Assembly: GCF_057098645.1 (NCBI RefSeq)
Contig: NZ_CM169472.1
Reading direction: 5' to 3' (one strand)
Length of the DNA stretch: 64,000 nucleotides
The notes beneath the pieces are model-generated. The model saw only the letters and a program-made list of their open reading frames with translations, made no database searches and had not been told where the DNA came from. Of the stretch, positions 1-64,000 are shown piece after piece. Made by a program: the position numbers and the translations under genes. Within the stretch, counting starts at the first letter, position 1. Every line of letters begins with the position of its first letter.

Positions 1-1137
1 CTGGCTGCGGCCGGTGTTGGTTTTAGCGTTACGTTAATCTTGTTGATTGGGCTTTGGGCGTTGATGTGCTACACGGCGCTATTACTGCTGGAGGTGTACC
101 AGCATGTTCCGGCAGATACCGGTCTGGGCACGCTGGCAAAACGCTATCTGGGACGCTACGGTCAATGGCTGACGGGCTTCAGTATGATGTTCTTAATGTA
201 TGCTCTGACTGCGGCATACATCAGCGGTGCCGGTGAATTGTTGGCCTCCAGCATCAGCGACTGGACAGGTATTTCAATGTCGGCAACCGCTGGCGTGCTG
301 TTGTTCACTTTTGTTGCCGGTGGCGTGGTTTGTGTTGGAACATCGCTGGTCGATTTATTTAACCGTTTTCTGTTCAGCGCCAAAATTATTTTTTTGGTGG
401 TGATGTTGGTATTGCTGCTACCGCATATTCACAAAGTGAATCTTTTAACCCTGCCGTTGCAACAGGGGCTGGCACTGTCTGCAATCCCGGTGATTTTTAC
501 GTCGTTTGGTTTTCACGGTAGCGTGCCGAGTATTGTCAGCTATATGGATGGCAACATTCGTAAGCTACGCTGGGTGTTTATAACCGGTAGTGCGATCCCC
601 CTGGTGGCATATATTTTCTGGCAGGTGGCGACGCTTGGCAGCATTGATTCAACAACCTTTATGGGATTGCTGGCTAATCATGCCGGATTAAACGGGCTGT
701 TACAGGCGTTACGCGAAATGGTGGCCTCTCCGCATGTTGAGCTGGCAGTGCATTTATTTGCTGATTTAGCCCTCGCCACGTCATTTCTCGGCGTTGCGTT
801 AGGCTTATTTGATTATCTGGCTGATTTGTTTCAGCGTTCAAATACCGTTGGTGGACGATTGCAAACTGGAGCAATTACCTTTCTGCCGCCGTTGGCGTTT
901 GCACTGTTTTATCCACGAGGATTTGTGATGGCGCTGGGTTACGCCGGTGTGGCGCTGGCGGTACTGGCATTGATTATCCCTTCGCTGTTGACCTGGCAAA
1001 GCAGAAGGCACAATCCTCAAGCGGGTTACCGGGTCAAAGGTGGTCGTCCGGCGCTGGTGGTGGTGTTTCTCTGTGGTATTGCTGTGATTGGCGTGCAATT
1101 TTTGATTGCGGCAGGGTTGTTACCAGAAGTGGGGTGA
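1..1137 (+). CDS. tyrP: Tyrosine-specific transport protein TyrP (5' end outside window)
   Basis: Frame-1 translation from base 1 ([36 protein letters not shown]...) matches the HAAAP-family aromatic amino acid permease; multi-TM hydrophobic profile; ORF track 40..1137 is the internal-Met part. Confidence 0.88.
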
Positions 1138-1198
1138 TCAGATAGCCTCAAATTCCTTATTGGGTGCCAGAATTAACGCTGACACCCAATTTGACTTC

Positions 1199-1864
1199 TT
1201 AATGCAGGCAGCACTGCTTAAATTTCTTACCACTACCGCACGGGCAAGGATCGTTACGCCCCGGTTTCTCTTCTGCTTTGATCGGTTGCTGAACAGCTTT
1301 TTCCTGCGGATGCGCCATCCAGTACGCATGTAGATCAAGCGCCGCCAGTCGAATGGCATCTACGCTCTCTTCAAACGCTTCTGGCGACATCTTCTCTACC
1401 CGCTCGAAGTTTTCCTCAGTACCGTGCAGCGCAATCGCCTCCAGCGCTGGTTTTAACGAATCGGGCAATGTTGACCAGTCAGAAAGTGCCACGCCCCGCA
1501 TATAGCCAAAGCACCACTCCTCAACAATCGTCAGCTCGCTGCCATCAACTTCTCGCAAGCCGAATAACGGCTCAAACTGCTCCGGGAATTCGTTCAGACG
1601 CTCTGCGGTATCGGCCATATGTTGAAAAGCCAGGTTCATAAAGCGCGTCATCTCTTTCTCTGACGCCCAGCGCGGCACATAGTCAGCCCCACCCCACACG
1701 GCAACCAGCCACTGTGCCGGTTCAATCTCTTGCGGAGAACTCAACACCGCCGTCAATAAACCGTCCAGCTCCGCCACATCAAGGATGGCGTGGTCAGTGT
1801 TGTATTTGGTCAGAATATCGTCCAGCCATTCCAACTCACTTTCGTTTAACGGTCCCGTTTTCAT
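1199..1864 (-). CDS. yecA: UPF0149 family protein YecA with C-terminal SEC-C metal-binding motif
   Basis: 221-aa ORF ending ...[20 protein letters not shown] (SecA-like metal-binding domain); position between tyrP and the leuZ tRNA operon as in E. coli. Confidence 0.88.
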
Positions 1865-1985
1865 ACGCTTTTCCTTGTGGATCTCAACTCGCCAGCACCT
1901 ATCTTACATGCCGGTCCGTATCAGAGATACTTTTTGAGTGGCTTTGCCGGTGATTAAAAATCAAGGAGGGTGTAACGACAAGTTG

Positions 1986-2115
1986 CAGGCACAAAAAAAC
2001 CACCCGAAGGTGGTTTCACGACACTGCTTATTGCTTTGATTTTATTCTTATCTTTCCCATGGTACCCGGAGCGGGACTTGAACCCGCACAGCGCGAACGC
2101 CGAGGGATTTTAAAT
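1986..2115. repeat. Left direct repeat (attL) of island: 130-bp copy of leuZ 3' end (56 nt) plus downstream terminator region
   Basis: 130 bp with one mismatch to 30579..30708; contains a tRNA-Leu 3' fragment (2060..2115, minus) and a hairpin/T-run copy (about 1993..2017). Confidence 0.85.
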
Positions 2116-2412
2116 TCTACGCAATATCAATGAGTTACATAGCAGTGCATTGCGAAACTTTGCTGACGTTGAATGGTCGTCTTTGCAACCACTGGCAGAA
2201 AATGGATAGCCGTAGATTGCGTTGAGCACAGAAACAGCACAGGGTAATCGTCTACTTGGTCCTGTAAAGGAGGTTGTTGCCACACAAGCTAAAGCGCTTG
2301 ACCTGCCCCCAGTATTCGGTACAACTGTCAGTTAGTAATATCTGTTCTGTGAACCGCTCTCTGAATGTGATCCATTCATAATCAGCGCTACCTTTAGAGG
2401 TTGAATACCCAG

Positions 2413-2440
2413 CCCCTGGTAAACATAACGTTCCAGGGGG
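2413..2440 (-). terminator. Putative rho-independent terminator downstream of the DUF262/DUF1524 gene
   Basis: Inverted repeat cccctgg...ccagggg just 3' of the minus-strand ORF ending at 2463. Confidence 0.4.
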
Positions 2441-2462
2441 TACTTTGCGATGAAGGATATTT

Positions 2463-4334
2463 TTACAGCGTAAATTCGTTTCCGGGTCCAGTGCCCAGGT
2501 TATTTACTATATAAGCATCTATTCTCTGATCATTAAATCGCCAGCAGTCAATGGCAAGATCCATCAGCAGGCGTTGCCTTGATGTGATGCTTTCCGCAGA
2601 CCAGTCTTGATATTCATATCCATATTTCAGCTTAAAGCGATTTAATGCAGTGTTATCACCAATTGAGTACTGGGAGTGGAGTAATCGAGTCATGATGATT
2701 TCAGAGTTTAAATATTCTGTTTGTTTTTTCAAAAACCAGTCTTCACTCAAATCATTGCAGTTATTGACAGACTGGTTAATTGTACCCTCTAATAATGTTA
2801 CATTACCAAGTTTGTAGAGATAACTTGTTCGATTTACATCAGAGAACTCCCCGTTTTCAGGGGCGTTTCGTACCGTCTGAGGAAGAATATGCTCAATTTG
2901 CATCTGCTGAATAGCCTGCTGGCTCTTTTCCGGAAAACCGCAAAGATGGCGGATATGATTCTCTAATCTACCCAATACATAACGTTGGCGATACTGAGGC
3001 GTAAAATTATAGTCATTAATAATTGAGAATCGTTCTTTAAATTCATCTAAACGCTCCACAACAAAAGGTATAAGTGTTGCTGAAACAACATTTGCAACCT
3101 CTGCTTTCGTTTTCACATCCCGAAGCTTTACAGCCCATTGAGTAAAGCGTTGCTCATATGTCTTCGATTGAATAGCCATTGTATTTGTAAAGAATAAAAA
3201 GCTCTCAAGTTGAGCACCTAAGAAATCCATTACATCATCTGAACAACTAATATCCAATGCCATTAGTAAAACCAAATGCTGACGTGAGCGATATTTATTA
3301 ATATATCCAATGTTACTTACGTTTGGAAAACGGATATTTTCACGCCAGTAGGCTGCTTCATTTGTTGCATTGACCAGGTTAGCGTATCGTTCTGATAATT
3401 TTTCCAATTCTTTGACGAGGACCATAGGGCGTGTCTTATACTGCAACGACAGTTCCCCCTCAGCTGAAATGATCCATTTATATATATCATCTTCACGCAA
3501 AATCCCGTGATGATATCGTGCCATCAGAAAGTAACGTAAAAAACGAAGCGGGTTATCACTTTCGCCGCAAGACTCAAGGTTATTAGTGATGGATTTCCAT
3601 GTTGTCTTTATTGCCGAAAACTGTTCTTCTTTTATCTGACTGAAAATCAAATTTTTAACAAGATCCATAGCATTAAGGCTGGCACCACGCTGATTGATCG
3701 TTTCGAAGATCTTTAATGCGCTACTTAAGTTCTCTGATTCAATGACAACCAGCTCAACTTTTGTTAAAAAAAAGCGAGCGAAGGAGATTAATCCATTCAA
3801 GCTATCTTGCAATTGGTATTTAAGATAATCACGAATGTGATCATACGCGTCAGCCATTTTTTTTACTGAAGCTGTTTCCGCAAAGGTATTGGTTTGCCCT
3901 TCAATTAACCGCGAAATAAATCCTCGACTTTCTTCATATTGAAGATCTAGTCTAATTAGATTTTCCTCACTATTAATATCATAACTAGAGAGCCATTCCT
4001 CAATAGTTTTCAGATATTCCAGCCCTTTTTTGTCAAGTGTATCCAATCTATCTTTTAATAGATCCCGTAAGGCACACATAGTGATGACAATAGTGGTCAA
4101 CCGCTGCTGTCCGTCAATAACATCATGCTTTTCCCCATTCTTTACGATAATAACAGAACCGAGAAAATAACCATTTTGATCTTTCTGCTCTGGTTGGTAT
4201 TCATTGTCTAAATCCATGAGAAACTGTTCAACCTGATCATCAACCTTCCATACATACTCACGTTGATAATCGGGAACTAAAAAATAATAATCGCTTAATT
4301 TTGATATATTTTTTACATCGGCTTCTATTTTCAT
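2463..4334 (-). CDS. DUF262 (ParB-like NTPase) / DUF1524 (HNH-like) fusion protein, GmrSD-like type IV restriction-type nuclease
   Basis: 623-aa ORF; N-terminal DGQQR motif typical of DUF262, C-terminal ...QIEHILPQ... His-Me finger-like motif typical of DUF1524; AT-rich. Confidence 0.65.
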   Translation of the reverse strand: MKIEADVKNISKLSDYYFLVPDYQREYVWKVDDQVEQFLMDLDNEYQPEQKDQNGYFLGSVIIVKNGEKHDVIDGQQRLTTIVITMCALRDLLKDRLDTLDKKGLEYLKTIEEWLSSYDINSEENLIRLDLQYEESRGFISRLIEGQTNTFAETASVKKMADAYDHIRDYLKYQLQDSLNGLISFARFFLTKVELVVIESENLSSALKIFETINQRGASLNAMDLVKNLIFSQIKEEQFSAIKTTWKSITNNLESCGESDNPLRFLRYFLMARYHHGILREDDIYKWIISAEGELSLQYKTRPMVLVKELEKLSERYANLVNATNEAAYWRENIRFPNVSNIGYINKYRSRQHLVLLMALDISCSDDVMDFLGAQLESFLFFTNTMAIQSKTYEQRFTQWAVKLRDVKTKAEVANVVSATLIPFVVERLDEFKERFSIINDYNFTPQYRQRYVLGRLENHIRHLCGFPEKSQQAIQQMQIEHILPQTVRNAPENGEFSDVNRTSYLYKLGNVTLLEGTINQSVNNCNDLSEDWFLKKQTEYLNSEIIMTRLLHSQYSIGDNTALNRFKLKYGYEYQDWSAESITSRQRLLMDLAIDCWRFNDQRIDAYIVNNLGTGPGNEFTL

Positions 4335-4391
4335 TTTATATCCTTACATAGCTGGATGAACACCATAGATCATACTGATCCCAGATCCAAT

Positions 4392-4901
4392 TCACAAACG
4401 AACAGGAGAGTAGACCCCTTCTACATTACAGCTATCTCCGTCATCAAAAATCAACTCTCCTGCACTATAACCATCCATGGATAAAATAGCCTTTTCATTG
4501 AGAGCCAGACTAAGGCACATTGATGTTTTTATCATATTATCTGTACCATAAATCTCATACCAGTTATCTTCTTTTTTAGAAACCTCTACCTCATACTTTC
4601 CTGAGTCAATATTAACCATGCTAAATACATTATCTACATCACATGAATCCTTGCTATCTGTAAAAATTATTTTTTTATCATAGCCATCAACCCTGAGATA
4701 TGCGTCTTCAGAATAAGCATAAACATAACAATATTTAGTATTAACAAAAGAATCCTTCCCAGTAATTTGATATAAATTACTATCTTTTCTTGTGACATTT
4801 ATTTCCCACGTATTGGCATGAACATAACCTGGAGCCAAAAACAGGGTTAATAAGAACGGTCCAATCTTGGCTTTAAAGTTTCTAACAATTTTGAAAAACA
4901 T
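4392..4901 (-). CDS. Secreted hypothetical protein with internal tandem duplication
   Basis: 169-aa ORF; N-terminal signal peptide (...LLTLFLAPGYVHA); two ~50-aa repeats each ending in a DSCDV/DSCNV motif; no recognisable family. Confidence 0.55.
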   Translation of the reverse strand: MFFKIVRNFKAKIGPFLLTLFLAPGYVHANTWEINVTRKDSNLYQITGKDSFVNTKYCYVYAYSEDAYLRVDGYDKKIIFTDSKDSCDVDNVFSMVNIDSGKYEVEVSKKEDNWYEIYGTDNMIKTSMCLSLALNEKAILSMDGYSAGELIFDDGDSCNVEGVYSPVRL

Positions 4902-4952
4902 AAAACCCCTTCTTATATAGTTCTGTAATATGTTAATTTAGCTGGGCTCTTA

Positions 4953-5708
4953 CTACATATCAGCCAACAACATCCCAGCCATGCCATCCAGCCGTTTCTT
5001 GACCTTTTCCCACCCAGGCATAACCTGCCCCATCAGGCGGTAAAACTCTTCACTGTGGTTGTGCTCAGCAACATGGCATAACTCATGTAGCAAAACATAA
5101 TCGATACATTCTGAGGATGCCTTAACCAGCCATGGATTCAGGGTCAGACAGCCTTTTGCTGAACAGTTGCCCCATTGCGTTTGCATCGCCCGCAGACGTA
5201 TCGGAGGACGCTCACTGACCCAAAGGGTCTGCGGAATCAGTAAATCAAGCCTGCGCTGAAAAACATCTCTGGCACGTTCCCGATACCATTCAGCCAGCAA
5301 GGCTTTAATCTTTTCTGCCGATTTGTGTCTGACAGTCACTTCCAGACGCCCACGCAACATTTTCACTCGTTGCGGCACAGTAGCGTCTTCTGTCACTTTC
5401 AACTGATATTGCTTACCGAGATAATAATGGCTTTCTCCGCTGACATACTGACGCGGAACAATGTGTGTCTGTTGCTCCCTGAAATCACGCAGTTGCTGGT
5501 ATATCCAGCGCCCACGTTTTTTCAGCGCAGACAATACCTCGTGCTCCGGTGTTTCAGGCGGTACAGAGGCCACAACCCGGCAGTCCGGATAAACCTTGAT
5601 GAGCACCCTGCCCTTTACGACCTGACGCGGAACACACTGTACGACGATGACCTCATCACCATAGACAATGCGTAACGCTTTCATTGATGGCGATTCTTTT
5701 TCACTCAT
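4953..5708 (-). CDS. DUF45 / M48-like zinc metallopeptidase (YgjP-like)
   Basis: 251-aa ORF with HELCHVAEHNH (HExxH) motif; start overlaps hsdR stop by 4 bp, implying co-transcription; this family commonly follows hsdR. Confidence 0.7.
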   Translation of the reverse strand: MSEKESPSMKALRIVYGDEVIVVQCVPRQVVKGRVLIKVYPDCRVVASVPPETPEHEVLSALKKRGRWIYQQLRDFREQQTHIVPRQYVSGESHYYLGKQYQLKVTEDATVPQRVKMLRGRLEVTVRHKSAEKIKALLAEWYRERARDVFQRRLDLLIPQTLWVSERPPIRLRAMQTQWGNCSAKGCLTLNPWLVKASSECIDYVLLHELCHVAEHNHSEEFYRLMGQVMPGWEKVKKRLDGMAGMLLADM

Positions 5709-8700
5709 GATTTCATCAAACCAACGCGCAGTATCTGGATGATGGTTTCCACAATACGGTTAACCTGATTCATTCCGGCACCAATTTCCCGGCAGGCCGT
5801 AAACAGCAGTGGTAGCAGACTTGTCTTAACGACTTTCTCAATGTCCTGGGGGTTCAGGGAGTTTTCTGCCACCGCTTTGACGATAATGTTGTCCACGTCA
5901 AAAGCCAGCTTCGTCCACTTATCCTGCACTTGAACGTCTTTTACCACAAAAACCTCAGGTAGCTCTTTTTTAAATACACCGTAATATGCCTGAGCATGCT
6001 TGTTTACCGCCAAAGCATCCGGGATATCACTGAGCTTACGGGCTTTAACCTGTTCTTCAAACTCACGGAATAAGAGGTACTGCTTAAGTGGATGGTCGAA
6101 CAGTTTTTCAGCCTCTTCGATTGCCATACGCAGGAGTCTGGAAAAGGCCTCCTGAGCATACGGATCATCACGCAGCTCCTGCTCAATCATCTTCGTCACA
6201 CGGGTTTTAATGATGTCGGTTTCATTGCGGGTTTTATTGTTATCCCACTCTTCGGGTTTTTCGCTCTTGCCCATTTTACCGACTTCATACACGCCATCCG
6301 GTTCACGAACCTCAACGCCGGTAACATGCTTATCCAGCAATTTTTTCACCTGCTCAGCGTAGTCGTCATAATTGACCTGCTCTCCACTTACCTGCATCGC
6401 CCACTGGCGAAGGCTGGACATCTGTTTTACGGTTTCTTTATAGAGATTTCGGTCTTGTTCCGTAAAGCTCTTGTCGGTGAAGAAGGTAGCGGACTGCAGT
6501 GCCACTTTCAGGCATCCGGCAAAGGCCGTTAACGCCTCGAAGAAATCATCACGGGTTTTCTGATGGATATCGACCATCTCTCCGTCACGTTCTTCCATTT
6601 TAGGCACCAGTACTGCACGTAACTGCTCAGTATCATTTTTGTTTTTAACACCGGCAAATATGGCCCACAACTGGTTATACAGATGCGGCAGACGTTTATA
6701 TTCAGAGCTCATGGCGCTGTACAGCCCGTCAATATCCTTGATGTCGTATCCTCCCTGGGTTCGGGAGGCGAGATCCTGATATTTGCCGATAGTCGTGTCC
6801 AGTTCAGCCAGAATGCCGCGATAATCAATCAGCAGGCCAAACTTTTTCAGTGGATGCAGACGGTTTACCCTTGCAATCGCCTGGATAAGGTTGTGGGACT
6901 TAAGCGGCTTGTCGATATACAGCACGGTATTCTTCGGTTCATCAAATCCGGTGAGCAGTTTATCAACGACGATCAGTAATTTGAGCTTATCATCAGTATC
7001 GAAACGACTGATGATATTGCGGGTATACACAGACTCATCCTGCATGCCGACGTTATCTTTCCACCATTTCGTCACTTCCGGCAGTTTGCTTTCATCCACC
7101 TCAGTATTCCCTTCCCGGGTATCCGGCGGGCTGATAACTACAGCTGACTCAAACAACCCGGCTTCATCAAGATACTTTTTATATTTGATGGCGGAAATCT
7201 TGCTGTCGCAGGCAAGTTGGCCTTTCAGCCCCTCATCAATATTCTTCGAGAAGTGTGTGGCGATATCGAGTGCGATCAGCCGGATGCGGTCATCTGCACT
7301 GTAGACCTCACCTTTACGGGCATATTTACGTTTAAGGTCGGCTTTTTGCGCTTCGCTTAACCCATCGGTAATACGGTCAAACCAGGCATCTATTGCCCGA
7401 TCGTTAACCTCAAGGTCGGGAATACGTTCTTCATACAGCAAAGGTGTAACGGCTTTATCTTCTACCGCTCGCTGCATGGTATAAGCGTGGACAATCGGCC
7501 CGAATTTATTGGTGGTCTTATCTTCTTTTAGCAATGGCGTACCGGTGAATGCCACAAAGGCGGCGTTCGGCAGTGCCAGTTTCATTCGCACATGGTTCTC
7601 ACCCCCCTGGCTGCGGTGTCCTTCATCAATCAGAACGATGATGTCGGGGCTGGTATTGACGCATTCAGGCAATTTTGTCGCTGAGTTAAATTTCTGGATA
7701 AGGGTAAAGATTATACGTTCTTTACCAGAGCCAATCTGCTGTGCCAGCTTCTGACCTGAGGTCGCCATCGCTTTGGCCTTATCATCCTTCCCTGCCAGTT
7801 CGCCACCAGAGACAAAAGTGCCGCTGAGCTGCCCTTCAAGGTCCACGCGGTCCGTCACCACCACAATACGACACTGCTTCAGGCTGTCATGAAGGATCAG
7901 CGCCTTGCTGAGGAATACCATGGTGTAAGATTTACCTGACCTCGTGGTATGCCAGATCACCCCACCTTCCCTGCCCCCGTCTGGTCTGCGGGTACTGATG
8001 CGTTCCAGCAGTCTTTTTATCCCGAACACCTGCTGATAGCGGGCAACAATTTTTCCGGTTTTTTTATCAAACAGGGTGAAGAAGCGGGTCATCTCCAGCA
8101 GACGTTCCGGTGAAAGCAGACTGATGAGCAGCTTATCCTGCCCGCTGACTGCCAGTTCCCCCCCATCGATTAACTGTTGATACCATTTGAGATCGACTGA
8201 AGGACGATGATCAAACAACGCATGAATTTGTTCAGTCGATAACTGATGGTTGCGCAGCGCATACATCTGCGGATCGGTAATATCTTCTTCGCGCCATGCC
8301 GCCCAGAATTTCATTGGCGTATGGCATGTACCGTAGCGCCCGTCATGACCGTTAATCGAAAGTAATAACTGGCTGTAGACAAACAGCTGCGGGATTTCAT
8401 CGTTGAACTGGTTGCGGATACTCTGGGATATCCCCTCGTCAATGGTTGGCCCTTTCTTGCCATGACCAGCCGGGCTTTTCGCTTCAATAACAGCCAGCGG
8501 GATACCATTAACAAAGCAGACAATATCCGGTCTGCGGGTTTCAACACCGCCTGACCGCAATACCGTAAATTCTTCAGTAAAATGGAACTGGTTATTTTCC
8601 GGATGTTCCCAGTCGATCAGCGCAATGGTGGGGTTGACCTTCTTGCCATCGACAAATTCGGTGACGGCGATACCGTAGAGCAGATGGTTATACATCCGTT

Positions 8701-8989
8701 CATTGGCTTTGAGCAGCCCTTCATTCAGCGCCGGAGAACAGACCTGTGATATCAGGTTATCCAGTGCTTTTTCCGATAACTGGCAGTTTTTGCCACCCGC
8801 CATAAAGGAACGCTTCGACAGCTCTTCACGCAGAACCGGACGCAGCACCACCTCATCCTGTTTATAGCCCCGGTAATCCATAATCTGTTTCGGAGATAAA
8901 AACGTCCAGCCGAGGCTGGTCAGTAACGTCAGTGCCGGGATTTTGGCGCTGTATTCTTCCTGGAATTTAGGTTGGTAGTGCTTATCCAC
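5705..8989 (-). CDS. hsdR: Type I restriction enzyme R (restriction/translocase) subunit
   Basis: 1094-aa ORF with helicase-type motifs (e.g. VLIDEGHRSQ DEAH-like box); operon context with hsdM/hsdS. Confidence 0.88.
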   Translation of the reverse strand: MDKHYQPKFQEEYSAKIPALTLLTSLGWTFLSPKQIMDYRGYKQDEVVLRPVLREELSKRSFMAGGKNCQLSEKALDNLISQVCSPALNEGLLKANERMYNHLLYGIAVTEFVDGKKVNPTIALIDWEHPENNQFHFTEEFTVLRSGGVETRRPDIVCFVNGIPLAVIEAKSPAGHGKKGPTIDEGISQSIRNQFNDEIPQLFVYSQLLLSINGHDGRYGTCHTPMKFWAAWREEDITDPQMYALRNHQLSTEQIHALFDHRPSVDLKWYQQLIDGGELAVSGQDKLLISLLSPERLLEMTRFFTLFDKKTGKIVARYQQVFGIKRLLERISTRRPDGGREGGVIWHTTRSGKSYTMVFLSKALILHDSLKQCRIVVVTDRVDLEGQLSGTFVSGGELAGKDDKAKAMATSGQKLAQQIGSGKERIIFTLIQKFNSATKLPECVNTSPDIIVLIDEGHRSQGGENHVRMKLALPNAAFVAFTGTPLLKEDKTTNKFGPIVHAYTMQRAVEDKAVTPLLYEERIPDLEVNDRAIDAWFDRITDGLSEAQKADLKRKYARKGEVYSADDRIRLIALDIATHFSKNIDEGLKGQLACDSKISAIKYKKYLDEAGLFESAVVISPPDTREGNTEVDESKLPEVTKWWKDNVGMQDESVYTRNIISRFDTDDKLKLLIVVDKLLTGFDEPKNTVLYIDKPLKSHNLIQAIARVNRLHPLKKFGLLIDYRGILAELDTTIGKYQDLASRTQGGYDIKDIDGLYSAMSSEYKRLPHLYNQLWAIFAGVKNKNDTEQLRAVLVPKMEERDGEMVDIHQKTRDDFFEALTAFAGCLKVALQSATFFTDKSFTEQDRNLYKETVKQMSSLRQWAMQVSGEQVNYDDYAEQVKKLLDKHVTGVEVREPDGVYEVGKMGKSEKPEEWDNNKTRNETDIIKTRVTKMIEQELRDDPYAQEAFSRLLRMAIEEAEKLFDHPLKQYLLFREFEEQVKARKLSDIPDALAVNKHAQAYYGVFKKELPEVFVVKDVQVQDKWTKLAFDVDNIIVKAVAENSLNPQDIEKVVKTSLLPLLFTACREIGAGMNQVNRIVETIIQILRVGLMKS

Positions 8990-9058
8990 CCGGTAATCCT
9001 TCTTGGCTAAGAGGTGAAACTGTATGTCCTTACGGACATACTCAAAATGAACGAAGAC

Positions 9059-10843
9059 TTATGATGAAAAGAACGGCGAGTCCCGATAAAGGCGATTGTA
9101 CTTGACCTGTTCTGTTTCGCCCTTGTTTACATTACCAAATTTCTCCTGATGCGTCGTACAGCAGGAACCACAGGATGCACAAATAAATCGTCCTTCTGAA
9201 CATTTTTCATGCAAATCCCTGGCGTCAATTATTTCGCTGCATTTGTAACCAATACAGTGATTAATGTAATGCCCGATACCAAACTGTTCGCACGAATGAC
9301 TGGCACATTTAAAGACGGTCAGGCGATACGCGGCCTGGAAAGGTTTTTTCACAAATCCTTTCGACTTTGTATCCCAGACGCTGACTTCCACACGAGCATA
9401 TTTCATATCTGGAACCATCAGCACCCCACAACTTCGGCAATGCAAGCGGGAATGTAATTCTCTGATACGATTGAAATACCCAGCCAGTTTAATTGGGAAA
9501 TCCCGCTTAGAAGGTTCGCCTGCAATCAGATAGGTCATGCCATAGTGGGCAAGCCAGTCATAAATAGTGAAGTCGATGTAATCCCGACTGAGGTCGGGTA
9601 GTACCTGCGGATCATGGCAGATTTTCGAACGACAAAGGAATTTTTTCTCTATCGTTCCGTCAGGTTGTTTTGCATTCCAGTGAAATGCCTCACAGGATAA
9701 TTTTAAATTCCGGGAACGAATTTTCAATGAGCTACACTGTGGGAACAATTTGAAAACAGAAGGATGGCTTACCGGGATTTTACCCGACAACACTCCCTGC
9801 CATATCTCATGCAGAATAATACTCAGAACGGACTGTTCATCGTTACGCCCAATCAGCGGTAACAATTTACTCAGAATAAAGTATTCAGGGTCAGAAGAAA
9901 TTTCAGTATTCGACTCAATATCATTAACAAAACTGAAATCTTTCCTGAACATCTTCTGTTTAATCAAATACTTATTGACAAAAGGACTAATCACGGAATG
10001 TTTATAAAATTGCTCTCTCGATGAGAATTTCTGCTGATAGGCATCACGGACAAATGGTTGTATATCCATTTTATTTTTCGTGAAACTACGTCGAACAAAA
10101 TTCTCTATATCATCATGCCGATGTTCAAGAATCCGCTCGCTGCTTATACAATCGTAAAATGCCAGGTAGAGAATAGCACTTATAGATATATGGCTGAGTA
10201 ATTCATTGATGATGTCCGATGTTGAAGCCCCCTGGCAATCCGTAGCCGCAGAACACCTTTTCACCCAAACAGCGAACTGATCAATGTTATTATCGATAAA
10301 TGACGAAGGCATGACTGCAGGAGATATTTGTTGTGCGGTCAAATCATCAAAATTCTTATCAGAGGCGAAAAGTGCAAACTGGTTATCGTAGTTACGTGAT
10401 TTTAAAAATAGCGGCAAGACTTTTGTAGCAGCTATATCACTGGTAACTAACCGAATTATAGCCCTTTCGCCAAAGGACTGAGTGAGAAAATTAATAACGC
10501 AGTCACGATAACGCCAACGAGCGAAATCAACGCCCTCCTCAATAATAGCCCGGAGATATTCAATAAGGAGCTCAGCCGTCTCCTCATCTGTTTTATCAAG
10601 AATGTGAACATTAAAAGCCGTAGGCTTACCATTTTTACCTGTACCTTCCCTGAACAGCACCGGTGCATTGTCTGCGGGTGTATAGTTCCGGCTTATCTCA
10701 TTCTTATGAAAAAACAGCTCATTACCATTCTCTGATAAGAGAAAGCCAAAGTTATTCTCCCGATCCGTTTTGCTGTTGTAGCCTCCGAACCAGAGAACAT
10801 TTCCCATGTACCACCGGGAACGATCCAGATTGTTCACTGCCAT
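9059..10843 (-). CDS. Hypothetical protein: N-terminal cold-shock-like (OB-fold) domain, large unknown middle region, C-terminal Cys-rich zinc-ribbon-like region
   Basis: ORF 9059..10921; start chosen at internal Met (MAVNNL...) to avoid a 56-bp overlap with the upstream gene; N-terminal NNFGFLLSENGNELFFHKNEI resembles the CspA-type GFGFI...VFVH motif; C-terminus has clustered CxxC / CxH / CxxC motifs. Confidence 0.55.
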   Translation of the reverse strand: MAVNNLDRSRWYMGNVLWFGGYNSKTDRENNFGFLLSENGNELFFHKNEISRNYTPADNAPVLFREGTGKNGKPTAFNVHILDKTDEETAELLIEYLRAIIEEGVDFARWRYRDCVINFLTQSFGERAIIRLVTSDIAATKVLPLFLKSRNYDNQFALFASDKNFDDLTAQQISPAVMPSSFIDNNIDQFAVWVKRCSAATDCQGASTSDIINELLSHISISAILYLAFYDCISSERILEHRHDDIENFVRRSFTKNKMDIQPFVRDAYQQKFSSREQFYKHSVISPFVNKYLIKQKMFRKDFSFVNDIESNTEISSDPEYFILSKLLPLIGRNDEQSVLSIILHEIWQGVLSGKIPVSHPSVFKLFPQCSSLKIRSRNLKLSCEAFHWNAKQPDGTIEKKFLCRSKICHDPQVLPDLSRDYIDFTIYDWLAHYGMTYLIAGEPSKRDFPIKLAGYFNRIRELHSRLHCRSCGVLMVPDMKYARVEVSVWDTKSKGFVKKPFQAAYRLTVFKCASHSCEQFGIGHYINHCIGYKCSEIIDARDLHEKCSEGRFICASCGSCCTTHQEKFGNVNKGETEQVKYNRLYRDSPFFSS

Positions 10844-10865
10844 GAGCAAGCCCCCTTCCGCTTTG

Positions 10866-11549
10866 TCAGTGCAGGCAGCACTTTTTAAATTTTTTACCAC
10901 TGCCACACTGACACGGGTCATTACGACCGGGCAGTTTTTCTGCCCCCTTCACGGGAACAGGCCGGGATGATGCCTCTGACATTCTCACCGACAACCAGTG
11001 CTGGTAAAGCGCCAGTGCCGCAGGCTGAATGAGAGTAATACTCTGTTCAAATTGAACAGGTGACATTTTCTCAACCACTGGGAAGTTCTTTTCAATACCA
11101 TGAAGGGCTATCGCCTCCAGCGAGGGACGTAAGGCCTCTGGCAAGGCTGACCAGTCATCCAGAGACCGGCCTTTCATATACCCGAAACACCACTCTTCGA
11201 CGATGGTATATGTCTTCCCCTTCACCTCACGTCCATTGAAAATCGGTTCAAACTGTTCAGGGGCCTCATACAGGCAGCCAGCGATATCGTTCATATGCTG
11301 AAAACACAGCCCCACAAAACGCGTCATCTCTTTTTCAGTGGTCCAGCGAGGGTGGTAATCACCTCGCCCCCAGATAGCACTGAGCCAGGTATTAGGGGAA
11401 ATCGTATTCGGGCCAGAGACAATCGCCGTCAGAAAGCCATCCAGCTCAGAGAAACAGAGCACAGAGTCATCATTGCCGTATTTCATCAACACCTCTTCCA
11501 GCCAGTCGATTTCCCGGTCAATCAGCGGCCCGCTTTTCGTCAGTTTCAT
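10866..11549 (-). CDS. YecA-like UPF0149 / SEC-C motif protein (island-borne paralog of core yecA)
   Basis: 227-aa ORF alignable over its whole length with YecA (1199..1864), roughly half identical by eye; same C-terminal [20 protein letters not shown] motif; start abuts the hsdS stop. Confidence 0.8.
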   Translation of the reverse strand: MKLTKSGPLIDREIDWLEEVLMKYGNDDSVLCFSELDGFLTAIVSGPNTISPNTWLSAIWGRGDYHPRWTTEKEMTRFVGLCFQHMNDIAGCLYEAPEQFEPIFNGREVKGKTYTIVEEWCFGYMKGRSLDDWSALPEALRPSLEAIALHGIEKNFPVVEKMSPVQFEQSITLIQPAALALYQHWLSVRMSEASSRPVPVKGAEKLPGRNDPCQCGSGKKFKKCCLH

Positions 11550-12189
11550 TCGGCAACCGCCTCATCGACCTTAACACGACGTTTGCCAGTCAGTAGCTGT
11601 TGCATCAGGGCTTTTTTCTCGTCTTTCAGGCAGGCGAGTTTTTTCTCCAGCGTGGAGATTTCAGCGTCGGCAGCGGAAAGGACGGCGGCGATTTTTTGTT
11701 GTTCTTTGATATCTAATGGCAACCTAAAGTCTTTCTCTTTAAGTTCTCGCATATGTCTGCTGTAACCTAAATTCGGAATATCTGTATTTGAAAGAAGATA
11801 GTATCCAAGTTTTGGTTCAAGTATTTTGCTAGTTTTTATTACTTGCGTTCCATCAGCACCGGGACAAAACACAAACTCAATCCATTTGACGCATCTTGTA
11901 TGATCGCCAAAAACAATCACAGGCACGTCCGAATAAACCTCTAAATTATTACAGTACCCAGCAATTCGACTTTGCCCTTGATCGATTATAGGGATGGAAC
12001 CTGACTGTAAATAATCGGAAGATTTGACTTGCGCCGATTTTTTATTTGCAACAATGAAAGCATTATCAAACGTTAAATATACCCACTCCCCATTAAACCT
12101 CCCCCCATTCTCATCCAGCAAGCGTTTTTGTCCGGTAAGCAATTGCTGCATCAGGGCTTTTTTCTGTTGCTGGCTGTTGGTGAGAAGCG

Positions 12190-13245
12190 GCTTTGTTGAA
12201 TAAATCAGATTTCGGGTAAGTCTCCCCCGTAGCGGGTTGTGTTTTCAGGCAATACGCACGCTTTCAGGCATACCTGCTTTCGTCATTTTGTTCAGCGCTC
12301 GTACCAGGGCCATAGCCTCCGCAACCTGACCATCGTAGTCACGCAGCGTCAGTGAACCCCCGAACAGCTGTTTTACCCGGTACATCGCCGTTTCCGCTAT
12401 CGAGCGACGGTTGTAATCTGTTGTCCATTTCCACCGCGCATTACTCCCGGTCATTCGCTGATTAGCCACTGCACGGTTACGGTCTGCATATTCACCGGGC
12501 CAGTAGCCCGCACCTTTTCGGGGAGGGATAAGCGCGCTGATTTTCTTACGCCGCAGTTCATCGTGACATAGCCGGGTATCGTAAGCGCCATCGGCGGCGG
12601 CTGACCTGATTTTCCGGTGGGTTTGCCGGATTAACCCGGGGAAGGCCTCTGAGTCCGTAACGTTGTTCAGCGACAGGTCTGCACAGATGATTTCATGTGT
12701 TTTACTGTCAACGGCGAGATGCAGCTTACGCCAGATACGGCGGCGTTCCTGGCCATGCTTTTTGACTTTCCACTCGCCTTCACCGAAGACCTTCAGCCCG
12801 GTGGAATCAATCACCAGATGTGCGATTTCACCCCGGGTGGGCGTTTTGAAACTGACATTAACCGACTTTGCCCGCCTGCTGACACAGCTGTAATCCGGGC
12901 AGCGTAGCGGAACGTTCATCAGAGAAAAAATGGAATCAATAAAGCCCTGCGCAGCGCGCAGGGTCAGCCTGAATACGCGTTTAATGACCAGCACAGTCGT
13001 GATGGCAAGGTCAGAATAGCGCTGAGGTCTGCCTCGTGAAGAAGGTGTTGCTGACTCATACCAGGCCTGAATAGCTTCATCATCCAGCCAGAAAGTTATG
13101 GAGCCACGGTTGATGAGGGCTTTATTGTAGGTGGGCCAGTTGGTGATTTTGAACTTTTGCTTTGCCACGGAACGGTCTGCGTTGTCGGGAAGATGCGTGA
13201 TCTGATCCTTCAACTCAGCAAAAGTTCGATTTATTCAACAAAGCC
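12190..13245 (-). mobile_element. IS5-family (IS903-group) insertion sequence, copy 1
   Basis: ~1057 bp; terminal inverted repeats GGCTTTGTTGAATAAATC at both ends; flanked by 9-bp target-site duplication GTGAGAAGC (12181..12189 and 13246..13254). Confidence 0.85.
12245..13213 (-). CDS. IS903-group (IS5 family) transposase
   Basis: 322-aa ORF; DDE transposase with ...LIDSTGLKVFGEGEWKVKKHG...WRKLHLAVD... region; identical protein encoded at 28742..29710. Confidence 0.88.
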   Translation of the reverse strand: MKDQITHLPDNADRSVAKQKFKITNWPTYNKALINRGSITFWLDDEAIQAWYESATPSSRGRPQRYSDLAITTVLVIKRVFRLTLRAAQGFIDSIFSLMNVPLRCPDYSCVSRRAKSVNVSFKTPTRGEIAHLVIDSTGLKVFGEGEWKVKKHGQERRRIWRKLHLAVDSKTHEIICADLSLNNVTDSEAFPGLIRQTHRKIRSAAADGAYDTRLCHDELRRKKISALIPPRKGAGYWPGEYADRNRAVANQRMTGSNARWKWTTDYNRRSIAETAMYRVKQLFGGSLTLRDYDGQVAEAMALVRALNKMTKAGMPESVRIA

Positions 13246-13815
13246 GTGAGAAGCTTTTCCGTCACCGAAATCGCCTCATCCCAGGTTGACAGAATTTTAA
13301 CGATTCTCTTTTGTTCAGACAGTGGGGGGATATTAAATGGCCACTTAAACCAACTATCTAACTTAAAAATCATTTTCTCTATGTGCACACCAATGCTAGA
13401 GTGGAAGCAGGTTTGCTGGAAATATAGAGACTCCGATAGAAATTCCATATAAGGAAGATAAAAACCGGACTTCCCTGTAAGCACACAATATTCATTCGAT
13501 ACAATTGAGCCAGAAAGTTCTTTAGGTACAAGACCGCAAGCACCGTGCACAATTTGTCGTTTTGATATGAGAAAGTCGCCTTCTTTAATATAGAATTGAC
13601 TTTTTACGGAGATATCTTTTCCTTTAAGATGCTCACGTCTTATTACGCCACCTCTGGAGCGCTTTACTGTAACTAAGTCATACTCTTGATTATCTTGTAT
13701 ATATGCCTTTCTTGCCTCTATATTTAAGCACTTTTCTAATGATAACTTTTGCCATCCTGTAGGTAGCATTCCAAGGATCGGTTTTCCAGCTTTAACGCTC
13801 ACTGGGTAAAGCGAA

Positions 13816-15339
13816 TCACGAGCCATAACCCAACTCCTTCAAATACCCTGCCATCTCAACTTCCAGCTTCGCCAGTTCCACCTTCAGTTGCTCACGCTCT
13901 GCTCGCACCGCCACCAGGTCAATCTCATCCTCTTCTTCAAAGGTATCGACATAGCGCGGAATATTGAGGTTGTAATCGTTGTCCTGAATTTCCTTCAGGC
14001 TGGCAAGATAGGCGTATTTCTCGACGTTATCGCCATCACGGTAGGTCTTGACGATTTTCTTAATGTTTTCTTCGCTAAGCTGGTTCTGGTTTTTACCTGC
14101 CTTGAATTCACGGCTGGCATCGATAAACAGCACCTTGTCATCAACTTTCTACTTTTTGAAAATCAGAATCGCAGCCGGAATCCCCGTACCGTAGAACAGT
14201 TTTTCCGGCAGACCAATTACCGCATCCAGCAAATTTTCGTCGATCAGTTTCTGGCGAATTTTACCTTCGCTGGAGCCACGGAAAAGCACACCGTGTGGCA
14301 CAACTACGCCCATACGGCCAGTTCCCGGTTTCAGGGTTTCGATCATATGCGAGATAAAAGCGTAATCTCCTTTAGTCTTCGGCGGTACACCGCGACGAAA
14401 ACGGCCAAACTTATCGTTCTCGGCCTCGTCATGGCCCCACTTATCGAGGCTGAACGGTGGGTTAGCGGTCACGATATCAAACAGCATCAGGTCGCCATTT
14501 TTATCGAGCAGCTTCGGGTTACGAATGGTATCGCCCCACTCGATTTTATGGTTGTCTTCCCCGTGCAGGAACATATTCATTTTCGCCAGCGACCACGTAG
14601 AACCGATCGCTTCCTGACCGAACAAGGCATAGTTACGACTATCATGCCCGGAGACAATTTTACGCCCACACTTCATCAATAATGAACCGGAACCACAGGC
14701 TGGATCGCAGATGGTATCACCCGGTTGCGGATCGAGCAGTTCTGCAATCAGGTCCGAAACTTCCGGCGGGGTATAGAACTCCCCGGCTTTCTGCCCACCG
14801 CTGGCGGCAAAGTTTTTGATCAGGTATTCGTAAGCATTGCCGATAACGTCCAGCGTACCGACACGACTCGGCTTCAGGTTGAGATCTTCACCGGCGAAGT
14901 CTTCCAGTAGCTGACGCAGTATGGTGTTTTTCTGTTTTTCTTCGCCAAGACGATCGGTGTTAAACGAAATATCCTGGAACACGCTTTTCCCGGCATCTTT
15001 CAGTTTGGTTCCGTTGGCTTCTTCGATTGCATGCAGAGCCTGATCGATACGCTCACCGTTACCCAGCTCATGGCGGCGTTCGTACAGCGCATAAAAGCTG
15101 GCACTTTTTGGCAGTACAAAACGCTCGTTGGCCATCATCGCTTCAATCAGTTCCGGCGCATCGCCATACTGTTCTTTGTATTCGTCATAGTGATCCTGCC
15201 AGACATCTGAAATGTACTTGAGGAACAGCATGGTAAGGATAAAGTCTTTATAGGTATCAGCACTGATGGTGCCACGGAACGTATCACACGCGGCCCACAG
15301 GGCTTTGTTGATCGTGTCCTGACTGATTTTGTCGTTCAT
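13816..15339 (-). pseudogene. hsdM: Type I R-M methyltransferase subunit hsdM with in-frame amber stop
   Basis: ORFs 14149..15339 (396 aa, N6-adenine MTase motifs incl. ...IVTANPPFS...) and 13816..14133 (105 aa) are in the same frame, separated by a TAG at 14149..14151. Confidence 0.75.
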
Positions 15340-15642
15340 GAATCATCCTGGTCTGAAGAAAAAGCTAGCGATGCAGGGCTTTGCATCTTAAAAATTGCGG
15401 TAAATGATACCGTAAGATGCCTCCCCTGACACGCCAATATCGCAGCATTCAGGTTTGCATCATCCCCGTAATATCGACATGAGACAGACTGACACAACCT
15501 GGCTCGTCACTCGCTAAAAACCAATTATCTTAGTAAGATAGCATCCATATTAGCCATGGTGTAAAACTGCCGTTGGGGTAATGATGATCCATATATCACC
15601 CATTCTGGTGTGTGAAGCTGACATCATCCATAATCGGCAACG

Positions 15643-16878
15643 TTGATGCCCTTTGATAGTAATGATGACCGTCAATGTGATTCCCCTGCTGACTGGAGGT
15701 CTCCGGATAGAATGAGTATTGCCAACTGCGCTATCGGCCCACTTTATGATGAGCAAATAAAAAAAACACTTATGTATGCTGACCATAAATTCAAGCGGCT
15801 AATGAATACACGAATGTCGTTACTCGAACATTTATCACCCCACTATGACTTATCTTCCATGTTCAGCTATGAGTTGGAGGGAAGAGTTTTTCGGATTAAA
15901 TTGATCAAGCCTGAGATTAAATTATCTCGCCAGCAGTTGATCTTCTCCTCACTCTTTTTAGAGCAAGATTTTCTAAAAGAATATAAAAAACACATCTCAA
16001 ATACTCTACAAAAAACAATCAAACAGTGCATTAAAAAATACAAACAAAAAATCAAAATCGAGCCTTCTATTTTAGATTACATATCAGCATCACCCCGCAA
16101 TACGTCGAGTTATGTATTACATGAGATAGTTTCTCAATGTGAACATTGCGATGAAATTCGCAATATTAAAAATGATATATTGCTTGATGAACTAACGTTG
16201 AATGGCCGGATCACTAACATTTCAAAATACATTAAAAATAGTCAAGATAAAATCGTCGAACATATAGAGTTCTGCACTCATAAACTTGTCAATATAAGTC
16301 GTAAGAATCGTCACATTTTCAACAGCACCACAATACCTGGTAGAAAACCTAACATCACTGGTGTTTTACTTTGCCTTTCGGAATTGATAAGCAACCTGCA
16401 TATTTACCCAACTGAAATTAATAATATAAGCAATGCCATAATATTAAGCATTGTATACTCTGTACTTCAACATCTTCAATCTGGAAGAGAAACAGAAAAA
16501 ACCAAAACCTCTCCAGCACTGAATTTCATCCCCACCATCATCGCACCTCATGTTTTCTACCTGGCGAAACGCGAAAAATCCTCTCAATATAAATACATTG
16601 AAAAAGAATATCTTCTCGGCCAGTTACTTATATTTTTGATGTATAAAACAGTTTACTACTCGATTCATAGCATCAGGGTAAGCCGTAAGCATTTCTATAA
16701 CGATATAAAACCAAAATTAATGACACTAAAAAAAGAAAGCTTATTAAGCACCAATTTCATGAAAAATCGAAGAGAGATTAGTGGTGAAGTCTTTGGTGAT
16801 GTTGGTAGTATTGAGGCTGATTTTCGAGAAATCAGCACATTGATTCATCGGCGAAAGGCTCTGTTTATTTCCTTTTAA
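15643..16878 (+). CDS. Hypothetical protein, AT-rich orphan ORF
   Basis: 411-aa ORF in a very AT-rich block; Lys/Ile/Asn-rich; no recognisable motif; true start may be an internal Met. Confidence 0.4.
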   Translation: MMPFDSNDDRQCDSPADWRSPDRMSIANCAIGPLYDEQIKKTLMYADHKFKRLMNTRMSLLEHLSPHYDLSSMFSYELEGRVFRIKLIKPEIKLSRQQLIFSSLFLEQDFLKEYKKHISNTLQKTIKQCIKKYKQKIKIEPSILDYISASPRNTSSYVLHEIVSQCEHCDEIRNIKNDILLDELTLNGRITNISKYIKNSQDKIVEHIEFCTHKLVNISRKNRHIFNSTTIPGRKPNITGVLLCLSELISNLHIYPTEINNISNAIILSIVYSVLQHLQSGRETEKTKTSPALNFIPTIIAPHVFYLAKREKSSQYKYIEKEYLLGQLLIFLMYKTVYYSIHSIRVSRKHFYNDIKPKLMTLKKESLLSTNFMKNRREISGEVFGDVGSIEADFREISTLIHRRKALFISF

Positions 16879-17279
16879 TCTTTAGAGAACACTATATCAT
16901 CGTGAAGCAGAGCTAATTTCAGCCTTGCATAGATCATTATCAATGCCATAGACAGTGTTAATCATATGACATCGTTCCGGTATTGATACTGATTATCAGG
17001 CCTTGGTTTTATGTAATTTAAACACCACCATCTCTGAAACCCCATAACGCTCACAATTTAACCATAAAAACTAACCGGTTTATACCCGCTAACAAAATCA
17101 ATAACATATTGAATTTAAATAACTATAACCATTCCAACTACAGATGACTGGCTTTTATTTATGGTATATGTCCCGGCAGAATCAAGCTTGCGCCCTCTAC
17201 CACTCACGATTTAGGATTTCCTCGCTAACACAGCATGTTTCATTATAAATCAATGTATTAATTTAAACGAGGATAAACC

Positions 17280-18126
17280 ATGTTCGAGAAAATGAAAAAC
17301 AATGTAACCCGTGTACCGGGGAATTTAACCATACTTAATCAATACCAAAAAGACATTGATCACCTGTCTAAATTATTTTCTGAACAGCTATTACTGGATC
17401 TAATGACGACTACCAACCCTAATCAAACATTGCAAATGAAACCTTCTGTAGATATTCTTCATGTACTATCTCCATCAGCATCCACTGCTAACCATATCAA
17501 TTTTTTTCAGCACGTCCCAGTGATCGAACTATGGTTAAAAAAGGAGTGCACTGCCTTTAATTCACTTGCTATTTATTTCTATGCACAGCAATCCCGTAAA
17601 AATGTCATTCCGAAAAAAAATCTGTAGACAACTGGACGTATTTATTAATACTGAACTTGCATCTGCGGTTAATGGCAATAGTAATTCTAAACCCCTTTTT
17701 CATTTTCTAAATAACTACCTTTATCATCCTAAAATGATTGCATTGATCATTTTATCTATGCTGCCTTATGAAGTCATTCGTAACGATGAATCACTGAGTG
17801 AGTTTAAAACACCATTAACCACACCCGATGAGTTTATTATCAAAGCATTTTGCGTTAAAGGTACGCAAAACACCACGGGACATAAAAAAGATATCGAACA
17901 ATTGCTTCGAAAAACATATATCTACATTGCATTACTTTTGAACCCTGAGTGGGTACCATCATCCAAGGATTTGATTTCCTTTTTATCAGGAGAGTCCACC
18001 GAGATAAGTGGTTCAATGAATTTCCAGTCAACGTCCAGTGGTCTGGGTGTTCAAACTAACAATATCACTCTTCTTAAGAATGAGGTTTACTTCGAAAAAA
18101 TAGCGAACAAGATCATGAAACTGTAG
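17280..18126 (+). pseudogene. Hypothetical AT-rich gene split by +1/-1 frame change at an A8 tract
   Basis: ORFs 17280..17627 and 17566..18126 overlap in different frames across the homopolymer AAAAAAAA at 17613..17620; removing one A fuses them into a ~282-aa ORF. Confidence 0.45.
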
Positions 18127-18269
18127 TTTCTTAATATAATGGCGACATGGAATTGTGTTGCCATTATATCCGAATCAGAATTTTTCACCTGATGAACTGT
18201 GAAAACTGAGACTGGCAGACAGTAATCTCGCACCGTATTTTTTCTGTGTTATTTTACAGGAGAAATACG

Positions 18270-19400
18270 ATGCCCATTCTGGATCTGCGTTTCAGCAACA
18301 AATCACTTCACCAACTTCCCCATCCCCTCACGGGCTGTCAGGAATACCGTGATATTCACTGCCAAAACCTGCGTGCTCTGGTGTATCCCAATCGGATCAC
18401 GCTGGCCTTTCGTGCCACTATAAACAATCAGCGTATATATGAACCCCTGGGTCAGTTCCCTCAGCTCTGCGTTGAGGATGCCCGTCAGCATGTGATGAAA
18501 CTGCTTGCTGATAAAAATCGTCTTGCGGTTCAGTCCCGTCGATTCACTGTGGAACAGGCCATCAATGACCTGTGGCTACCGGATTTGCAGTTGTATAAAA
18601 AGAGTCCTCAGTCAGAGTTGTCAAAACTCAACCTCTACGTTCGCCCGTTCTGGGGCAAGCGGCAACTTCGCGACATCACGGCAGGAGAACTAGAACAATA
18701 TGCTGCTGGCTTACGGGAAAAATTACGTCCGTCAACAGTAAACCGTATCCTCGCAATATTGTCCAAAATATGCTCTCTGGCAGTACGTGCTGGATGGATC
18801 ACGCATTCCCCGATGTCACATGTCCGCTATCTGAAAGAAAATAACATTCGCTATCGCACACTATCAGCGACAGAAATCCCGCGCTTTATTGACGCGGCAA
18901 CAGCGCTGCAAACACCGGCAGCTGATTCTATATTGCTTGCTCTTTATACGGGGATGCGTATTGGTGAGGTATGTACCCTGAAATGGGAGTACTGGCACCT
19001 GGATATGCATCAACTCATACTGCCTGATACAAAGTCCGGACACCCTTTCACCTGCCCACTTGCACCTCCAGCCATTGCAGTTGTCCAGTGCCAGCAGGAC
19101 CTGATGCTCAGCAAAACTTACATTTTTCCGCGACTAACCGACAATGCCCGCCCTCTGGCATATCCGCGTGCAACCTTTGCCCGTATTTGCCGGGATGCCG
19201 ACATTGATAACCTGCGGATGCATGACCTGCGCCGTACCTTTGCCACCCGGGTACTACAGGCGACCGGGGATATTGCAATCGCTTCCCATCTGCTAAATCA
19301 CCATTCACTCACGGCGACCCGTCGCTACGCTTTTCACAATGCAGCGACATCACACGCAGTGGTTTCTCAGGTCATTGAAAGTTATGACACGAAAAAATGA
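18270..19400 (+). CDS. Tyrosine recombinase / phage-type integrase
   Basis: 376 aa from the ATG at 18270, which is preceded by AGGAG; C-terminal catalytic region ...HDLRRTFATRVLQ...HLLNHHSLTATRRYAF (R..H..R..Y). Confidence 0.85.
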   Translation: MPILDLRFSNKSLHQLPHPLTGCQEYRDIHCQNLRALVYPNRITLAFRATINNQRIYEPLGQFPQLCVEDARQHVMKLLADKNRLAVQSRRFTVEQAINDLWLPDLQLYKKSPQSELSKLNLYVRPFWGKRQLRDITAGELEQYAAGLREKLRPSTVNRILAILSKICSLAVRAGWITHSPMSHVRYLKENNIRYRTLSATEIPRFIDAATALQTPAADSILLALYTGMRIGEVCTLKWEYWHLDMHQLILPDTKSGHPFTCPLAPPAIAVVQCQQDLMLSKTYIFPRLTDNARPLAYPRATFARICRDADIDNLRMHDLRRTFATRVLQATGDIAIASHLLNHHSLTATRRYAFHNAATSHAVVSQVIESYDTKK

Positions 19401-19440
19401 ACCAATGATCTGTGATTCGTGAAAGCAGTTCGCAGAAAGA

Positions 19441-19608
19441 TTGAATCTTTCTGCATCCACGGTTGCGTCAGATATTTCTCGCAATCCCGGAAAACTCCCG
19501 CCCTTCATCAGAATTGGGCGGGCTATACGATTCTCTCTTGACGATATTGTTGATTGGGAAAATGCACATCGTCAAAACAAACTTAAAGGTGATATAAATG
19601 GTTACTAA
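19441..19608 (+). CDS. Possible AlpA/Xis-like HTH excisionase-type small protein (start codon uncertain)
   Basis: Frame translation ...LSASTVASDISRNPGKLPPFIRIGRAIRFSLDDIVDWENA... resembles AlpA-family regulators; no ATG start, so a TTG/GTG start or a 5' truncation is implied; not in the ORF track (<60 aa). Confidence 0.3.
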   Translation: MNLSASTVASDISRNPGKLPPFIRIGRAIRFSLDDIVDWENAHRQNKLKGDINGY

Positions 19609-19786
19609 GAACACGGAAAATAACGCTAATAATGCACTGAACATTCTTCCCGAATCAGCAAGCACAGCTGTAGACAACGATGAAAAATATCTGTCCTTTG
19701 CATTAGTTCTCGCTATCACGATTATGGGCAACTGAACCGCCCCGGGAATCCTGGAGACTAAACTTCCTGAGAAAGAGGTAAACAGG

Positions 19787-20113
19787 ATGACTAAAAATAC
19801 TCGTTTTTCCCCTGAAGTCCGTCAACGGGCAGTCCGTATGGTTCTGGAAAGTCAGGGCGAATATGACTCACAATGGGCGACAATTTGTTCCATTGCTCCA
19901 AAGATTGGCTGTACGCCGGAGACTCTGCGTGTCTGGGTTCGCCAGCATGAGCGGGATACCGGGGGCGGTGATGGAGGGCTCACCACCGCTGAACGTCAGC
20001 GTCTGAAAGAGCTGGAGCGTGAAAATCGTGAACTGCGCCGCAGTAACGATATCCTTCGCCAGGCTTCCGCTTATTTTGCGAAGGCGGAGTTCGACCGCCT
20101 CTGGAAAAAATGA
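19787..20113 (+). CDS. IS3-family transposase OrfA (HTH)
   Basis: 108-aa [22 protein letters not shown]..., typical IS3-family OrfA with leucine-zipper-like C-terminus. Confidence 0.85.
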
Positions 20114-21000
20114 TGCCACTGCTGGATAAGCTGCGTGAGCAGTACGGGGTCGGACCGCTATGCAGCGAACTGCATATTGCCCCGTCAACGTATTACCACT
20201 GTCAGCAACAGCGACATCATCCGGATAAACGCAGTGCCCGTGCGCAGCGCGATGACTGGCTGAAGAAAGAGATACAGCGCGTATACGATGAAAATCACAA
20301 GGTATACGGTGTGCGTAAAGTCTGGCGTCAGTTGTTACGGGAAGGTATCAGAGTGGCCAGATGCACTGTGGCACGTCTCATGGCGGTTATGGGACTTGCC
20401 GGTGTTCTCCGGGGTAAAAAGGTCCGTACGACCATCAGCCGGAAAGCCGTTGCCGCAGGCGACCGCGTAAACCGTCAGTTCGTGGCAGAACGACCTGACC
20501 AGCTGTGGGTGGCTGATTTTACTTACGTCAGCACATGGCAGGGCTTCGTCTATGTGGCGTTCATCATTGATGTGTTTGCCGGATACATTGTGGGGTGGCG
20601 GGTCTCATCGTCCATGGAGACGACATTCGTGCTGGATGCACTGGAGCAGGCGTTATGGGCCCGTCGACCGTCCGGCACGGTCCATCACAGTGATAAAGGT
20701 TCTCAGTATGTATCGCTGGCCTACACACAGCGGCTTAAGGAAGCCGGATTACTGGCATCAACAGGAAGTACAGGCGACTCGTATGACAACGCGATGGCGG
20801 AGAGCATCAATGGTCTTTACAAAGCGGAGGTAATACACCGTAAGAGCTGGAAAAACCGTGCAGAAGTGGAACTGGCCACACTCACGTGGGTGGACTGGTA
20901 TAACAATCGACGATTGCTGGAAAGGCTGGGCCATACTCCTCCGGCAGAAGCAGAAAAAGCTTATTATGCTTCCATCGGAAACGATGATCTGGCAGCCTGA
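20110..21000 (+). CDS. IS3-family transposase OrfB (DDE integrase-like catalytic domain)
   Basis: 296-aa ORF with DDE motif region (...WVADFTYV...HHSDKGSQY...[10 protein letters not shown]...). Confidence 0.85.
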
Positions 21001-21662
21001 GTTCACAGATAAAACACTCTCCAGGAAACCCGGGGCGGTTCAAACTTAGTAAAGCTCATCGGCACAGATGGCTTCATACTTTATACCTACACCCTGCAGG
21101 ACACGGCTACTGCTCGTGCTGTTTTTAATGAATTAGCCAGGCGTCTCAAAAATTTCAATCGTCAGGAGGAGGTCTACACCACCGATTCCCTCACCTTTCG
21201 AATGAAATACATTTACGGTGTTACCCTGTTCGAACATGATAGTAAATCTATCCTTAACCTTTTTGATAAGAAGGGTTATCCAGTATTGAGTGAATCAGGA
21301 GAACCCGGTTCTCTTGATGATATGTATCTTGACATTCAAGCCCGATTACATGGCGGCTACGCCTCAAAAAAGTTTCTTCATTTACATGAACATTGTCTGT
21401 TATCTGCACACGTTACCCCGTCTGTGGAAAAGACGCAACGTGGTATCCTGATTAAAGCAGGCAGGAAACTCGTTTCCTTTATCTATGCAGATAATGAATC
21501 TCGCAAAAATGATATTTTCAAAGCTGTAGTAGACGTCATTAAATCCTGATTCATTATGCCGGGTGCGTATTCCGCTCTATTCGATCACGGATTGGCATCG
21601 AAGTCCGATCAGCGATTCGCATCCATTCGATCAACCGGGAACTTAACTTTTTCTACCGCTTT

Positions 21663-22418
21663 TTAACGCGTTTTTTCGCTGCTTTCCACTACCGGGGGAT
21701 TTTTCCTCAGTGACTCTCCCTGAAGGACCACTCGGTGTGAGTTATGTACCAGTCTGTCCAGGATGGCATCTGCTGTTGTTGGGTTCTCCATCAGACCATG
21801 CCATTTATCTACCGGGAACTGGCTTACCACTATCGTGCTGCTTTGTCCGTAACGATCCTCTATGAGCTCCAGAAGGTCATTACACTGGGCGTTACTTAAC
21901 TGTTCCAGCCCCAGATCGTCCAGGATTAGAACCTGTATTTTTTGCAACTGTTTCAGATATTTCAGCCAGCTGCCATCAACACGTCCCTGAGCCAGTTGTT
22001 CCAGTAATCGCCCGGTTCTACAGTACCGGACGCTGTGTTTCTGTCGACATGCCTGTTCGCCCAGCGCATTGGCTATCCAGCTCTTGCCACATCCTGTCGG
22101 ACCGGTTATCAGCAGGTTTTTCCTGTGGGTTATGTAGTGGCCGTTCAGCAGTTCTCTCATCTGTTCAGCCCGCAGACCTCTTGAGGCCGGATAGCGCAGC
22201 CCTTCCGGTGTTGCCTGGTATTTCAGGCCGGCATTTTTTCTCAACCGTGCCACACGGCTGTTTTCCCTGCTCAGAAGCTCGTCATCAACCAGCAGCGTCA
22301 GCCTTTCCTCGAACGACAGTTCGTCGTAGGTCTGAGGCGTTTCCCGCTGCCGTATCAGGCTCCCGGCCATCGCCGGGAGTTTCAGTTGGGTCAGTTTGTT
22401 TAACAGGTTATCACTCAT
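21663..22418 (-). CDS. istB: IS21-family helper ATPase IstB
   Basis: Walker A GPTGCGKS and Walker B-like ILDDLG motifs; start set at MSDNLLNKL within the longer ORF 21663..22661. Confidence 0.8.
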   Translation of the reverse strand: MSDNLLNKLTQLKLPAMAGSLIRQRETPQTYDELSFEERLTLLVDDELLSRENSRVARLRKNAGLKYQATPEGLRYPASRGLRAEQMRELLNGHYITHRKNLLITGPTGCGKSWIANALGEQACRQKHSVRYCRTGRLLEQLAQGRVDGSWLKYLKQLQKIQVLILDDLGLEQLSNAQCNDLLELIEDRYGQSSTIVVSQFPVDKWHGLMENPTTADAILDRLVHNSHRVVLQGESLRKNPPVVESSEKTR

Positions 22419-22434
22419 ACTGTTGTTCCTTCTG

Positions 22435-23970
22435 TCAGTGGTAGTAGCCCGGACCACGCAGGTTTTCATGCTCTGAAGCATATGCCGGATGTTGTTCGCC
22501 CTGGCGGGATAATGGAAGCTCCAGGTTCTCCCGATGGTGACGCAGCAGATTGTCGATAAAGCGTCTGTCAGGGGCGTTATAGTGCAGGGCAACGTAACAG
22601 GCCTTTTCCAGCCGTTCCGGGCCGTATTTTTTCTGAAGTGCCAGCAGCCCCAGAACTGCACGATAAGCCAGTTCCGGATGGGGTTTTGCCTTCAGCATGG
22701 ATTCAACCACCCGGCCTGTGGACGGGCCCGTACGTTTTCCCTGCTCGATCAGGCGTTCCGGTGTCCATGTCCCGTGCTGCCGGTGGCGCTCTGGCATGTG
22801 AAGCGGATTGGTTGTGTGTTTATATTCATGTGTGCTGCGCGGATGTTGCGCCACACACTGCCCCTTGTGCCAGAGCTGTACCACCGACTGCCCCGCCTTC
22901 AGTGACAGACGCTGACCGACCAGTTCGTGTGGAACGGAGTACCAGTGACGGGCATATTCAACGTGGTAGTCAGGGCCAACCTTCACAGCTTTGTATTCCG
23001 TGTATTCATAAGGTGCCAGAGGCAGCGGAGAGAGTGCTGGCGCATCCAGTATGCGGAAGCGTTCTGCACGGGTTTGATTGCCGTACCCCTTCATTGGCCG
23101 GTTATTCATGTCTGTCAGTAACTCCCTAAGGCGCGCATTCAGCGCCCTGAGCGTGTGGAAGGTTTCATTACGGATGCGGGCAAGAAGCCATCGTTCAACG
23201 ATGAGGACGCCGTTTTCTGCTTTTGGTTTATCTTTAGGTTTGCGTGGTCGGGCCGGGATGATAACCGTGCCATAGTGCTCAGCCAGTGCCTGATAACTGT
23301 CGTTGATGACAGGCTCATATCGATCGGCCTTTTTCACTGCGCTTCTGAGGTTATCGGGGATGAGCAGCTTCGGTACGCCGCCCAGGAAGGTCAGGCAACG
23401 GCTGTGGGCATTTAACCATGACATCATGTCCTGACCTTCGCACGCTTCAACGTAGGTATAGTTGGACGCCCCCATTACGGCCACGAAGATTGCCACGCGG
23501 CGTATCTCACCGGTGTCCGGATTAATAACAGGAACCGTAGGACCACAGAAGTCGATAAAAAGCTTTTCGCCGGCACGATGCTCCTGGCGCATGGAGAGAC
23601 GTCGCGTTTTTTTCCACTCCCGGTAGCAACGGCAGAAGTGCGAGTATCCCATCGCTTTGTTACCCGCCTGTGCCTTGTATTCCATCCACAACAGTTGCCG
23701 CGTCACACCTGGTTTTCTCATTTCCGTATCGAAGTACAACATGTCAGGCATTACAAGCTCTGATGCAAAGGTGTCTTTGGGCGGAAAAATGAGTTTCTCC
23801 AGCGTGTCATGGGATATATCAGCAGGTAATGGCCATGACAGAGAAGAGGCTTTGAAGCGGGCAAGAACCTCAAAAACGGTTGAGGCGCTGATGTGTAACG
23901 TCAGTCCGATACAACGGTTAGTCAGCTTCTTGTCGAACTTGAGCTGAAGGATCTTAAAACAGGTTTCCAT
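22435..23970 (-). CDS. istA: IS21-family transposase IstA
   Basis: Large ORF 22435..24081 with N-terminal HTH and DDE catalytic region; start uncertain (internal Met chosen); overlaps istB start, as typical for IS21. Confidence 0.75.
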   Translation of the reverse strand: METCFKILQLKFDKKLTNRCIGLTLHISASTVFEVLARFKASSLSWPLPADISHDTLEKLIFPPKDTFASELVMPDMLYFDTEMRKPGVTRQLLWMEYKAQAGNKAMGYSHFCRCYREWKKTRRLSMRQEHRAGEKLFIDFCGPTVPVINPDTGEIRRVAIFVAVMGASNYTYVEACEGQDMMSWLNAHSRCLTFLGGVPKLLIPDNLRSAVKKADRYEPVINDSYQALAEHYGTVIIPARPRKPKDKPKAENGVLIVERWLLARIRNETFHTLRALNARLRELLTDMNNRPMKGYGNQTRAERFRILDAPALSPLPLAPYEYTEYKAVKVGPDYHVEYARHWYSVPHELVGQRLSLKAGQSVVQLWHKGQCVAQHPRSTHEYKHTTNPLHMPERHRQHGTWTPERLIEQGKRTGPSTGRVVESMLKAKPHPELAYRAVLGLLALQKKYGPERLEKACYVALHYNAPDRRFIDNLLRHHRENLELPLSRQGEQHPAYASEHENLRGPGYYH

Positions 23971-24594
23971 AGTGCTCCTGGATTTTCTCTTTCTGGACAT
24001 TGACGTCTCCACTGGTTTAAACACGGCAATGGAGACTGTGGTGAAAAGAGTTAATTCCCGGAGTGACTGGCAGGATGCCAATCAATGATCGGAAGCATGC
24101 CAAATCGTGATCGATTGTGATGCCAAACTGTGATCGGAGATGGATGCCAAATCATGATCGATTCGAATGCCAAACTGCGATCGATTCAGATGCCATTTTG
24201 CAGCCGGGGGGGACGAACTCCCGGCATTTTTTCGGAGTTAACTATGAGCAATAATTTGCAGGACATCCTCGCTGCCGCATCGGGGTATCAGTCCGTGACT
24301 TCAGAGCCAGCGCTCAATCTTAAAAGACCTAAAACGCTTGATGATTATCCTGTGATACCACCTGCATCAAAAAAAGTATCTGTTATTTCAAGTGACCTGA
24401 CACTCCATATCGGTTTTGATACCGAATATGTTTTCAATCCTGAAACACAACAGAATGATATTCTGTCATATCAGAGTTATGTTGTCTTACCCGATAATAC
24501 AGGTATATCGAACATTATCTATCCACCTGACTCACAGAAAAAATCCCGGCTGTCTTTTAAGAACTTTCTCTGTCAAACGATTATGGATTTGCCC

Positions 24595-25500
24595 CTATAT
24601 TTCCAGACATCTGTTATCACTTAACCCATTACAAGCCCGCTGCCGCAGATATTCCCGTGGCGAGCGATAACCCAGCGCACTATGCGGATGCCATTCGTTA
24701 TAATGCTCGAACGCCTCTGCAAGGTTCTTTGCTGCCGTTAACCCGTCTGGTTTGGGCATGATACTGATGTAGTCACGCTTTATCGTTTTCACGAAGCTCT
24801 CTGCTATTCCGTTACTCTCCGGACTCCGCACCGCCGTGTTCTTCGGTTCAAGTCCCAACATCCGGGCGAACTGGCGTGTTTCATTAGCCCGGTAGCATGA
24901 ACCATTATCCGTCAGCCACTCCACTGGAGACGACGGAAGATCGTTGCCGAAGCGGCGTTCCACCGCTCCCAGCATGACGTCCTGTACTGTTTCACTGTTG
25001 AAGCCGCCGGTAGTCACCGCCCAGTGCAGTGCCTCACGATCACAGCAGTCCAGCGCGAACGTGACACGCAGTCTCTCTCCGTTATCACAGCAGAACTCGA
25101 ACCCGTCAGAGCACCATCGCTGATTGCTTTCTTTCACGGCCACTCTGCCTGTATGTGCCCGTTTCGATGGCGGTACAGCAGGTTTTCGCTCAAGCAACAG
25201 CGCATTCTGGCGCATGATCCGGTAAACACGTTTGGCATTGATCGCAGGCATACCATCAAGTTCTGCCTGTCTGCGAAGCAGCGCCCATACCCGACGATAA
25301 CCATACGTGGGCAGCTCTCCGATAACATGGTGTATACGGAGAAGCACATCCGTATCATCAGTGTGACGACTGCGGCGGCCATCCATCCAGTCATCGGTTC
25401 GTCTGAGAATGACGTGCAACTGCGCACGCGACACCCGGAGACAACGGCTGACTAAGCTTACTCCCCATCCCCGGGCAATAAGGGCGCGTGCGCTATCCAC
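24595..25500 (-). CDS. insD: IS2 transposase OrfB (InsD)
   Basis: 301-aa [24 protein letters not shown]... with DDE integrase core; overlaps insC as expected for a frameshift-fusion transposase. Confidence 0.85.
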
Positions 25501-25823
25501 TTTTTTGCCCGTCCATATTCAACGGCTTCTTTGAGGAGTTCATTTTCCATCGTTTTCTTGCCGAGCAGGCGCTGGAGTTCTTTAATCTGCTTCATGGCGG
25601 CAGCAAGTTCAGAGGCAGGAACAACCTGTTCTCCGGCGGCCACAGCAGTAAGACTTCCTTCCTGGTATTGCTTACGCCAGAGAAATAACTGGCTGGCTGC
25701 TACACCATGTTGCCGGGCAACGAGGGAGACCGTCATCCCCGGTTCAAAGCTCTGCTGAACAATTGCGATCTTTTCCTGTGTGGTACGCCGTCTGCGTTTC
25801 TCCGGCCCTAAGACATCAATCAT
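25458..25823 (-). CDS. insC: IS2 transposase OrfA (InsC)
   Basis: Starts [26 protein letters not shown]..., the InsC sequence as recalled; taken from the internal Met of ORF 25458..25868. Confidence 0.85.
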
Positions 25824-27974
25824 CTGTTCTCCAATGACTAGTCTAAAAACTAGTATTAAGACTATCACTTATTTAAGTGATACTGGTTGTCTGGAGATTC
25901 AGGGGGCCAGTCTAGATTACACCGCTTCTTGAAACGGGTGTGATTACAAAATGGCCCGGTATTATTAATATATATGCGCATTTCATTCGTGCGGATATCA
26001 CCTCCTTTGCCAATTTCTGGTCAGACTACAAAATTCTTCTGAAAGGAATACGCGGTACTGTCAGCAGCTTCAAAAATCGTTACGGTATCGATTTTGATGA
26101 ACAGCAGGAACGTCGCGTAAAGACTGAACAGATAATGTTTGACAAACGAACTTCCCCTCCGCGTTGCAGTAACGTAGCTTTCATCGATACACTGCTTATC
26201 ACTCCCGGGGGTATGGGTCTGGCTGAATGTGGTGAATTACTGGGTCTTCCCAAACTGACCATTCCTGCACCTTATTCCATAACCAATATGCGTGAATATC
26301 TTCTGGGCGACAGAGCAGGGTTTGAAGCCTATGCTCTGCGGGATGCCGAGATTGCGGTTCGTTATGCTTTACAGGTTCGCAATTTTTGCGCCCGGGAGCT
26401 GATGATTGATCGTGTCCCCGCCACCATCGGGGCGATGGCAGTTTCACGGTTCACCAAAACACTTAAAGAAAACAATATGTCTCCTGAAGTCTGCCTTGGG
26501 ACACACATTAAAACCCGTGAACTCTGGCTCACGGAGAAACAGGCATTCCGGACGATTAAAAACCCCGCCAGTGTTCCTTCAAGAGAGCTGTTTGAAACGT
26601 TCCCGATCAACTGTTACCACGGCGGACGCAATGAGTGTTTTATGATGGGGGTTACACCGTCTGATCACTGGTATGACTACGATCTGGCTGGAGCGTATAC
26701 CACCGGGCTATTAGATATCCTCATACCCGATTACGGAAACATCCGCCTCAGTAAAAATCCGGACGATTACTGTGGGCATGTAATGGGATTTGCGTTTGTC
26801 ACATTTCAGTTCCCGGAATCAGTTCCCTATCCCAGCCTGCCGGTTCGGACCGATCAATATGGGTTATTCTTTCCATTAAGTGGCGAATCATGGGCAACGG
26901 CACCTGAAATCGAACTTGCTCTGTCGCTCGGGGCAGAGATGACGATCCATAATGGGATCATCGTCCCCTGGATCTGTGACACCTCCCCACATAACAGCGA
27001 ATCAACATCGGTGTTTCTTCCCTTTGTTCAACAGGTCCGTGAGAACCGTAATCGCCATATTAAAGGTTCTCTGGAGGAGAAATTCTGGAAAGAAATTGGC
27101 AACTCGCTTTATGGCAAACTTGCTCAGGGCCTTCGCGCCAAAACCGCCTTTGATACTGCCCGTGGATTAAACAGATCCCTCCCACCATCATCGGTTACTC
27201 AGCCATTCTTTGCTGCGCATGTGACGGGATTTATCCGCGCCGTTGTCGGGGAACTCATGAATGCTTTGCCTTCTGATTCATCGGTTGTCAGCGTCACAAC
27301 CGATGGCTTTTTGACAAATTGCCCACTTAACAAGATAAACATGAGCGGTCCACTGTCTTCCCGCTTCCAGTCGCTGTGCGATATTGTTGATCCGGGTTCA
27401 TCAATGTTGACATGTAAGCATGAGGTCAGCCAGCTTATCGCCATGAAAACCCGGGGGCAGTTAACCTATAGAGCTATTCAGGGAAAACCTGTTGTTCATG
27501 CCAGGGCTGGCGTCAAACCTCCTGCCGATATTCCACGCAGTGACTATAACGACTATATGGTAGATCTTTACCTTAATCGTTTACCCGGTCAGACGTTATC
27601 CCGAAGTACGTTGATATCAACGCGTGAGATGTGGCTGTCGGAAAGCGATCTGGTATCCCGGGAACAGGATATCCGTCTTAATCTGGAATTCGATTTCAAA
27701 CGCCAGCCCGTACAGCCCGCCATGAATGAAGGGCATTTACTGATGTCTTCCCGCCCATGGGATAATATGGAAGAGGCTCTGCAGCAACGCTCTCTTTTCG
27801 ACGACTGGCGGCAAACGCATACACTGAAGACCCTGGCTGACTGGGATGACTGGTGTGATTTTCTCTATTGCCGGACGGTGTTTTCTGATATGAAACTAAA
27901 AGTCGGAAGCAAACGTAGTGATGATATTTTAGTCAGACTATTTCTCCGGGCGCTGACTCAGTGCCAATGGGGGC

Positions 27975-28523
27975 TTATGCTGAAAGATAAAAAAAGTTAT
28001 TCCTGTAAAGAGGTTGCTGAATGGCTGACGTCAGAAGGCTATTCAGTAACATGTCAAAAAGCACCTGCTGGATCTCCCGGGCCCGAAGGTCGCAGTAACG
28101 TATCTTCCCCAGACGAGGTTCAATGTATTGCGTGAAACGCTGAACATCCTTATCCCAGGACTTTTTATGGCGTTTGATGAACGGAACATAGGTCTGGTGA
28201 AAAAACTCACTAAGTGTTGGCATCGCACGATAATTATCGCGTTCTGCTTTAGGGTCATTTCCCAGTGCAATCGCCTCCTTGTGACGACGAGCTATCTGAC
28301 GGGCTGTCCCCACATCGATTTCAGGGAATCTGCCAATACTGATACTTTTTTTGGTACCGTGGAATGTGTAGCGCAGGAGGAAACGTTTGTTACCCGTTCG
28401 ACCTGAGAGACATTTGAGGCCTATGACCTCGGTATCTGATACCTCAAGCTCTGTAGATCGGGTATCTGTGTTTGCCGGAAGGGCTTTGATGGATGAATTG
28501 GTGAATCGGAAGGATTTTTGCAT
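27975..28523 (-). pseudogene. Truncated P4-type integrase (N-terminal arm-binding domain only)
   Basis: ORF 27975..28553; MQKSFRFTNSSIKALP...GTARQIARRHKEAIALGNDP resembles the DUF4102 arm-binding N-terminus of P4-family integrases; no catalytic domain; 3' part overlaps the piPolB 3' end on the opposite strand. Confidence 0.5.
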
Positions 28524-28709
28524 ATTTATCCTCATGTATCTGATTGATATCATGAAAATAATATATATCTGAAGGTGTTTTTATTACGGGGCAGGATTGA
28601 AGAATGGAAAAGCTATTAGACGCGTACAAACGGATATTGCAGGAAGTTAACGCCCAGTCATTTAACCTGAATGAGGATAAATACTCAGGCGTCTTTTTAC
28701 CCGTGCCGT

Positions 28710-29766
28710 GGCTTTGTTGAATAAATCGAACTTTTGCTGAGTTGAAGGATCAGATCACGCATCTTCCCGACAACGCAGACCGTTCCGTGGCAAAGCAAAA
28801 GTTCAAAATCACCAACTGGCCCACCTACAATAAAGCCCTCATCAACCGTGGCTCCATAACTTTCTGGCTGGATGATGAAGCTATTCAGGCCTGGTATGAG
28901 TCAGCAACACCTTCTTCACGAGGCAGACCTCAGCGCTATTCTGACCTTGCCATCACGACTGTGCTGGTCATTAAACGCGTATTCAGGCTGACCCTGCGCG
29001 CTGCGCAGGGCTTTATTGATTCCATTTTTTCTCTGATGAACGTTCCGCTACGCTGCCCGGATTACAGCTGTGTCAGCAGGCGGGCAAAGTCGGTTAATGT
29101 CAGTTTCAAAACGCCCACCCGGGGTGAAATCGCACATCTGGTGATTGATTCCACCGGGCTGAAGGTCTTCGGTGAAGGCGAGTGGAAAGTCAAAAAGCAT
29201 GGCCAGGAACGCCGCCGTATCTGGCGTAAGCTGCATCTCGCCGTTGACAGTAAAACACATGAAATCATCTGTGCAGACCTGTCGCTGAACAACGTTACGG
29301 ACTCAGAGGCCTTCCCCGGGTTAATCCGGCAAACCCACCGGAAAATCAGGTCAGCCGCCGCCGATGGCGCTTACGATACCCGGCTATGTCACGATGAACT
29401 GCGGCGTAAGAAAATCAGCGCGCTTATCCCTCCCCGAAAAGGTGCGGGCTACTGGCCCGGTGAATATGCAGACCGTAACCGTGCAGTGGCTAATCAGCGA
29501 ATGACCGGGAGTAATGCGCGGTGGAAATGGACAACAGATTACAACCGTCGCTCGATAGCGGAAACGGCGATGTACCGGGTAAAACAGCTGTTCGGGGGTT
29601 CACTGACGCTGCGTGACTACGATGGTCAGGTTGCGGAGGCTATGGCCCTGGTACGAGCGCTGAACAAAATGACGAAAGCAGGTATGCCTGAAAGCGTGCG
29701 TATTGCCTGAAAACACAACCCGCTACGGGGGAGACTTACCCGAAATCTGATTTATTCAACAAAGCC
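28710..29766 (+). mobile_element. IS5-family (IS903-group) insertion sequence, copy 2
   Basis: Same ends as copy 1 (GGCTTTGTTGAATAAATC inverted repeats), inverted relative to copy 1; flanked by 9-bp target duplication CCGTGCCGT (28701..28709 and 29767..29775). Confidence 0.85.
28742..29710 (+). CDS. IS903-group (IS5 family) transposase
   Basis: 322-aa ORF identical in sequence to the one at 12245..13213. Confidence 0.88.
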   Translation: MKDQITHLPDNADRSVAKQKFKITNWPTYNKALINRGSITFWLDDEAIQAWYESATPSSRGRPQRYSDLAITTVLVIKRVFRLTLRAAQGFIDSIFSLMNVPLRCPDYSCVSRRAKSVNVSFKTPTRGEIAHLVIDSTGLKVFGEGEWKVKKHGQERRRIWRKLHLAVDSKTHEIICADLSLNNVTDSEAFPGLIRQTHRKIRSAAADGAYDTRLCHDELRRKKISALIPPRKGAGYWPGEYADRNRAVANQRMTGSNARWKWTTDYNRRSIAETAMYRVKQLFGGSLTLRDYDGQVAEAMALVRALNKMTKAGMPESVRIA

Positions 29767-30578
29767 CCGTGCCGTTTGAAGAATACTGGCATTCACCGAT
29801 AAAAATCATGCTGGTTGGACGTGAAACCGCAGGCTGGAATACGCTGAATGGTAAGAATACGATATCACGGGTGTTGGGACTTATACCTGACGTCACCATC
29901 GGGCAAGTGGTTGAAGAAGCTGTAGATCGTTACAGGAAACATCTTCCGGTACAAAATTATGGCACCGCCAACCTCAAATCACGTAGCCGCTTCACGCAAT
30001 ATCATTTCAGGCTGGCCCGGGAGCTTAATATTCTTCCCCAGGCAATCGTGTATGCCAATCTACTGGCGTGGGATTACGACGGACTGACCCCTCTCAATCG
30101 CCCTCAAAATGAAGTGCAGGAAGTCATATTAGCCTCGCTGAAGCTACTGGCGGTACAAATTAAACACCTTGAGCCTGATTTCATCATCTTTGCATCTGGA
30201 GCCCGGAGAACAGACTACATCATAAAACAGGTGCTTACTGAGCTAGGCGGCTATGAGACTTCTTCAGTCATTCCGGGGAAGCTGTGGGAGTTCAAAACAG
30301 GTAATACAATCTGTTTCAGAATTGCCCATCCAAGGGCTATGCGCGGACACCAGAAGTACAGAGATGAGGTGATTGCACGAATTAAGCAACTTTGTACTCA
30401 GGGTGGCTAGAGCATTACAGCTTGCTCAGCAGGGCCCCTTCCCGGAAGAGTACCGGAAAACAGGCAAAGCAACCTGGTTCTCTATGCTGGAGGCGACACG
30501 TTCGATTCGGCATTGCCAGGCTGGAGATTGCAGCTCATTGCACCCCGTGAGCACAGGATATGCACAGGACATGAATTT

Positions 30579-30708
30579 CAGGCACAAAAAAACCACCCGG
30601 AGGTGGTTTCACGACACTGCTTATTGCTTTGATTTTATTCTTATCTTTCCCATGGTACCCGGAGCGGGACTTGAACCCGCACAGCGCGAACGCCGAGGGA
30701 TTTTAAAT
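30579..30708. repeat. Right direct repeat (attR): leuZ 3' end plus downstream terminator region
   Basis: 130 bp matching 1986..2115 with one mismatch; overlaps the intact tRNA-Leu 3' 56 nt. Confidence 0.85.
30586..30612 (-). terminator. Rho-independent terminator of the glyW-cysT-leuZ tRNA operon
   Basis: Minus-strand hairpin aaccacc-tccg-ggtggtt followed by a T7 run immediately 3' of leuZ. Confidence 0.7.
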
Positions 30709-30739
30709 CCCTTGTGTCTACCGATTCCACCATCCGGGC
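30653..30739 (-). tRNA. leuZ: tRNA-Leu (anticodon UAA)
   Basis: 87-nt sequence GCCCGGATGGTGGAATCGGTAG...CTCCGGGTACCA on the minus strand; anticodon loop TTTAAAA; long variable arm; encoded CCA. Confidence 0.9.
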
Positions 30740-30751
30740 TCGGGAAGAAAG

Positions 30752-30825
30752 TGGAGGCGCGTTCCGGAGTCGAACCGGACTAGACGGATTTGCAATCCGC
30801 TACATAACCGCTTTGTTAACGCGCC
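30752..30825 (-). tRNA. cysT: tRNA-Cys (anticodon GCA)
   Basis: 74-nt GGCGCGTTAACAAAGCGGTTATGTAGCGGATTGCAAATCCGTCTAGTCCGGTTCGACTCCGGAACGCGCCTCCA on the minus strand. Confidence 0.9.
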
Positions 30826-30878
30826 AAATTCTTCAGGCCTTTCAGCCAGACATCCGCTGACGCCGATGTCTTTTAAAC

Positions 30879-30954
<76 letters not shown>

Positions 30955-31105
30955 ATTCATCAAGCAATCAGTTAATCACTTGATTTTATTATCGTCTGGC
31001 AATCAGTGCCGCCGTTCGATGCGTTGCATTCTACTTACCTGGCGCGATGAGTCAACGATATTTTTCACCACTTTTGATCGTTTGCTGAAAATTGCGCCGA
31101 AACGA

Positions 31106-31654
31106 TCACTGATCAAGCAAATCTGCACGCGCAGCGCTCAAATATTGCAACATTGACCACAGAGTCAGTACCGCAGCCACAAAGAAAAGTGCAATACCGG
31201 CGTACTCAACCCAAATGTTCGGACGCCACAGCAGCCATGCCAACGCCACCATCTGGGCAGTGGTTTTCACTTTCCCAATCCAGGAGACAGCCACGCTACT
31301 GCGTTTACCCAACTCCGCCATCCATTCGCGTAGCGCAGAAATAATAATTTCACGAGCGATCATCGTTGCCGCCGGTAAGGTCACCCACCAGCTGTGGTAA
31401 TGCTCGGTTACCAGCACCATGGCGATAGCCACGAGAACTTTATCTGCTACAGGGTCAAGGAAAGCACCAAACCGGGTACTCTGGTTCCAGCGGCGTGCCA
31501 GAAAACCATCGAACCAGTCAGTCACCGCCGCGACGCAGAAAATGAGCGCGGCGGCAAACGGCGACCAGGTGACAGGCAGATAAAAGACCAATACAAAGAA
31601 TGGGATAAGGATGACACGGAACAGTGTAAGCAACGTAGGGATATTAAATTGCAT
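31106..31654 (-). CDS. pgsA: CDP-diacylglycerol--glycerol-3-phosphate 3-phosphatidyltransferase
   Basis: 182-aa membrane protein with CDP-alcohol phosphotransferase motif (...[10 protein letters not shown]...[10 protein letters not shown]...); conserved position next to uvrC. Confidence 0.9.
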
Positions 31655-31710
31655 AATGACGGGTAACTATCTGTTGTCAGTAAGATTACCCCTATGTTGC
31701 TACAGAGACA

Positions 31711-33543
31711 TCAATGTTTCAACGACCAGAAGATCTTTTCTGCCAGACCTTGCGAAATACCCGGCACTTTTGCAATTTCCTCGACGCTGGCGTTACGTAA
31801 ACCTTGCAAACCACCCATATATTTCAACAACATTTGCCGGCGTTTTGGCCCGACGCCTTCAATGGTTTCCAGGGAACTGGTATTTTTGACCTTCGCCCGT
31901 TTTTTACGGTGCCCGCCAATCGCGTGATCATGTGATTCATCGCGAATATGCTGGATAACATGCAGCGCGGGAGAATCTGGCGGCAAACTGAATCCCTCAC
32001 CTTCCGGCTCAAAGAACAGCGTTTCCAGCCCAGCCTTACGATCTGCTCCTTTGGCAACGCCAAGTAGCAGCGGATGATTTTTATCCCATGAGACATCCAG
32101 TTCGGCGAAGACATTTTTCGCCTGCGCAAGCTGGCCTTTGCCGCCGTCGATAAGTATCACATCCGGGATCTTACTGTCGTCGATGGCTTTACCATAACGC
32201 CGACGCAGCACCTGATTCATCGCCGCATAATCATCGCCCGGCGTGATGCCAGTAATGTTATAGCGCCGATACTCCGCACGCAGCGGGCCGTTAGCATCAA
32301 ACACCACACAGGAAGCGACGGTTTGTTCACCCATGGTATGGCTGATGTCAAAGCACTCCATCCGCTTCACTTCCGGCAATTTCAACACGCTGGCAAGCGC
32401 GGTCAGTCGCTGGTGAACGGTAGATTGCTGCGAAAGTTTGCTGGTTAAGGCCGTCGCCGCATTGGTGCGCGCGAGTTTCAGATAACGCGCCCTATCGCCG
32501 CGAGGTTTGGTTTGAACATTAATCTTGCGTCCCGCCAGTTCTGAAAGGGAATCGGCGAGCAGCGTTTTATCGCTAAGATTAAAATCGAGCAGGATCTCAC
32601 CCGGTAAGGTGCGCATCTGGCTGCCTTGTAAATAGAACTGTCCTACGAAGGTTTCCACCACCTCGCTCAGTTCCGTACCGCCAGGCACTTTCGGGAAATA
32701 GCTGCGGCTGCCGAGCACTTTGCCCTGACGAATGAACAATACGTGGACACAAGCCATGCCCGCATCGAACGCCACACCAATAACGTCAAGGTCGTCGCCG
32801 GTATTGGACACAAACTGTTTTTCGGTGACGCGTCGCACCGCCTGAATTTGGTCGCGAATACGTGCCGCTTCTTCAAACTCCAGATTCTGGCTGGCAGTTT
32901 CCATACGGCTAATGAGTTGCGTAAGCACCTGATCATCTTTGCCAGACAAAAACAGGCGCACATACTCGACCTGCTGAGCGTATTCTTCTTCACTCACCAG
33001 TCCTTCAACGCACGGTCCCAGACAGCGCCCTATCTGATATTGCAGACACGGACGCGAGCGATTGCGATAAACACTATTTTCGCACTGGCGAATGGGGAAT
33101 ATCTTTTGCAGTAGCGCCAGTGTTTCACGTACGGCATAGCCATTCGGGAACGGGCCAAAATATTCACCTTTGGCATGCTTCGCACCACGATGCATCGCCA
33201 GACGCGGGTGGGTATCGCCACTCAGGAAGATAAAGGGATAAGATTTATCATCGCGTAGCAAAACGTTGTAACGCGGCTGATAGAGTTTGATGTAGTTGTG
33301 TTCCAGCAACAGCGCTTCGGTTTCTGTATGAGTAACCGTTACATCAATTTGCTGGATCTGGGCGACCAGCGCTTCGGTTTTGCGCGAAGCGAGGTTGCTA
33401 CGGAAATAGCTGGAAAGCCGTTTTTTCAGGTCTTTCGCTTTGCCGACATAGATAACCGTACCACCAGCATCGTACATGCGATAAACGCCTGGCTGGCTGG
33501 TTACGGTTTTTAAAAACGCTTTTGCGTCAAACTGATCACTCAC
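31711..33543 (-). CDS. uvrC: Excinuclease ABC subunit C
   Basis: 610-aa ORF; N-terminal GIY-YIG ([24 protein letters not shown]), C-terminal HhH region. Confidence 0.93.
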
Positions 33544-34196
33544 TGACTTGATAATGTCTCCGCATTACACAGACCATGGCGAATTGCCAGGTGAGTCAGC
33601 TCAACATCGCCATGAATGTTTAGTTTACTGAACATACGATAGCGGTAGCTGTTCACCGTTTTCGGACTGAGATTGAGCTGTTCTGAGATCTCATTGACCT
33701 TCTGGCCCTTGGTGATCATCAGCATAATCTGCAATTCACGTTCAGACAAACTGGCAAATGGGCTTTCTGTTTTTTCTGGTTCGATCTGGCTTAACGCCAT
33801 TTGTTGAGCGATGTCAGAAGCAATGTAACGCTGCCCTGAATAGACAGAACGGATCGCACTCACGACTTCCTGCGGAGCCGCGCCTTTGCTGAGGTAGCCC
33901 GCAGCACCGGCCTGCATGACTTTCGCTGGTAAAGGGTTTTCTGTATGGACGGTAAGCATGATGATTTTGACATCAGCTGTGGAACGCGCGATTTTACGCG
34001 TCGCCTCAAGACCGCCAATGCCCGGCATACTCATGTCCATTAGCACCACGTCAACGGCATTTGCCCGGCACCACTTAACGGCGTCTTCACCGCACGATGC
34101 CTCACCGACGACTTTTATACCCTTTATATCTTCCAGAATGCGTCGTATCCCTGCGCGCACCAGTTCGTGGTCATCAACAAGTAGAACGTTGATCAA
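33540..34196 (-). CDS. uvrY: Two-component response regulator UvrY (BarA partner)
   Basis: 218-aa ORF; receiver domain ([19 protein letters not shown]..., phospho-acceptor D in VVLMDMSMP) and LuxR-type HTH C-terminus; overlaps uvrC start. Confidence 0.93.
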
Positions 34197-34654
34197 AGGA
34201 ATATCTCCAGAAATAGGGATAACGCTACTGATAGTTAGTCATTCGTATATTAGCGGTTTTTATTGCAACTTTGAAACGTTAAAAATGGTGGTTATTCGAT
34301 TTTTCTCTCGTTTTTGTAAATTCGATTGTCCACAGTTATGGTCACGCCCGTCACCAACGGCTTCCGGGATCGTTTCACAGTAAGCCCTGCGATGAAATGT
34401 GACAAAAATTGACTTTATTCAGCAAAAATGAAAATCAGCCCGCTGAATATGTAACATTAATTAACCCGAACAATACGGGCAAAAAACATTCATGATAAAA
34501 ATATTTATTGGTCATTATATTAACGTATTTTATAGTACTGTTGATATCACGCTCAAAAAACAACCACTGCTATTTTTAGCAAAGCTTATGGTATACTCCG
34601 CCGCCTTAACATTTTTCACCGCAAATTTTCATTGCAACATGACGAGGAAAATAA

Positions 34655-34879
34655 ATGAGTACGCCTGATTTTTCTACTGCCGAGAATAATCAAGAACTGG
34701 CAAATGAAGTCTCCTGCCTGAAAGCGATGCTGACGCTGATGCTGCAGGCGATGGGACAAGCTGACGCGGGCCGCGTGATGTTAAAGATGGAAAAACAGCT
34801 TGCGCTGATCGAAGACAAAACCCAGGCTGCAGTATTTTCCAAAACGGTTAAGCAAATTAAACAAGCCTACCGTCAGTAA
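34655..34879 (+). CDS. yecF: Small protein YecF (DUF2594)
   Basis: 74-aa ORF at the conserved position between uvrY and sdiA; followed by a hairpin/T-run. Confidence 0.8.
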
Positions 34880-34883
34880 TATA

Positions 34884-34918
34884 AAACCGGCTGATAGCGT
34901 GCCTTTCAGCCGGTTTTT
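34884..34918. terminator. Bidirectional rho-independent terminator between yecF and sdiA
   Basis: Hairpin aaaccggctga...tcagccggttttt flanked by A/T runs; lies between convergent genes. Confidence 0.6.
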
Positions 34919-34946
34919 GCATCTGGCACGCAGGACAGAAAAGAGA

Positions 34947-35669
34947 TCAAATTAAGCCAGTAGCGGCCGCGTAACAGGCAACCTGGGTCTTATTTGGTGC
35001 ATTAATTTTTTTCTGCATGTTTTTCTGGTGGAAATTGACCGTATTCTCAGAGATTGACAAAATCATCGCTATCTCTGCTGATGTCTTCCCTTCCGCCGTC
35101 CACCTCAGAATTTCTTTTTCGCGCTTGCTGAAATTCATCTCTGGCGTCATCACTATTTCATCATTTAAACGCATCAGAGCCATCAGACTTTCGCGCACCA
35201 GTAACTGCATTTTTAATTGCAGTTCATCACTAAGAATGGGTATTTCGCGCGCGCTGCAACGGGAAAAGGACAAAAAGCCCAGCGCCCGGTTTGGCAGCAT
35301 TAAATACTGAGTGACACCGCGGCGTAAACCATGTGCGCGCGCGGCTTCCCATAACGGCTGTGCTTCGCTGAATAAGTCATCATTCCACATTAAATGGCCC
35401 TGACTAAAGTTTTCAGGGTTCAGCACCGGATCAATTGCGAGAAAGTTTTTTGCCTGATAATAACTAACCCACGCCTCAGGGTAATTGGTGTAGAAAGCCA
35501 CTTTAGGTCGCGTGAATGGTACCGGGTGGCGAACACATAACGAATAGTAATCGTACTCCAGCTGCTGAGCCTGAAGCTCTATTTCACGGTAGACCTCTTC
35601 TGCGGCCTCCATCCTCTGAAAACGCAACAGCATCGTGCGACGCCAGCTGAAAAAATCCGTATCCTGCAT
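34947..35669 (-). CDS. sdiA: LuxR-family quorum-sensing regulator SdiA
   Basis: 240 aa from internal Met (MQDTDFFSWRRTMLLRFQ...); autoinducer-binding domain plus C-terminal LuxR HTH (...EKEILRWTAEGKTSAEIAMILSISENTVNFH...). Confidence 0.92.
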   Translation of the reverse strand: MQDTDFFSWRRTMLLRFQRMEAAEEVYREIELQAQQLEYDYYSLCVRHPVPFTRPKVAFYTNYPEAWVSYYQAKNFLAIDPVLNPENFSQGHLMWNDDLFSEAQPLWEAARAHGLRRGVTQYLMLPNRALGFLSFSRCSAREIPILSDELQLKMQLLVRESLMALMRLNDEIVMTPEMNFSKREKEILRWTAEGKTSAEIAMILSISENTVNFHQKNMQKKINAPNKTQVACYAAATGLI

Positions 35670-35898
35670 AGTAAACCGCAACGCCCCTGAGAGTGAGTAT
35701 CATTTATAATGATAATTCAAACTATCACATAAATAAGATTTATATATAATTTATATTATTCAGGCAATGAATTACTTTTGCAAGCCATCGCATTCTCTTA
35801 TGTTATTAATGAGTTATGCTGATTTGTTAAGCAGTTTTATCACGCTTGAAATGGCGTCCCGCCCCGACAGGTGAATCGTCGGGGCTGATTTTTTCTTA

Positions 35899-36651
35899 TT
35901 ATTGCAGCAGAAACTTCTCGAGGAACTGGCGGGTGCGAGGCTGCTCGGGATCGGCAAATAACGCTTTTGCTGCCCCCTGCTCGACTATCCGCCCCTGGTC
36001 CATAAAAATCGCCCGGTCCGCAACATCCCGGGCAAAGCTCATTTCGTGCGTCACAATCACCATCGTGCGCTTTTCCTGCGCCAGCTGACGGATGGTGTTC
36101 AGGACTTCGCCCACCAGCTCTGGATCCAGCGCTGACGTTGGCTCGTCAAACAAAATCACCTCAGGACGCATTGCCAGCGCACGCGCAATCGCAACACGCT
36201 GCTGTTGACCGCCAGACAAACGACGTGGATAGCTGGTTTCTTTACCGGCCAGCCCAACTTTTGCCAGCAGCTCGCGAGCGCGCGCCGTGGCCTCTTCTTT
36301 CGGTTCGCCTTTGACGATCACCGGCCCTTCAATAATGTTCTCCAGCACCGTACGATGCGGAAACAAATTAAAGTTCTGGAAAACAAACCCGACGTGCTGA
36401 CGCAACTGGCGAATCAGCGATTTTTGCTGACTTAATGAACGTGCAGTATCAATAGTGATATCGCCAACGGTGATCGTTCCCGCTTCCGGTTGTTCCAGCA
36501 GATTTATGCTACGTAGCAACGTGGTTTTGCCGGAACCACTCGGACCGATAATTGCCACCACTTCGCCAGGCTTTACCTCGAGGTCGATACCGTGCAGCAC
36601 CGTCTGACCGTGGAATTTTTTCACCAGGTTCTTAACTTCAATGGCACTCAT
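35899..36651 (-). CDS. tcyN: L-cystine ABC transporter ATP-binding protein
   Basis: 250-aa ORF; Walker A GPSGSGKTT, ABC signature LSGGQQQRVAIARA, Walker B ILFDEPTSALD. Confidence 0.9.
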   Translation of the reverse strand: MSAIEVKNLVKKFHGQTVLHGIDLEVKPGEVVAIIGPSGSGKTTLLRSINLLEQPEAGTITVGDITIDTARSLSQQKSLIRQLRQHVGFVFQNFNLFPHRTVLENIIEGPVIVKGEPKEEATARARELLAKVGLAGKETSYPRRLSGGQQQRVAIARALAMRPEVILFDEPTSALDPELVGEVLNTIRQLAQEKRTMVIVTHEMSFARDVADRAIFMDQGRIVEQGAAKALFADPEQPRTRQFLEKFLLQ

Positions 36652-37316
36652 TTTGGTTCTCTCTCCTGGCGATTAAGTTGATTCTCAAAATGGTTCTGCA
36701 ACGTCGATAACACAGTCGCCATGATCCAGTAGATGAGCGAAGCCGCCAGATACATGGTGAACACCTCCAGCGTACGCGAGGTAATCAACTGCGCCTGACG
36801 GAACAGCTCCGGCACCTGGATTGTCGCGGCCAGCGACGTATCTTTTACCAGGCTGATAAAGCTGTTCGACAGCGGCGGCAACGCCACACGCGCCGCCTGT
36901 GGCAAAATCGCGCGACGCATGGTCTGCCACGGCGTCATACCAATACTGGCTGCCGCTTCCCACTGACCTTTATCAATAGAAGAAATGGCGGCGCGCAGCG
37001 TTTCGGCAGCATAGGCGGCAGTGTTCAACGACAGACCAATCATTGCTGACGGAATGGGATCTAATTCGATACCAAACTGCGGCAGGCCGTAATAGATCAT
37101 AAACAGTTGTGCGATGAGCGGCGTACCACGAAAAATAGAGATATAAAAACGCGCCAGCCAGCGCACGGGCCAGATTGGCGACAGGCGCATCAGCGCGAGA
37201 ATAAACCCGAGCAGTAAGCCAAAAAACATGCCGCCGATACTGAGTTGCAGCGTATACCCAGCCCCTTTCAGCAGGAACGGCAAGGAATCAATAACCAGTT
37301 GTATACTTTCTTGCAT
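36648..37316 (-). CDS. tcyL: L-cystine ABC transporter permease
   Basis: 222-aa polar amino acid ABC permease with multiple TM helices; overlaps tcyN start. Confidence 0.88.
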   Translation of the reverse strand: MQESIQLVIDSLPFLLKGAGYTLQLSIGGMFFGLLLGFILALMRLSPIWPVRWLARFYISIFRGTPLIAQLFMIYYGLPQFGIELDPIPSAMIGLSLNTAAYAAETLRAAISSIDKGQWEAAASIGMTPWQTMRRAILPQAARVALPPLSNSFISLVKDTSLAATIQVPELFRQAQLITSRTLEVFTMYLAASLIYWIMATVLSTLQNHFENQLNRQEREPK

Positions 37317-37330
37317 GAGCGTTCCCGGAG

Positions 37331-39222
<1,892 letters not shown>

Positions 39223-39309
39223 ATTCACCCCGAATGTTGTTATGTCTGTTTGCAGTGTAGAGCCATTGTTTGTAAACACAAAAACAACTCCGCTACATCT
39301 TATTCTTAT

Positions 39310-39861
39310 TTAATATATATCAGAAGAAGGCAGGCTGGAGGATTTCTGCACAAGTCTGGTACAGGTTTGGCGCTGATAGTGTTGATACTTCCGTAACGCG
39401 ATGCGGTAATTGTTGGTGCTGGTGGTGGGCAGCCACGGGGCGAGGATTTCATCAAGGAAACCGTCCTGCAGCTGATCGAGGGAAATATTTTGCTCGTGTA
39501 GATGATTCCCCAAACGGCGCAAACGAACGACATATTCACGCACCGTACCTGGGCTCATTTCAGTTTGCTCAAAAAGAAATTGCTTAAAGCCGATAATATC
39601 GAAAAAATCACTCTGCGTTTTGCAATGTAAATCACCGCAAAATCGGCACAATGCCGCCCATGATTTTTGTTCCGTTTGCCAGCCATTTTCATCAAGCAGC
39701 GTGTCCAGGCGGGAAATCTCGATTTTATTCACTATTTTGCCGTCGCGAACTAAGGTAATGCGATCGAGTAATTTACGGCAATGCGCGCAATGGGTCTGGC
39801 TGTGTTTAAAGTCTTTAAGATAGCGGCTTAATGGCCGTCTTTTCAGGTGCTGCACCATCAT
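39310..39861 (-). CDS. fliZ: Flagellar regulatory protein FliZ
   Basis: 183 aa from MMVQHLKRRPLSRYLKDF...; directly downstream of fliA in the same operon. Confidence 0.88.
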   Translation of the reverse strand: MMVQHLKRRPLSRYLKDFKHSQTHCAHCRKLLDRITLVRDGKIVNKIEISRLDTLLDENGWQTEQKSWAALCRFCGDLHCKTQSDFFDIIGFKQFLFEQTEMSPGTVREYVVRLRRLGNHLHEQNISLDQLQDGFLDEILAPWLPTTSTNNYRIALRKYQHYQRQTCTRLVQKSSSLPSSDIY

Positions 39862-39906
39862 TAAGAACTCCTGGTAGTCAAAGTTAAAGTGCGGCATTTA
39901 CTGACG

Positions 39907-40626
39907 TTATAACTTACCCAGTTTAGTGCGTAACCGTTTAATAGCCTGGCTGTGTAACTGACTGACCCGCGATTCCCCGACCTCCAGCACCGCGCCAATC
40001 TCTTTGAGATTCAGCTCTTCCTGGTAATAGAGGGTTAATACCAGTTTTTCGCGCTCCGGCAACGTTTCGATGGCTTCCATCACCCGCTGGCGCAGATTAC
40101 TGTCCAGTAGTTGTTGTAGCGGGTTTTCTCGCTGATGATCATCAGTAACCAGTTCGATGCTATCGCCGTGCTCTTCGCGCCACTCATCGTAGGAGAAGAG
40201 CTGGCTGTTATTGGTGTCGAGCAACATTTGGCGATAATCGGCAATATCGATCCCTAAACGTTCCGCTACCTCAGTTTCCGTGGCGTTGCGGCCAAGTTCC
40301 TGCTCCAGTTGCCCTATTGCCTGTGCCACTTCACGCGCGTTGCGTCGCACGCTGCGCGGCACCCAGTCACGGCTGCGAAGTTCATCCAGCATAGCGCCAC
40401 GGATACGCTGCACTGCGTAAGTTGTAAATGCCGTTCCTTGTAGGGCGTCATAGCGTTCGACGGCATTAAGTAACCCAATGCCGCCCGCCTGTAGCAGATC
40501 GTCAAGTTCCACGCTCGCGGGCAGTCGAACCTGCAGGCGCAATGCTTCGTGACGCACCAGCGGGACATAACGCTGCCACAGCGAGTGTTTATCCATTACA
40601 CCTTCAGCGGTATAGAGTGAATTCAC
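39907..40626 (-). CDS. fliA: RNA polymerase sigma factor FliA (sigma-28)
   Basis: 239-aa ORF with sigma-70-family regions 2-4 (...YVPLVRHEALRLQVRLP..., C-terminal HTH ...EIGAVLEVGESRVSQLHSQAIKRLR...). Confidence 0.93.
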   Translation of the reverse strand: MNSLYTAEGVMDKHSLWQRYVPLVRHEALRLQVRLPASVELDDLLQAGGIGLLNAVERYDALQGTAFTTYAVQRIRGAMLDELRSRDWVPRSVRRNAREVAQAIGQLEQELGRNATETEVAERLGIDIADYRQMLLDTNNSQLFSYDEWREEHGDSIELVTDDHQRENPLQQLLDSNLRQRVMEAIETLPEREKLVLTLYYQEELNLKEIGAVLEVGESRVSQLHSQAIKRLRTKLGKL

Positions 40627-40746
40627 GATAAACAGCCCTGCGTTATATGAGTTATCGGCATGATTATCCGTTTCTGCAGGGTTTTTAATCGGACGATTAG
40701 TGGGTGAAATGAGGGGTTATTTGGGGGTTACCAGTAAATTGCGAAC

Positions 40747-40772
40747 AGAAAAAACCCCCGCCGGTGGCGGGG
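40747..40772 (-). terminator. Rho-independent terminator downstream of fliC
   Basis: Minus-strand hairpin ccccgccaccggcggggg followed by a T6 run. Confidence 0.6.
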
Positions 40773-40800
40773 AAGCACGTTGCTGACAAATTGCGCTTTA

Positions 40801-40910
40801 TGTTGCCGGATGCGGCGTAAACGCCTTACCCGGCCTACAAAAATGTGCAAATTCAATAAATTGCAATTCACCTTGTAGGCCTGATAAGCGCAGCGCATCA
40901 GGCAATTTGG
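40801..40910. repeat. REP / BIME-type repetitive extragenic palindromes
   Basis: gccggatgcggcgtaaacgccttacccggcctac and taggcctgataagcgcagcgcatcaggca units typical of E. coli REP sequences, between fliA and fliC. Confidence 0.7.
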
Positions 40911-40946
40911 CGTTGCCGTCAGTCTCAGTTAATCAGGTTACGACGA

Positions 40947-42680
40947 TTAACCCTGCAGCAGAGACAGAACCTGCTGCGGTACCTGGTTAGCTTTTGCCAG
41001 CACGGAGTTACCGGCCTGCTGGATGATCTGCGCTTTCGACATGTTGGACACTTCGGTCGCATAGTCGGCGTCCTGAATACGGGACTGCGCTTCAGACAGG
41101 TTAGTAGTGGTGTTGTTCAGGTTGGTGACTGCGGAATCCAGACGGTTTTGCACCGCACCGAGGGAAGAACGGAATTTGTCGATGGAGCTGATCGCTTCGT
41201 CCAGAGCTTTCAGGGGATCGGCGGTGGTTGCAGCTTTAGTTTCAGCGTCAGTAGTAAAATTACCATCCGCTGAAACATAGACTGCTTTACCTGAACCATT
41301 GGTCACAGTTCCGTCTTTTTGCAAAAACAGATTGGTTGTATTATCGGTAGTCAGTGAACCATCAGCTTTGGTGTAAGCATCTTCAAAACCTGTACCTGTG
41401 TGTTGTTGTACTATACCTTTACTATCAACTTTAATATCGCCTGCGCTGGTACCAGTAGTTCCAACATCAACCGTGAATCCTGTGGACTTAGTTGCCGATT
41501 GAAGAGACTCAGCACTCATTCTTGCATTTGCTACAGTGATTGTACCAGAAGTAGTAGCATCAGTACCGCCAGCCAGAGTGAAGGTTGTTTCATCTTCAGT
41601 TGTAATTACCGTAGATACGGCATCCGGTGTGCCTGTTGTATGCCAGTTTTTAGTCAGTGCATCAAGAGTGGCTGCTTTGACAGTCCCAGCATTGTTTTGA
41701 GTGAGGTTACCATCTACGTCAATAAATAGTTCTGAACCATCTTTCGCGGTAATTTTGCCATCGCTCGCCAGAACAACATCAACAGATGTCGTACCGATTT
41801 TGACGCTCAGGTTAGCTGTATCACCTGCTTTTGGTGTCAGGAAGGATTGCAGAGCTGCGCTGTTACTATCACCGACCGCAGCAGCAGCAATGCTGGCATT
41901 GAAAGTGAAATCATTTGTAGCTTTATTGTAGGTGTAGTCTGTAGCTGCTGCACCAAAACCGTTGGAAATGCTAGCATTAACAACAGCACCATCTGCAAGG
42001 TTTGCAAACACGTTTGCTGCTGTGGCTTTGTTAAGCCCTGCGTCTACGGTATATTTGGTCACGCCGTCAGTACCGACAGCAGGAGTTGTACCCGCAGCAG
42101 CAGCAGCCAGTTCATCTTTAGTCGCTGCAGTATTAGCCACAGCCCCGCCACCATTCACATTAAACCCACTCAGCCCCAGCGTATCTGAGTCAATTTTCTT
42201 CAGATCAATAGTGATAGTCTGGCCGTCATTCGCACCAACCTGAATTTTCATTGAACCGTCTTTCGCCAGTACGTTCACGCCGTTGAACTGGGTCTGGCCA
42301 GATACGCGGTCAATTTCGTCCAGACGGGATTTGATTTCGTCCTGAATGGAGTCCAGATCCGAATCGGAGTTAGTCCCGGTAGAAGCCTGAACCGTCAGTT
42401 CACGGATACGCTGTAAGTTGTTGTTGATTTCGGACAGCGCGCCTTCGGTGGTCTGTGCAACAGAAATACCGTCGTTGGCGTTACGTGCAGCCTGAGTCAG
42501 GCCTTTAATATTAGAGGTGAAACGGTTAGCAATCGCCTGACCTGCGGCGTCATCCTTCGCGCTGTTAATACGCAAGCCAGAAGACAGACGCTCGATAGAA
42601 CTCGACAGCGCAGACTGGTTCTTGTTGATATTATTTTGAGTGATCAGCGAGAGGCTGTTGGTATTAATGACTTGTGCCAT
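40947..42680 (-). CDS. fliC: Flagellin (H antigen) with long variable central domain
   Basis: 577-aa ORF; conserved N-terminus (MAQVINTNSLSLITQNNINKNQSALSSSIERLSSGLRINSAKDDAAGQAIANRF) and C-terminus (...QVPQQVLSLLQG); Thr/Ala/Gly-rich central region. Confidence 0.93.
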   Translation of the reverse strand: MAQVINTNSLSLITQNNINKNQSALSSSIERLSSGLRINSAKDDAAGQAIANRFTSNIKGLTQAARNANDGISVAQTTEGALSEINNNLQRIRELTVQASTGTNSDSDLDSIQDEIKSRLDEIDRVSGQTQFNGVNVLAKDGSMKIQVGANDGQTITIDLKKIDSDTLGLSGFNVNGGGAVANTAATKDELAAAAAGTTPAVGTDGVTKYTVDAGLNKATAANVFANLADGAVVNASISNGFGAAATDYTYNKATNDFTFNASIAAAAVGDSNSAALQSFLTPKAGDTANLSVKIGTTSVDVVLASDGKITAKDGSELFIDVDGNLTQNNAGTVKAATLDALTKNWHTTGTPDAVSTVITTEDETTFTLAGGTDATTSGTITVANARMSAESLQSATKSTGFTVDVGTTGTSAGDIKVDSKGIVQQHTGTGFEDAYTKADGSLTTDNTTNLFLQKDGTVTNGSGKAVYVSADGNFTTDAETKAATTADPLKALDEAISSIDKFRSSLGAVQNRLDSAVTNLNNTTTNLSEAQSRIQDADYATEVSNMSKAQIIQQAGNSVLAKANQVPQQVLSLLQG

Positions 42681-42699
42681 GATTCGTTATCCTATATTG

Positions 42700-42770
42700 C
42701 AAGTCGTTGATTACGTATTGGGTTTCCACCCGTCGGCTCAATCGCCGTCAACCCTGTTATCGTCTGTCGT
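42700..42770 (-). promoter_or_regulatory. fliC promoter region (sigma-28 dependent, approximate)
   Basis: Upstream of the fliC start on the minus strand; contains a GCCGACGG element resembling the sigma-28 -10 (GCCGATAA); exact -35 not confidently placed. Confidence 0.35.
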
Positions 42771-42875
42771 AAAACAACCTTTAGAATTTTTTTCACAAAC
42801 AGCCATTTTTTGTTAGTCGCCGAAATACTCTTTTCTCAGCCCCTTATTCCCGCTATTAAAAAAAACAATTAAACG

Positions 42876-42902
42876 TAAACTTTGCGCAATTCAGGCCGAT
42901 AA
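42876..42902 (+). promoter_or_regulatory. Sigma-28 (class 3) promoter of fliD
   Basis: TAAA-N15-GCCGATAA match: TAAA 42876..42879, GCCGATAA 42895..42902, ~43 bp upstream of the fliD ATG. Confidence 0.7.
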
Positions 42903-42945
42903 CCCCGGTATTCGTTTTACGTGTCGAAAGATAAAAGGAAATCGC

Positions 42946-64000: not shown

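Follow-up and report, generated by a model that had tools for sequence, protein, structure and literature searches.

The tRNA-Leu locus leuZ in the analysed window, a 64,000-nucleotide stretch of contig NZ_CM169472.1, raises the question of what kind of element lies between its two long direct repeats and in what state this element is. The sequence-only reading had assigned it to the pipolins, integrative elements defined by their primer-independent family-B DNA polymerase (piPolB), and treated it as intact. We conclude that the island is very probably an E. coli pipolin at leuZ belonging to the O145:H28/CC32 deletion sub-lineage, and that this copy has been further eroded and is probably a stranded remnant. 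Both the pipolin class and the deletion sub-lineage are ordinary and already known.

The repeats at 1986-2115 and 30579-30708 are 130 bp long each and identical at 129 of 130 positions, and the match continues to 133 nt when started at 1983 and 30576. They form the only family of direct repeats of at least 40 nt in the first 40 kb of the window, and their 27-nt core occurs in two copies in the window versus none expected from 100 shuffles. ARAGORN assigned 30653-30739 of the minus strand to tRNA-Leu(taa), with tRNA-Cys and tRNA-Gly coming next. Each repeat comprises the 3′-terminal 56 nt of tRNA-Leu(UAA) and a 74-nt 3′ trailer including the terminator, for which folding revealed a 9-bp hairpin followed by a U-run, confirming the composition read earlier from the letters. 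The attR repeat (30579..30708, minus strand) overlaps the 3′ 56 nt of the intact tRNA gene, and the attL repeat (1986..2115, minus strand), made up of an orphan tRNA-Leu end, the complete 3′ETS-leuZ and the terminator, is identical to the single copy of K-12, where the ncRNA 3′ETS-leuZ is annotated. The sole mismatch sits in the hairpin tetraloop (UUCG vs UCCG). At this position, A is present in both copies of strain PapRG-06-5 (L001) and G in attR of the window and of RM9872; since the polymorphism is not common to all pipolins, as evident from the A/A state of L001, it carries no information on the crossover point. The att repeats and the Leu-tRNA site of E. coli pipolins have been described before (PMC7385651).

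The polymerase gene was found in two pieces on the plus strand, an N-terminal fragment of codons 1-113 including ExoI D59/E61 (24244..24583) and a C-terminal fragment with PolA D368, KxxxNSxYG, TTD and KH-X8-KTRG (25915..28135). They rejoin without indels to an 851-aa ORF, in which D59, E61, D368, K613, H614, K623 and R625 carry the same numbering as the mutated residues of the piPolB characterised from E. coli (PMC5695915). The KxxxNSxYG, DTD-like and KTRG motifs named in the sequence-only reading were recovered as KEIGNSLYG (residues 504-512), TTD (573-575) and KTRG (623-626), the last preceded by K613-H614. In piPolBs, TTD substitutes for DTD and KH-X8-KTRG for KxY. The rejoined protein is identical to that of RM9872 and matches 866-aa E. 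coli piPolBs at 818/823 residues. The Pfam match was weak (DNA_pol_B_2, E 0.0028) and neither NCBIfam nor the PDB sequences gave a match to the polymerase; the family assignment therefore rests on the near-identity to E. coli piPolBs together with the motifs, which bears out the pipolin class at leuZ. Among 5426 complete E. coli genomes, piPolB was present in 295, always on the chromosome; in the four strains for which the region was inspected, it sits at leuZ.

The split is caused by an IS2 element of 1331 bp (24584..25914, minus strand, target site duplication (TSD) GATTA), which interrupts piPolB at codon 114; the IS2/piPolB junction was found in 0 of the 5426 complete genomes. An IS21-family element (istA/istB) of 2639 bp (21564..24202, minus strand, TSD GCCGGG) is inserted 41 nt ahead of the start codon of piPolB and stands between the gene and its upstream operon. 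At the other end, the native last 42 residues are gone, and about 28 foreign C-terminal codons past 28050 are the antisense of the integrase gene. A 731-aa C-terminal ORF, which could in principle be expressed from its GTG at 25940, remains open. Primer-independent polymerase activity of the disrupted gene is not expected.

Of the two recombinase genes, the internal one, the 'IntP2'/XerC-like tyrosine recombinase of the pipolin papers (18270..19400, plus strand, 376 aa), is intact, with one substitution relative to L001 and a PHROG integrase match at E 5e-52. The tRNA-proximal gene ('IntSXT'/XerC_2; 28050..28523, minus strand) is a remnant of the N-terminal 158 codons, covering the Arm DNA-binding domain only; it corresponds to the integrase that complete pipolins normally carry next to the tRNA, with 95.9% DNA identity to that of L002. 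A 143-bp deletion has left the AlpA-like HTH/excisionase gene (19423..19608, plus strand) without its upstream region, start codon and first five codons. The orphan gene between excisionase and piPolB, ORF212 (19598..21549, plus strand), is split by an IS3-family, IS629/IS1203-like element of 1310 bp (19733..21042, plus strand, TSD AAC) with an ALIL frameshift pseudoknot. Further upstream, an intact 411-aa hypothetical ORF without family match (15643..16878, plus strand) and the remnant of a 376-aa hypothetical gene (17280..18126, plus strand), frameshifted by a 284-bp internal deletion at 17711, were found.

The UDG-like gene (28604..30410, plus strand), which encodes 246 aa when intact, contains an IS903-like element (28710..29765, plus strand, TSD of about 9 bp, CCGTGCCGT) that divides it after about codon 33. 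The protein gave no match in Pfam, NCBIfam or the PDB sequences. Its AF2 model (pLDDT 89, 40-sequence alignment) revealed structural matches that all belong to the UDG superfamily, with family-4 UDG 4zby at the top (E 1e-5, TM 0.48-0.57), followed by UdgX, SMUG1 and TDG. Invariant in the alignment are G50-R-E-T-x-G55 and A219-H-P-R222, which we take to resemble family-4 UDG motifs.

The cargo half, encoded on the minus strand, begins with an intact 623-aa DUF262 protein (2463..4334; annotated as DUF262 in L001), which matches the PADLOC candidate defence model HEC-06 at E 1.3e-79 and resembles GmrSD/SspE-type nucleases. It is followed by an intact 169-aa hypothetical protein (4392..4901), an intact 251-aa M48/YgjP-like metallopeptidase (4953..5708, named as RefSeq annotates this gene in L001), the intact 1094-aa Type I restriction subunit HsdR (5705..8989; TIGR00348 E 3.9e-136, PADLOC REase_I 1366 bits), an intact 620-aa cold-shock-domain ORF (9059..10921; Pfam CSD E 2.7e-4, RefSeq annotation) and an intact 227-aa YecA-family paralogue (10866..11549), which matches the candidate system PDC-S12 in PADLOC at E 8.5e-98 and is 58% identical to the chromosomal YecA (1199-1864). 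The HEC-06 and PDC-S12 matches mark candidate defence cargo, and Type I restriction-modification, PDC-S12 and HEC-06 have been described as pipolin cargo (PMC11551731). The complete hsdR, hsdM and hsdS set is not present in intact form: hsdS (11546..13826) is split by an IS903-like element of the IS5 family (1057 bp, 12189..13245, minus strand, 9-bp TSD GTGAGAAGC), which is 100% identical to the inverted copy in the UDG-like gene and whose removal with one TSD yields a 404-aa ORF, and hsdM (13816..15339) is a pseudogene in which codon 397 of 507 has mutated from CAG to the stop TAG (14149-14151); the same 'internal stop' is annotated in RM9872. Lacking both HsdM and HsdS, Type I restriction-modification should be inactive. 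The description of this copy as notable for its defence cargo and heavy IS load thus held for the load, as the five insertion sequences, each with TSDs, make up 26% of the island; it did not hold for the main cargo.

Taken together, all genes listed in the sequence-only reading are present, but it had missed that the polymerase, AlpA-like and UDG-like genes are broken, and its treatment of the element as intact is contradicted by these breaks, the altered piPolB C-terminus and the Arm-only second integrase. The insertion sequences, the small deletions and the nonsense codon have inactivated the polymerase and excisionase genes, the UDG-like gene, ORF212, hsdM and hsdS. That the island is nevertheless an intact, mobile, self-replicating pipolin of interest mainly for an active defence arsenal is very unlikely, even though the att repeats are near-perfect, one tyrosine recombinase, HsdR and the DUF262/HEC-06 and YecA-like PDC-S12 proteins are full-length, and the C-terminal piPolB fragment holds all catalytic polymerase motifs. 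Besides the damage itself, the Arm-only integrase form has been linked to co-phylogeny with the host, i.e. low horizontal transfer (PMC7385651). We infer that the element has lost the ability to replicate itself and probably stays in the chromosome as a fixed, vertically inherited segment; with both att sites and one recombinase intact, excision could still occur. In E. coli, an episomal form of pipolins was reported as not detectable under standard conditions (PMC7385651). Only the DUF262/HEC-06, YecA-like PDC-S12, HsdR, M48 peptidase and CSD proteins and the internal recombinase are still potentially functional.

Part of the damage predates this copy. Compared with the complete pipolin L002, a 5,820-bp deletion with its junction at 28050 removed an HTH regulator (presumed WYL), DUF726, DUF2787, the integrase catalytic domain and three hypothetical genes (one of 108 aa adjoining piPolB, two beside DUF2787). 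The gammaproteobacterial core model includes piPolB, IntSXT, IntP2, DUF2787 and two orphans, with an associated WYL protein (PMC11551731, Mateo-Caceres 2024); the window island has no DUF2787, no WYL-type regulator and no full-length IntSXT adjoining piPolB. As the deletion form is classed by its authors as a subgroup of truncated pipolins (PMC11551731), the missing core genes do not exclude membership. Truncated piPolB with Arm-only XerC_2 was reported in phylogroup D O145:H28 strains, RM9872 among them (PMC7385651), and the deletion between the IntSXT-type integrase and piPolB together with the Arm-only integrase is shared by 'pipolin 2' (PMC11551731) and the phylogroup D O145:H28 CC32 pipolins of LREC247/250/251 and RM9872 (PMC7385651). 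Judged by sequence, the window copy belongs to this already-published sub-lineage. Across the island and its flanks, identity to RM9872 is 99.9-100%. RM9872 also has the hsdM stop, the excisionase deletion of 143 bp and the attR G variant but differs in its IS pattern: it has three IS3-family copies, uninterrupted piPolB, hsdS and UDG-like genes, and an IS-associated deletion of hsdM 5′/ORF411/ORF376/int 5′, whereas two IS903-like, one IS629-like, one IS21-family and one IS2 element interrupt these three genes or lie elsewhere in the window island. L001 carries the same element without insertion sequences, and the island content balances exactly in length against it (28,593 = 21,595 + 7,393 + 32 - 284 - 143).

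Even less probable than an intact, mobile pipolin is a composite of two unrelated elements in tandem at leuZ, either a defence island beside a pipolin or a prophage remnant that supplied the Arm-domain integrase. Prophages co-integrated beside pipolins with three att copies have been reported (PMC7385651), the two recombinase genes are of different types, and the cargo half varies among strains. However, the island has only two att copies, with no third, internal one even at three mismatches over the 27-nt core; the Arm-domain gene is the usual pipolin integrase, no phage structural genes were found in the island, and the two-module layout is normal for pipolins, for which a bimodular model has been described (PMC11551731).

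Joining window positions 1-2115 to 30709 onwards gave a single alignment with K-12 tyrP-yecA-leuZ-cysT-glyW-pgsA over 3,745 bp at 98.8% identity with one 1-bp gap, and in silico excision of the island gives back the uninterrupted yecA-leuZ site, which settled the empty-site comparison in favour of integration. A local tandem duplication or assembly artefact, which can produce long, near-identical repeats, thus has next to no probability, given that the K-12 site consists of exactly a single repeat between the same flanks and lacks the intervening 28.5 kb, that the same att boundaries enclose variable content in the independent strains L001, L002 and L003, that the repeat stops inside the tRNA gene, which is typical of tRNA-targeting integrases, and that the inspected piPolB strains share the site.

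As the sequence and the comparison with the empty K-12 site show, the eroded pipolin entered through site-specific recombination by a tyrosine recombinase at a 130-bp att spanning the leuZ 3′ end and trailer, which kept tRNA and trailer intact at attR and left an orphan copy at attL. Its layout is the published bimodular one, in which the conserved genes for maintenance lie on the tRNA side and the defence cargo, which is exchangeable, on the opposite side. The lineage deletion of 5.8 kb fused the shortened piPolB to the antisense of the truncated integrase, and five insertion sequences, two small deletions and one nonsense codon were added later.

As a separate observation, the att repeat duplicates the entire 3′ETS-leuZ, a tRNA-trailer RNA that acts as a sponge of RyhB. 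Because the repeat contains it completely, any pipolin integrated at leuZ creates a second copy, an orphan at attL. In the window, 347 nt separate this copy from the last cargo gene (DUF262/HEC-06), which is encoded upstream of it on the same strand, and no convincing terminator was found between that gene and attL, the duplicated leuZ terminator being the first strong one; cargo transcription could therefore supply extra 3′ETS-leuZ. That it delivers an additional, island-controlled dose of sponge RNA, and so ties the presence of a pipolin to sRNA regulation of iron and envelope stress, is unlikely. The orphan copy is unmentioned in the two main pipolin papers (PMC11551731, PMC7385651).

tRNA-targeting genomic islands and defence islands whose integrases are of the P4/SXT type share with the window island the integration at a tRNA 3′ end with regeneration of the tRNA, the repeats, the integrase adjoining the tRNA and the defence cargo; the window island differs in its own family-B polymerase and in the unusually long 130-bp att running through the whole trailer and terminator. 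The reference E. coli pipolin of 3-373-03_S1_C2 (Redrejo-Rodriguez et al. 2017, PMC5695915; Flament-Simon et al. 2020, PMC7385651) agrees with it in the Leu-tRNA site between yecA and pgsA, the att-like terminal repeats with attR over the tRNA, piPolB ExoI D59/E61, PolA D368, TTD and KH-X8-KTRG at the same residue numbers, the XerC-like recombinase with excisionase, a UDG-like gene at the right end and cargo for restriction-modification. Unlike this reference, the window island has piPolB in two pieces through IS2 with 28 foreign residues replacing the native 42, an integrase without catalytic domain, a deleted DUF2787/HTH-regulator (presumed WYL)/DUF726 block and five insertion sequences.

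The two direct repeats that a sequence-only reading had placed around the island were confirmed by alignment as attL (1986-2115) and attR (30579-30708), with 129 of 130 positions identical. A repeat finder extended the pair to 133 nt and returned no other direct-repeat family of at least 40 nt in the first 40 kb, and the 27-nt att core was present in 2 copies in the 64-kb window against 0 expected. ARAGORN and Rfam placed tRNA-Leu(UAA) at 30653-30739 on the minus strand, with tRNA-Cys and tRNA-Gly next to it; the right repeat therefore comprises 56 nt from the tRNA 3' end and a 74-nt trailer. In direct folding, the trailer forms a 9-bp hairpin with a U-run after it; the sole mismatch between the att copies is the second base of the tetraloop (left UUCG, right UCCG). 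The leuZ terminator was missed by a consensus terminator scan of 1800-2700, though a copy sits at approximately 1990-2020, and that scan was replaced by direct folding and a custom T-run plus hairpin scan.

On its left the island is bordered by tyrP and yecA, on its right by cysT, glyW and pgsA. Joining 1-2115 to 30709 onward and comparing the product with K-12 MG1655 gave one alignment of 3,745 bp at 98.8% identity with a single 1-bp gap, and the K-12 yecA-leuZ interval was found to hold one repeat unit, equal to the left window copy, between the same flanks. This empty-site comparison upholds integration. A tandem duplication is refuted by the single K-12 unit together with the finding that three other strains have the same island boundaries enclosing related yet different content. 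A tandem composite was looked for via a third att copy, and none was present, either by the repeat finder in the first 40 kb or by the 27-nt core in the 64-kb window. The one base that differs between the att copies (A in attL, as in K-12, and G in attR) was considered as a marker of the crossover and of a pipolin origin of the attR trailer. This reading was also rejected: both copies carry A in the island of strain PapRG-06-5 and the G recurs only in RM9872, which makes it a lineage SNP.

The polymerase is an 851-aa protein that lies in two pieces in the window (24244-24583 and 25915-28135); these rejoin with substitutions only once IS2 and one copy of a 5-bp duplication are removed. At the numbering of characterised piPolB, the primer-independent family-B DNA polymerase that defines pipolins, the rejoined protein has D59/E61, D368, K613, H614, K623 and R625, the residues mutated in piPolB of E. 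coli 3-373-03_S1_C2 (PMC5695915), as well as KEIGNSLYG, TTD and KH-X8-KTRG. Its sequence equals that of the RM9872 protein, agrees with 866-aa E. coli piPolBs at 818 of 823 residues and falls in a cluster of 1,387 members at 90% identity. Pfam returned DNA_pol_B_2 at an E-value of 0.0028 for the rejoined protein, NCBIfam gave no match for the C-terminal fragment, and a PDB sequence search gave none for an 866-aa homologue. Generic profiles barely detect the protein, which leaves near-identity and motifs as the basis of the assignment. Among 5,426 complete E. coli genomes, 295 contain the piPolB segment, always on the chromosome and nearly always in single copy. The element has the polymerase that marks pipolins, together with recombinases, and lies at an att site at a tRNA 3' end, the tRNA and trailer being intact at attR.

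The closest IS-free relative of the window island is that of PapRG-06-5 (L001), with which it shares nine collinear blocks at 97-99.9% identity. The gene order in L001 is DUF262 protein, hypothetical protein, M48 peptidase, HsdR, cold-shock-domain protein, YecA-family protein, HsdS, HsdM, two hypothetical proteins, tyrosine recombinase, 66-aa HTH protein, 212-aa orphan (ORF212), 851-aa protein, Arm-domain integrase pseudogene, 246-aa protein and tRNA-Leu. In the window, five insertion sequences, all carrying target-site duplications, together span 7,393 bp (26% of the island): an IS903-like copy inside hsdS (12189-13245), an IS629-like element of the IS3 family inside ORF212 (19733-21042), an IS21-family element 41 nt upstream of the piPolB start (21564-24202), IS2 inside piPolB at codon 114 (24584-25914) and a second IS903-like copy inside the 246-aa gene after approximately codon 33 (28710-29765). 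No further IS copies were found in 30709-64000. Recombination between the two IS903-like copies, which are 100% identical, inverted and 15.5 kb apart, could readily invert the whole recombinase/piPolB segment; no inversion has occurred so far, as evident from each copy keeping its own 9-bp duplication. The IS2 end (24584-24790) shows approximately 96-98% identity to its best IS2 matches in the 5,426 complete E. coli genomes.

Relative to L001, a 284-bp deletion at 17711 throws a 376-aa gene out of frame, and a 143-bp deletion at 19422/19423 removes the upstream region and first five codons of the HTH/excisionase gene, whose remnant has no in-frame start other than an internal TTG. The AlpA-like ORF of the sequence-only reading is present, but its start is deleted. 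Codon 397 of hsdM is changed from CAG to TAG. The length balance is exact, the 28,593 bp of the window island equalling 21,595 (L001) + 7,393 + 32 (duplications) - 284 - 143. Intact are the internal 376-aa recombinase, HsdR, the M48 peptidase, the CSD protein, ORF411, the DUF262 protein (matching PADLOC HEC-06) and the YecA paralogue (matching PADLOC PDC-S12, a candidate defence model). The latter (10866-11549, minus strand) sits between hsdR and hsdS and shows 58% identity to the chromosomal YecA (1199-1864, minus strand) bordering the insertion site.

In comparison with the complete pipolin of MDK6L1, 5,820 bp are missing from the window (junction at 28050), PapRG-06-5 and RM9872. The lost stretch encoded the C-terminal 42 residues of piPolB and the catalytic part of the tRNA-proximal integrase, along with one small hypothetical ORF, an HTH regulator, DUF726 and DUF2787 proteins and two further hypothetical proteins. 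The end of the window polymerase ORF (28050-28135) consists of 28 residues antisense to the integrase remnant, made by this deletion. As one contiguous stretch, the deletion form is present in 31 complete genomes; the chimeric 851-aa ORF is still open and present on 331 public contigs.

For the right-end gene labelled UDG-like, the 246-aa protein (29173-29913 in L001; 28604-28709 plus 29766-30410 in the window) gave no Pfam, NCBIfam or PDB sequence match; among its 186 homologues, a few are labelled UDG-like by their sources. A single-sequence AF2 model was unusable (pLDDT 47) and was redone with a 40-sequence alignment, giving a pLDDT of 89. This AlphaFold model matched only UDG-superfamily structures (family-4 UDG, UdgX, SMUG1 and TDG; best match E 1e-5, TM 0.48-0.57), and the family has invariant GRETxGWN and AHPR motifs. 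The predicted UDG-superfamily fold is confident, and this may be an undescribed UDG family. Its members found here are mainly from Gammaproteobacteria and lack a Pfam model. The label is supported at fold level, but the gene is split in the window. ORF212, suspected as the UDG first, had no Pfam or PDB match and was dropped.

While the pipolin class stands, the functional state does not: polymerase, excisionase, UDG-like gene, hsdM and hsdS are damaged, and the maintenance module is disrupted in this copy. HsdR requires the HsdM/HsdS core in Type I systems, and we infer that the Type I system is therefore inactive. From the literature, tyrosine recombinases would carry out integration and excision, and the excised element would be replicated by piPolB. 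The proposed main recombinase is the tRNA-proximal IntSXT-type enzyme (PMC11551731). Because this integrase and the excisionase are gone, excision is presumably at best impaired. Self-replication has probably been lost.

O145:H28 strain RM9872 matches the island and approximately 19 kb to its right at 99.9-100% identity, with different IS sites. The flank is collinear at 99.9% over 30709-49766, where the compared RM9872 locus ends, and holds pgsA, uvrC, uvrY, sdiA, tcy genes, fliZ, fliA, fliC, fliD and yed genes; beyond 49766, ORF sizes fit the fliF-R region. The RM9872 island (L003) carries three IS3-family insertions (5495-6708, 15476-16689 and 18188-19401) at sites other than those of the window, and an IS-associated deletion of the hsdM 5' end, ORF411, ORF376 and the integrase 5' part. 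The near-identity, the differing IS sites and the occurrence of the IS2/piPolB junction in none of 5,426 complete E. coli genomes fit vertical inheritance. An immobilised element would have been passed on vertically, with insertion sequences then eroding it separately in each lineage; one ancestral element decayed independently in the window and RM9872 lineages.

In the K-12 annotation, the 67 nt directly downstream of leuZ are the regulatory RNA 3'ETS-leuZ (b4759), a sponge that pairs with RyhB and lowers it (PMC6191717). The att repeat holds this RNA entirely, with its terminator (1986-2059 and 30579-30652, minus strand); pipolin carriage therefore duplicates a regulatory RNA, leaving a second, orphan copy at attL. 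The two copies differ in the terminator tetraloop only. The attL copy follows the DUF262 gene on the same strand at a distance of 347 nt, and the T-run plus hairpin scan found no strong terminator after that gene before the duplicated one of leuZ; this copy is likely in the 3' UTR of the cargo gene. The 2024 pipolin paper (PMC11551731) mentions no sponge RNA, sRNA or transcribed spacer.

This duplication is the one point that may merit attention; otherwise, importance beyond correct annotation is small. The locus is a worked example of a self-replicating defence island decaying after integrase loss, in which two sister O145:H28-type lineages share the same ancestral element with different IS and some cargo genes still intact. 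It also cautions that motifs alone are not enough to call a piPolB or restriction-modification gene present or functional.

The Leu-tRNA site, att repeats and truncated piPolBs have been reported, as has, for phylogroup D O145:H28/CC32 strains, an XerC_2 reduced to its Arm domain, with RM9872 among the listed carriers and a co-phylogeny suggesting low transfer (PMC7385651). The 246-aa gene lies where Flament-Simon et al. put the pipolin UDG, at the right end beside the integrase (PMC7385651). A deletion subgroup, IS-rich assemblies and a bimodular model of core plus cargo are likewise published, and Type I RM, PDC-S12 and HEC-06 have been described as cargo (PMC11551731). Since all main features are published, the island is an already-known element, further decayed.

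Follow-up and report, generated by a model that had tools for sequence, protein, structure and literature searches.

Results and discussion

A restriction cassette at the end of a leuZ island

The window analyzed here is a 64,000-nucleotide stretch of an O145:H28-type E. coli chromosome (contig NZ_CM169472.1, assembly GCF_057098645.1), in which an island of ~28.5 kb is inserted at the tRNA-Leu gene leuZ. The island is bounded by a direct repeat, the left copy of which (Table 1) corresponds to positions 30580-30709, and several IS elements are scattered through it. At its far end lie three minus-strand genes, encoding proteins of 251, 169, and 623 aa, all intact and full length, and next to them a type I restriction-modification (R-M) operon. 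The same eight genes (hsdM, hsdS, yecA-like, CSD-protein, hsdR, DUF45, 169-aa, and DUF262 genes, in this order) are found intact on the IncFIB plasmid NZ_CP031809 of K. pneumoniae INF206, with shared gene order and 98-100% protein identity. The locus would thus represent a mobile defense cassette, intact on Klebsiella IncF plasmids and apparently captured in the E. coli leuZ island. We consider it likely that the tail of this cassette comprises three independent modules, i.e., a DUF45 protein that belongs to the type I backbone, an exported 169-aa protein, and a GmrSD-family enzyme.

Table 1. Features of the island in window coordinates, with the evidence for each assignment
Feature	Position	Strand	Evidence or detail
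Left island boundary	1985..2113		tRNA-Leu 3' part and downstream terminator copied; read from sequence
GmrSD-family (DUF262 + DUF1524) predicted nuclease, HEC-06-like, 623 aa	2463..4334	-	Pfam, PADLOC
Single-gene cassette with the 169-aa gene, 530 bp	4383..4912	-	DNA homology block
Predicted exported protein, 169 aa, two ~65-aa beta repeats, Cys pair in each	4392..4901	-	Signal-peptide-like N-terminus
YgjP-like/DUF45 predicted zinc metallohydrolase, 251 aa	4953..5708	-	Pfam PF01863, 3.1e-58
hsdR, intact restriction subunit, 1094 aa	5705..8989	-	Pfam HSDR_N, SWI2_SNF2, T1R_D3; PADLOC REase_I, 1366 bits; TIGR00348
620-aa protein between hsdS and hsdR	9059..10921	-	Weak cold-shock-like N-terminal domain, Cys-rich C-terminus
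YecA-like protein (UPF0149 + SEC-C) between hsdS and hsdR	10866..11549	-	Pfam; PADLOC candidate PDC-S12, 8.5e-98
hsdS, split	11546..13826	-	Halves 11546-12151 and 13215-13826; Pfam Methylase_S on each
hsdM, broken	13816..15339	-	396-aa ORF 14149-15339 and 105-aa ORF 13816-14133
Full tRNA-Leu	30653-30739

The type I system is decayed while its neighbors are intact

Among the three type I subunit genes, hsdR is intact and hsdM and hsdS are not. The hsdS gene, which in its intact form (found in strain 16003 and in the Klebsiella plasmid cassette) encodes 404 aa, is interrupted by an IS5-family transposase gene (12245-13213; Pfam DDE_Tnp_1) that leaves one target-recognition half on either side. 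The hsdM gene is broken into two ORFs between which its domains are divided, with HsdM_N and N6_Mtase profile positions 4-232 on one and positions 242-310 on the other, and its counterpart in a sister strain carries a pseudogene annotation. An earlier note made from the sequence alone had described this system as decayed, and the split hsdS and two-ORF hsdM bear this out. Because hsdM and hsdS are dead in this strain, HsdR and presumably the DUF45 protein would be idle, and the GmrSD-like enzyme would be the likely remaining restriction activity of the cassette.

Such decay raises the question of whether the three tail genes are themselves inactive remnants riding along with a degenerating R-M cassette, as the broken hsdM and hsdS, the IS elements of the island, and the lack of an obvious role for HsdR and DUF45 without M and S subunits might suggest. 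We regard this as very improbable, since neither hsdR nor any of the three ORFs is truncated, all of them match the intact plasmid copy at 98-100% identity, and the family-invariant catalytic residues and four cysteines described below are all retained.

DUF45 as a conserved partner of hsdR

The 251-aa protein matches the DUF45 profile over positions 3-205 of 207, scoring 197.6 bits vs a gathering cut-off of 26, and carries an HELCH motif at residue 208. Residues H208, E209, H212, and H218 are invariant in eight hsdR-linked homologs (from bacteria and one archaeon), and the zinc motif aligns with that of proabylysin (sequence match to 4JIU, 5e-6). The protein therefore has the HExxH motif and third His in common with the YgjP-like/DUF45 (PF01863, COG1451) minimal zincins and the proabylysin-type minigluzincins, while it differs from other YgjP-like proteins in belonging to a subgroup linked to hsdR.

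This linkage is close and widespread. The hsdR stop and the DUF45 start share an ATGA, and the two genes adjoin or overlap each other in Acetobacter, V. campbellii, Bartonella, Roseicitreum, Rhodococcus, Haloferax, and V. cholerae, i.e., across Proteobacteria, Actinomycetota, and a haloarchaeon; the protein identities of HsdR and DUF45 co-vary, and the exception among the sampled homologs was one from B. thuringiensis that lacked hsdR linkage. The overlap had already been pointed out in the earlier note, and conservation of the pair across phyla makes the tie stronger than was supposed there. COG1451 has reportedly been noted as type I R-M-associated in comparative-genomic surveys of defense islands, while the literature searched yielded no functional study of the hsdR-linked subgroup. 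Judged from gene order and sequence, DUF45 is the conserved last gene of the type I R-M backbone, with predicted translational coupling to hsdR.

Functionally, the DUF45 protein would most likely be a zinc hydrolase acting on HsdR or together with it. A more specific reading, which we hold only tentatively and think rather unlikely in its full form, is that it might serve as a fourth, dedicated component in a type I R-M lineage widespread among bacteria and archaea, i.e., a zinc protease coupled to HsdR translation that controls or removes HsdR (e.g., during restriction alleviation, or to clear enzyme that has stalled and become locked on DNA). The restraint of type I enzymes and their removal from DNA are understood only in part. 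A hydrolase partner of this kind, paired with hsdR from enterobacteria to actinomycetes and haloarchaea with an invariant zinc site, would therefore be worth testing.

A probable cargo slot behind the DUF45 stop codon

DNA homology to the cassettes of Klebsiella pM941-a and Leclercia extends as far as the DUF45 stop codon (4952-4955) and no further, and GC falls past DUF45 from 0.49 to 0.33-0.39. What follows DUF45 is two DUF262 genes and Hhe in pM941-a; Leclercia has PDDEXK, AAA_15, and dynamin-like genes there. From the DUF45 stop onward to the end of the island, the sole DNA homology to the Leclercia island is the 530-bp block (82%) around the 169-aa gene, whose product is 76% identical to its Leclercia counterpart, vs 96-98% for the backbone proteins. 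These breakpoints are consistent with a cargo slot right behind the DUF45 stop whose content varies among cassette variants, and which would here hold first the 169-aa single-gene cassette and then a single-gene GmrSD-family enzyme. As an illustration of a fixed cargo slot immediately past the DUF45 stop codon, the locus is a clean one.

The grouping of the three genes as one accessory trio, made in the earlier note, does not hold up as a unit, given the homology break at the DUF45 stop and the separate occurrence of the 169-aa and GmrSD-like genes elsewhere. One could still envision a single co-functional system, e.g., with DUF45 or the secreted protein regulating or partnering the GmrSD-like nuclease. 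The genes lie on one strand with gaps of only 51 and 57 nt after DUF45, a ribosome-binding site precedes each downstream gene, and inspection of the sequence between them found no convincing terminator; all three may be co-transcribed with hsdR, and joint expression could mask a functional tie. Further, the three genes are carried together by 143 of the 5426 complete E. coli genomes and also by Klebsiella plasmids, and TgvAB provides a precedent for a two-protein GmrSD system. However, every joint occurrence is a near-identical copy of one cassette (99-100% identity), 169-aa and GmrSD-like homologs are never neighbors elsewhere in the neighborhoods examined, homology breaks at the DUF45 stop, and one protein is predicted to be exported while the other would act on cytoplasmic DNA. 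Together these points make a co-functional trio most improbable, and we treat the three genes as independent modules.

A GmrSD-family nuclease related to HEC-06

Domain annotation of the 623-aa protein gave both GmrSD_N (DUF262, PF03235; 2.3e-36, residues 15-231) and GmrSD_C (DUF1524, PF07510; 3.7e-20, residues 428-592), in agreement with the DUF262/DUF1524 assignment in the earlier note. That note had also pointed to loss of NTPase or His-Me finger residues as a sign of an inactive remnant; both motifs are present here, and 17 homologs show no variation at DGQQR (74-78), FETINQRG (at 210), EHILP (481-485), N511, or N520. The best PADLOC match was HEC-06 (PDLC04157, 1.3e-79), with residues 3-599 aligned to positions 7-556 of the 558-position profile.

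Like HEC-06 (Payne et al., bioRxiv 10.1101/2024.01.29.577857; PADLOC-DB v2), the protein combines DUF262, a helical linker, and DUF1524 with DGQQR and EH..P motifs, and each gene is found within or beside a further restriction system. They differ in length (623 vs 560 aa) and in setting, with HEC-06 embedded in an Hma system and the gene studied here downstream of a type I system, and identity to the tested HEC-06 protein WP_096851903.1 was ~32% over 82 residues in a comparison covering the first 133 residues of that protein. Defense by HEC-06 requires the DGQQR and EH residues (bioRxiv 10.1101/2024.01.29.577857), and a HEC-06 homolog blocks T4 but not the unmodified-cytosine phage T4-GT7 (bioRxiv 10.1101/2025.02.28.640651). 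The two Pfam domains and the (D/E)H...N His-Me site are also shared with the classical enzymes Eco94GmrSD/EcoCT596GmrSD and BrxU, though the catalytic His-Asn spacing is longer in the 623-aa protein. A PDB search with the 623-aa sequence returned no match to BrxU, and the PADLOC mREase_IV model matched its N-terminus only (4e-14).

By analogy to these systems, we infer that the 623-aa protein would act as a type IV restriction enzyme that depends on modification and is encoded by a single gene. Its N-terminal DUF262 domain (DGQQR) would bind and hydrolyze NTP and sense DNA, its C-terminal His-Me finger (E481, H482, N511, and N520) would cut, and the targets might be phage DNAs whose modified cytosines let them evade type I restriction, as for HEC-06, BrxU, and Eco94GmrSD.

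Structural comparison raises a different possibility, namely that the enzyme is not a classical type IV nuclease against modified phage bases but an SspE/DndI-like sensor of self-modification, or one that responds to some other trigger. What DndI and SspE detect is phosphorothioate in host DNA, not base modifications on phage DNA. In Foldseek searches with an AF2 model (pLDDT 74), DndI (7.6e-12) and SspE (9e-10) came far ahead of BrxU (0.018) as the closest solved folds, although global TM-scores against solved members were only 0.27-0.42 owing to differing domain orientations. The only PDB sequence matches were weak and SspE-like, PADLOC SspE models match the N-terminal domain, and the published HEC-06 model is likewise nearer to SspE than to BrxU. 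In contrast to the SspE and DndI systems, no ssp or dnd modification genes (sspABCD, dndBCDE) were found among the island ORFs or beside the relatives examined; moreover, HEC-06 models outscore SspE models (266 vs 69 bits), and HEC-06 family members block T4, one of them in a modification-dependent manner. We hence consider a self-modification sensor, or another trigger, unlikely, and retain the type IV reading.

Close relatives of the gene occur by themselves in Yersinia and Atlantibacter islands, and a 60%-identical one lies inside a V. cholerae type I system whose last gene is likewise DUF45; across these relatives (60-75% identity) there is no constant neighbor, and none of those examined has a 169-aa gene beside it. 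Attachment to a type I R-M operon is shared with TgvAB of V. cholerae VPI-2, a GmrSD-type system that requires two proteins and is encoded between hsdS and hsdR (PMC11411939). The arrangement here differs in that a single protein is encoded, after hsdR-DUF45, whereas the pM941-a cassette variant carries its two DUF262 genes in a TgvAB-like layout in the same slot. Stacking a modified-DNA nuclease on a type I system is thus a documented strategy, to which this locus adds an example and no new principle; precedents include BrxU with BREX, the type I operons that contain TgvAB and RloF, and the Hma systems that contain HEC-05/06. With BrxU, for example, a nuclease against modified DNA complements a system (BREX) aimed at unmodified DNA.

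A predicted exported two-repeat protein that recurs in defense loci and prophages

The N-terminus of the 169-aa protein is basic and then hydrophobic and ends at an invariant alanine, A29 (VHA|N), and four cysteines (C58, C87, C129, and C158) are invariant. The two repeats within the protein share 38% identity (E = 1e-16), and the AF2 model (pLDDT 85) is all-beta. Searches of Pfam, PADLOC, PHROGs, PDB, and BFVD returned no fold or family match; the wider family comprises 798 clusters, including fusions in which a domain of this type lies C-terminal to PKD, CARDB, or Big_9 in extracytoplasmic architectures. The view in the earlier note of a secreted, repeat-built protein accords with the signal-like N-terminus, the repeats, the all-beta model, and these fusions. 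The invariant -1 alanine, the four cysteines, and the fusion partners indicate that the protein is exported to the envelope, where it would be a disulfide-bonded two-repeat beta protein acting outside the cytoplasm, independently of the nucleases.

Through seven homolog look-ups, we obtained eight neighborhoods from outside E. coli and Klebsiella. Seven were defense loci or prophage immunity regions and one was uninformative; none had a GmrSD gene next to the 169-aa homolog. One relative lies in a DISARM-like locus and others in further defense-type islands, while in Dickeya, Pectobacterium, and Yersinia prophages the relative sits directly behind an Arc/Mnt-like (RHH) gene. In the Dickeya and Pectobacterium prophages this pair is beside KilA-N/ANT, and in the Yersinia prophage the relative adjoins tail genes. 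This placement after an Arc/Mnt-like gene and beside ant is similar to the P22 map, where sieA adjoins mnt. Small size and predicted envelope targeting also resemble prophage superinfection-exclusion and moron proteins (P22 SieA in the immI region, Cor, and Llp); unlike these, the 169-aa protein lacks a lipobox, is predicted to be a soluble two-repeat beta protein, and has no similarity to them, and no likeness to known exclusion proteins was found in sequence or fold.

Because its relatives recur in defense loci and beside prophage maintenance repressors, our best guess is that the 169-aa protein is a candidate periplasmic anti-phage or superinfection-exclusion factor. That it is a new periplasmic phage-exclusion factor shuttling as a single-gene cassette between defense systems and prophage immunity regions is a bolder proposal, which we think possible but doubtful. 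Somewhat short of an even chance, in turn, is a role unrelated to phage, in which the protein would serve as a generic binding module in the periplasm or at the surface (e.g., in stress, adhesion, or toxin-immunity) that hitch-hikes in variable regions. Many of the 798 clusters have a context that is unknown, in fusions the domain forms the end of large surface proteins that carry PKD, CARDB, or MORN repeats, and the missing likeness to exclusion proteins and the one uninformative neighborhood point the same way, whereas the seven of eight defense or prophage-immunity neighborhoods and the three prophages with a preceding Arc/Mnt-like gene argue against it. With ~800 clusters of uncharacterized exported domains and enterobacterial members set in defense loci and prophage immunity regions, the candidate exclusion factor is therefore a cheap entry for an envelope-level phage-exclusion screen.

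Genes embedded between hsdS and hsdR

The cold-shock-like domain of the 620-aa protein scores below the Pfam cut-off (CSD, 1e-4). Its true start is probably an internal Met near 10843, and the Leclercia counterpart is called at 594 aa. The gene is missing from the pM941-a variant and present in the INF206 cassette. Upstream of it, the YecA-like protein of the cassette is 57.5% identical to the chromosomal YecA encoded at 1199-1864.

Gene content and layout downstream of hsdR

The earlier note had described a GmrSD-like nuclease, a small secreted repeat protein, and a DUF45 metallopeptidase as an accessory trio downstream of hsdR at 2463-5708. The coordinates and gene content proved correct, as judged by ORF calls and Pfam assignments (see table), an ATGA tetranucleotide in which hsdR stops and DUF45 starts, and gaps of 51 nt (DUF45 to 169-aa gene) and 57 nt (169-aa to 623-aa gene), each with a ribosome-binding site. 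The note was right on what each gene is, on DUF45 being coupled to hsdR, and on the type I system being decayed, but the trio does not hold as one unit. Promoter and terminator predictions did not exceed shuffled expectation in number and were uninformative on transcription units, and we found no papers citing the four RefSeq protein accessions.

Features of the hsdR region and the surrounding island (window coordinates)
Feature	Position	Strand	Domains or remarks
GmrSD-family 623-aa ORF	2463-4334	-	Pfam GmrSD_N 2.3e-36 and GmrSD_C 3.7e-20
169-aa ORF	4392-4901	-	Pfam: no reliable assignment
DUF45, 251-aa ORF	4953-5708	-	Pfam YgjP-like/DUF45 3.1e-58
hsdR, 1094-aa ORF	5705-8989	-	Pfam HSDR_N, SWI2_SNF2, T1R_D3
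620-aa protein	9059-10921	-	Sub-threshold cold-shock domain (CSD), Cys-rich C-terminus; between YecA-like gene and hsdR
Second YecA-like gene	10866-11549	-	UPF0149 and SEC-C; between hsdS and hsdR
IS5-family transposase, 322 aa	12245-13213	-	Splits hsdS
Full-length tyrosine integrase	18246-19400	+	Mid-island
Arm-DNA-binding integrase fragment	27975-28553	-	Near tRNA end
IS5-family transposase, 322 aa	28742-29710	+	Near island tRNA end
leuZ-cysT-glyW tRNA cluster	30653-30954		

A conserved backbone ending in DUF45, followed by cargo

In comparisons with the sister cassettes of Klebsiella plasmid pM941-a and Leclercia sp. J807, DNA homology ended within 3 bases of the DUF45 stop (4952-4955). Beyond this point pM941-a carries two DUF262 genes in a TgvAB-like layout plus Hhe, and Leclercia carries a 169-aa homolog amid PDDEXK_4, AAA_15, and dynamin-like genes. 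In Leclercia the 169-aa gene stands apart as a 530-bp block with 82% identity to window 4383-4912, its protein being 76% identical to that of the window, as against 96-98% for HsdR, DUF45, and the CSD protein, and GC content falls from ~0.49 in hsdR/DUF45 to 0.33-0.39 across the two downstream genes. Together, the homology break, the differing contents, the isolated block, and the GC drop point to DUF45 as the last gene of a conserved backbone and to the genes beyond it as swappable cargo. With this break and the separate contexts of its members, the proposed trio dissolves. Of the Klebsiella cassette variants, that of K. pneumoniae pM941-a is the commoner; its DUF262 genes, which are adjacent and code for 483 and 680 aa, lie with hhe, an anti-phage gene, within 13616-23024 of its stretch.

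We also considered the 169-aa protein as a partner or inhibitor of the GmrSD-like protein, and dropped this idea because, in the enterobacterial and related neighborhoods inspected, no GmrSD gene stood beside a 169-aa homolog outside the near-identical cassette, and because the two proteins belong to different compartments.

Linkage of hsdR and DUF45

DUF45 homologs were present on 558 plasmid records, and in an abundant Klebsiella plasmid group the match overlaps annotated hsdR. Among eight distant plasmid homologs sampled for their neighborhoods (28-53% identity), six lie directly 3' of hsdR (Acetobacter, V. campbellii, Bartonella, Roseicitreum, Rhodococcus, and the archaeon Haloferax), frequently overlapping it; the V. 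campbellii hsdR is absent from the gene table and was confirmed by tblastn. The B. thuringiensis homolog is unlinked to hsdR, and the Synechocystis pSYSG stretch ends at the record end, leaving its neighborhood unreadable. A V. cholerae type I operon also ends in DUF45. HsdR/DUF45 identities to the window pair (67/53, 58/46, 54/44, 38/37, 33/33, 30/28, and 29/33%) drop together, as expected if the two are co-inherited as a unit. The linkage is therefore established, and the claimed coupling to hsdR holds through both the ATGA overlap and the conserved adjacency.

Residues H208, E209, H212, and H218 (HExxH...H) are invariant in DUF45 and align with the proabylysin zinc site. By inference, DUF45 may act on HsdR. 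The linkage has reportedly been noted in comparative surveys; our literature search found no functional study of hsdR-linked DUF45, and the published work it did yield shows the linkage only in the labels of gene maps. This conserved pair and the putatively exported 169-aa family are the parts of the locus that deserve experiment.

A GmrSD-family protein in the cargo slot

Assignment of the 623-aa protein to the GmrSD family is upheld by its GmrSD_N and GmrSD_C domains and by its top PADLOC match, HEC-06, a GmrSD-like single-gene defense system (1.3e-79, full length). The family is very large (>4800 matches) and strongly conserved, at ~55% identity across Enterobacterales, Vibrio, Bacteroidota, and Betaproteobacteria. 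Loss of NTPase or His-Me finger residues had been suggested as the sign of an inactive remnant; the catalytic motifs are intact, with D74, G75, Q76, Q77, R78, E481, H482, P485, N511, and N520 invariant across 17 diverse members. In HEC-06, DGQQR or EH mutations abolish defense (bioRxiv 10.1101/2024.01.29.577857). HEC-06 is reported to block T4, and a HEC-06 homolog of 22% identity confers protection against T4 but none against T4-GT7, a mutant with unmodified cytosine (bioRxiv 10.1101/2025.02.28.640651). The AlphaFold model (pLDDT 74) resembles DndI and SspE, and BrxU more weakly. A modification-dependent type IV enzyme is thus the most likely reading rather than a proven one, because identity to the tested HEC-06 protein is only ~32%, over the recoverable stretch only, and because the nearest solved folds, SspE and DndI, are phosphorothioate sensors.

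Relatives of 72-75% identity stand alone in unrelated defense islands, and in a V. cholerae type I system a relative of 60% identity lies embedded between hsdS and hsdR. Both settings fit a putatively self-sufficient single-gene system often found in or beside type I operons. In that V. cholerae operon, the embedded GmrSD-like gene adjoins genes for an AAA_15/AAA_21 ATPase and for a 230-aa protein (10003-11899 of its stretch), so that the operon holds two embedded systems, yet the DUF45 gene is still last. A 169-residue product beside an Atlantibacter GmrSD homolog, considered as a relative of the 169-aa protein, proved to be an unrelated HNH fragment.

Pairing of a modified-DNA nuclease with a system against unmodified DNA is established (BrxU/BREX, TgvAB and RloF/type I operons, HEC-05/06/Hma), and Payne et al. 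explicitly point out that type I systems can contain embedded GmrSD-like genes (bioRxiv 10.1101/2024.01.29.577857). The locus adds an example to this pairing, and its headline is ordinary; in contrast to genes lying between hsdS and hsdR, the nuclease here occupies the cargo slot after the DUF45 stop.

A putatively exported two-repeat protein family

An N-terminal hydrophobic segment ending in an invariant Ala is shared by the window protein and its 18 full-length homologs (19 sequences), as are four invariant cysteines, two per repeat. The two halves of the 169-aa protein are 38% identical (E=1e-16), and its AlphaFold model is confident and all-beta (pLDDT 85), with two similar units. Solved or viral structures resemble this fold only as generic small barrels, Foldseek against BFVD gave nothing at E<=0.001, a PDB sequence search gave no match, and no family was recognized in family libraries; a sub-threshold Pfam Y_Y_Y match and NCBIfam matches far below cut-off were regarded as noise. 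A profile search gathered 798 cluster representatives, mostly ~160 aa. Of ten longer members scanned, eight pair the domain with PKD, Big_9, CARDB, or CarboxypepD_reg arrays, one has MORN repeats, and one has no Pfam match. These fusion architectures are extracytoplasmic, and export together with a binding role is a well-supported prediction.

In E. coli, Klebsiella, and Leclercia the 169-aa gene lies downstream of this type I backbone; homologs occur within a DISARM-like locus and in islands that hold HEPN_AbiU2 or that hold TIR and caspase-helicase genes. In Dickeya/Pectobacterium prophages a homolog starts 3 bases after an Arc/Mnt-like repressor gene facing arc and ant, and in Yersinia prophages one sits beside tail genes. 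On the P22 map sieA adjoins mnt, a position similar to that of the prophage homologs. Based on these defense and prophage neighborhoods and the sieA-like position, our best guess, held with modest confidence, is that the protein may act in periplasmic phage exclusion; nearly as probable is that it is a passenger unrelated to phage. A tblastn search against 50,697 phage genomes gave only three weak partial matches, in Helicobacter pullorum phage records. At 12905-14008 of its metagenome contig stretch, the DISARM-like locus further codes for a SEC-C-motif protein (367 aa) and for a small protein with an S1 domain; proteins with SEC-C motifs hence recur in two unrelated restriction loci of those examined here.

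The decayed type I system and its embedded genes

The genes for the CSD protein and the YecA-like protein, hsdS, and hsdM are found upstream of hsdR, on its strand. The type I system was correctly called decayed: an IS5-family insertion interrupts hsdS, hsdM is broken into two ORFs, and in a sister strain hsdM is an annotated pseudogene cut by an IS3 element. All eight cassette genes (hsdM, hsdS, yecA-like, CSD, hsdR, DUF45, 169-aa, DUF262) are intact and in identical order on the IncFIB plasmid of K. pneumoniae INF206 (NZ_CP031809), with 97.6-100% protein identity to the window for the six compared; the cassette is mobile, and an intact form exists.

The YecA-like protein matches the PADLOC defense candidate PDC-S12 (8.5e-98) and also phrog_24700. 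It is 57.5% identical to chromosomal yecA (1199-1864, minus strand), only 9 kb away, and its gene is retained in both Klebsiella cassette variants. The INF206 and Leclercia cassettes contain the CSD gene, and pM941-a lacks it. The start annotated for the CSD gene creates a 56-nt overlap with the YecA-like gene, and an internal Met (594 aa, as in the Leclercia gene call) is the more likely start.

A genomic island at leuZ

The region matches E. coli O145:H28 chromosomes at 100% identity, and most of window 1900-9100 is present in 133 of 5426 complete E. coli genomes. Its left flank is tyrP and yecA. Because 1985-2113 directly repeats 30580-30709, including the tRNA-Leu 3' part and the downstream terminator, 2114-30652 is a ~28.5-kb genomic island inserted at leuZ, with the 623-aa, 169-aa, and DUF45 genes at the opposite end from the tRNA. 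The repeat, ~129 bp with one mismatch between copies and ~70 bp of downstream terminator region, exceeds the usual att core length.

The island further contains integrase genes and several IS elements; the two integrase genes with IS21-, IS3-, and Mu-like transposase genes between them suggest assembly through serial insertions. The two IS5-family ORFs share the same length and Pfam scores, and as inverted copies could mediate rearrangement of the intervening DNA. No complete E. coli genome matched window 9000-31000 in one piece, because IS content differs. Just inside the left island end, a 40-bp stretch (2300-2339) recurs with 100% identity in ~220 further E. coli genomes from which the GmrSD and 169-aa genes are absent, which suggests a common island end carrying different cargo.

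Follow-up and report, generated by a model that had tools for sequence, protein, structure and literature searches.

Several small phage-encoded proteins exclude superinfecting phages by acting outside the cytoplasm, among them Sp and Imm of phage T4, Llp of T5, and Cor of phi80 and N15. Sp inhibits the peptidoglycan-degrading activity of the incoming phage, Llp and Cor mask a receptor, and blocking the entry of DNA is a further mode of action within this group. SieA of phage P22 is an inner-membrane protein.

Surveys of defence islands centre on cytoplasmic systems that target nucleic acids, and an exported protein encoded there usually keeps the label "hypothetical". Here, one such protein was followed up in a stretch of 64,000 nucleotides (the window; contig NZ_CM169472.1 of assembly GCF_057098645.1). 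A first reading, made from the sequence only, had pointed to a small secreted protein with an internal tandem duplication inside a defence island, and had considered for it a role in superinfection exclusion or surface modification, or that of unrelated cargo. The gene, called X in what follows, is a clean and experimentally tractable single-gene candidate, albeit one that will not surprise specialists.

The gene and its island in Escherichia coli

X occupies positions 4392..4901 on the minus strand and encodes a predicted exported protein of 169 aa, as read from the list of open reading frames and its translation. The corresponding RefSeq proteins (WP_000465340.1 and WP_024552305.1) are named "hypothetical protein", and 143 complete E. 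coli genomes carry the gene as an annotated CDS. A Shine-Dalgarno-like sequence, AAGAAGGGG (4906..4914, minus strand), can be read 4 nt 5' of the ATG, and the Leclercia ortholog carries GAAGGGG at the matching position. Between the E. coli and Leclercia genes, the dN/dS ratio is ~0.20-0.21 (Nei-Gojobori method); by the same method it is 0.06-0.15 among the orthologs of Pectobacterium, Dickeya, and Brenneria, and 0.08 between two orthologs of the operon type described below. X is a real gene, and it is under purifying selection.

The window belongs to the E. coli chromosome, at the tyrP-yecA / tRNA-Leu hotspot, where the island lies between yecA and tRNA-Leu. Downstream of X, after a gap of 57 nt, comes a GmrSD-type type IV restriction gene with DUF262 and DUF1524 domains (2463..4334, minus strand; Pfam GmrSD_N, 2e-36, and GmrSD_C, 4e-20). 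Upstream, 51 nt before X, lies the gene for a YgjP-like metallopeptidase (4953-5708, minus strand), which overlaps hsdR (5705-8989, minus strand), both being assigned from Pfam and annotation; beyond these are the genes for a cold-shock-domain protein and a YecA-like protein, and hsdS. With type I restriction-modification (R-M) genes on one side and GmrSD on the other, the defence-island setting proposed for X was borne out. In base composition, X and GmrSD resemble each other and differ from the genes upstream, with a GC content of 33.1% for X and 37.6% for GmrSD, versus 50.3% for YgjP and 49.1% for hsdR. No convincing promoter or terminator was found between YgjP, X, and GmrSD. A promoter belonging to E. 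coli X itself was considered and rejected, as the minus strand just 5' of the gene contains no promoter-like site, so that expression would depend on read-through from hsdR-YgjP.

Among 5426 complete E. coli genomes, X is present in 143, always as a single chromosomal copy with at least 99% identity. The block that contains it is also found on Klebsiella IncF plasmids and in Citrobacter and Franconibacter, and its 99-100% identity across these hosts points to a recent spread by horizontal transfer. Strain OW1E2 has kept YgjP-X-GmrSD; missing from within its R-M locus are the genes for the YecA-like and the cold-shock-domain protein. On plasmid pKpVSI78_2, X is truncated by IS3 and GmrSD is intact; a 66% match on this plasmid, for which X and GmrSD had been considered as a co-diverging pair, proved to be the same allele cut by IS3.

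In ~94 further E. coli genomes, the match is limited to the final ~47 nt of the YgjP gene. Two of them were examined and neither has X: in one, a different DUF262 gene follows directly after YgjP, and the other carries an IS fragment, two DUF262 genes, and hhe. When island variants are aligned, their homology stops exactly at the YgjP stop codon, which indicates that the downstream part is a swappable cassette; on this sequence evidence, the stop codon is read as the recombination junction for such cassettes. In Leclercia, the R-M and YgjP genes are 96-98% identical to those of E. coli, and a 76%-identical X is located between two PDDEXK_4 genes, without GmrSD. The co-occurrence of X with DUF262/DUF1524 or hsdR genes, to which the sequence-only reading had looked, therefore did not hold as a general rule: it is confined to one recently spread enterobacterial island lineage, and two sister islands lack X. 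These comparisons argue that X is an autonomous cargo gene, and not a required part of either the type I R-M system or GmrSD.

Export signal, internal duplication and protein family

The first 29 residues of the protein (4815..4901, minus strand) form a predicted Sec signal peptide with cleavage between VHA and NT, according to a rule-based analysis of the n-, h-, and c-regions, and this site is conserved across 86 family members. The n-region contains K4, R7, K10, and K12, the hydrophobic core spans residues ~13-25, and the V-H-A/N site places cleavage after residue 29. Under the same rules, a hydrophobic N-terminal core is found in 86 of 86 aligned family members, small residues occupy positions -3/-1 of the aligned cleavage site in 77, and a lipobox-like motif appears in only four. 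X itself combines a basic n-region, an h-region, small residues at -3/-1, and the lack of a lipobox, which are the rule-based marks of soluble export through Sec and SPase I, and it is most likely exported by E. coli to the periplasm. The Sec signal peptide claimed at the outset thus finds support in features that are shared across the family. We infer the periplasmic location from these features, as we do, from the comparisons given below, the disulfides, the binding activity, and any anti-phage effect.

The rest of the protein consists of two repeat units, the limits of which were set from self-alignment, hhalign, the strands of an AlphaFold2 model, and the conserved cysteines. Unit 1 covers residues 30-96 (4614..4814, minus strand) and contains Cys58 and Cys87, the latter within DSCDV (85-89); unit 2 covers residues 101-167 (4401..4601, minus strand) and contains Cys129 and Cys158, the latter within DSCNV (156-160). 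Each unit corresponds to a predicted six-stranded beta-barrel. Chance falls far short of explaining the internal duplication: X aligned locally with itself scores 136, versus 25.3 +/- 5.0 (maximum 45) in 1000 shuffles, and the two halves of the family profile match each other with an hhalign probability of 99.8% (E 4.4e-28, 66 columns). The duplication had been recognised correctly by the first reading, which gave the repeats a length of ~50 aa and had each of them end in a D-S-C-D/N-V motif. The length has to be revised to ~67 aa, and the motifs, which are indeed present, lie ~8-10 residues ahead of the end of each unit. Family-wide, in the 86-member alignment, they reduce to the cysteine and, partly, to the valine that follows it; C58 and C129 do not vary, and for C87 and C158 the conservation is at least 90%.

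In the AlphaFold2 model, computed from a 19-sequence alignment, the signal peptide is helical, and after it come two all-beta domains of six strands each (mean pLDDT 86.8, pTM 0.71); the query was entered without Met1, so that model numbering equals protein numbering minus 1. Single-domain relatives have a signal peptide and exactly two cysteines each, which suggests that each domain of X holds one intradomain disulfide.

Searched with a profile, 1.84 billion cluster representatives (clusters at 50% identity) contain 798 proteins at E <= 1e-3, of which 69 reach E <= 1e-30. Most members of the family are stand-alone proteins of ~160 aa, and a second, word-indexed protein search with a broad family profile gave no further relatives. 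The double module is also found as the C-terminal end of longer lipoprotein or secreted chains with PKD, Big_9, CARDB, MopE, TSP3, MORN, or DUF4124 domains. Its place as the C-terminal head of surface or secreted stalk proteins suggests that the module is extracytoplasmic and probably serves in binding.

No Pfam family reaches its threshold for X or for any of 86 relatives. Three assignments were tried and rejected. Y_Y_Y (PF07495) matches X over residues 70-112 only, with 17.7 bits (E 0.0033), below the gathering value of 26.6, and matches one of 86 members. DUF2846, the name that UniRef gives to a Dickeya homolog, matches none of the 86 members, P0012 included, in Pfam at E <= 0.01. The NCBIfam families LIC_11826 and LBBP_01157, both from Leptospira, score 23.6 and 22.3 bits (E 3e-5 and 7e-5), versus cut-offs of 240 and 270, and the match takes in the signal-peptide region of X; a domain in common with these families is possible. 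PHROGs yielded no family at threshold and a single weak match (E 0.004) to a family of unknown function. No defence HMM of PADLOC-DB v2 matched E. coli X or its operon version at E <= 0.01, no PDB sequence matched the profile below E 0.3, and Foldseek, run with the X model against PDB and BFVD, found no structure at E <= 0.001. Literature searches by accession returned no papers. A known periplasmic housekeeping family, the outcome that would have spoken against the first reading, was matched neither in Pfam and NCBIfam nor among PDB sequences and the Foldseek targets (PDB and BFVD). X is best filed as an unnamed family within a known kind, the exported cargo or moron proteins of prophages and genomic islands.

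Homologs in prophages, plasmids and other islands

Once near-identical loci had been collapsed, the homologs of X represented ~14 independent settings, a small sample that is shaped by the loci that could be retrieved. Many of them are found in defence loci or on mobile elements, in keeping with the association with defence loci that had been expected from the sequence.

One group of homologs belongs to a prophage lineage of Yersinia, Pectobacterium, Dickeya, and Brenneria, to which four IMG/VR prophages are added. The lineage has a 463-aa late protein that is 33-34% identical to vb_24B_47 of the Stx phage phi24B. In this phage, vb_24B_47 and vb_24B_48 are directly adjacent, the second being a 2807-aa LPD5/LPD1/LPD38/MuF_C protein. 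The LPD/MuF_C giant protein is reported to be an abundant virion component in a 2026 preprint (10.64898/2026.04.10.717836), the authors of which propose that it is ejected and bridges the periplasm. In the X-bearing prophages, the gene for the 463-aa late protein is split from the giant-protein gene by an AT-rich insert on the opposite strand, which contains X. The GC content of prophage X is 31-39%, versus 45-53% in the flanks. The Yersinia insert consists of X and the gene for a 276-aa membrane/coiled-coil protein, and is preceded by a promoter-like site (10/12). The insert of Pectobacterium, Dickeya, and Brenneria begins with the gene for a Mnt homolog (49% identical to P22 Mnt, E 3e-14), continues 2 nt further on with X, and then with the gene for an RcsF-like lipoprotein; in these three genera, the whole unit is divergent from arc-ant. 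A P22-type genome has its superinfection exclusion gene on the mnt side of the mnt/arc-ant pair, in the orientation of mnt and against that of the DNA-transfer genes. Prophage X thus has the properties by which morons are recognised, namely a position between genes that are adjacent in phi24B, opposite transcription, deviant composition, and a promoter-like site. Farther away, in a prophage of Chrysiogenes arsenatis, a member of a different phylum, a 38%-identical X has in its neighbourhood an LPD5/LPD1/LPD3 giant protein and a P22-type antirepressor, together with a diversity-generating retroelement. Single-domain relatives occur in Helicobacter pullorum prophages, and these were the only relatives returned by tblastn from 50,697 phage records, in which no close X homolog was detected; a prophage-type X query returned nothing from the same records.

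Outside prophages, solitary copies of X were found in a DISARM-like island, in a Hypoth_Ymh/HEPN_AbiU2 island, beside TIR and caspase-helicase genes, and near BrnT/BrnA and nucleotidyltransferase/Xre toxin-antitoxin genes. Some adjoin tyrosine recombinases, including one in an integron-like array in which small ORFs with low GC3 are followed by inverted repeats. A single-domain relative is the sole cargo gene of a 4.3-kb Acinetobacter plasmid. One setting looks like ordinary chromosome, with a relative of X beside PD40-like and PEP-CTERM genes.

X is also the sixth gene of a ten-gene operon, which encodes, in order, Hsp70-like, AAA+, and PG-binding proteins, p672, p214, X, p349, p217, an RDD protein, and p92. 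This operon was found on plasmids of Aeromonas and Shewanella (broad-host-range), with ~15 proteobacterial genomes or plasmids and four IMG/VR contigs overall. Its X is 50-54% identical to that of E. coli. The operon itself is 75-100% identical across genera, which makes it essentially one promiscuous module, and two diverged versions of this module also have X nearby. None of the genes of the operon was found within the window or at any enterobacterial X locus. The literature on Hsp70/AAA+ defence yielded only the papers on CoCoNuT, and the systems described there are different ones.

Proposed function and relation to known systems

From these settings and the predicted structure, X may be an autonomous exported binding protein that acts at the envelope, possibly in superinfection exclusion. 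We put this forward tentatively, and with well under even confidence, as its support comes from position and association only. X would be translated with its Sec signal peptide, exported, and cleaved after Ala29. In the oxidising periplasm, an intradomain disulfide would staple each ~67-residue barrel (C58-C87 and C129-C158), and the mature protein of ~140 residues would be a soluble extracytoplasmic binding module. Borne by prophages and islands, it would most likely act at the envelope stage of infection, where it could bind either a periplasm-exposed component of the host or the trans-periplasmic ejection machinery of the incoming phage, with the result that DNA entry would be blocked. Exclusion by X would then precede the action of the R-M and GmrSD nucleases in the cytoplasm. 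The sieA-like slot in the phi24B-like prophages lends this idea positional support, by analogy only. Counted against it is the lack of likeness, in sequence or fold, to known exclusion proteins (SieA, E 4.4; Foldseek against PDB and BFVD; PADLOC; PHROG). In addition, the relatives found in ordinary chromosomal settings and in the ten-gene operon indicate that the domain is not intrinsically anti-phage. The 50,697 phage records include no cultured phage with a close homolog, and the E. coli gene, for which no promoter of its own was found, would rely on read-through; both points also weigh against the proposal.

That X is unrelated cargo is nearly as likely as envelope exclusion, and can itself be held only as a possibility. 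It would in that case be a gene of lysogenic conversion or fitness without a role in defence, that is, a generic adhesin- or lectin-like extracytoplasmic binding module that alters the envelope or surface, as Lom and Bor do, and its presence in the island would reflect no more than the tendency of hotspots to collect mobile cargo. Such a role would suit a module that ends surface and secreted proteins with PKD, Big_9, CARDB, TSP3, and MORN domains, and that has a chromosomal relative among PD40-like and PEP-CTERM genes; phi24B itself has a lom moron in the same late region, and co-transcription with the RcsF-like lipoprotein in three prophage genera would suggest a conversion of envelope signalling. 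Against it stand the recurrence of X beside nucleic-acid defence genes in unrelated islands and its sieA-like position downstream of Mnt, neither of which is decisive. It is unlikely that X is instead an orphan periplasmic immunity or inhibitor protein, directed against a toxin that acts in the periplasm or a peptidoglycan hydrolase. The target could be a T6SS, CDI, or bacteriocin effector, or a peptidase among the ejection proteins of phages, such as the MuF_C/LPD protein, and X would then resemble the small disulfide-bonded inhibitors of the periplasm, but an effector gene is never adjacent to it.

The ten-gene operon gives rise to another explanation, which we regard as quite improbable: E. 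coli X would be a periplasmic subunit detached from the Hsp70-like/AAA+/PG-binding/RDD system, a hitch-hiking remnant with little or no function of its own. The ~15 genomes or plasmids and four IMG/VR contigs in which a 50-54%-identical X is the sixth gene of the operon speak for such an origin, as does the presence of X near the two diverged versions of the module. Against it stand the solitary copies, which are under purifying selection (dN/dS 0.06-0.20), retain the signal peptide and all four cysteines, and occur in many settings without any gene of the operon. Least probable by far, and largely refuted, is a function of X as a component of the type I R-M/YgjP system or of GmrSD. The genes share a strand, with gaps of 51 and 57 nt and no predicted terminator between them, and the whole block moves together among E. 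coli, Klebsiella plasmids, Citrobacter, and Franconibacter. Yet X is predicted to be exported and the nucleases are cytoplasmic, so that contact with the restriction systems would not be possible. The islands argue in the same direction: both sister islands that were examined are without X, one of them with DUF262 directly after YgjP; homology between variants ends at the YgjP stop codon; Leclercia X lies between PDDEXK_4 genes in the absence of GmrSD; GmrSD is intact where IS3 truncates X; and the more distant homologs never accompany hsdR or DUF262.

Returning to exclusion at the envelope, a broader version of this proposal can be formulated, although we consider it rather doubtful. X would represent a new family of Sec-exported, disulfide-stapled tandem beta-barrels that act as stand-alone entry-exclusion factors and are exchanged among phi24B-like prophages, integron and plasmid cargo, and defence islands; the family would also provide the periplasmic subunit of a ten-gene Hsp70-like/AAA+ system that spans the envelope and is itself a candidate conflict system. 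This operon, to which the study of X led, is uncharacterised and may merit separate study.

The family is sizeable (798 clusters at 50% identity), has no entry in Pfam or in the defence database, and recurs in moron slots, on plasmids, in an integron-like array, and in islands. Should X block the entry of phages, a hotspot in which type I and type IV restriction are otherwise stacked would gain a layer at the envelope, and X would provide a simple single-gene marker for exclusion at this level. If it is not anti-phage, it would be a clean case of unrelated cargo on a cassette that can be exchanged at the 3' end of YgjP, and a caution for predictions made by guilt by association.

X belongs to none of the families with which it can be compared, whether SieA, the exclusion proteins of T4, T5, and phi80, the lambdoid morons lom and bor, or PmrD. 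The closest fold is that of PmrD-like small beta-barrels (PDB 2rqx and 4hn7), of which X is not a member, with nothing at Foldseek E <= 0.001. With lom and bor, prophage X shares its insertion between genes adjacent in phi24B, on the opposite strand and in AT-rich DNA, and the prediction of an envelope protein. However, Lom is an outer-membrane beta-barrel and Bor a lipoprotein, and X is neither; no role in serum resistance or adhesion is indicated for it.

SieA of P22 is of similar size (164 aa, versus 160-169 aa for X), and X of Pectobacterium, Dickeya, and Brenneria is likewise on the mnt side, co-oriented with mnt and opposite to the virion or ejection genes; this likeness is positional only and does not apply to the E. 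coli copy. In BLASTP, X and SieA show no sequence homology (E 4.4). The sequence of SieA has long hydrophobic stretches, whereas X is predicted to be soluble and all-beta, its sole hydrophobic segment being the cleavable signal peptide. The mechanism proposed for X would, by analogy, be of the same kind as those of Sp and Imm of T4, Llp of T5, and Cor of phi80 and N15.

The island and its cassette junction

The island covers approximately 28 kb (window 1864-30739), from yecA to a tRNA-Leu(taa)-tRNA-Cys-tRNA-Gly cluster (window 30653-30954). IS elements and genes for integrases are present past hsdS (~12-30 kb of the window), and no complete E. coli genome was found to be colinear with this part over more than 72%. 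Comparison with L050 and L051, two E. coli sister islands that carry hsdR-YgjP without X, identified a sharp recombination junction at the 3' end of the gene encoding the YgjP-like metallopeptidase (stop codon, window 4953). Directly 3' of this stop codon, entirely different defence cassettes are present in different E. coli strains: (i) X, the predicted Sec-exported protein, with the type IV restriction gene GmrSD, (ii) a DUF262 gene with genes for a PD-(D/E)XK nuclease and a restriction endonuclease, and (iii) an IS fragment followed by two DUF262 genes and Hhe.

Between hsdS and hsdR, on the minus strand (window 9059-11549), the type I R-M operon carries two additional genes. One, a paralog of the adjoining core gene yecA (58% identical), encodes a 227-aa YecA-like protein of the UPF0149/SEC-C type, and the other a 620-aa protein with a cold-shock domain at its N-terminus. 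Both genes are missing from strain OW1E2, in which the hsdR-YgjP-X-GmrSD end is the same. L009, an unrelated DISARM-like island, also encodes a SEC-C protein.

Relatives of X on mobile elements

Homologs of X also belong to a conserved ten-gene operon carried by mobile elements, including the Shewanella plasmid NZ_CP091834.1 (L012:1-11121), an Aeromonas IncP plasmid (L011), and loci L016-L030 and L042-L045. The first product encoded is an Hsp70-like protein (~830 aa). It is followed, in order, by an IetA/FtsH-like ATPase of the classical AAA+ class, a bitopic protein with PG_binding_1, a zinc-ribbon protein (672 aa), a 214-aa protein, X, a second bitopic protein (349 aa), a secreted protein (217 aa), an RDD membrane protein, and the 92-aa membrane protein p92. 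Both bitopic proteins have the cytoplasmic N-terminal motif GF(A/S)GLS(S/A)LVSDVD, while the RDD protein and p92 share MAYEDPNAPS. Identity ranges from 75 to 100% between Aeromonas, Shewanella, Acidovorax, Comamonas, Pseudomonas, and Lysobacter, and no system name from PADLOC or NCBIfam fits this operon. X is also retained near diverged copies of it in L028 and L048.

In a gammaproteobacterial MAG (L025:6315-10444), five small ORFs with low GC3, each followed by imperfect inverted repeats, form an array divergent from an IntI-type tyrosine recombinase, and X is the last of them. This copy of X is probably carried as a gene cassette of an integron, with putative attC sites. In the 4323-bp plasmid pTR11_6 of Acinetobacter sp. 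TR11 (L053), a 90-aa single-domain relative with a signal peptide is encoded by the sole non-backbone gene, the remaining genes being rep, mobC, and that of the relaxase.

An RcsF-like lipoprotein beside X in prophages

In the phi24B-like prophages of Pectobacterium, Dickeya, and Brenneria, the gene directly 3' of X (L006:10498-10875, L008:10498-10878, and L015:10477-10857) encodes an RcsF-like outer-membrane lipoprotein with the lipobox LSSC or LSAC, and is apparently co-transcribed with the gene for the Mnt homolog. The match of this lipoprotein to the NCBIfam RcsF family (E 2e-5) is below the cut-off. The phages may use this protein to manipulate the Rcs envelope-stress pathway.

Follow-up and report, generated by a model that had tools for sequence, protein, structure and literature searches.

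Time and again, genes nested in restriction-modification (R-M) and BREX operons, such as PrrC, DarTG and BrxU, have led to new immune mechanisms and new counter-measures of phages. In the EcoprrI locus, the genes of a type I R-M system are arranged in the order hsdM-hsdS-prrC-hsdR; PrrC fills the slot between hsdS and hsdR and is expected to provide back-up immunity that is tied to R-M. PrrC and RloC are ABC-ATPase/anticodon nuclease proteins. In BREX loci, type IV restriction enzymes of the BrxU/GmrSD type, which are DUF262/GmrSD nucleases, are embedded between pglX and pglZ, and the effector of type V retrons acts together with an ncRNA and a reverse transcriptase. The RRDM island of EPEC has the gene order rptR-hsdM-hsdS-darT-darG-hsdR-M48, and its hsdS-hsdR junction was considered by the authors a likely recombination hotspot for defense genes (PMC12255303). 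Components bearing a cold-shock domain (CSD) have been described in CoCoNuT systems (PMC11090510), and the housekeeping chaperone AscA/YecA has been reported to bind SecB as well as ribosomes and to stop aggregation (bioRxiv 10.1101/2020.07.21.215244).

Here, we analyzed a window of 64,000 nt (NCBI RefSeq contig NZ_CM169472.1), in which a type I R-M operon carries two intact minus-strand genes between its hsdS and hsdR genes (Table 1). The earlier note on this DNA had placed both open reading frames (ORFs) correctly, and had read them as a two-gene cassette, i.e., a candidate defense module; this reading is not borne out by the distribution of the two genes, as each occurs without the other and the pair is confined to one lineage. 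The genes are referred to below as yecA* and as the CSD-Zn gene.

Table 1. Features of the type I R-M operon and of the genes embedded in it, by position in the window
Feature	Position	Strand	Remarks
M48/YgjP-like metallopeptidase, last gene of the operon	4953..5708	-	4-nt overlap with hsdR; RefSeq annotation
hsdR, intact, 1094 aa	5705..8989	-	TIGR00348, 455 bits; PADLOC REase_I, 1366 bits
CSD-Zn gene (594 aa; inserted cargo, uncharacterized family)	9059..10843	-	
C-terminal Cys-rich module of CSD-Zn, residues 367-567	9143..9745	-	15 Cys
All-helical middle of CSD-Zn, residues 85-366	9746..10591	-	Length and sequence variable across the family
Cold-shock (OB-fold) domain of CSD-Zn, residues 14-81	10601..10804	-	RNP1-like FGF (32-34), RNP2-like FFH (44-46)
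yecA* (UPF0149 + SEC-C; YecA/AscA paralogue; conserved fourth gene of a type I R-M operon family)	10866..11549	-	
hsdS, C-terminal half	11546..12151	-	97.5% identity to the C-terminal part of intact HsdS (L002); subunit S in RefSeq relatives
IS5-family (IS903-like) element inside hsdS	12189..13245	-	NCBIfam IS5 transposase, 357 bits
hsdS, N-terminal half	13215..13826	-	100% identity to HsdS of L001
hsdM pseudogene, in-frame TAG at 14149-14151	13816..15339	-	TIGR00497 hsdM match

The type I R-M operon in the window is incomplete, with a nonsense codon in hsdM and an insertion element splitting hsdS, such that hsdR is the only one of the three genes that is intact. The hsdM translation meets its stop at codon 397 of 508, and RefSeq carries the remark "internal stop" for a relative (H1); the IS5-family element in hsdS has 34-nt inverted ends and a 9-bp target duplication (GTGAGAAGC). 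While hsdM, hsdS and hsdR are all intact in relatives (L002, L007, L008, L047 and L053), the host R-M system in the window is dead as judged from its sequence. No RptR-like regulator was found upstream of hsdM in the window, and promoter and terminator scans yielded nothing informative beyond the shuffled expectation. The terminal metallopeptidase gene has a Pfam YgjP-like match in the orthologous operon L053. The ATG of yecA* overlaps the TGA of hsdS (ATGA, 11546-11549), so that the previously claimed abutment of the two genes holds; since hsdS is split by the insertion element, however, the ORF that abuts yecA* is only the C-terminal half of hsdS. The proposal that the hsdS-hsdR position serves as a host slot for embedded genes also agrees with published data, as the same slot holds DarTG2 in the EPEC RRDM island (PMC12255303).

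Comparison of related operons shows that the CSD-Zn gene is a separate insertion, placed precisely between the stop codon of yecA* and the start of hsdR. In blastn alignments of operons with and without the CSD-Zn gene, homology ends exactly at the yecA* stop and restarts 18 nt into hsdR; the GC content of the CSD-Zn gene is 42% vs 49-51% for the flanking genes. Both the CSD-Zn gene (dN/dS 0.11-0.21) and yecA* (dN/dS 0.08-0.20) are under purifying selection, and therefore represent real genes rather than chance ORFs.

The CSD-Zn protein consists of a cold-shock domain, a helical middle region and a C-terminus with 15 Cys residues, and its AlphaFold2 model is a confident one, with a mean pLDDT of 86. 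In the cold-shock domain, the five-stranded OB fold and the RNP1/RNP2 aromatic motifs of Pfam PF00313 are present and the aromatic RNP residues are conserved; the predicted nucleic-acid-binding face is intact. The Cys residues, which lie between residues 370 and 562 and include the CxxC pairs 469/472, 555/558 and 558/561, are enough for up to four predicted zinc sites (370/384/404/409; 469/472/513/518; 530/535/555/558; and 548/561/562/H565), and Y526, D540 and R542 are the non-Cys invariant residues of this module. In databases the protein is called "cold-shock protein". Searches of PADLOC, NCBIfam, PHROGs and Pfam returned nothing beyond the cold-shock domain, and the C-terminal multi-zinc module had no relative in Pfam, the PDB or among annotated AlphaFold models, nor did the C-terminal region yield a significant profile match to known zinc-ribbon families (Pfam DZR, Zn_Ribbon_TF, Rpr2 and others). 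A weak PDB profile match to trigger factor (E 0.002) found no support in fold searches and was rejected. Among 50 distant relatives scanned with Pfam, most matches were to CSD, three proteins matched HARP and no enzyme domain was found. The C-terminal module is conserved across Proteobacteria, Bacteroidota and Firmicutes, and 24 of 50 members carrying it have an N-terminal CSD. The domain assignments made previously for both proteins (UPF0149/SEC-C for one; CSD, a middle without motifs and a Cys-rich C-terminus for the other) were right, and searches of PADLOC, NCBIfam and PHROGs likewise gave no match of the 594-aa protein to a named defense system.

Homologues of the CSD-Zn protein were found across phyla and were de-replicated into 54 clusters, many of them on contigs too short to be informative; since neighbors were detected by BLAST with few query proteins, all context counts given here are minimum estimates. 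At least 11 of the 54 clusters are located in or beside BREX, either between pglX and pglZ (L023, L121 and L124), just after pglX (L087, L096, L107, L110 and L119) or after brxL (L005, L019 and L095), and at least 5 of the 54 (the window lineage, L077, L078, L083 and L045) are associated with type I R-M. These contexts are scattered over at least eight clades of a neighbor-joining tree of the family. Known or candidate defense genes that are co-embedded with the homologues include HEC-05, LeoA/LeoBC, an AriAB-like ATPase, PDC-S20 and PDC-S69, while further copies occupy integrase islands or the variable region of an SXT/R391-type ICE, or have Mrr and NERD-helicase genes as neighbors. The gene is also present in the standard strain E. 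coli ATCC 8739, whose hsdS is frameshifted, and an identical module, in the same hsd operon, is carried by 132 large plasmids, mostly conjugative and mostly from Klebsiella; the operon is intact on the Klebsiella plasmid pBSI128_vf_res. Some homologues have apparently housekeeping surroundings, for example those of Erwinia (L015/L042), of Pararhodobacter (L018) and of Aeromonas sobria (L017), the last with purA-like, YgiQ and RND-pump genes on its sides. Phage collections contained no CSD-Zn relatives. A recurrent 540-aa neighbor had no Pfam match, and two small-ORF candidates for a conserved partner (beside L005 and L046) were mutually unrelated and were discarded. Literature searches with the protein accessions and for CSD in combination with BREX found nothing relevant.

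As the CSD-Zn family is repeatedly embedded in BREX, type I R-M and other defense islands, we infer that it has an anti-phage function, and on balance we lean slightly towards the CSD-Zn gene being a defense gene. In this reading, the gene is a self-contained cargo whose product would act as a stand-alone, second-line anti-phage protein: the cold-shock domain would bind single-stranded phage DNA or RNA, and the multi-zinc module, with Y526, D540 and R542, would deliver the effect through sequestration or an undescribed metal-dependent activity or, alternatively, would sense a phage protein. This specific mechanism, with single-stranded phage nucleic acid bound by the CSD and a multi-zinc module that acts or senses, is rather doubtful. 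Since no catalytic domain is recognizable in the CSD-Zn protein, any effector activity is one that we purely infer.

A different reading, which we regard as unlikely, is that the CSD-Zn protein is an accessory of type I R-M and BREX, either as a guard that fires upon Ocr-like inhibition or as a post-transcriptional regulator of hsdR and pglZ-brxL. Its position between methylase/specificity genes and effector genes, at hsdS-hsdR in the window and at pglX-pglZ in three relatives, would fit such a role, as would the 16 clusters linked to either system and the NCBIfam names of cold-shock proteins, which describe RNA chaperones and antiterminators. Moreover, Ocr is an inhibitor of type I R-M as well as of BREX, and PrrC, which occupies the same slot in EcoprrI, is activated by an anti-restriction peptide. 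However, for many copies (those in the ICE hotspot, in integrase islands and solitary on chromosomes) there is no type I R-M or BREX system within 5-10 kb, and at some BREX loci the gene follows brxL and thus lies outside the operon core. The CSD-Zn gene is also intact in the window despite the dead hsdM and hsdS, even though this loss is recent and says little. We give even less weight to a non-immune role, in which the protein would be a stress-related RNA or ssDNA chaperone, or a maintenance or establishment factor of mobile elements, and its defense neighbors would simply share the same islands: the database name, the several copies among ordinary genes, the lack of a recognizable toxic or enzymatic domain and the plasmid copies agree with it, but residence in islands leaves unexplained why the gene was inserted at the same junction of BREX and type I operons, in unrelated clades and beside defense cargo, and the plasmid copies are copies of the same hsd operon.

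With regard to the relationship between the two embedded genes, the earlier note had suggested one two-component defense or abortive-infection system made up of a nucleic-acid binder and a metal-binding partner. Such a system appears improbable, and yecA* and the CSD-Zn gene very probably do not form an obligate pair. In favor of a pair, only 22 nt separate the two genes, which are neighbors on one strand of a tightly packed operon. However, only 198 of the 417 E. coli genomes with yecA* behind hsdS have a complete CSD gene, about 215 E. coli operons carry yecA* without it, L007, L008 and L053 are hsdM-hsdS-yecA*-hsdR-M48 operons lacking the CSD gene, and yecA* occurs without it in Providencia as well. 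Conversely, CSD-Zn homologues with 59% identity or less (about 50 diverged clusters) never have a YecA-like neighbor, and have no hsd neighbor of the window type, unless they are accompanied by a different R-M operon. Wherever one of the two genes has a diverged homologue, the other gene is absent; both are found together in a single operon lineage only, which spreads horizontally among Enterobacteriaceae and whose CSD proteins are at least 91% identical, and a check of gene neighborhoods outside this lineage did not find the pair. Two further observations concern allelic variation. The E. coli yecA* alleles nearest to the window copy, with roughly at least 94% nucleotide identity, always seem to be accompanied by the CSD gene, which simple linkage explains, but which co-adaptation could explain as well. 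In addition, between operons with and without the CSD gene, divergence is larger for yecA* (dS up to 0.84) than for hsdR and hsdM. The divergent block of the operons without the CSD gene includes the 3' end of hsdS, though, and recombination of the specificity region therefore fits better than co-adaptation with the CSD gene.

The yecA* product has Pfam matches to an N-terminal UPF0149 domain (1.7e-29) and to the C-terminal, SecA-type SEC-C motif (1.8e-07), which binds metal and has the pattern CxC...CC(L/H)H, and it is 58% identical over its full length to the native YecA encoded in the same window (1199-1864), with a near-identical metal-binding tail. Native yecA borders a tRNA-Leu integration hotspot. 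A full-length match to the NCBIfam YecA equivalog NF007704 was also obtained (350.5 bits; cut-off 149); an equivalog name implies the same function as YecA, which for yecA* is doubtful given its different genomic role. The yecA* paralogue clade (68-100% identity) is separate from native YecAs (59% or less). Some 417 E. coli genomes carry yecA* behind hsdS with the ATGA overlap, and the same position was found in Providencia (L051/L052), in a metagenome operon (L053) and in copies carried on plasmids and pipolins; in every context examined, the gene is directly 3' of hsdS or of an hsdS remnant. By sequence and gene order, yecA* is a paralogue of housekeeping YecA/AscA that is conserved as the fourth gene of the operon family. 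Literature searches linking YecA to type I R-M found nothing relevant.

The statement that the locus was not a named system was accurate for the 594-aa protein, which had no match in PADLOC, NCBIfam or PHROGs, and less so for the SEC-C gene, as yecA* matches the model PDLC04917 of the PADLOC candidate PDC-S12 (8.5e-98; 325 bits). This match, together with the stable purifying selection on yecA* within a defense operon, raises the prospect that yecA* itself is the defense gene, whose product might, for instance, hold phage proteins at the ribosome or mis-target them there, and that the CSD-Zn gene is a bystander. PDC-S12, along with type I R-M, has also been listed among the cargo that enterobacterial pipolins frequently carry and have recently exchanged (PMC11551731). 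However, the PDC-S12 model scores native housekeeping yecA higher (1.7e-110; 366 bits); the label is therefore weak and does not separate the paralogue from the chaperone gene. As, furthermore, no anti-phage phenotype for PDC-S12 was found in the literature searched and yecA*, always behind hsdS or its remnant, behaves as an operon component unlike autonomous cargo, a defense function of yecA* itself seems quite remote.

The explanation that we prefer is that of two functionally independent genes, which share the hsdS-hsdR junction of a mobile operon with the order hsdM-hsdS-yecA*-[cargo]-hsdR-M48. In this explanation, yecA* is a captured paralogue of a ribosome- and SecB-binding holdase that became fixed in the operon family, translationally coupled to hsdS, and would serve as a chaperone or as an assembly or timing factor for the R-M complex rather than as a defense effector. 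Taken as a whole, with a chaperone- or assembly-type yecA* and a stand-alone anti-phage CSD-Zn cargo acting as outlined above, we consider the explanation about evenly poised between right and wrong. A further-reaching version, which is possible but for which we have limited confidence, would make CSD-Zn a new, widespread single-gene immune family with an undescribed multi-zinc domain, which specifically backs up methylation-based defenses at the methylase-effector junctions of BREX and type I R-M. When phages evade these defenses, the protein would either act on their single-stranded nucleic acid or sense anti-restriction proteins such as DNA mimics. Independently of this, yecA* would represent the first case in which a restriction enzyme recruited a paralogue of a ribosome/SecB-binding chaperone, be it as a dedicated subunit or for assembly.

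The CSD-Zn family represents a clean new candidate for a nested defense gene, as it crosses phyla and occupies the same type of junction in two methylation-based systems; it is not included in any current defense catalogue, and its conserved zinc-rich domain has no structural or functional precedent. In clinically relevant backgrounds the gene is common, as it is found in 198 complete genomes of E. coli and on 132 large plasmids, the latter mostly from Klebsiella. The PDC-S12 label, on the other hand, confuses a housekeeping chaperone with a paralogue embedded in R-M operons, which affects published counts of defense systems. Lastly, yecA* hints that a family of type I restriction enzymes may need a chaperone.

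Compared with known systems, the CSD-Zn protein has a cold-shock domain in common with the retron type V (Se72) effector and with components of CoCoNuTs, which use this domain within anti-phage systems. CoCoNuTs, however, are McrBC-type systems, unlike CSD-Zn. The PADLOC model CSD_V and the NCBIfam model retron_eff_Se72 match distant CSD-Zn relatives; the window protein itself had no match to CSD_V at E up to 1, and the effector model spans about 62-64 residues vs the 594 aa of CSD-Zn. No reverse transcriptase is annotated by RefSeq in the matching locus, and an Rfam search of positions 1-32000 found only tRNAs and an IS pseudoknot. With YecA/AscA, yecA* shares the full two-domain architecture, the identity and the metal-binding tail described above, but it differs in forming a distinct clade, which also travels on plasmids and pipolins and is invariably part of a type I R-M operon, behind hsdS. 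Genes embedded in BREX are resembled by the three CSD-Zn relatives at the pglX-pglZ junction, one of which (L124) is located beside the DUF262-type HEC-05; in contrast to BrxU, the CSD-Zn protein has no DUF262/GmrSD domain. As in EcoprrI, an extra gene is found at the hsdS-hsdR junction of a type I R-M operon, but while PrrC and RloC carry ATPase and nuclease domains, CSD-Zn has neither and is matched only by a CSD model; for both yecA* and CSD-Zn, PADLOC, NCBIfam and Pfam gave no match to PrrC/RloC-type domains and the structural models contain no P-loop fold. The RRDM island of EPEC has the same skeleton as the operon described here, with cargo between hsdS and hsdR and a terminal M48 peptidase; it differs in that its cargo is the DarTG2 toxin-antitoxin pair, whereas the window has no rptR-like ORF and its slot holds yecA* as a resident gene.

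The hsd genes of the window form one tightly packed operon on the minus strand: counted from hsdM, neighbouring genes overlap by 11 nt and then by 4 nt (ATGA), are next separated by gaps of 22 nt and 69 nt, and overlap again by 4 nt at the last junction. Two members are yecA*, a YecA/AscA paralogue with a SEC-C motif, and the CSD-Zn gene, named for an N-terminal cold-shock domain (CSD) and a Cys-rich C-terminus. The coordinates and domain calls of an earlier note for both genes agree with the minus-strand ORFs and the family matches, and the start of the SEC-C gene, described there as abutting the hsdS stop, was seen in the ATGA overlap. A ribosome-binding site, GGAAGGGGG, is found inside the 22-nt gap between the two genes, and dN/dS values of 0.08-0.21 against orthologues from five other genera indicate that both are real genes. 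An Rfam search found no RNA family in the hsd operon region.

Features of the pipolin island and its hsd operon (window positions)
Feature	Position	Strand
Native yecA	1199-1864	
Pipolin island	1865-30652	
DUF262/GmrSD-like gene	2463-4334	-
169-aa protein gene	4392-4901	-
M48/YgjP-like peptidase gene	4953-5708	-
hsdR	5705-8989	-
Spacer stem-loop	9015-9036	-
CSD-Zn gene (594 aa)	9059-10843	-
yecA* (SEC-C gene)	10866-11549	-
hsdS, interrupted	11546-13826	-
IS5-family (IS903-like) element	12189-13245	
hsdM	13816-15339	-
In-frame TAG in hsdM	14149-14151	
Tyrosine recombinase gene	18246-19400	
ALIL frameshift pseudoknot	20068-20184	
Primer-independent PolB (piPolB) gene	ends at 28135	
Second transposase copy	28742-29710	
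tRNA-Leu	30653-30739	

The window comes from an E. coli O145:H28-type chromosome, and the region studied is 100% identical in strains such as RM9872. The 29-kb island, bounded by native yecA (on the minus strand) and tRNA-Leu, is as a whole a pipolin at a described pipolin integration site (PMC11551731), and carries many IS copies (IS3, IS21, IS2 and IS5-family). Located 3' of the M48 gene are a DUF262/GmrSD-like gene (PADLOC HEC-06 match, 1.3e-79) and a gene whose 169-aa product matches no family; both also come after the operon in Franconibacter and Citrobacter (comparison loci L012 and L013) and probably represent one more defence module within the island. In the window genome the type I R-M system itself is dead, inactivated twice, by the in-frame TAG in hsdM and by the IS5-family element that splits hsdS and is flanked by a 9-bp target duplication, GTGAGAAGC; the second transposase copy is identical. 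A complete hsdM-hsdS(frameshifted)-yecA*-CSD-Zn-hsdR locus is found in E. coli ATCC 8739 (L132), where yecA* shares 99.9% nucleotide identity with the copy in the window, making this common laboratory strain a convenient experimental source.

The earlier note had proposed yecA* and the CSD-Zn gene as a two-gene defence cassette. Comparison across genomes instead indicates that the two genes are independent: each is found without the other, and joint occurrence is confined to a single operon lineage, with CSD-Zn proteins of at least 91% identity, that has spread through Escherichia, Klebsiella, Citrobacter, Enterobacter, Buttiauxella and Franconibacter. While yecA* lies directly behind hsdS in 417 E. 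coli genomes, a complete CSD-Zn gene is found in 198; in about 215, with yecA* alleles 80-90% identical, hsdR follows yecA* directly. No YecA-like gene was found within 10 kb of CSD-Zn homologues of 59% identity or less. Between operons with and without the CSD-Zn gene, blastn homology stops exactly at the yecA* stop codon and restarts 18 nt into hsdR, and the GC content of the gene is 42% versus 49-51% in its neighbours; it is a discrete inserted cassette with precise boundaries. However, the E. coli yecA* alleles closest to the window copy seem always to be accompanied by the cassette. Simple linkage explains this association, especially because the divergent block of the operons lacking the cassette also covers the hsdS 3' end.

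yecA* is a stable fourth gene of this type I R-M operon family, since it was found directly behind hsdS, with an overlapping start, in every context looked at, including large conjugative Klebsiella plasmids, Providencia (behind an hsdS remnant) and a metagenome contig with a full hsdM-hsdS-yecA*-hsdR(1094 aa)-M48 operon (71% identity). Its product matches Pfam UPF0149 and SEC-C and scores 350 bits against the NCBIfam YecA equivalog (cut-off 149). Aligned from end to end, it shows 58% identity to the housekeeping YecA, whose gene lies 9 kb away, and the metal-binding tail is nearly the same in both; in the protein database the yecA* clade (68-100% identity) is clearly apart from native YecAs (59% at most). 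The metal-binding tail of YecA/AscA binds SecB and ribosomes, and the protein prevents aggregation (bioRxiv 10.1101/2020.07.21.215244); the most economical reading would be that yecA* serves the R-M complex as a chaperone or in its assembly. PADLOC names it candidate PDC-S12 (8.5e-98, 325 bits), but the same model scores native yecA higher (1.7e-110, 366 bits), so the label cannot tell the defence-linked paralogue from the chaperone gene bordering a major integration hotspot. That position of native yecA, beside tRNA-Leu, may be why a YecA model came to be a phage defence candidate. The literature searched yielded no paper reporting a PDC-S12 phenotype; published survey counts may include the core gene, and PDC-S12 calls need caution.

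The CSD-Zn family is associated repeatedly and specifically with operons of methylation-based defence. Loci drawn from a species-representative genome set, metagenomes and individual look-ups were de-replicated to 54 clusters and their neighbours screened, many contigs being too short to be informative. BREX systems contain or adjoin 11 of the 54, with CSD-Zn between pglX and pglZ-brxL (L023, L121, L124), directly after pglX on shorter contigs (L087, L096, L107, L110, L119) or directly after brxL (L005, L019, L095). Five clusters have type I R-M contexts (the window lineage, L077, L078, L083 and L045); the gene order is AriAB-like ATPase, CSD-Zn, PDC-S20, HsdR (57% identical to that of the window), M48 in L077, and hsdS fragment, RhuM, CSD-Zn, PD-(D/E)XK in L045. 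On the NJ tree, these BREX and R-M settings are spread across at least 8 clades, and embedding therefore took place many times. Co-embedded genes include HEC-05, LeoA/LeoBC (Eleos) and PDC-S69; other copies are found in the variable region of an SXT/R391-type ICE, in integrase islands, beside Mrr and a NERD-kinase-helicase gene and, in a few cases, alone among ordinary genes (Aeromonas, Erwinia, Pararhodobacter). In one part of the family, from metagenomes (L102, L112, L124, L127, L130), a ~540-aa protein is encoded 100-280 bp from the homologue on the same strand, in L124 inside the BREX operon. Pfam gives no match for this protein, whose one similarity is a weak PDC-M72B-like one at the C-terminus; it is absent from the window and may be a CSD-Zn partner in that subclade.

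The AlphaFold2 model of the CSD-Zn protein is confident (mean pLDDT 86) and predicts an OB fold, a middle region made up of helices only (85-366) and a C-terminal module rich in beta structure (367-567) whose 15 Cys suffice for up to four predicted zinc sites. An exhaustive HMMER scan gave 422 representative clusters (E <=0.001; 350-1280 aa). Among 50 distant relatives sampled, 24 have a CSD match (15 at E <=0.001) and none a known enzyme domain; no member of the family occurs in 50,697 phage genomes or in IMG/VR. The Cys-rich module is conserved and novel, and the nucleic-acid-binding face of the cold-shock domain is conserved. CSD-Zn is best read as a stand-alone second-line defence protein, whose cold-shock domain would bind single-stranded phage DNA or RNA and whose zinc module would either deliver the effect or sense a phage factor; this mechanism is tentative, since no catalytic domain is visible. 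An attractive rival is a guard role tied to the host R-M or BREX system, as one class of anti-restriction proteins blocks both, Ocr inhibiting each, but the copies that stand alone speak against a strict requirement for such a system. The defining features of PrrC/RloC, retron effectors and known zinc-ribbon families were looked for in CSD-Zn and are absent, so it is a member of none of them. The libraries and literature searched hold no description of the family, its domain or its link to both BREX and type I R-M. Many defence candidates exist, and CSD-Zn is a solid one among them that can be tested easily.

The spacer that separates CSD-Zn from hsdR contains a perfect 9-bp stem closed by a 4-nt loop (TATGTCCGT/AAGG/ACGGACATA on the plus strand; AGTATGTCCGTAAGGACATACAG on the minus strand), with no T-run behind it; this stem-loop arrived together with the cassette and may be an RNA processing or stability element. 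E. coli PK6 (L009) and about 66 further E. coli genomes retain no more than the final 210-270 nt of the CSD-Zn gene, adjoining hsdR; in PK6, IS1 and IS3 copies, a TIR-domain gene and a tet(B) block have taken the place of the upstream stretch, which shows that IS elements frequently remodel this junction. The embedding of cargo genes within R-M or BREX operons is a known organisational principle, and PrrC fills the hsdS|hsdR junction in EcoprrI. This junction has already been described as a hotspot for embedded defence genes, where DarTG2 fills the same position in an operon likewise ending in M48 (PMC12255303).

Follow-up and report, generated by a model that had tools for sequence, protein, structure and literature searches.

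An intact YecA paralog embedded in a mobile type I restriction-modification operon of enterobacteria, possibly a dedicated chaperone or adaptor

The stretch of Escherichia coli DNA analyzed here (64,000 nucleotides of contig NZ_CM169472.1, RefSeq assembly GCF_057098645.1; hereafter, the window) contains, in addition to the core yecA gene, an island-borne paralog designated below as yecA'. Its product is intact and belongs to the YecA (AscA) family, combining a helical UPF0149 domain with a metal-binding domain (MBD) of the SecA-like CXCX8CC type. Its clade is found almost exclusively as a single cistron within a mobile type I restriction-modification (R-M) operon with the gene order hsdM-hsdS-yecA'-(optional cargo)-hsdR-M48 peptidase. 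Homology and gene order tentatively point to yecA' encoding a chaperone or adaptor dedicated to the R-M system and docking on SecB or the ribosome. The two genes are as follows:

1199..1864, minus strand: core chromosomal yecA, 221 aa, intact, outside the island (translation; 58% identical to yecA')
10866..11549, minus strand: yecA', island YecA paralog, 227 aa (ORF and translation, Pfam, NCBIfam, PADLOC, AF2)

In RefSeq relatives the core gene is annotated as "UPF0149 family protein YecA" and lies between tyrP and the island. The two proteins align over their full length, with 129 of 223 positions identical (58%), 74% positives and three gaps (BLASTP, E 3e-100); the initial annotation, which had judged them by eye to be roughly half identical, was thus close, the similarity being far beyond chance and the translations agreeing with the strings that it quoted. 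The shared C-terminal ending that it pointed out is a SecA-like CXCX8CC tail, present in both proteins (C-terminal tails of 20 residues were compared). The yecA' product consists of a UPF0149 domain (residues 15-185), a linker and the MBD, in which the ligands C213-x-C215-x8-C224-C225 are accompanied by the conserved serine S217 and aromatic F221, as in the published definition of this domain, where metal binding by YecA is also described (bioRxiv 10.1101/613315). The tail reads C213-Q-C215-GSGKKFKK-C224-C225 and resembles the MBD chains of SecA and YchJ in PDB. The Pfam domains UPF0149 (PF03695) and SEC-C are found in both proteins, with E-values of 1.7e-29 and 1.8e-07, respectively, in yecA'. 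The NCBIfam YecA equivalog model NF007704 (cutoff 149) yields 350.5 bits for yecA' (residues 5-227) and 437.4 bits for core YecA, and TIGR02292 gives yecA' 133.9 bits against a cutoff of 33.8.

The AF2 model of yecA' (pLDDT 94.1) has as its nearest PDB folds 4gyt (probability 1.00, TMt 0.65) and 1izm, with weak E-values of 0.035 and 1.3. These are UPF0149 proteins, lpg0076 and YgfB (HI0817), respectively, that share the helical fold (Foldseek TM-scores normalized to target 0.54-0.65) but differ from yecA' in lacking the SEC-C tail and in being only about 12-14% identical to it. In Pseudomonas, YgfB acts via protein-protein interaction with a transcription antiterminator. The fold search found no enzyme fold for the yecA' model, and the profile searches detected UPF0149 and SEC-C only, with no nuclease or NTPase effector domain. 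Fusion partners of YecA, considered as functional clues, were limited to DUF6933, DUF1186 and tandem UPF0149 and were uninformative.

Compared with E. coli YecA/AscA, yecA' has the same two-domain architecture along its full length, the same CXCX8CC tail with serine and aromatic, and the same predicted fold, differing by a 3-residue N-terminal extension. The yecA' clade is set apart from core YecA by 10 fixed differences, including C32, F33, C92, and K154; the net charge is -4 (pI 5.8) in yecA' versus -21 in core YecA. With a charge of only -4 and no fold similarity, a DNA-mimic anti-restriction protein of the Ocr/ArdA type was rejected. Loss of both ascA and secB makes cells cold-sensitive. 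As for biochemistry, the MBD of AscA mediates binding to SecB (Kd about 150 nM) and to 70S ribosomes, and the protein suppresses aggregation of citrate synthase (preprint, bioRxiv 10.1101/2020.07.21.215244), this binding and holdase activity being reported for YecA of E. coli K-12 only.

The initial annotation rightly placed yecA' within an R-M operon: the stop codon of hsdS and the start codon of yecA' share a 4-bp ATGA, and hsdR lies one gene further on, although the operon is defunct here. In the window the order is hsdM-hsdS-yecA'-(CSD protein)-hsdR-M48 peptidase:

13816..15339, minus strand: hsdM, methyltransferase subunit, a pseudogene here (in-frame stop at codon 397, ...ILIFKK*KVDDK...)
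13246..13826, minus strand: 5' part of hsdS (ORF 13215-13826; alignment to relative locus L001)
12189..13245, no strand assigned: IS903-like element (IS5 family), 1057 bp, splitting hsdS, with 9 bp of duplicated target
11546..12188, minus strand: 3' part of hsdS, specificity subunit (ORF 11546-12151; collinear with the intact hsdS of L001)
9059..10843, minus strand: gene of the CSD protein, 594 aa, optional embedded gene (Pfam CSD, 2.7e-4)
5705..8989, minus strand: hsdR, restriction subunit, 1094 aa, intact (ORF; RefSeq annotation in L001)
4953..5708, minus strand: M48/YgjP-like metallopeptidase (overlaps the hsdR stop by 4 bp; annotation)

The nonsense codon in hsdM and the IS903-like element that splits hsdS leave the R-M system of this window non-functional, although yecA' itself is intact. 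The insertion appears in blastn as a break relative to L001 with a 9-bp overlap, and the element contains a 322-aa transposase ORF and has terminal inverted repeats (repeat families D3/D4). Intact hsdM (507 aa in L001), hsdS and hsdR are present in loci L001-L004, L008, and L009, of which L002 comes from E. coli ECCWS199 and L004 from Klebsiella pKPN_4011. The M48 peptidase was found in all R-M relatives inspected, with the Pfam YgjP-like domain in the peptidases of L008 and L009. A consensus scan for an internal hsdR promoter performed no better than chance (8 sites versus 9.8 expected). The CSD protein begins with a cold-shock domain, followed by a helical middle part and a Cys-rich C-terminal domain, and yielded no PADLOC or NCBIfam match; it is an independent module. 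An obligate partnership with yecA' was rejected, as the CSD gene is missing in about half of the E. coli yecA' operons and its homologs occur without yecA'.

The island inferred in the initial annotation is real, being bounded by direct repeats of 133 nt, the right one of which overlaps tRNA-Leu:

1983..2115, no strand assigned: left att, 133-nt direct repeat (repeat family D1, 98% identical to 30576-30708)
30576..30708, no strand assigned: right 133-nt direct repeat (overlaps the 3' part of tRNA-Leu(taa), 30653-30739)
2463..4334, minus strand: DUF262/GmrSD-like protein, a neighboring defense gene (PADLOC HEC-06, 1.3e-79)

This leuZ-integrated island of 28.6 kb was called a pipolin. Its flanking 133-nt repeats lie at a tRNA-Leu gene between pgsA and yecA, which is the described pipolin integration site (10.1101/2024.05.22.595293). 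The ORF at 25940-28135 has a weak Pfam match to DNA_pol_B_2 (i-E 0.002) and is a candidate piPolB gene, apparently interrupted here by IS elements; its homolog is named "DNA polymerase type-B family protein" in RefSeq. Core yecA, at the tyrP-yecA-leuZ locus, starts 119 nt from the left repeat, outside the island, whereas yecA' travels on mobile elements inside the R-M operon. The position of yecA' near core yecA looks like a coincidence of the integration site, because the same operon is found on Klebsiella plasmids and on unrelated contigs.

Full-length yecA' was found in 417 of 5,426 complete E. coli genomes and, at protein identity of at least 80%, in about 347 plasmids, mostly IncF plasmids of Klebsiella. 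The corresponding hsdR was present in 540 E. coli genomes, and HsdR of at least 90% identity in 374 plasmids; the sole inspected case of hsdR without yecA' proved to be an IS-truncated remnant. The gene adjoins hsdS in every locus inspected, and the gene order is the same in E. coli chromosomes, one Klebsiella plasmid and metagenome contigs. Carriers of the operon include pipolins (at leuZ here), Klebsiella IncF plasmids and other islands. The only case of the yecA' clade found outside the R-M operon is the sister gene P0017. In Providencia genomes, an intact yecA' lies beside a mere remnant of hsdS, and hsdR of this R-M family is missing.

The embedded copies of enterobacteria form their own clade with 98% bootstrap in a neighbor-joining (NJ) tree, and amino-acid identity drops at the clade boundary: members share at least 68% with one another and no more than 59% with core YecA proteins. 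The island copy is not an ordinary chromosomal ortholog, in agreement with the initial annotation, which had taken it for a divergent paralog. The clade groups with core YecA of enterobacteria (89% bootstrap) rather than with embedded copies of other lineages, in a tree with poor resolution among lineages. Its association with mobile type I R-M operons extends over pipolins, IncF plasmids and other islands, and a similar arrangement recurs in four non-enteric lineages; phylogeny and gene neighborhoods thus did not reveal an ordinary ortholog lacking any link to mobile elements or R-M loci, the outcome that would have spoken against a separate island-borne lineage.

Whole-gene dN/dS ratios of 0.07-0.20 across pairs of yecA' alleles indicate purifying selection, and the embedded and core clades have 78 conserved positions in common. 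Identity among most of the same operons is 66-98% for yecA' versus 97-99% for HsdM and HsdR (92-95% in comparisons with the outlier L008). Core YecA is also fast-evolving (67% identity between E. coli and Klebsiella). The yecA' alleles are mosaic and show high synonymous divergence, as does the neighboring hsdS region. With low whole-gene dN/dS, raised dS and mosaic alleles, positive selection found no support as the source of the high divergence. Three core/embedded hybrid genes (P0014, P0015, and P0019) were considered as products of recombination between the paralogs, but their junctions are absent from the 5,426 complete E. coli genomes, and the hybrids are probably assembly chimeras. A phage origin, or phage-borne copies, were rejected: six matches in phage databases proved to be core yecA lying at the edges of prophage records, and a scan of IMG/VR for full-length YecA on phage contigs produced SEC-C tails only, plus one host flank and one UPF0149-only match.

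Outside Enterobacterales, YecA homologs 41-51% identical to yecA' were found in the same gap between hsdS and hsdR in two Pseudomonas species, Aliidiomarina, Pseudohongiella and a TARA contig. The HsdM proteins of these non-enteric operons are 70-87% identical and belong to the same R-M family; here the YecA gene lies nearer to hsdR, with other cargo between it and hsdS. The related operons of Acetobacter and Proteus (HsdR 59-66% identical) have an empty hsdS-hsdR gap and no YecA; yecA' is therefore an accessory gene, and its candidacy as a core subunit of the hsdM-hsdS-hsdR-M48 family was rejected. Relatives in Acinetobacter and Vibrio have other genes in the gap, its contents across relatives including Abi-family, SIR2-like, HEC-09 (validated antiviral), PDC-S02, PDC-S05, PDC-S13, and PDC-S14 genes. 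The gap is a landing pad for embedded defense-type genes in this R-M family, and YecA-like genes are its recurrent residents in several proteobacterial lineages. Most sampled loci of the YecA family are in housekeeping contexts, and in a metagenome scan none of the 80 loci among the matches listed contained this R-M family, most of the matches being to SEC-C only. A role of the whole family in defense or nucleic-acid biology, suggested in the initial annotation, is not indicated by these data, the R-M link being limited to the hsdM-hsdS-hsdR-M48 family.

Nor is a role in defense unrecognized, as had been suggested: the family is already catalogued in PADLOC as PDC-S12 and has been named among the defense systems exchanged by pipolins of Enterobacterales (10.1101/2024.05.22.595293). 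PDC-S12 is a guilt-by-embedding candidate, derived from genes within BREX, DISARM or type I R-M loci (Payne et al., bioRxiv 10.1101/2024.01.29.577857). It matches yecA' end to end (8.5e-98, 324.6 bits, profile positions 2-218 of 218), and yecA' is embedded in a type I R-M system as this class demands, between hsdS and hsdR on the same strand. PDC-S12 is a candidate only, however, and as catalogued it lumps the embedded clade together with core yecA; core YecA scores higher on the same model (366.1 bits). Because the model ranks the housekeeping gene above the embedded copy, published counts of PDC-S12 as a "defense system" are probably inflated unless genomic context was checked. No experimental test of anti-phage activity of PDC-S12 was found in the literature searched.

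The reading that we tentatively prefer is that yecA' retains the biochemistry of YecA/AscA, i.e., MBD-dependent docking on SecB and the ribosome and holdase-type binding of clients, and that the R-M module employs it as a dedicated chaperone or adaptor. Produced in step with HsdS, the protein would capture nascent or unassembled Hsd subunits and thereby govern how the restriction-competent R2M2S complex is assembled, placed or timed, for example, during establishment of the operon in a new, unmethylated host. Consistent with this are the family membership, the presence of the MBD ligands with serine and aromatic, the ATGA coupling to hsdS, purifying selection, the separate clade, recurrence in the same R-M family, and the reported SecB-binding, ribosome-binding and anti-aggregation activities of AscA. 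The process that yecA' may serve has a counterpart in restriction alleviation by ClpXP in type IA and IB systems, where a host chaperone system controls HsdR activity during establishment; ClpXP differs in belonging to an unrelated family and in being host-encoded and proteolytic. For plasmid-borne type I systems insensitive to ClpXP, establishment and restriction alleviation have been attributed to assembly, without the matter being settled (Loenen et al., 2014, PMC3874165). Several observations weaken this reading: related operons function without YecA, and R-M assembly thus needs none in principle; coupling to hsdS is not universal, the YecA gene lying apart from it outside Enterobacterales; intact yecA' genes beside the hsdS remnant in Providencia and the dead R-M system in the window fit an R-M-independent role as well; and the data on the parent protein come from preprints only.

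An alternative is that yecA' is a self-standing embedded defense gene, as PDC-S12 implies, or a second line of defense similar to PrrC; we consider this unlikely. PrrC is likewise nested between hsd genes, in the type IC operon of EcoprrI, and found almost only there, but it is an anticodon nuclease with an NTPase domain, whereas yecA' has no catalytic domain. A PrrC-style yecA' would sense when a phage interferes with the R-M enzyme or translation, and its tail, docking on the ribosome or SecB, would then stop protein synthesis or export, resulting in abortive infection. The gap that yecA' occupies holds defense-type genes in relatives, the gene persists intact beside decayed R-M systems (Providencia and the window), and guilt by embedding is the logic from which PDC-S12 derives, seven of nine Hma-embedded candidates having been validated in the same study (bioRxiv 10.1101/2024.01.29.577857). 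However, the protein is composed of UPF0149 and MBD only, with no enzymatic or toxic domain and 58% identity to a non-toxic housekeeping protein, and independent systems are expected to occur also alone (bioRxiv 10.1101/2024.01.29.577857), while this clade leaves the R-M operon only once (P0017). It is also rather improbable, in our estimate, that yecA' acts as an establishment brake, holding HsdR or the whole complex inactive after entry into a new host or after DNA damage, possibly together with the M48 peptidase of the operon, as a cis-encoded counterpart of ClpXP-mediated alleviation. Conjugative plasmids and integrative elements do bring the operon repeatedly into unmethylated hosts, translation of yecA' is tied to that of the modification genes, ahead of hsdR, the peptidase gene shows translational coupling to hsdR across the R-M family, and the control of ClpXP-insensitive systems is, as noted above, not settled (PMC3874165); yet the M48 peptidase is found also in relatives that have no YecA.

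A decoy or guard function, related to the initial proposal of a decoy or modulator of the host protein, would require a phage factor that targets host YecA or SecB and is titrated by the island copy or reported by it to the R-M module. The position of the embedded clade beside core YecA of enterobacteria (89% bootstrap), as if resemblance to the host protein were needed, and the much faster divergence of yecA' than of HsdM and HsdR would fit; but resolution of the NJ tree among lineages is poor, whole-gene dN/dS is well below 1, and the divergence need not reflect an arms race, as core YecA itself evolves fast. Moreover, no phage factor known to target YecA was found, nor any full-length YecA on phage contigs apart from host flanks, and we regard this function as very unlikely. 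Equally little credence is given to yecA' being a neutral or redundant passenger, a duplicate trapped next to hsdS and linked to it that merely adds general chaperone capacity. All hosts already have core yecA, related R-M operons have no such gene, and the mosaic alleles share the synonymous divergence of the hsdS region; against this stand purifying selection across alleles up to 30% diverged, the intact frame in hundreds of genomes and plasmids with conserved ATGA coupling, and the recurrence of distant YecA genes in the same gap in four other lineages.

The usual description of a type I R-M system is that of a machine built from three genes. The operon considered here, with its conserved, co-translated chaperone paralog, occurs in about 8% of the complete genomes of E. 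coli and in Klebsiella resistance plasmids numbering in the hundreds, and yecA' provides a concrete and easily testable handle on how mobile systems of this type are put together and prevented from harming a newly entered host. It also bears on the function of YecA/UPF0149 proteins. A broader idea, which we put forward as speculative and rather doubtful, is that one widespread type I R-M family has repeatedly recruited UPF0149-MBD proteins, matched to the host, as a module that physically couples the restriction complex to the ribosome, SecB and the Sec machinery. If true, such a link could place the enzyme at the site of foreign DNA entry, gate restriction at establishment, or sense the takeover of translation by phages, and would reveal an obscure cellular role of the YecA family.

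The window, whose nearest matches are O145:H28 strains (100% identity), follows the E. coli chromosomal order tyrP-yecA ... leuZ-cysT-glyW-pgsA and contains a 28.6-kb element bounded by direct repeats, one of which (30576-30708) overlaps the 3' part of tRNA-Leu(taa). We identify this element as an E. coli pipolin (as described in bioRxiv 10.1101/2024.05.22.595293) because of its tRNA-Leu insertion site between pgsA and yecA, its tyrosine recombinase and its family-B-polymerase-like ORF, which takes its name from a homologous gene in RefSeq and has a weak Pfam match. The yecA-proximal part of the island carries, on the minus strand, hsdM - hsdS - yecA' - cold-shock-domain (CSD) protein gene - hsdR - M48/YgjP-like peptidase - 169-aa protein - DUF262/GmrSD-like protein (HEC-06), where yecA' denotes the island-borne paralog of the housekeeping (core) yecA. 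The TGA of hsdS and the ATG of yecA' overlap (GAATGAAA). The main features are as follows.

1199-1864, minus strand: core yecA, 221 aa
1983-2115 and 30576-30708: direct repeats of 133 nt bounding the 28.6-kb element
4392-4901, minus strand: 169-aa ORF between the M48 peptidase and DUF262 genes; its N-terminus is hydrophobic and resembles a signal peptide, and its sequence contains an internal two-fold repeat
9059-10843, minus strand: CSD protein, 594 aa: a cold-shock domain at the N-terminus, then a helical stretch, then a C-terminal third in which 15 cysteines are invariant
10866-11549, minus strand: yecA', 227 aa
12189-13245: IS903-like element of 1057 bp interrupting hsdS, with a 9-bp target duplication
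13816-15339, minus strand: hsdM with an in-frame stop at codon 397
28710-29766: second IS903-like copy, in inverted orientation

[quoted passage not shown] The 169-aa ORF matched no family, only weakly Leptospira surface proteins. An IS3-family insertion, with transposase ORFs at 24595-25868 on the minus strand, apparently breaks the polymerase-like gene (24130-28135, plus strand), and much of 19.7-29.8 kb consists of IS elements (IS3, IS21 and IS903-like); thus, the pipolin itself looks degraded.

Both YecA ORFs named in the initial annotation are present on the minus strand with the translations quoted there, and its estimate by eye of about half identity over the full length was borne out by BLASTP (129/223 identities, 58%, E = 3e-100, whole length). 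Both proteins match Pfam UPF0149 and SEC-C and exceed the cutoff of 149 bits for the NCBIfam YecA equivalog NF007704 (core copy 437.4 bits, island copy 350.5 bits). The CXCX8CC metal-binding motif (C213, C215, C224, C225) is intact in YecA', as are its conserved serine (S217) and aromatic residue (F221); the usual CPC is CQC in this allele. Its AlphaFold2 model is confident (pLDDT 94.1), and the top PDB matches of the model, 4gyt and 1izm, are both solved UPF0149 structures. At ten positions the embedded clade and the core enterobacterial clade have each fixed a different residue, and the net charge is -4 in YecA' versus -21 in core YecA. RefSeq names the product 'YecA family protein'.

In a search of 5.8 billion proteins, identity to the island copy dropped from 68-90% (embedded clade) to at most 59% (core YecA of Enterobacterales), with nothing between. 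In a neighbor-joining tree built from Kimura distances over 215 columns, with 100 bootstrap replicates, the embedded enterobacterial copies formed one clade (98%), with P0017, a 68% identical protein from a non-R-M context, as its sister (99%); the gene beside P0017 best matches (83%) a protein named from Citrobacter sp. JGM124. Together they group with core enterobacterial YecA at 89%, deeper nodes being poorly resolved (supports 1-44%). Given the identity gap and the clade, the island copy does not fall among ordinary chromosomal yecA, in line with the separate clade that the initial annotation had proposed looking for. Hybrids, half core-type and half embedded-type, occur on short low-coverage metagenome contigs (L022 164-838, L023 355-1029; P0019, P0014, also P0015). 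Since none of 5,426 complete E. coli genomes contains such a junction, these are probably assembly chimeras across a conserved 10-residue region.

Full-length yecA' is present in 417 of the 5,426 complete E. coli genomes, and among the matches listed every E. coli yecA' genome has 'restriction endonuclease subunit S' annotated under the match. Its partner hsdR is present in 540 of these genomes; the one hsdR-only locus inspected (L012) is an IS1-truncated remnant. Plasmid records with yecA' at 80% protein identity or higher number 347, mostly conjugative Klebsiella IncF, and HsdR at 90% identity or higher is found on 374 plasmids. Diverged yecA' (71-81% identity; Providencia, metagenome contigs) also adjoin hsdS. 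In Providencia (L005-L007, 8001-8684) intact yecA' (81% identity) lies beside a GmrSD gene and what is left of hsdS (60-87 aa), and hsdR of this R-M family is absent from these loci, which hints that yecA' can outlast its operon.

HsdM, HsdR and the M48 peptidase are 96-99% identical between most enterobacterial operons (90-95% versus the single outlier L008); in the same operons identity is 66-98% for YecA', whose alleles are mosaic, and ~35-40% for HsdS. The dN/dS ratios (yecA' 0.07-0.20, hsdM 0.02-0.05, hsdR 0.03-0.10), together with a yecA' dS often several-fold above that of hsdR, indicate that yecA' is under purifying selection, with looser constraint than hsdM and hsdR, and that its alleles are older, or have recombined more, than those of the adjacent hsdR. 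No signal of whole-gene positive selection on yecA' was seen in dN/dS. Core YecA evolves fast too (67% identity between E. coli and Klebsiella), so the rate of yecA' alone is unremarkable.

GTDB species genomes were scanned and then searched by tblastn with the Hsd proteins of the window. Among the matches listed, at least three species have a YecA homolog inside an R-M operon of the window's family (hsdM-hsdS-[gap cargo]-hsdR-M48): Pseudomonas sp. SJZ079 (51% identity), P. chengduensis (47%) and Aliidiomarina celeris (41%), with HsdM 70-85% and HsdR 60-72% identical to those of the window and M48 present. Look-ups of a TARA contig (P0300) and Pseudohongiella (P0284) gave the order hsdM-...-hsdS-...-YecA-hsdR-M48, with HsdM 85-87% identical. 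Beside non-enteric YecA the hsdS-hsdR gap holds further cargo of defence type, namely SIR2-like, HEC-09, KAP NTPase, RhuM (PDC-S05) or DUF4357 (PDC-S14) genes, and the hsdM-hsdS interval DinD (PDC-S13) or PDC-S02. Five of 11 non-enteric homologs with at least 40% identity and readable context are embedded in this family; six are not. The gap is empty in the nearest YecA-less relatives (Acetobacter, Proteus; HsdR 59-66%) and filled by Abi-family or unknown genes in Acinetobacter and Vibrio. Therefore, YecA is an accessory gene that recurs in a cargo hotspot, not a core subunit. In a Chlorobiaceae MAG (L073, 6078-8693) three tandem YecA-like genes (~240 aa each, all SEC-C-tailed) sit just upstream of a type I hsdM-hsdS pair distinct from this one and of an ImmA/RmrA-like gene. 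Over 100 plasmids from Xanthomonas and the Pseudomonas syringae group, e.g., X. citri pXcB (L010, 5974-6675) and a P. amygdali plasmid (L011, 5974-6687), carry distant YecA-family genes (~26-29% identity) next to Tn3-family transposase or recombinase genes; no R-M context was found around these YecA-family genes. Among P0146-P0254, mostly marine Gammaproteobacteria-like, YecA modules are fused to N-terminal DUF6933 or DUF1186, carry a tandem UPF0149 duplication or have long C-terminal extensions.

The yecA' operon comes in two layouts, with and without the CSD gene. Since CSD homologs also occur without yecA' (as lone genes in a Vibrio ICE, immediately following brxL in a BREX locus, and on an Erwinia chromosome), the CSD gene is a separate embedded module. 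Its protein matched no PADLOC or NCBIfam family, with PDB matches confined to the cold-shock domain, and looks like an embedded defence candidate absent from catalogues.

In PADLOC-DB v2, yecA' is entered as PDC-S12, one of the candidates that Payne et al. (10.1101/2024.01.29.577857) chose for lying inside BREX, DISARM or type I R-M loci, and PDC-S12 is among the defence systems that Enterobacterales pipolins exchange (10.1101/2024.05.22.595293). No experimental test of it was found in the literature searched. The PDC-S12 HMM (PDLC04917) scores housekeeping YecA (366.1 bits) above yecA' (324.6 bits); hence PADLOC output alone cannot separate the two copies, and PDC-S12 will be reported for any genome with core yecA.

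Work from the Huber laboratory describes metal binding by the SecA-like metal-binding domain (MBD) of YecA (preprint, 10.1101/613315), MBD-dependent binding to SecB (~150 nM) and 70S ribosomes, holdase activity, and a synthetic cold-sensitive phenotype with secB deletion (preprint, 10.1101/2020.07.21.215244). The results above establish what yecA' is, its place in the operon, its clade, the selection on it and its recurrence; its function is inferred. We tentatively favor yecA' as a dedicated chaperone or adaptor of the R-M module: it would keep YecA biochemistry, be produced in step with HsdS, and influence how the restriction complex is assembled, placed or timed, a problem acknowledged as unsolved for mobile type I systems outside ClpXP control (PMC3874165). 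Related operons that function without YecA, non-enteric copies uncoupled from hsdS, and intact yecA' remaining beside decayed R-M systems all weigh against this chaperone or adaptor role.

An autonomous or PrrC-like defence gene seems unlikely, and an establishment brake, possibly acting jointly with the M48 peptidase, somewhat more so. The decoy role raised in the initial annotation, here extended to guarding host YecA, is improbable, and we give equally little credence to yecA' being a passenger. The observation behind that annotation thus stands, and its interpretation, an unrecognised nucleic-acid or defence role of the family or a decoy or modulator of the host protein, holds in part only: the association of yecA' with R-M is real, and is already listed as a defence candidate.

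Follow-up and report, generated by a model that had tools for sequence, protein, structure and literature searches.

An amber codon in hsdM and an IS903B insertion in hsdS mark a probably non-functional type I restriction-modification operon in Escherichia coli O145:H28

Related systems and organization of the locus

Type I restriction-modification (R-M) enzymes are built from two HsdR, two HsdM and one HsdS subunit, and HsdR cannot recognize its target without the M2S core (PMC3874165). Disrupted type I hsd genes have been described as common, and restriction alleviation has been described for types IA, IB and IC (PMC3874165). The operon considered here belongs to the E. coli O145:H28 lineage and is housed in an integrative defense island of ~28.6 kb that adjoins a tRNA-Leu gene (leuZ). 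It was analysed within a 64-kb stretch of DNA, referred to as the window. The hsd genes follow the order hsdM, hsdS, a yecA-like gene, a gene for a 620-aa protein, hsdR and an M48 peptidase gene, and all lie on the minus strand.

The nearest described counterparts are the published O145:H28 genomes RM13514, RM9872, 12E115 and FWSEC0002. Their island is at least 99.97% identical to that of the window and contains the same hsdM TAG; HsdR is identical, and HsdS is identical at 403 of 404 residues. These genomes lack the hsdM 5' end (window positions 15132-18662 are replaced by the side of an IS3-family element) and have an intact hsdS, whereas the window retains a full-length hsdM, carries IS903B in hsdS and harbors extra island copies of IS903B, IS21-family and IS2 elements. 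PapRG-06-5 and G1/2 share the gene order and the leuZ island, with HsdR differing at 3-7 residues. Both have CAG at codon 397 of an hsdM annotated as intact, and an hsdS free of any IS. The HsdS of PapRG-06-5 matches the reconstructed HsdS of the window at 401 of 404 residues, and the two systems thus probably share specificity.

Similarity to the EcoR124 enzymes is more distant. The M-S-R order and a 404-aa HsdS are shared with EcoR124I and other type IC systems and with the Vibrio vulnificus-type M2S complex (PDB 7VRU). HsdM matches PDB 7VRU (E = 6e-95) and, over its full length, the EcoR124II M protein (E = 1.2e-68), while the match to EcoR124II HsdS is weak (E = 9e-9) and that to EcoR124I HsdR (E = 1e-31) lies mainly in the motor domain, with residues 296-516 as the best stretch. 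Because overall similarity to EcoR124I and type IC falls far below the within-family level, assignment to type IC was considered and not made. EcoprrI, a type IC system with an embedded prrC, also contains extra genes inside its hsd operon (PMC3874165), but these encode an anticodon nuclease, whereas the window carries genes for YecA-like and 620-aa cold-shock-domain proteins between hsdS and hsdR. In EcoDXXI hsdS::Tn5, a transposable element likewise interrupts hsdS and leaves an N-terminal half-gene; in the window, however, HsdM had been lost beforehand and the insertion severs the helix close to its midpoint, so that new activity is not expected.

Against this background, the operon is very probably a non-functional (r- m-) type I R-M system in which the hsdM amber was the founding lesion and the other genes have since eroded at random.

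The hsdM amber codon and its distribution

The hsdM pseudogene (13816..15339, minus strand) encodes a type I N6-adenine methyltransferase subunit with Pfam HsdM_N and N6_Mtase matches. Its DNA is 98.3-99.5% identical to that of intact annotated hsdM genes, and its translation contains the DPACGSG and NPPF motifs for AdoMet binding and catalysis that characterize gamma-class N6-adenine methyltransferases. The full coding potential is 507 aa, and the product is cut to 396 aa by an amber TAG at codon 397 (14149..14151, minus strand), where orthologs have CAG (Gln). The stop arises from a C→T change (coding strand, window position 14151), which is the sole mismatch to intact orthologs across the surrounding 61 bases. 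The original prediction had located this in-frame TAG, and the alignment it proposed bears it out: all three intact E. coli orthologs fetched (G1/2, ECCHD184 and PapRG-06-5) have CAG at this codon. Two details require amendment. The stop removes Q397-S507, that is, 111 residues rather than ~105; the latter figure is the length of a downstream ORF that starts with GTG at 14133, 16 nt past the stop and in the same frame. In addition, the peptide around the stop, first given with KLDD, reads ...AILIFKK*KVDDKVLFIDAS. On the Pfam N6_Mtase profile, which has 311 positions, the stop maps to ~232-238; HsdM therefore loses the last part of its catalytic domain along with its C-terminal region. Against TIGR00497, with its cutoff of 242.75 bits, the truncated 396-aa product reaches 200.9 bits.

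The TAG is genuine and found throughout the lineage. Among 5426 complete RefSeq E. coli genomes, exactly 20 contain the identical 61-mer around it; all of these that have a serotype label are O145, and 312 further genomes of the same set carry a one-base variant. A Q397 version of the exact HsdM allele was absent from a collection of 15 billion proteins; the nearest intact alleles show 99.5% DNA identity. In each of the six complete O145 genomes that were sampled, PGAP marks hsdM as pseudogenic on account of an 'internal stop'. As an ordinary pseudogene locus with an hsdM internal stop, the operon is already known from PGAP/RefSeq annotation of O145:H28 genomes. A sequencing or assembly error, with hsdM intact in this strain, had been named as a possible refutation, and TAG does differ from CAG by a single base. 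The same base, however, was read in the 20 complete genomes by several laboratories on several platforms and in 15 of 15 sibling contigs (NCBI and Logan assemblies from independent runs), and the exact truncated product is recorded on 70 contigs (NCBI, ENA and Logan). Error as the source of the TAG is rejected on these independent assemblies and is practically out of the question.

In the proposed course of events, conversion of Gln397 into an amber codon would have removed the end of the methyltransferase fold together with the C-terminal region. No M2S core would then form, and neither methylation nor restriction would be expected. The amber allele would subsequently have spread across the O145:H28 clone. 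We infer that activity has been lost in this particular strain as well. SMRT methylomes of RM13514 and RM13516 contain only GATC and CTGCAG/DTGCAG motifs and no bipartite type I motif (PMC3893438), in strains that both carry damage beyond the TAG (one lacks the hsdM 5' end, and the other has a 9-kb deletion).

The IS903B insertion in hsdS

The hsdS gene spans 13826→11546 on the minus strand and is broken by IS903B. Its 5' part (13246..13826, minus strand) encodes target-recognition domain 1 and the first half of the central conserved helix; its 3' part (11546..12188, minus strand) encodes the second half of that helix, target-recognition domain 2 and the C-terminal conserved region. Both assignments draw on Pfam Methylase_S matches, the reconstruction and a domain map. 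Compared with other alleles, HsdS displays the variable/conserved/variable/conserved identity profile of a specificity subunit in a gene that is physically split. Against one allele, its central region retains 84-88% identity although the target-recognition domains share only ~20%, and this central region aligns with the central helix in 1YF2, a solved structure of an HsdS protein.

The inserted element (12189..13245, minus strand) is a 1057-bp IS903B of the IS5 family, 100% identical over its full length to PGAP-annotated IS903B copies. It has perfect 18-bp terminal inverted repeats (GGCTTTGTTGAATAAATC) and is flanked by a perfect 9-bp target-site duplication, GTGAGAAGC, at 12180..12188 on the left and 13246..13254 on the right. 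Its transposase ORF (13213→12245) has the orientation of hsdS, scores 357 bits against NCBIfam transpos_IS5_2 (cutoff 140) and matches Pfam DDE_Tnp_1. Length, inverted repeats, a single DDE transposase and the 9-bp duplication all place the element in the IS903 group of the IS5 family. The duplication spans hsdS codons 191-194, inside the central conserved region (~residues 176-225). Removing the element in silico restores an ORF of 1215 bp, and the 404-aa HsdS that it encodes is the same, residue for residue, as the intact protein of a sibling strain. This confirms the predicted splitting of the gene in its central conserved region. An N-terminal ORF of 203 aa (13826→13215) retains the full target-recognition domain 1 and ends in nine IS-encoded residues. 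The window contains two IS903B copies that are 100% identical to each other; an inversion or a composite transposon formed by these two inverted copies was considered and rejected, as each has its own matching 9-bp duplication.

hsdR and the embedded genes

Between hsdS and hsdR lie two intact genes. The YecA-like gene (10866..11549, minus strand) encodes a UPF0149 domain and a SEC-C motif by Pfam, corresponds to the PADLOC candidate PDC-S12 (E = 8.5e-98) and occupies the same place in orthologous loci. The 620-aa protein gene (9059..10921, minus strand) shows a weak cold-shock-domain match and a Cys-rich C-terminus, and PGAP names its ortholog 'cold shock domain-containing protein'. By analogy with EcoprrI, which guards PrrC, these two genes might form an autonomous defense or abortive-infection module once guarded by the type I complex, although we consider this unlikely.

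As predicted, hsdR (5705..8989, minus strand) is intact: its 1094-aa ORF runs uninterrupted from 8989 to 5705, its length equals that of annotated orthologs, and RM9872, an O145 strain, encodes the identical protein. HsdR combines an N-terminal nuclease domain with an SF2/DEAD-box translocase, as expected of an HsdR subunit, on the basis of Pfam matches to HSDR_N (E = 1.8e-46), SWI2_SNF2 (E = 9.3e-74), ResIII and a T1R_D3-like domain, together with a DEGH motif in the translation. PADLOC REase_I (1365.7 bits) and TIGR00348 hsdR (455 bits, cutoff 284) recognize it as well, and its exact sequence is found on at least 1000 contigs. The hsdR stop codon is overlapped by the final gene of the cluster, an M48/YgjP-like metallopeptidase gene (4953..5708, minus strand; Pfam YgjP-like, E = 3.1e-58), which adjoins hsdR in all orthologous loci examined.

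Order of the lesions and damage in relatives

The two lesions of this strain arose in a defined order. Each of the 15 sibling contigs and each of the six complete O145 genomes combines the TAG with an empty hsdS insertion site, and two siblings (L011 and L012) show no difference from the window across 7552 bp when the IS is left out of the comparison. Since every relative examined has the TAG and an uninterrupted hsdS, the amber preceded the IS insertion, which is recent and strain-specific. The identity of the two IS903B copies in the window fits this order. The hsdS::IS903B junction was found in none of the 5426 complete E. coli genomes searched, and the exact IS-fused HsdS fragments (203 aa and 201 aa) were absent from the protein collection searched. 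Short-read assemblies would break at the IS, and absence of the junction from them weighs little.

Relatives carry different damage on the same background. Among the siblings, L007 has an R468* nonsense change in hsdR, L009 has a 1-bp deletion causing a -1 frameshift in hsdR, L010 and L014 share a +1 frameshift in the 620-aa gene, and in L008 a segment covering the 3' end of hsdS and the 5' end of the yecA-like gene is replaced. In six of six complete O145 genomes, the hsdM 5' end is lost beside an IS3-family element. RM13514 has IS600 inserted in hsdR, RM13516 and RM12761 share a 9,009-bp deletion that removes the 5' part of hsdR, and C325 has a different large deletion that also removes the 5' part of hsdR. 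Sister strains have lost hsdR instead of hsdS, and the second hit on the TAG background therefore looks random. After the amber, the remaining genes of the locus would have been eroding at random, with a very recent IS903B transposition splitting the central coiled-coil helix of HsdS in this strain and other events in sister strains striking hsdR, the hsdM 5' end or the 620-aa gene, or removing the whole core.

Little time appears to have passed. Nine of ten siblings differ by 0-4 SNPs across the 7.5-kb locus, and hsdR is intact most simply because so little time has elapsed. Point changes among siblings comprise five nonsynonymous, one nonsense and two synonymous substitutions, too few for a statistical test of neutrality; we infer that the secondary events were neutral. 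Both hsdS and hsdR are intact in most O145 genomes, an observation explained equally well by residual selection or by very low divergence.

Alternative explanations

The original prediction read the retention of hsdR after loss of the modification and specificity subunits as the order expected of a self-protective shutdown that gives up M and S but specifically keeps R, so that lethal self-restriction is avoided. Part of this stands: hsdM was indeed lost first, the two lesions are independent, and hsdR is intact in the strain. The protective order itself does not, as sister strains on the same background lost hsdR instead of hsdS, or everything at once. Moreover, HsdR needs the M2S core, so that no order is safer than another after the TAG, and inactivating hsdR first (r- m+) would be at least as safe. 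With hsdM dead, the state of hsdS and hsdR is without consequence for self-restriction, and the variety of secondary lesions indicates that hsdR was retained by chance. An ordered shutdown is accordingly highly unlikely. If any step was hazardous, it would have been the loss of M, which in this family may have been tolerated through restriction alleviation, by analogy with the described types, rather than through the order of gene loss.

Two further readings would leave some activity in the locus before or after the insertion. Read-through or suppression of the amber, or reassembly of the 396-aa fragment with a 105-aa fragment re-initiated at GTG 14133, could have left O145 with a low-level methylase, and the system in this strain would have been killed only by IS903B. 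A CAG→TAG change is the kind that a Gln-inserting supE-type tRNA corrects, restoring the exact wild-type protein; the in-frame GTG-started ORF lies just 16 nt past the stop, and hsdS and hsdR are intact in many O145 genomes. Most complete O145 genomes, however, have lost the first 208 bp of hsdM and the region upstream, which a lineage dependent on the methylase would not tolerate, and hsdR and hsdS have been damaged repeatedly on the TAG background. The RM13514 methylome lacks a type I motif, and the 64-kb window encodes only tRNAs Leu-TAA, Cys-GCA and Gly-GCC, with no suppressor among them. Residual methylase activity is very improbable on this evidence. Alternatively, the insertion could have switched specificity, with the truncated N-terminal HsdS dimerizing to recognize a new palindromic site. 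Tn5 in EcoDXXI hsdS provides a precedent (PMC3874165), and the 203-aa ORF retains a complete target-recognition domain 1. Such a switch depends on a functional HsdM, and HsdM was lost before the insertion; moreover, the cut near the middle of the helix leaves about half of the dimerization helix plus the IS-encoded residues. Homodimeric half-S proteins have been reported only for type IC (PMC3874165), and this system is distant from EcoR124. A half-HsdS switch on the EcoDXXI::Tn5 model was rejected on these grounds and is extremely improbable. A less testable proposal, related to the idea of a guarded module, is that loss of restriction could have been selected in the O145:H28 founder because it opened the clone to Stx phages and plasmids.

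Concluding remarks

The O145:H28 lineage can be recognized cleanly by its hsdM amber, and the strain or sub-lineage by the hsdS::IS903B junction. Should the embedded genes prove to be a guarded module, O145:H28 would represent a natural experiment, the whole lineage having lost the guard, HsdM, but kept the module. A single genome is poor ground for reading 'orders' of gene loss; the independent secondary lesions on one founding mutation offer a small example of how a multi-gene system erodes after its first failure. Inventories of active defense or methylation systems in O145:H28 strains should leave this locus out.

Gene organization and genomic setting of the hsd cluster

The type I restriction-modification (R-M) genes belong to a compact cluster of six genes on the minus strand (window 4953-15339). 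hsdM (15339 to 13816) overlaps by 11 nt with hsdS (13826 to 11546), which is followed by a YecA-like gene of 227 aa carrying a UPF0149 domain and a SEC-C motif (11549 to 10866), a gene for a 620-aa protein that weakly matches a cold-shock domain (10921 to 9059), hsdR (8989 to 5705), and an M48/YgjP-like metallopeptidase gene (5708 to 4953) that overlaps the hsdR stop codon. Pfam, NCBIfam, and PADLOC identify the three hsd products as type I R-M subunits, and the system would work like classical type I R-M in design. E. coli G1/2 and PapRG-06-5 have these genes annotated in the same order, each with an intact hsdM (507 aa) and hsdS (404 aa). The metallopeptidase gene adjoins hsdR in every orthologous locus seen, and this conserved position suggests that it is part of the hsd operon. 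The YecA-like product matches the PADLOC candidate PDC-S12 (E = 8.5e-98). Beside its weak domain match, the 620-aa protein has a Cys-rich C-terminus and found no family match in PADLOC or NCBIfam. In strain ECCHD184, the YecA-like gene is embedded alone, without the 620-aa gene.

The island that houses the cluster has yecA on one side and the tRNA genes leuZ-cysT-glyW on the other. Direct repeats of 133 bp with 2 mismatches mark the edges (1983-2115 and 30576-30708), the second copy overlapping the 3' part of tRNA-Leu (leuZ, 30653-30739), and these repeats look like the att ends of an integrative island of ~28.6 kb. Its cargo includes a GmrSD/DUF262 gene (2463-4334; PADLOC HEC-06), a tyrosine integrase (18246-19400), and a PolB-like gene (25940-28135). 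A stretch of ~18 kb in the island contains five insertion sequences (12189-13245, 19733-21043, ~21564-24202, ~24584-25914, and 28710-29766): two IS903B, one IS3-family (IS629-like), one IS21-family (IstA/IstB), and one IS2 element. Because six complete O145 genomes do not have the IS903B, IS21-family, and IS2 copies at this locus, the recent insertion load is unusually high in this strain.

An amber codon truncates HsdM in the O145:H28 lineage

Translation of hsdM yields a single in-frame stop, the predicted TAG at 14149-14151 (codon 397). Alignment with the G1/2 ortholog, which differs by 25 substitutions and 0 indels, places CAG (Gln) at this codon, and across the 61 bases around the stop the sole difference from G1/2, ECCHD184, and PapRG-06-5 is position 14151. 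On the 311-position Pfam N6_Mtase profile, the stop maps to about 232-238. The truncated protein retains two motifs, DPACGSG (AdoMet) and NPPF (catalytic), and lacks the end of the methyltransferase fold as well as the C-terminal region. The original prediction was right about a C-terminal loss and wrong about its size: 111 residues go, and the ~105 aa that it gave correspond to a downstream GTG-started ORF. The local peptide it quoted as KLDD reads KVDD.

Sequencing error was considered as a source of the TAG and is excluded, given its recurrence in 15/15 sibling contigs retrieved from close relatives (L004-L018) and in 20 complete genomes, as well as the presence of the exact 396-aa product on 70 contigs (NCBI, ENA, Logan) and in 93 indexed blocks of the assembly collection. 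Among 5426 complete RefSeq E. coli genomes, the exact 61-mer centred on the TAG occurs in those 20, and every serotype-labelled one is O145 (O145:H28 or O145:NM); 312 further genomes carry the 61-mer with a single mismatch. O145:H28 genomes share 99.9% identity with the window across the flanking core, fliC included. Based on this distribution and identity, the source strain of the window very probably belongs to the O145:H28 lineage, of which the amber is a marker.

IS903B interrupts hsdS

The element at 12189-13245 (1057 bp) has perfect 18-bp terminal inverted repeats and one IS5-family DDE transposase ORF in the same direction as hsdS; it is identical (100%, full length) to IS903B copies named by PGAP. 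The 9-bp direct repeat GTGAGAAGC flanks it at 12180-12188 and 13246-13254, giving the junction k-mers GCTGTTGGTGAGAAGCGGCTTTGTTGAATAAATC and GATTTATTCAACAAAGCCGTGAGAAGCTTTTCC. In-silico removal of the element and one repeat copy restores a 1215-bp ORF, which encodes a 404-aa HsdS identical to the intact protein of a sibling strain.

Comparison with alleles bearing different recognition domains divides HsdS into variable (1 to about 175 and about 226-350) and conserved (about 176-225 and about 351-404) regions. Identity in the central conserved region stays at 84-88% even when the domains on either side share only ~20%, and in alignment with 1YF2, a solved HsdS structure, this region corresponds to the long central helix. 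The duplicated target, codons 191-194, falls within this region. Excision, element identity, and domain map thus bear out the prediction that an IS903-group element with a perfect 9-bp duplication splits hsdS in its central conserved region.

The second IS903B copy of the window (28710-29766) is 100% identical to the hsdS copy and inverted relative to it, each with its own 9-bp duplication. Within the same conserved region, codon 220 (window 12102) encodes Gly in the window and in siblings L010-L012 and Val in other O145 genomes, a difference that marks a sub-lineage.

Relative age of the lesions and further decay

The TAG is shared by relatives, but their hsdS is uninterrupted. No IS lies in hsdS of the sibling contigs, and every contig found with the exact HsdS allele of the window also has the TAG. 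Both the TAG and an intact hsdS occur in 6/6 complete O145 genomes sampled (12E115, RM13514, RM9872, RM9154, FWSEC0002, and 99-3311), whose hsdM PGAP calls a pseudogene with 'internal stop'. The hsdS::IS903B junction was absent from all 5426 complete E. coli genomes searched. These patterns indicate that the amber came first, before the sampled O145 genomes diverged, and that the IS903B insertion is recent, in this strain or its sub-lineage. Once the IS is removed, comparison of the window with ten siblings (L004-L013) over 7552 bp gives 0-4 changes for nine of them, and L011 and L012 are identical to it. The strains represented by GCA_015672185.1 and ERR769171 are TAG-only siblings that agree with the window at all bases except for the IS.

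Second lesions were tallied on the TAG background or in strains with a nearly identical core genome (99.9%). Window 15132-18662, which takes in 208 bp at the 5' end of hsdM along with genes upstream, is missing in 6/6 complete O145 genomes, with an IS3-family element adjoining. IS600 interrupts hsdR in RM13514, and an IS3-family element sits in the M48 gene of RM9872. Smaller lesions in siblings include R468* (L007) and a 1-bp deletion (L009) in hsdR, a 1-bp insertion in the 620-aa gene (L010 and L014), and a replaced segment spanning the hsdS 3' end and the yecA-like 5' end (L008). RM13516 and RM12761 have cleanly lost 9,009 bp (window 6736-15744), and with them hsdM, hsdS, the two embedded genes, and two-thirds of hsdR (junction at RM13516 contig L019 25426-25428, window 6735/15745); among 5426 complete genomes, this deletion is restricted to these two Belgian 2007 outbreak genomes. 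A different large deletion occurs in C325 (L026, 37310-39228), and both deletion types remove most of the cluster, leaving the hsdR 3' remnant alone. Point differences among siblings (5 nonsynonymous, 1 nonsense, and 2 synonymous), too few for a statistical test, look unconstrained.

Retention of hsdR and inferred loss of function

The system is in decay, as originally proposed, through the TAG in hsdM and IS903B in hsdS. The predicted integrity of hsdR (1094 aa) also held, its product being identical to one on at least 1000 other contigs. The accompanying argument, that losing the M and S subunits while keeping hsdR follows the order expected for safe inactivation, is unsupported: sister strains lost R instead, and hsdR is damaged at least as often as hsdS in relatives. 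Loss of M before S is borne out by relatives with the TAG and an intact hsdS. The order of loss would nonetheless not be protective, because once HsdM is gone, whatever happens to S and R makes no difference to self-restriction; the sole risky step would be losing modification. Type I systems survive this step through restriction alleviation, which is ClpXP-dependent in types IA and IB and follows another route in IC, and by analogy such alleviation may cover the family of the present system. That hsdR is still intact would simply reflect the very little time that has passed.

A type I enzyme comprises 2R+2M+S, and its methylase is a 2M+S trimer (PMC3874165). Since the truncated HsdM is taken as unable to form the 2M+S core, we infer an r- m- state. 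A methylase could in principle be restored by amber suppression, by read-through, or by the split HsdM coming together again; such rescue is unlikely, given that the hsdM 5' end is further lost in most O145 genomes and that hsdR and hsdS have been damaged repeatedly. A specificity switch through half-HsdS proteins, for which Tn5 insertion in EcoDXXI hsdS is the precedent (PMC3874165), was rejected: it requires that HsdM be functional and the dimerisation helix complete, and both are missing. Published SMRT methylomes agree with the r- m- reading, in two O145:H28 strains that are both damaged beyond the TAG: RM13514 showed GATC, CTGCAG, and DTGCAG only, RM13516 GATC only, and neither a bipartite type I motif (PMC3893438). 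PapRG-06-5, with an intact hsdM and an HsdS identical at 401/404 positions, is a natural positive control for the system.

Relation to known systems

By M-S-R gene order and HsdM similarity, the system is nearest to the 7VRU and EcoR124 group, although the similarity is too distant for the type IC label. EcoprrI likewise embeds a gene, prrC, between hsdS and hsdR (PMC3874165), as the YecA-like and 620-aa genes are embedded here, and this pair is the only thread at the locus that is even mildly novel. Disrupted hsd genes are common (PMC3874165), and public O145 genomes already have the internal stop in their annotation; the decay of the locus is therefore nothing unusual and already known.

Follow-up and report, generated by a model that had tools for sequence, protein, structure and literature searches.

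The host island

The window, the 64-kb stretch of DNA analysed here, is part of an E. coli chromosome. Two copies of the insertion sequence IS903B lie in it, both within a ~28.7-kb pipolin at tRNA-Leu. Pipolins have att-like terminal direct repeats, integrate at tRNA-Leu and carry a tyrosine recombinase (PMC7385651), and the hallmark of their polymerase, piPolB, is the motif KH-X8-KTRG in place of KxY (PMC5695915). The island is an E. coli pipolin on all of these counts: the piPolB motif, the att repeats, the tRNA-Leu and the tyrosine recombinase. The left and right members of a 133-nt direct repeat, attL (1983..2115, plus strand) and attR (30576..30708, plus strand), are 98% identical over 133 nt, and attR overlaps the gene for tRNA-Leu(taa) (30653-30739, minus strand). 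With other E. coli pipolins the island shares the 133-nt att repeats, the tRNA-Leu, a XerC-like recombinase, type I restriction-modification (R-M) genes as cargo and the KH-X8-KTRG motif in piPolB. It differs from them in being unusually degraded, with five IS, a stop codon in hsdM and a split piPolB, and in having lost the start of an excisionase-like gene by deletion. IS insertions in pipolins have been reported before (PMC7385651, PMC11551731, PMC5695915). The original prediction for this DNA mentioned neither the pipolin setting nor the three further IS of the island (IS629-like, IS21-family and IS2).

The IS903B pair

Copy 1 occupies 12189..13245 on the minus strand and copy 2 occupies 28710..29766 on the plus strand, and each is 1057 bp long. 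Copy 1 is the exact reverse complement of copy 2 (100% over 1057 nt), a match far beyond chance, and the pair is the sole long inverted repeat of the 64-kb window. A spacer of 15,464 nt separates the arms, and the unit including both copies measures ~17.6 kb. Both copies end in perfect terminal inverted repeats of 18 bp, GGCTTTGTTGAATAAATC; 18 bp is the terminal inverted repeat length of IS903. Each encodes one intact 307-aa DDE transposase, that of copy 1 running from a GTG start at 13168 to an ORF end at 12245. Since the transposase gene is on the minus strand in copy 1 and on the plus strand in copy 2, both are read outward from the bracketed segment. The transposase scores 357 bits against the NCBIfam model NF033579 transpos_IS5_2 (cut-off 140) and also matches DDE_Tnp_1 and DDE_Tnp_1_5. 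Residues D121, D193 and E259 are in place; 121, 193 and 259 are presumably the D, D and E positions of the IS903 transposase.

The element is assigned to IS903B, which belongs to the IS903 group (IS5 family), a group delimited by more than 94% nucleotide identity to the references IS903, IS102 or IS602. Its sequence agrees at 100% with E. coli plasmid copies annotated by PGAP as ‘IS5-like element IS903B family transposase’, and at least 4,894 among the 5,000 best-scoring plasmid records are 95–100% identical to it. Elements of the IS903 group are 1057 bp long and generate a 9-bp duplication (PMC12670165). In length, terminal repeats, 9-bp duplication and single transposase the copies are like IS903B and the IS903 group; the element itself shows no difference from known IS903B, and only its two insertion sites are new. 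The original prediction had named an IS903-group element in two identical copies. The transposase profile, the 1057-bp length and the 9-bp duplications bear out the first point and the 1057-nt comparison the second; sequence divergence, named there as an obstacle to recombination between the copies, was looked for and amounts to 0 differences. The coordinates given there for copy 2 stand, while copy 1, placed correctly on the minus strand, begins at 12189 rather than 12190.

Target duplications and interrupted genes

Each copy is flanked by its own 9-bp direct target duplication, GTGAGAAGC for copy 1 (12180-12188 and 13246-13254) and CCGTGCCGT for copy 2 (28701-28709 and 29767-29775). In blastn alignments with relatives the insert at either site is exactly 1057 bp plus the 9-bp duplication. 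Because each copy has a target duplication of its own, they represent two separate simple insertions, and the claim that the copies had inserted independently is upheld on the same ground.

Copy 1 splits hsdS (11546..13826, minus strand), which encodes the specificity subunit of a type I R-M system, and in silico removal of the copy with one duplication yields an intact 404-aa HsdS ORF. Copy 2 splits a 246-aa gene at the right end of the pipolin (28604..30410, plus strand) after nt 106, and the same operation yields an intact 246-aa ORF. Another pipolin, L002, has an IS-free allele of each gene, and the restored ORFs are nearly identical to these. The gene hit by copy 2 had no match in Pfam and PDB sequence searches; its only match was phrog_29550, a family of unknown function. 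The literature puts the pipolin ‘UDG’ at the position of this gene (PMC7385651), and by that position alone it may be regarded as a putative ‘UDG’. Local GC at the two insertion sites is 0.43–0.50, which is unremarkable and lends no support to AT-rich or H-NS-guided targeting.

Gene content of the interior

The 15.5-kb interior contains hsdM (13816..15339, minus strand), a full-length pseudogene whose codon 397 is an in-frame TAA (14149-14151). Its homologue in the O145 strain RM9872 is annotated ‘internal stop’. There follow an orphan ORF of 411 aa (15643..16878, plus strand), for which family searches gave no match above threshold, and a second, broken orphan gene (17280..18126, plus strand), which has a 284-bp deletion at about 17711 by comparison with pipolins L001 and L002. 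The tyrosine recombinase, the XerC-like integrase of pipolins (18246..19400, plus strand), is apparently intact; the start annotated in its relatives corresponds to 18270.

The remainder of the interior holds the three other IS. An IS629-like element of the IS3 family (19733..21042, plus strand; 1310 bp, target duplication AAC) interrupts a hypothetical gene, and an IS21-family element comprising istA and istB (21564..24202, minus strand; 2639 bp, target duplication GCCGGG) lies just upstream of piPolB. The piPolB gene (24244..28135, plus strand) is itself split after nt 340 by IS2 (24584..25914, minus strand; 1331 bp, target duplication GATTA). Removal of IS2 and one duplication in silico yields an intact piPolB of 851 aa with KH-X8-KTRG at residues 613–626, but in the sequenced DNA piPolB is interrupted. 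The remnant of a second integrase, consisting of the Arm DNA-binding domain only, is found at 27975..28553 on the minus strand.

With five IS in all, two small deletions, the hsdM nonsense codon and the split piPolB, the pipolin is in advanced decay and its R-M system is dead. The hsdM gene, orphan ORFs, integrase and piPolB that the original prediction placed in the segment are thus present, but they are mostly dead, hsdM through its nonsense codon and piPolB through its interruption.

Comparison with relatives

The interior has the same order and orientation as in the IS-free pipolin L002 and as in L001. It is also collinear with the pipolin of an O145:H28 strain (L011), to which it is 99.96–100% identical and in the same orientation. 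In the O145:H28 relative the insertion sites are empty, and the copy-2 site is likewise empty in two near-identical draft assemblies (L006 and L007). The nearest complete relative, O145:H28 RM9872, is without IS903B, and the copy-1 probe matched it in one place only. Empty sites in such near-identical relatives suggest that the insertions are recent and private. A comparison of related genomes for inversion of the intervening segment had been proposed at the outset; the interior proves to be collinear with those of its relatives and not inverted.

Wider searches agree with the private nature of the insertions. Probes of 2257 nt spanning flank, IS and flank were made for each copy, a match being a record that covers at least 80% of the probe, and neither insertion is carried by any of 5,426 complete E. 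coli genomes. A 2257-nt probe for the inverted isomer also found 0 of the 5,426, none of which carries the pair. The insertion junction patterns of both copies had 0 matches in metagenome_contigs, and that of copy 1 had 0 in genome_contigs; no exact counterpart of the chimeric hsdS fragment proteins was on record.

Two candidate parallels were set aside. Many draft contigs, retrieved with the truncated protein of the copy-2 target gene, start 28–73 nt upstream of the copy-2 site, as if they shared an IS break there, but alignment identified empty sites near which the contigs merely begin. In strains 774 and 613 an IS5-family element lies near hsdS, but in a different place and with an adjoining deletion.

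Formation of the pair

The arrangement is very probably the product of two separate, recent and simple insertions of IS903B into a resident, decaying E. coli pipolin, which left a passive substrate for inversion or transposition that has not moved. IS903B would have entered by two DDE-transposase insertions, each with a 9-bp staggered cut that gave rise to a direct duplication. Copy 1 would have broken the hsdS gene of a type I R-M system already dead through the hsdM nonsense codon, and copy 2 a 246-aa gene adjoining attR. The insertions were probably tolerated because the island was decaying, as seen in its three other IS, two small deletions and split piPolB, and these other lesions suggest that they were neutral. 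The pair, which now has the architecture of Tn903, would be a passive substrate for RecA-dependent inversion, and composite transposition would be possible in principle, so that the segment may have the potential for future rearrangement.

Duplication patterns separate the modes of insertion (PMC4471558). From the matching duplications of each copy and the collinear interior it follows that the sequenced assembly has the ancestral orientation, and the unit is unmoved. The collinear interior excludes three histories: that the unit arrived whole as a composite, that replicative transposition inverted the segment in one step, and that an inversion by recombination became fixed. IS903B is already well known, and since there is no sign in the sequences searched that the pair has flipped or moved the DNA between its copies, the case is an ordinary one; as a record of two private, very recent insertions it carries little weight beyond bookkeeping.

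Origin of the second copy

The second copy may derive from the first by a local hop, a simple insertion after which the donor site still held, or regained, its own copy, instead of having arrived separately from a plasmid or from a distant copy in the chromosome. This refinement of the best explanation is plausible, although the odds are somewhat against it. Zero differences between the copies would be expected of a hop, and the lack of IS903B in O145:H28 RM9872 suggests recent acquisition, perhaps with few copies in the genome. If the genome holds 2–5 copies, a chance pair within 16.5 kb is expected at 0.006–0.06; with 10–20 copies the expectation is 0.3–1.2. Against a hop, identical IS903B is common on E. 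coli plasmids, which could have donated it twice, and a decaying island that tolerates insertions would become enriched in them without local hopping.

Inversion and mobilisation of the segment

Whether or not the second copy was a local hop, two simple insertions would have created a compound structure in place. It is very unlikely that this structure is already a nascent, transposition-competent compound transposon able to carry the pipolin core and half of the R-M system to plasmids, or that the segment flips measurably in culture. Module exchange between pipolins and plasmids has been reported near transposases (PMC11551731), and such a compound unit, if real, would offer a concrete route for it, the cargo being the integrase and what is left of piPolB together with half of the type I R-M system. 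If the unit ever moved, it would be an unusually large compound transposon of the IS903 group.

Slightly less credible still is an assembly artefact, in which a repeat was duplicated or misplaced and the interior orientated arbitrarily. Misassembly is a classic consequence of identical 1-kb repeats, and short reads are ambiguous between inverted repeats. However, the 9-bp duplications are exact and the ORFs cleanly split at both copies; the flanks on the two sides of each copy belong together, so that the orientation is established without reliance on the assembler; and the three further IS of this stretch are resolved just as cleanly. The pair nevertheless serves as a warning that short reads cannot resolve the orientation of its 15.5-kb interior, for which the direct 9-bp duplications provide an assembler-independent check on the ancestral state.

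Inversion of the segment is a textbook possibility. As a potential substrate for homologous inversion the pair fits the original proposal, with 1057 nt of inverted homology at 100%, but the inverted isomer was not found in the genomes searched, none of which has the pair. That homology is also what speaks for a recombinational switch, in which the two orientations would co-exist and affect phenotype. Such a switch is highly improbable: inversion breakpoints inside the IS would fuse no genes and form no new promoter junction, the interior genes are mostly pseudogenes, and the inverted isomer is absent from the databases searched. With the named genes mostly dead (hsdM, piPolB, hsdS), flipping or moving the segment would have little functional consequence.

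IS-bounded inversions are known elsewhere, through IS26 acting in trans or recombination between inverted IS or prophages, and they resemble the present locus in having identical inverted IS around a segment. An inversion of 16 kb bounded by IS26, a segment about as long as this one, has been inferred in plasmid pENT-576 (PMC4471558). In those cases the segment is inverted and the target repeats are split or inverted; here the segment keeps its orientation and each copy has a direct duplication. The same difference leaves scarcely any room for intramolecular replicative transposition of one resident IS903B, which would have made the second copy and inverted the intervening DNA in one step: the copies are indeed inverted and identical, and cointegrates, adjacent deletions and replicative transposition within a molecule are reported for IS903/IS903B (PMC12670165, PMC4471558), but this pathway splits the target repeats between the copies in inverted form and inverts the segment (PMC4471558).

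Insertion of the 17.6-kb unit whole, as a Tn903-like composite transposon, is just as hard to credit. Tn903, a proven transposon, has inverted IS903 copies around aphA1 and a passenger of 980 bp (PMC12670165), and it is like the present pair in that two identical, inverted IS903-group copies flank a passenger. Here, in contrast, the enclosed 15,464 bp are native to the pipolin and not foreign: IS-free islands at this tRNA-Leu have a collinear stretch. The outer flanks, GTGAGAAGC and CCGTGCCGT, differ, so that no single duplication surrounds the unit. Each IS alone splits one gene, which its excision restores, and the IS903B-bounded unit was found nowhere else in the searches. The unit was thus built in place by two insertions. 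Mobilisation as a composite transposon, the other proposal of the original prediction, is a possibility suggested by analogy: the bracketing architecture exists, but the unit was not found at another site in the genomes, plasmids and metagenome contigs searched. A search of plasmids with piPolB gave no match, and when the interior was searched on plasmids only its hsdS–hsdM part was matched, by Klebsiella plasmids at 97.3% identity.

Structure and identity of the IS903B pair

A repeat search of 10-32 kb returned a single long inverted pair, with arms at 12189-13245 (minus strand) and 28710-29766 (plus strand), and this pair is the only long inverted repeat within the 64-kb window. The arms are 1057 nt each, 100% complementary and spaced by 15,464 nt, in agreement with the original prediction of two identical, inverted IS903-group copies ~15.5 kb apart; the coordinates it assigned also hold, except that copy 1 begins one base earlier (12189, not 12190). 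Nucleotide divergence between the copies was checked by direct string comparison and is nil, the two being exactly identical. Reading of the junctions places copy 1 between perfect 9-bp direct repeats of GTGAGAAGC (12180-12188 and 13246-13254) and copy 2 between perfect 9-bp direct repeats of CCGTGCCGT (28701-28709 and 29767-29775).

The termini of the element are perfect 18-bp inverted repeats, GGCTTTGTTGAATAAATC. Its ORF matches Pfam DDE_Tnp_1 and DDE_Tnp_1_5 as well as NCBIfam transpos_IS5_2 (357 bits; cut-off 140), and encodes a protein of 307 aa with a GTG start. D, D and E are found at 121, 193 and 259, the residue numbers of the IS903 literature. Copies on E. coli plasmids are 100% identical to the element and carry the PGAP name 'IS5-like element IS903B family'. 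The element also agrees with the IS903 group of the IS5 family in its length (1057 bp) and its 9-bp duplication (PMC12670165); it is an already known element, intact IS903B.

Chromosomal setting

The window is E. coli chromosome, in which tRNA-Leu(taa), tRNA-Cys and tRNA-Gly (30653-30954) are followed by pgsA, uvrC and uvrY. Direct repeats of 133 nt, at 1983-2115 and 30576-30708, bound an island between yecA and tRNA-Leu, the cargo of which includes a type I R-M system, a XerC-like tyrosine recombinase and a gene annotated as a family-B DNA polymerase. Once IS2 is removed in silico, the polymerase is intact, with 851 aa and the sequence KH-X8-KTRG at residues 613-626; this motif is specific to piPolB, and its residues have been mutated (PMC5695915). 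Because att-like repeats and this cargo lie at tRNA-Leu and the polymerase has the piPolB motif, the island is a pipolin of the type known from the Leu-tRNA gene of E. coli (PMC7385651, PMC11551731). The lowest-GC stretches of the window are 16001-18000 (0.35), which holds pipolin orphan genes, and 50001-52000 (0.40).

Insertions and other lesions in the island

The anatomy of the island was established by blastn of the window against two comparison pipolins, L002 (the IS-free pipolin of strain PapRG-06-5) and L001. Relative to these, five insertions interrupt the island, every one with its own target duplication. IS903B copy 1 lies in hsdS and copy 2 in a 246-aa gene adjoining attR; an IS629-like element of the IS3 family (19733-21042; duplication AAC) lies in a hypothetical gene, a 2639-bp IS21-family element (21564-24202; GCCGGG) lies just upstream of the piPolB start, and IS2 (24584-25914; GATTA) interrupts piPolB (24244-28135) after nt 340. 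The stretch 41204-42151 has no alignment to L001; this is the position of fliC, which is interrupted by IS2 in L001.

Removal of copy 1 and one duplication yields an intact 404-aa HsdS, and the same operation at copy 2 yields an intact 246-aa ORF, both near-identical to the L002 alleles. The hsdM gene (13816-15339) is full length, but its codon 397 (14149-14151), Gln in L002, is an in-frame TAA. Copy 1 knocks out hsdS in an R-M system already disabled by this stop, and the system was probably dead before IS903B struck. Copy 2 inactivates the gene at the right end, a match to phrog_29550, in the position assigned to the pipolin 'UDG' in the literature; Pfam and PDB searches gave no support for a 'UDG' function of the gene. 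Comparison with L001 and L002 also reveals two deletions. A 284-bp deletion at ~17711 lies inside an orphan gene; a 143-bp deletion at 19422/19423, which O145:H28 RM9872 also has, takes away the start of an AlpA-like HTH (excisionase-like) gene. Decay of the island probably allowed the IS903B insertions to be tolerated.

Distribution among relatives

Three 2257-nt probes (the IS with 600 nt of flank on each side), corresponding to copy 1, copy 2 and the predicted inverted isomer, were searched against 5,426 complete E. coli genomes with a coverage threshold of 80% or more. At this coverage each of the three, copy-1 insertion, copy-2 insertion and inverted isomer, was found in 0/5,426 genomes. 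The best flank matches were O145:H28 strains, with empty sites and 99.9-100% identity. A search for the exact junction patterns had no hits in metagenome contigs (both copies) or genome contigs (copy 1), and exact look-up returned no record of the chimeric hsdS products.

The island of O145:H28 RM9872 (L011; NZ_CP028379.1) is collinear with the window and 99.96-100% identical across the pipolin. The annotation of this island gives hsdM an internal stop, and the island carries IS3-family insertions not shared with the window, together with a deletion. The copy-1 probe matched one place only on the RM9872 chromosome, which is therefore without any IS903B. Over 19674-30707 the window has 99.96-100% identity to two near-identical drafts, L006 (as far as 40410) and L007, from both of which IS903B copy 2, IS2 and the IS21- and IS3-family elements are missing; the IS629-like and IS21-family sites are empty in both drafts and in L011. 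Given the empty sites in near-identical relatives and the lack of junction or probe matches, both IS903B insertions are of recent date and confined to the source strain, as probably are all five IS. Related genomes had been proposed as a place to look for inversion or loss of the intervening segment: inversion was not encountered, with no isomer among the complete genomes and L002, L001 and L011 all collinear.

Of the interior, only the hsdS-hsdM part was found on plasmids; the piPolB region had no plasmid match. Window 13246-15634 (the 5' part of hsdS, hsdM and ~300 bp upstream) is 97.3% identical to ~350 Klebsiella pneumoniae plasmids, mostly conjugative, which fits the reported pipolin-plasmid exchange of type I R-M cargo.

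Arrival of the two copies

By blastn the window is collinear with L002 and L001 and in the same orientation throughout. A recombinational inversion fixed after two insertions would leave mismatched duplications at each copy, and the duplications match. Intramolecular replicative transposition is diagnosed, as in PMC4471558, by an inverted segment together with target repeats that are divided between the copies in inverted orientation; here the segment is not inverted and the repeats are not so divided. Arrival as a composite transposon is excluded, as the outer flanks share no duplication and the interior is not foreign. With these three routes excluded, the pair represents two separate simple insertions, and the sequenced molecule retains the ancestral orientation. 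Independent insertion, as first suggested, is borne out by a matching 9-bp duplication at each copy and by the restoration of each split ORF on excision. Whether the second insertion to occur was a local hop from the first turns on how many IS903B copies the source genome holds: with 2 copies, the expectation for two lying within 16.5 kb by chance is 0.006, and with 10-20 copies it is ~0.3-1.2.

Potential for inversion or mobilisation

The 1057 nt of perfect inverted homology would be a substrate for RecA-dependent inversion. No new junctions would arise from such an inversion, since its breakpoints would fall within the IS sequences and the two att sites are external to the pair. In Tn903, inverted IS903 copies surround a 980-bp passenger (PMC12670165); the window likewise has inverted IS903-group copies around a passenger, but one of 15.5 kb. 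Composite transposition of the IS903B-bounded unit is conceivable, because the architecture equals that of Tn903. Inversion and mobilisation are textbook possibilities of which the genomes and plasmids searched showed no sign, and this kind of IS arrangement is already known.

IS-linked erosion in related pipolins

In L011, an inverted IS3-family pair (16803-20836) surrounds a truncated integrase gene and a hypothetical gene, and the deletion equivalent to window 15132-18662 adjoins one IS3-family copy; here IS activity has independently eroded the same island. In strain 774 (L003; NZ_CP183138.1) an IS5-family element (2768-4142) lies directly after the yecA side, in a pipolin variant without the DUF262, hsdR and cold-shock-domain genes, which suggests an IS-adjacent deletion. 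Many short-read contigs, among them L008-L010, break 28-73 nt upstream of the empty copy-2 site (equivalent to window 28637-28709); nearby repeated sequence, perhaps an integrase remnant, may be the cause.
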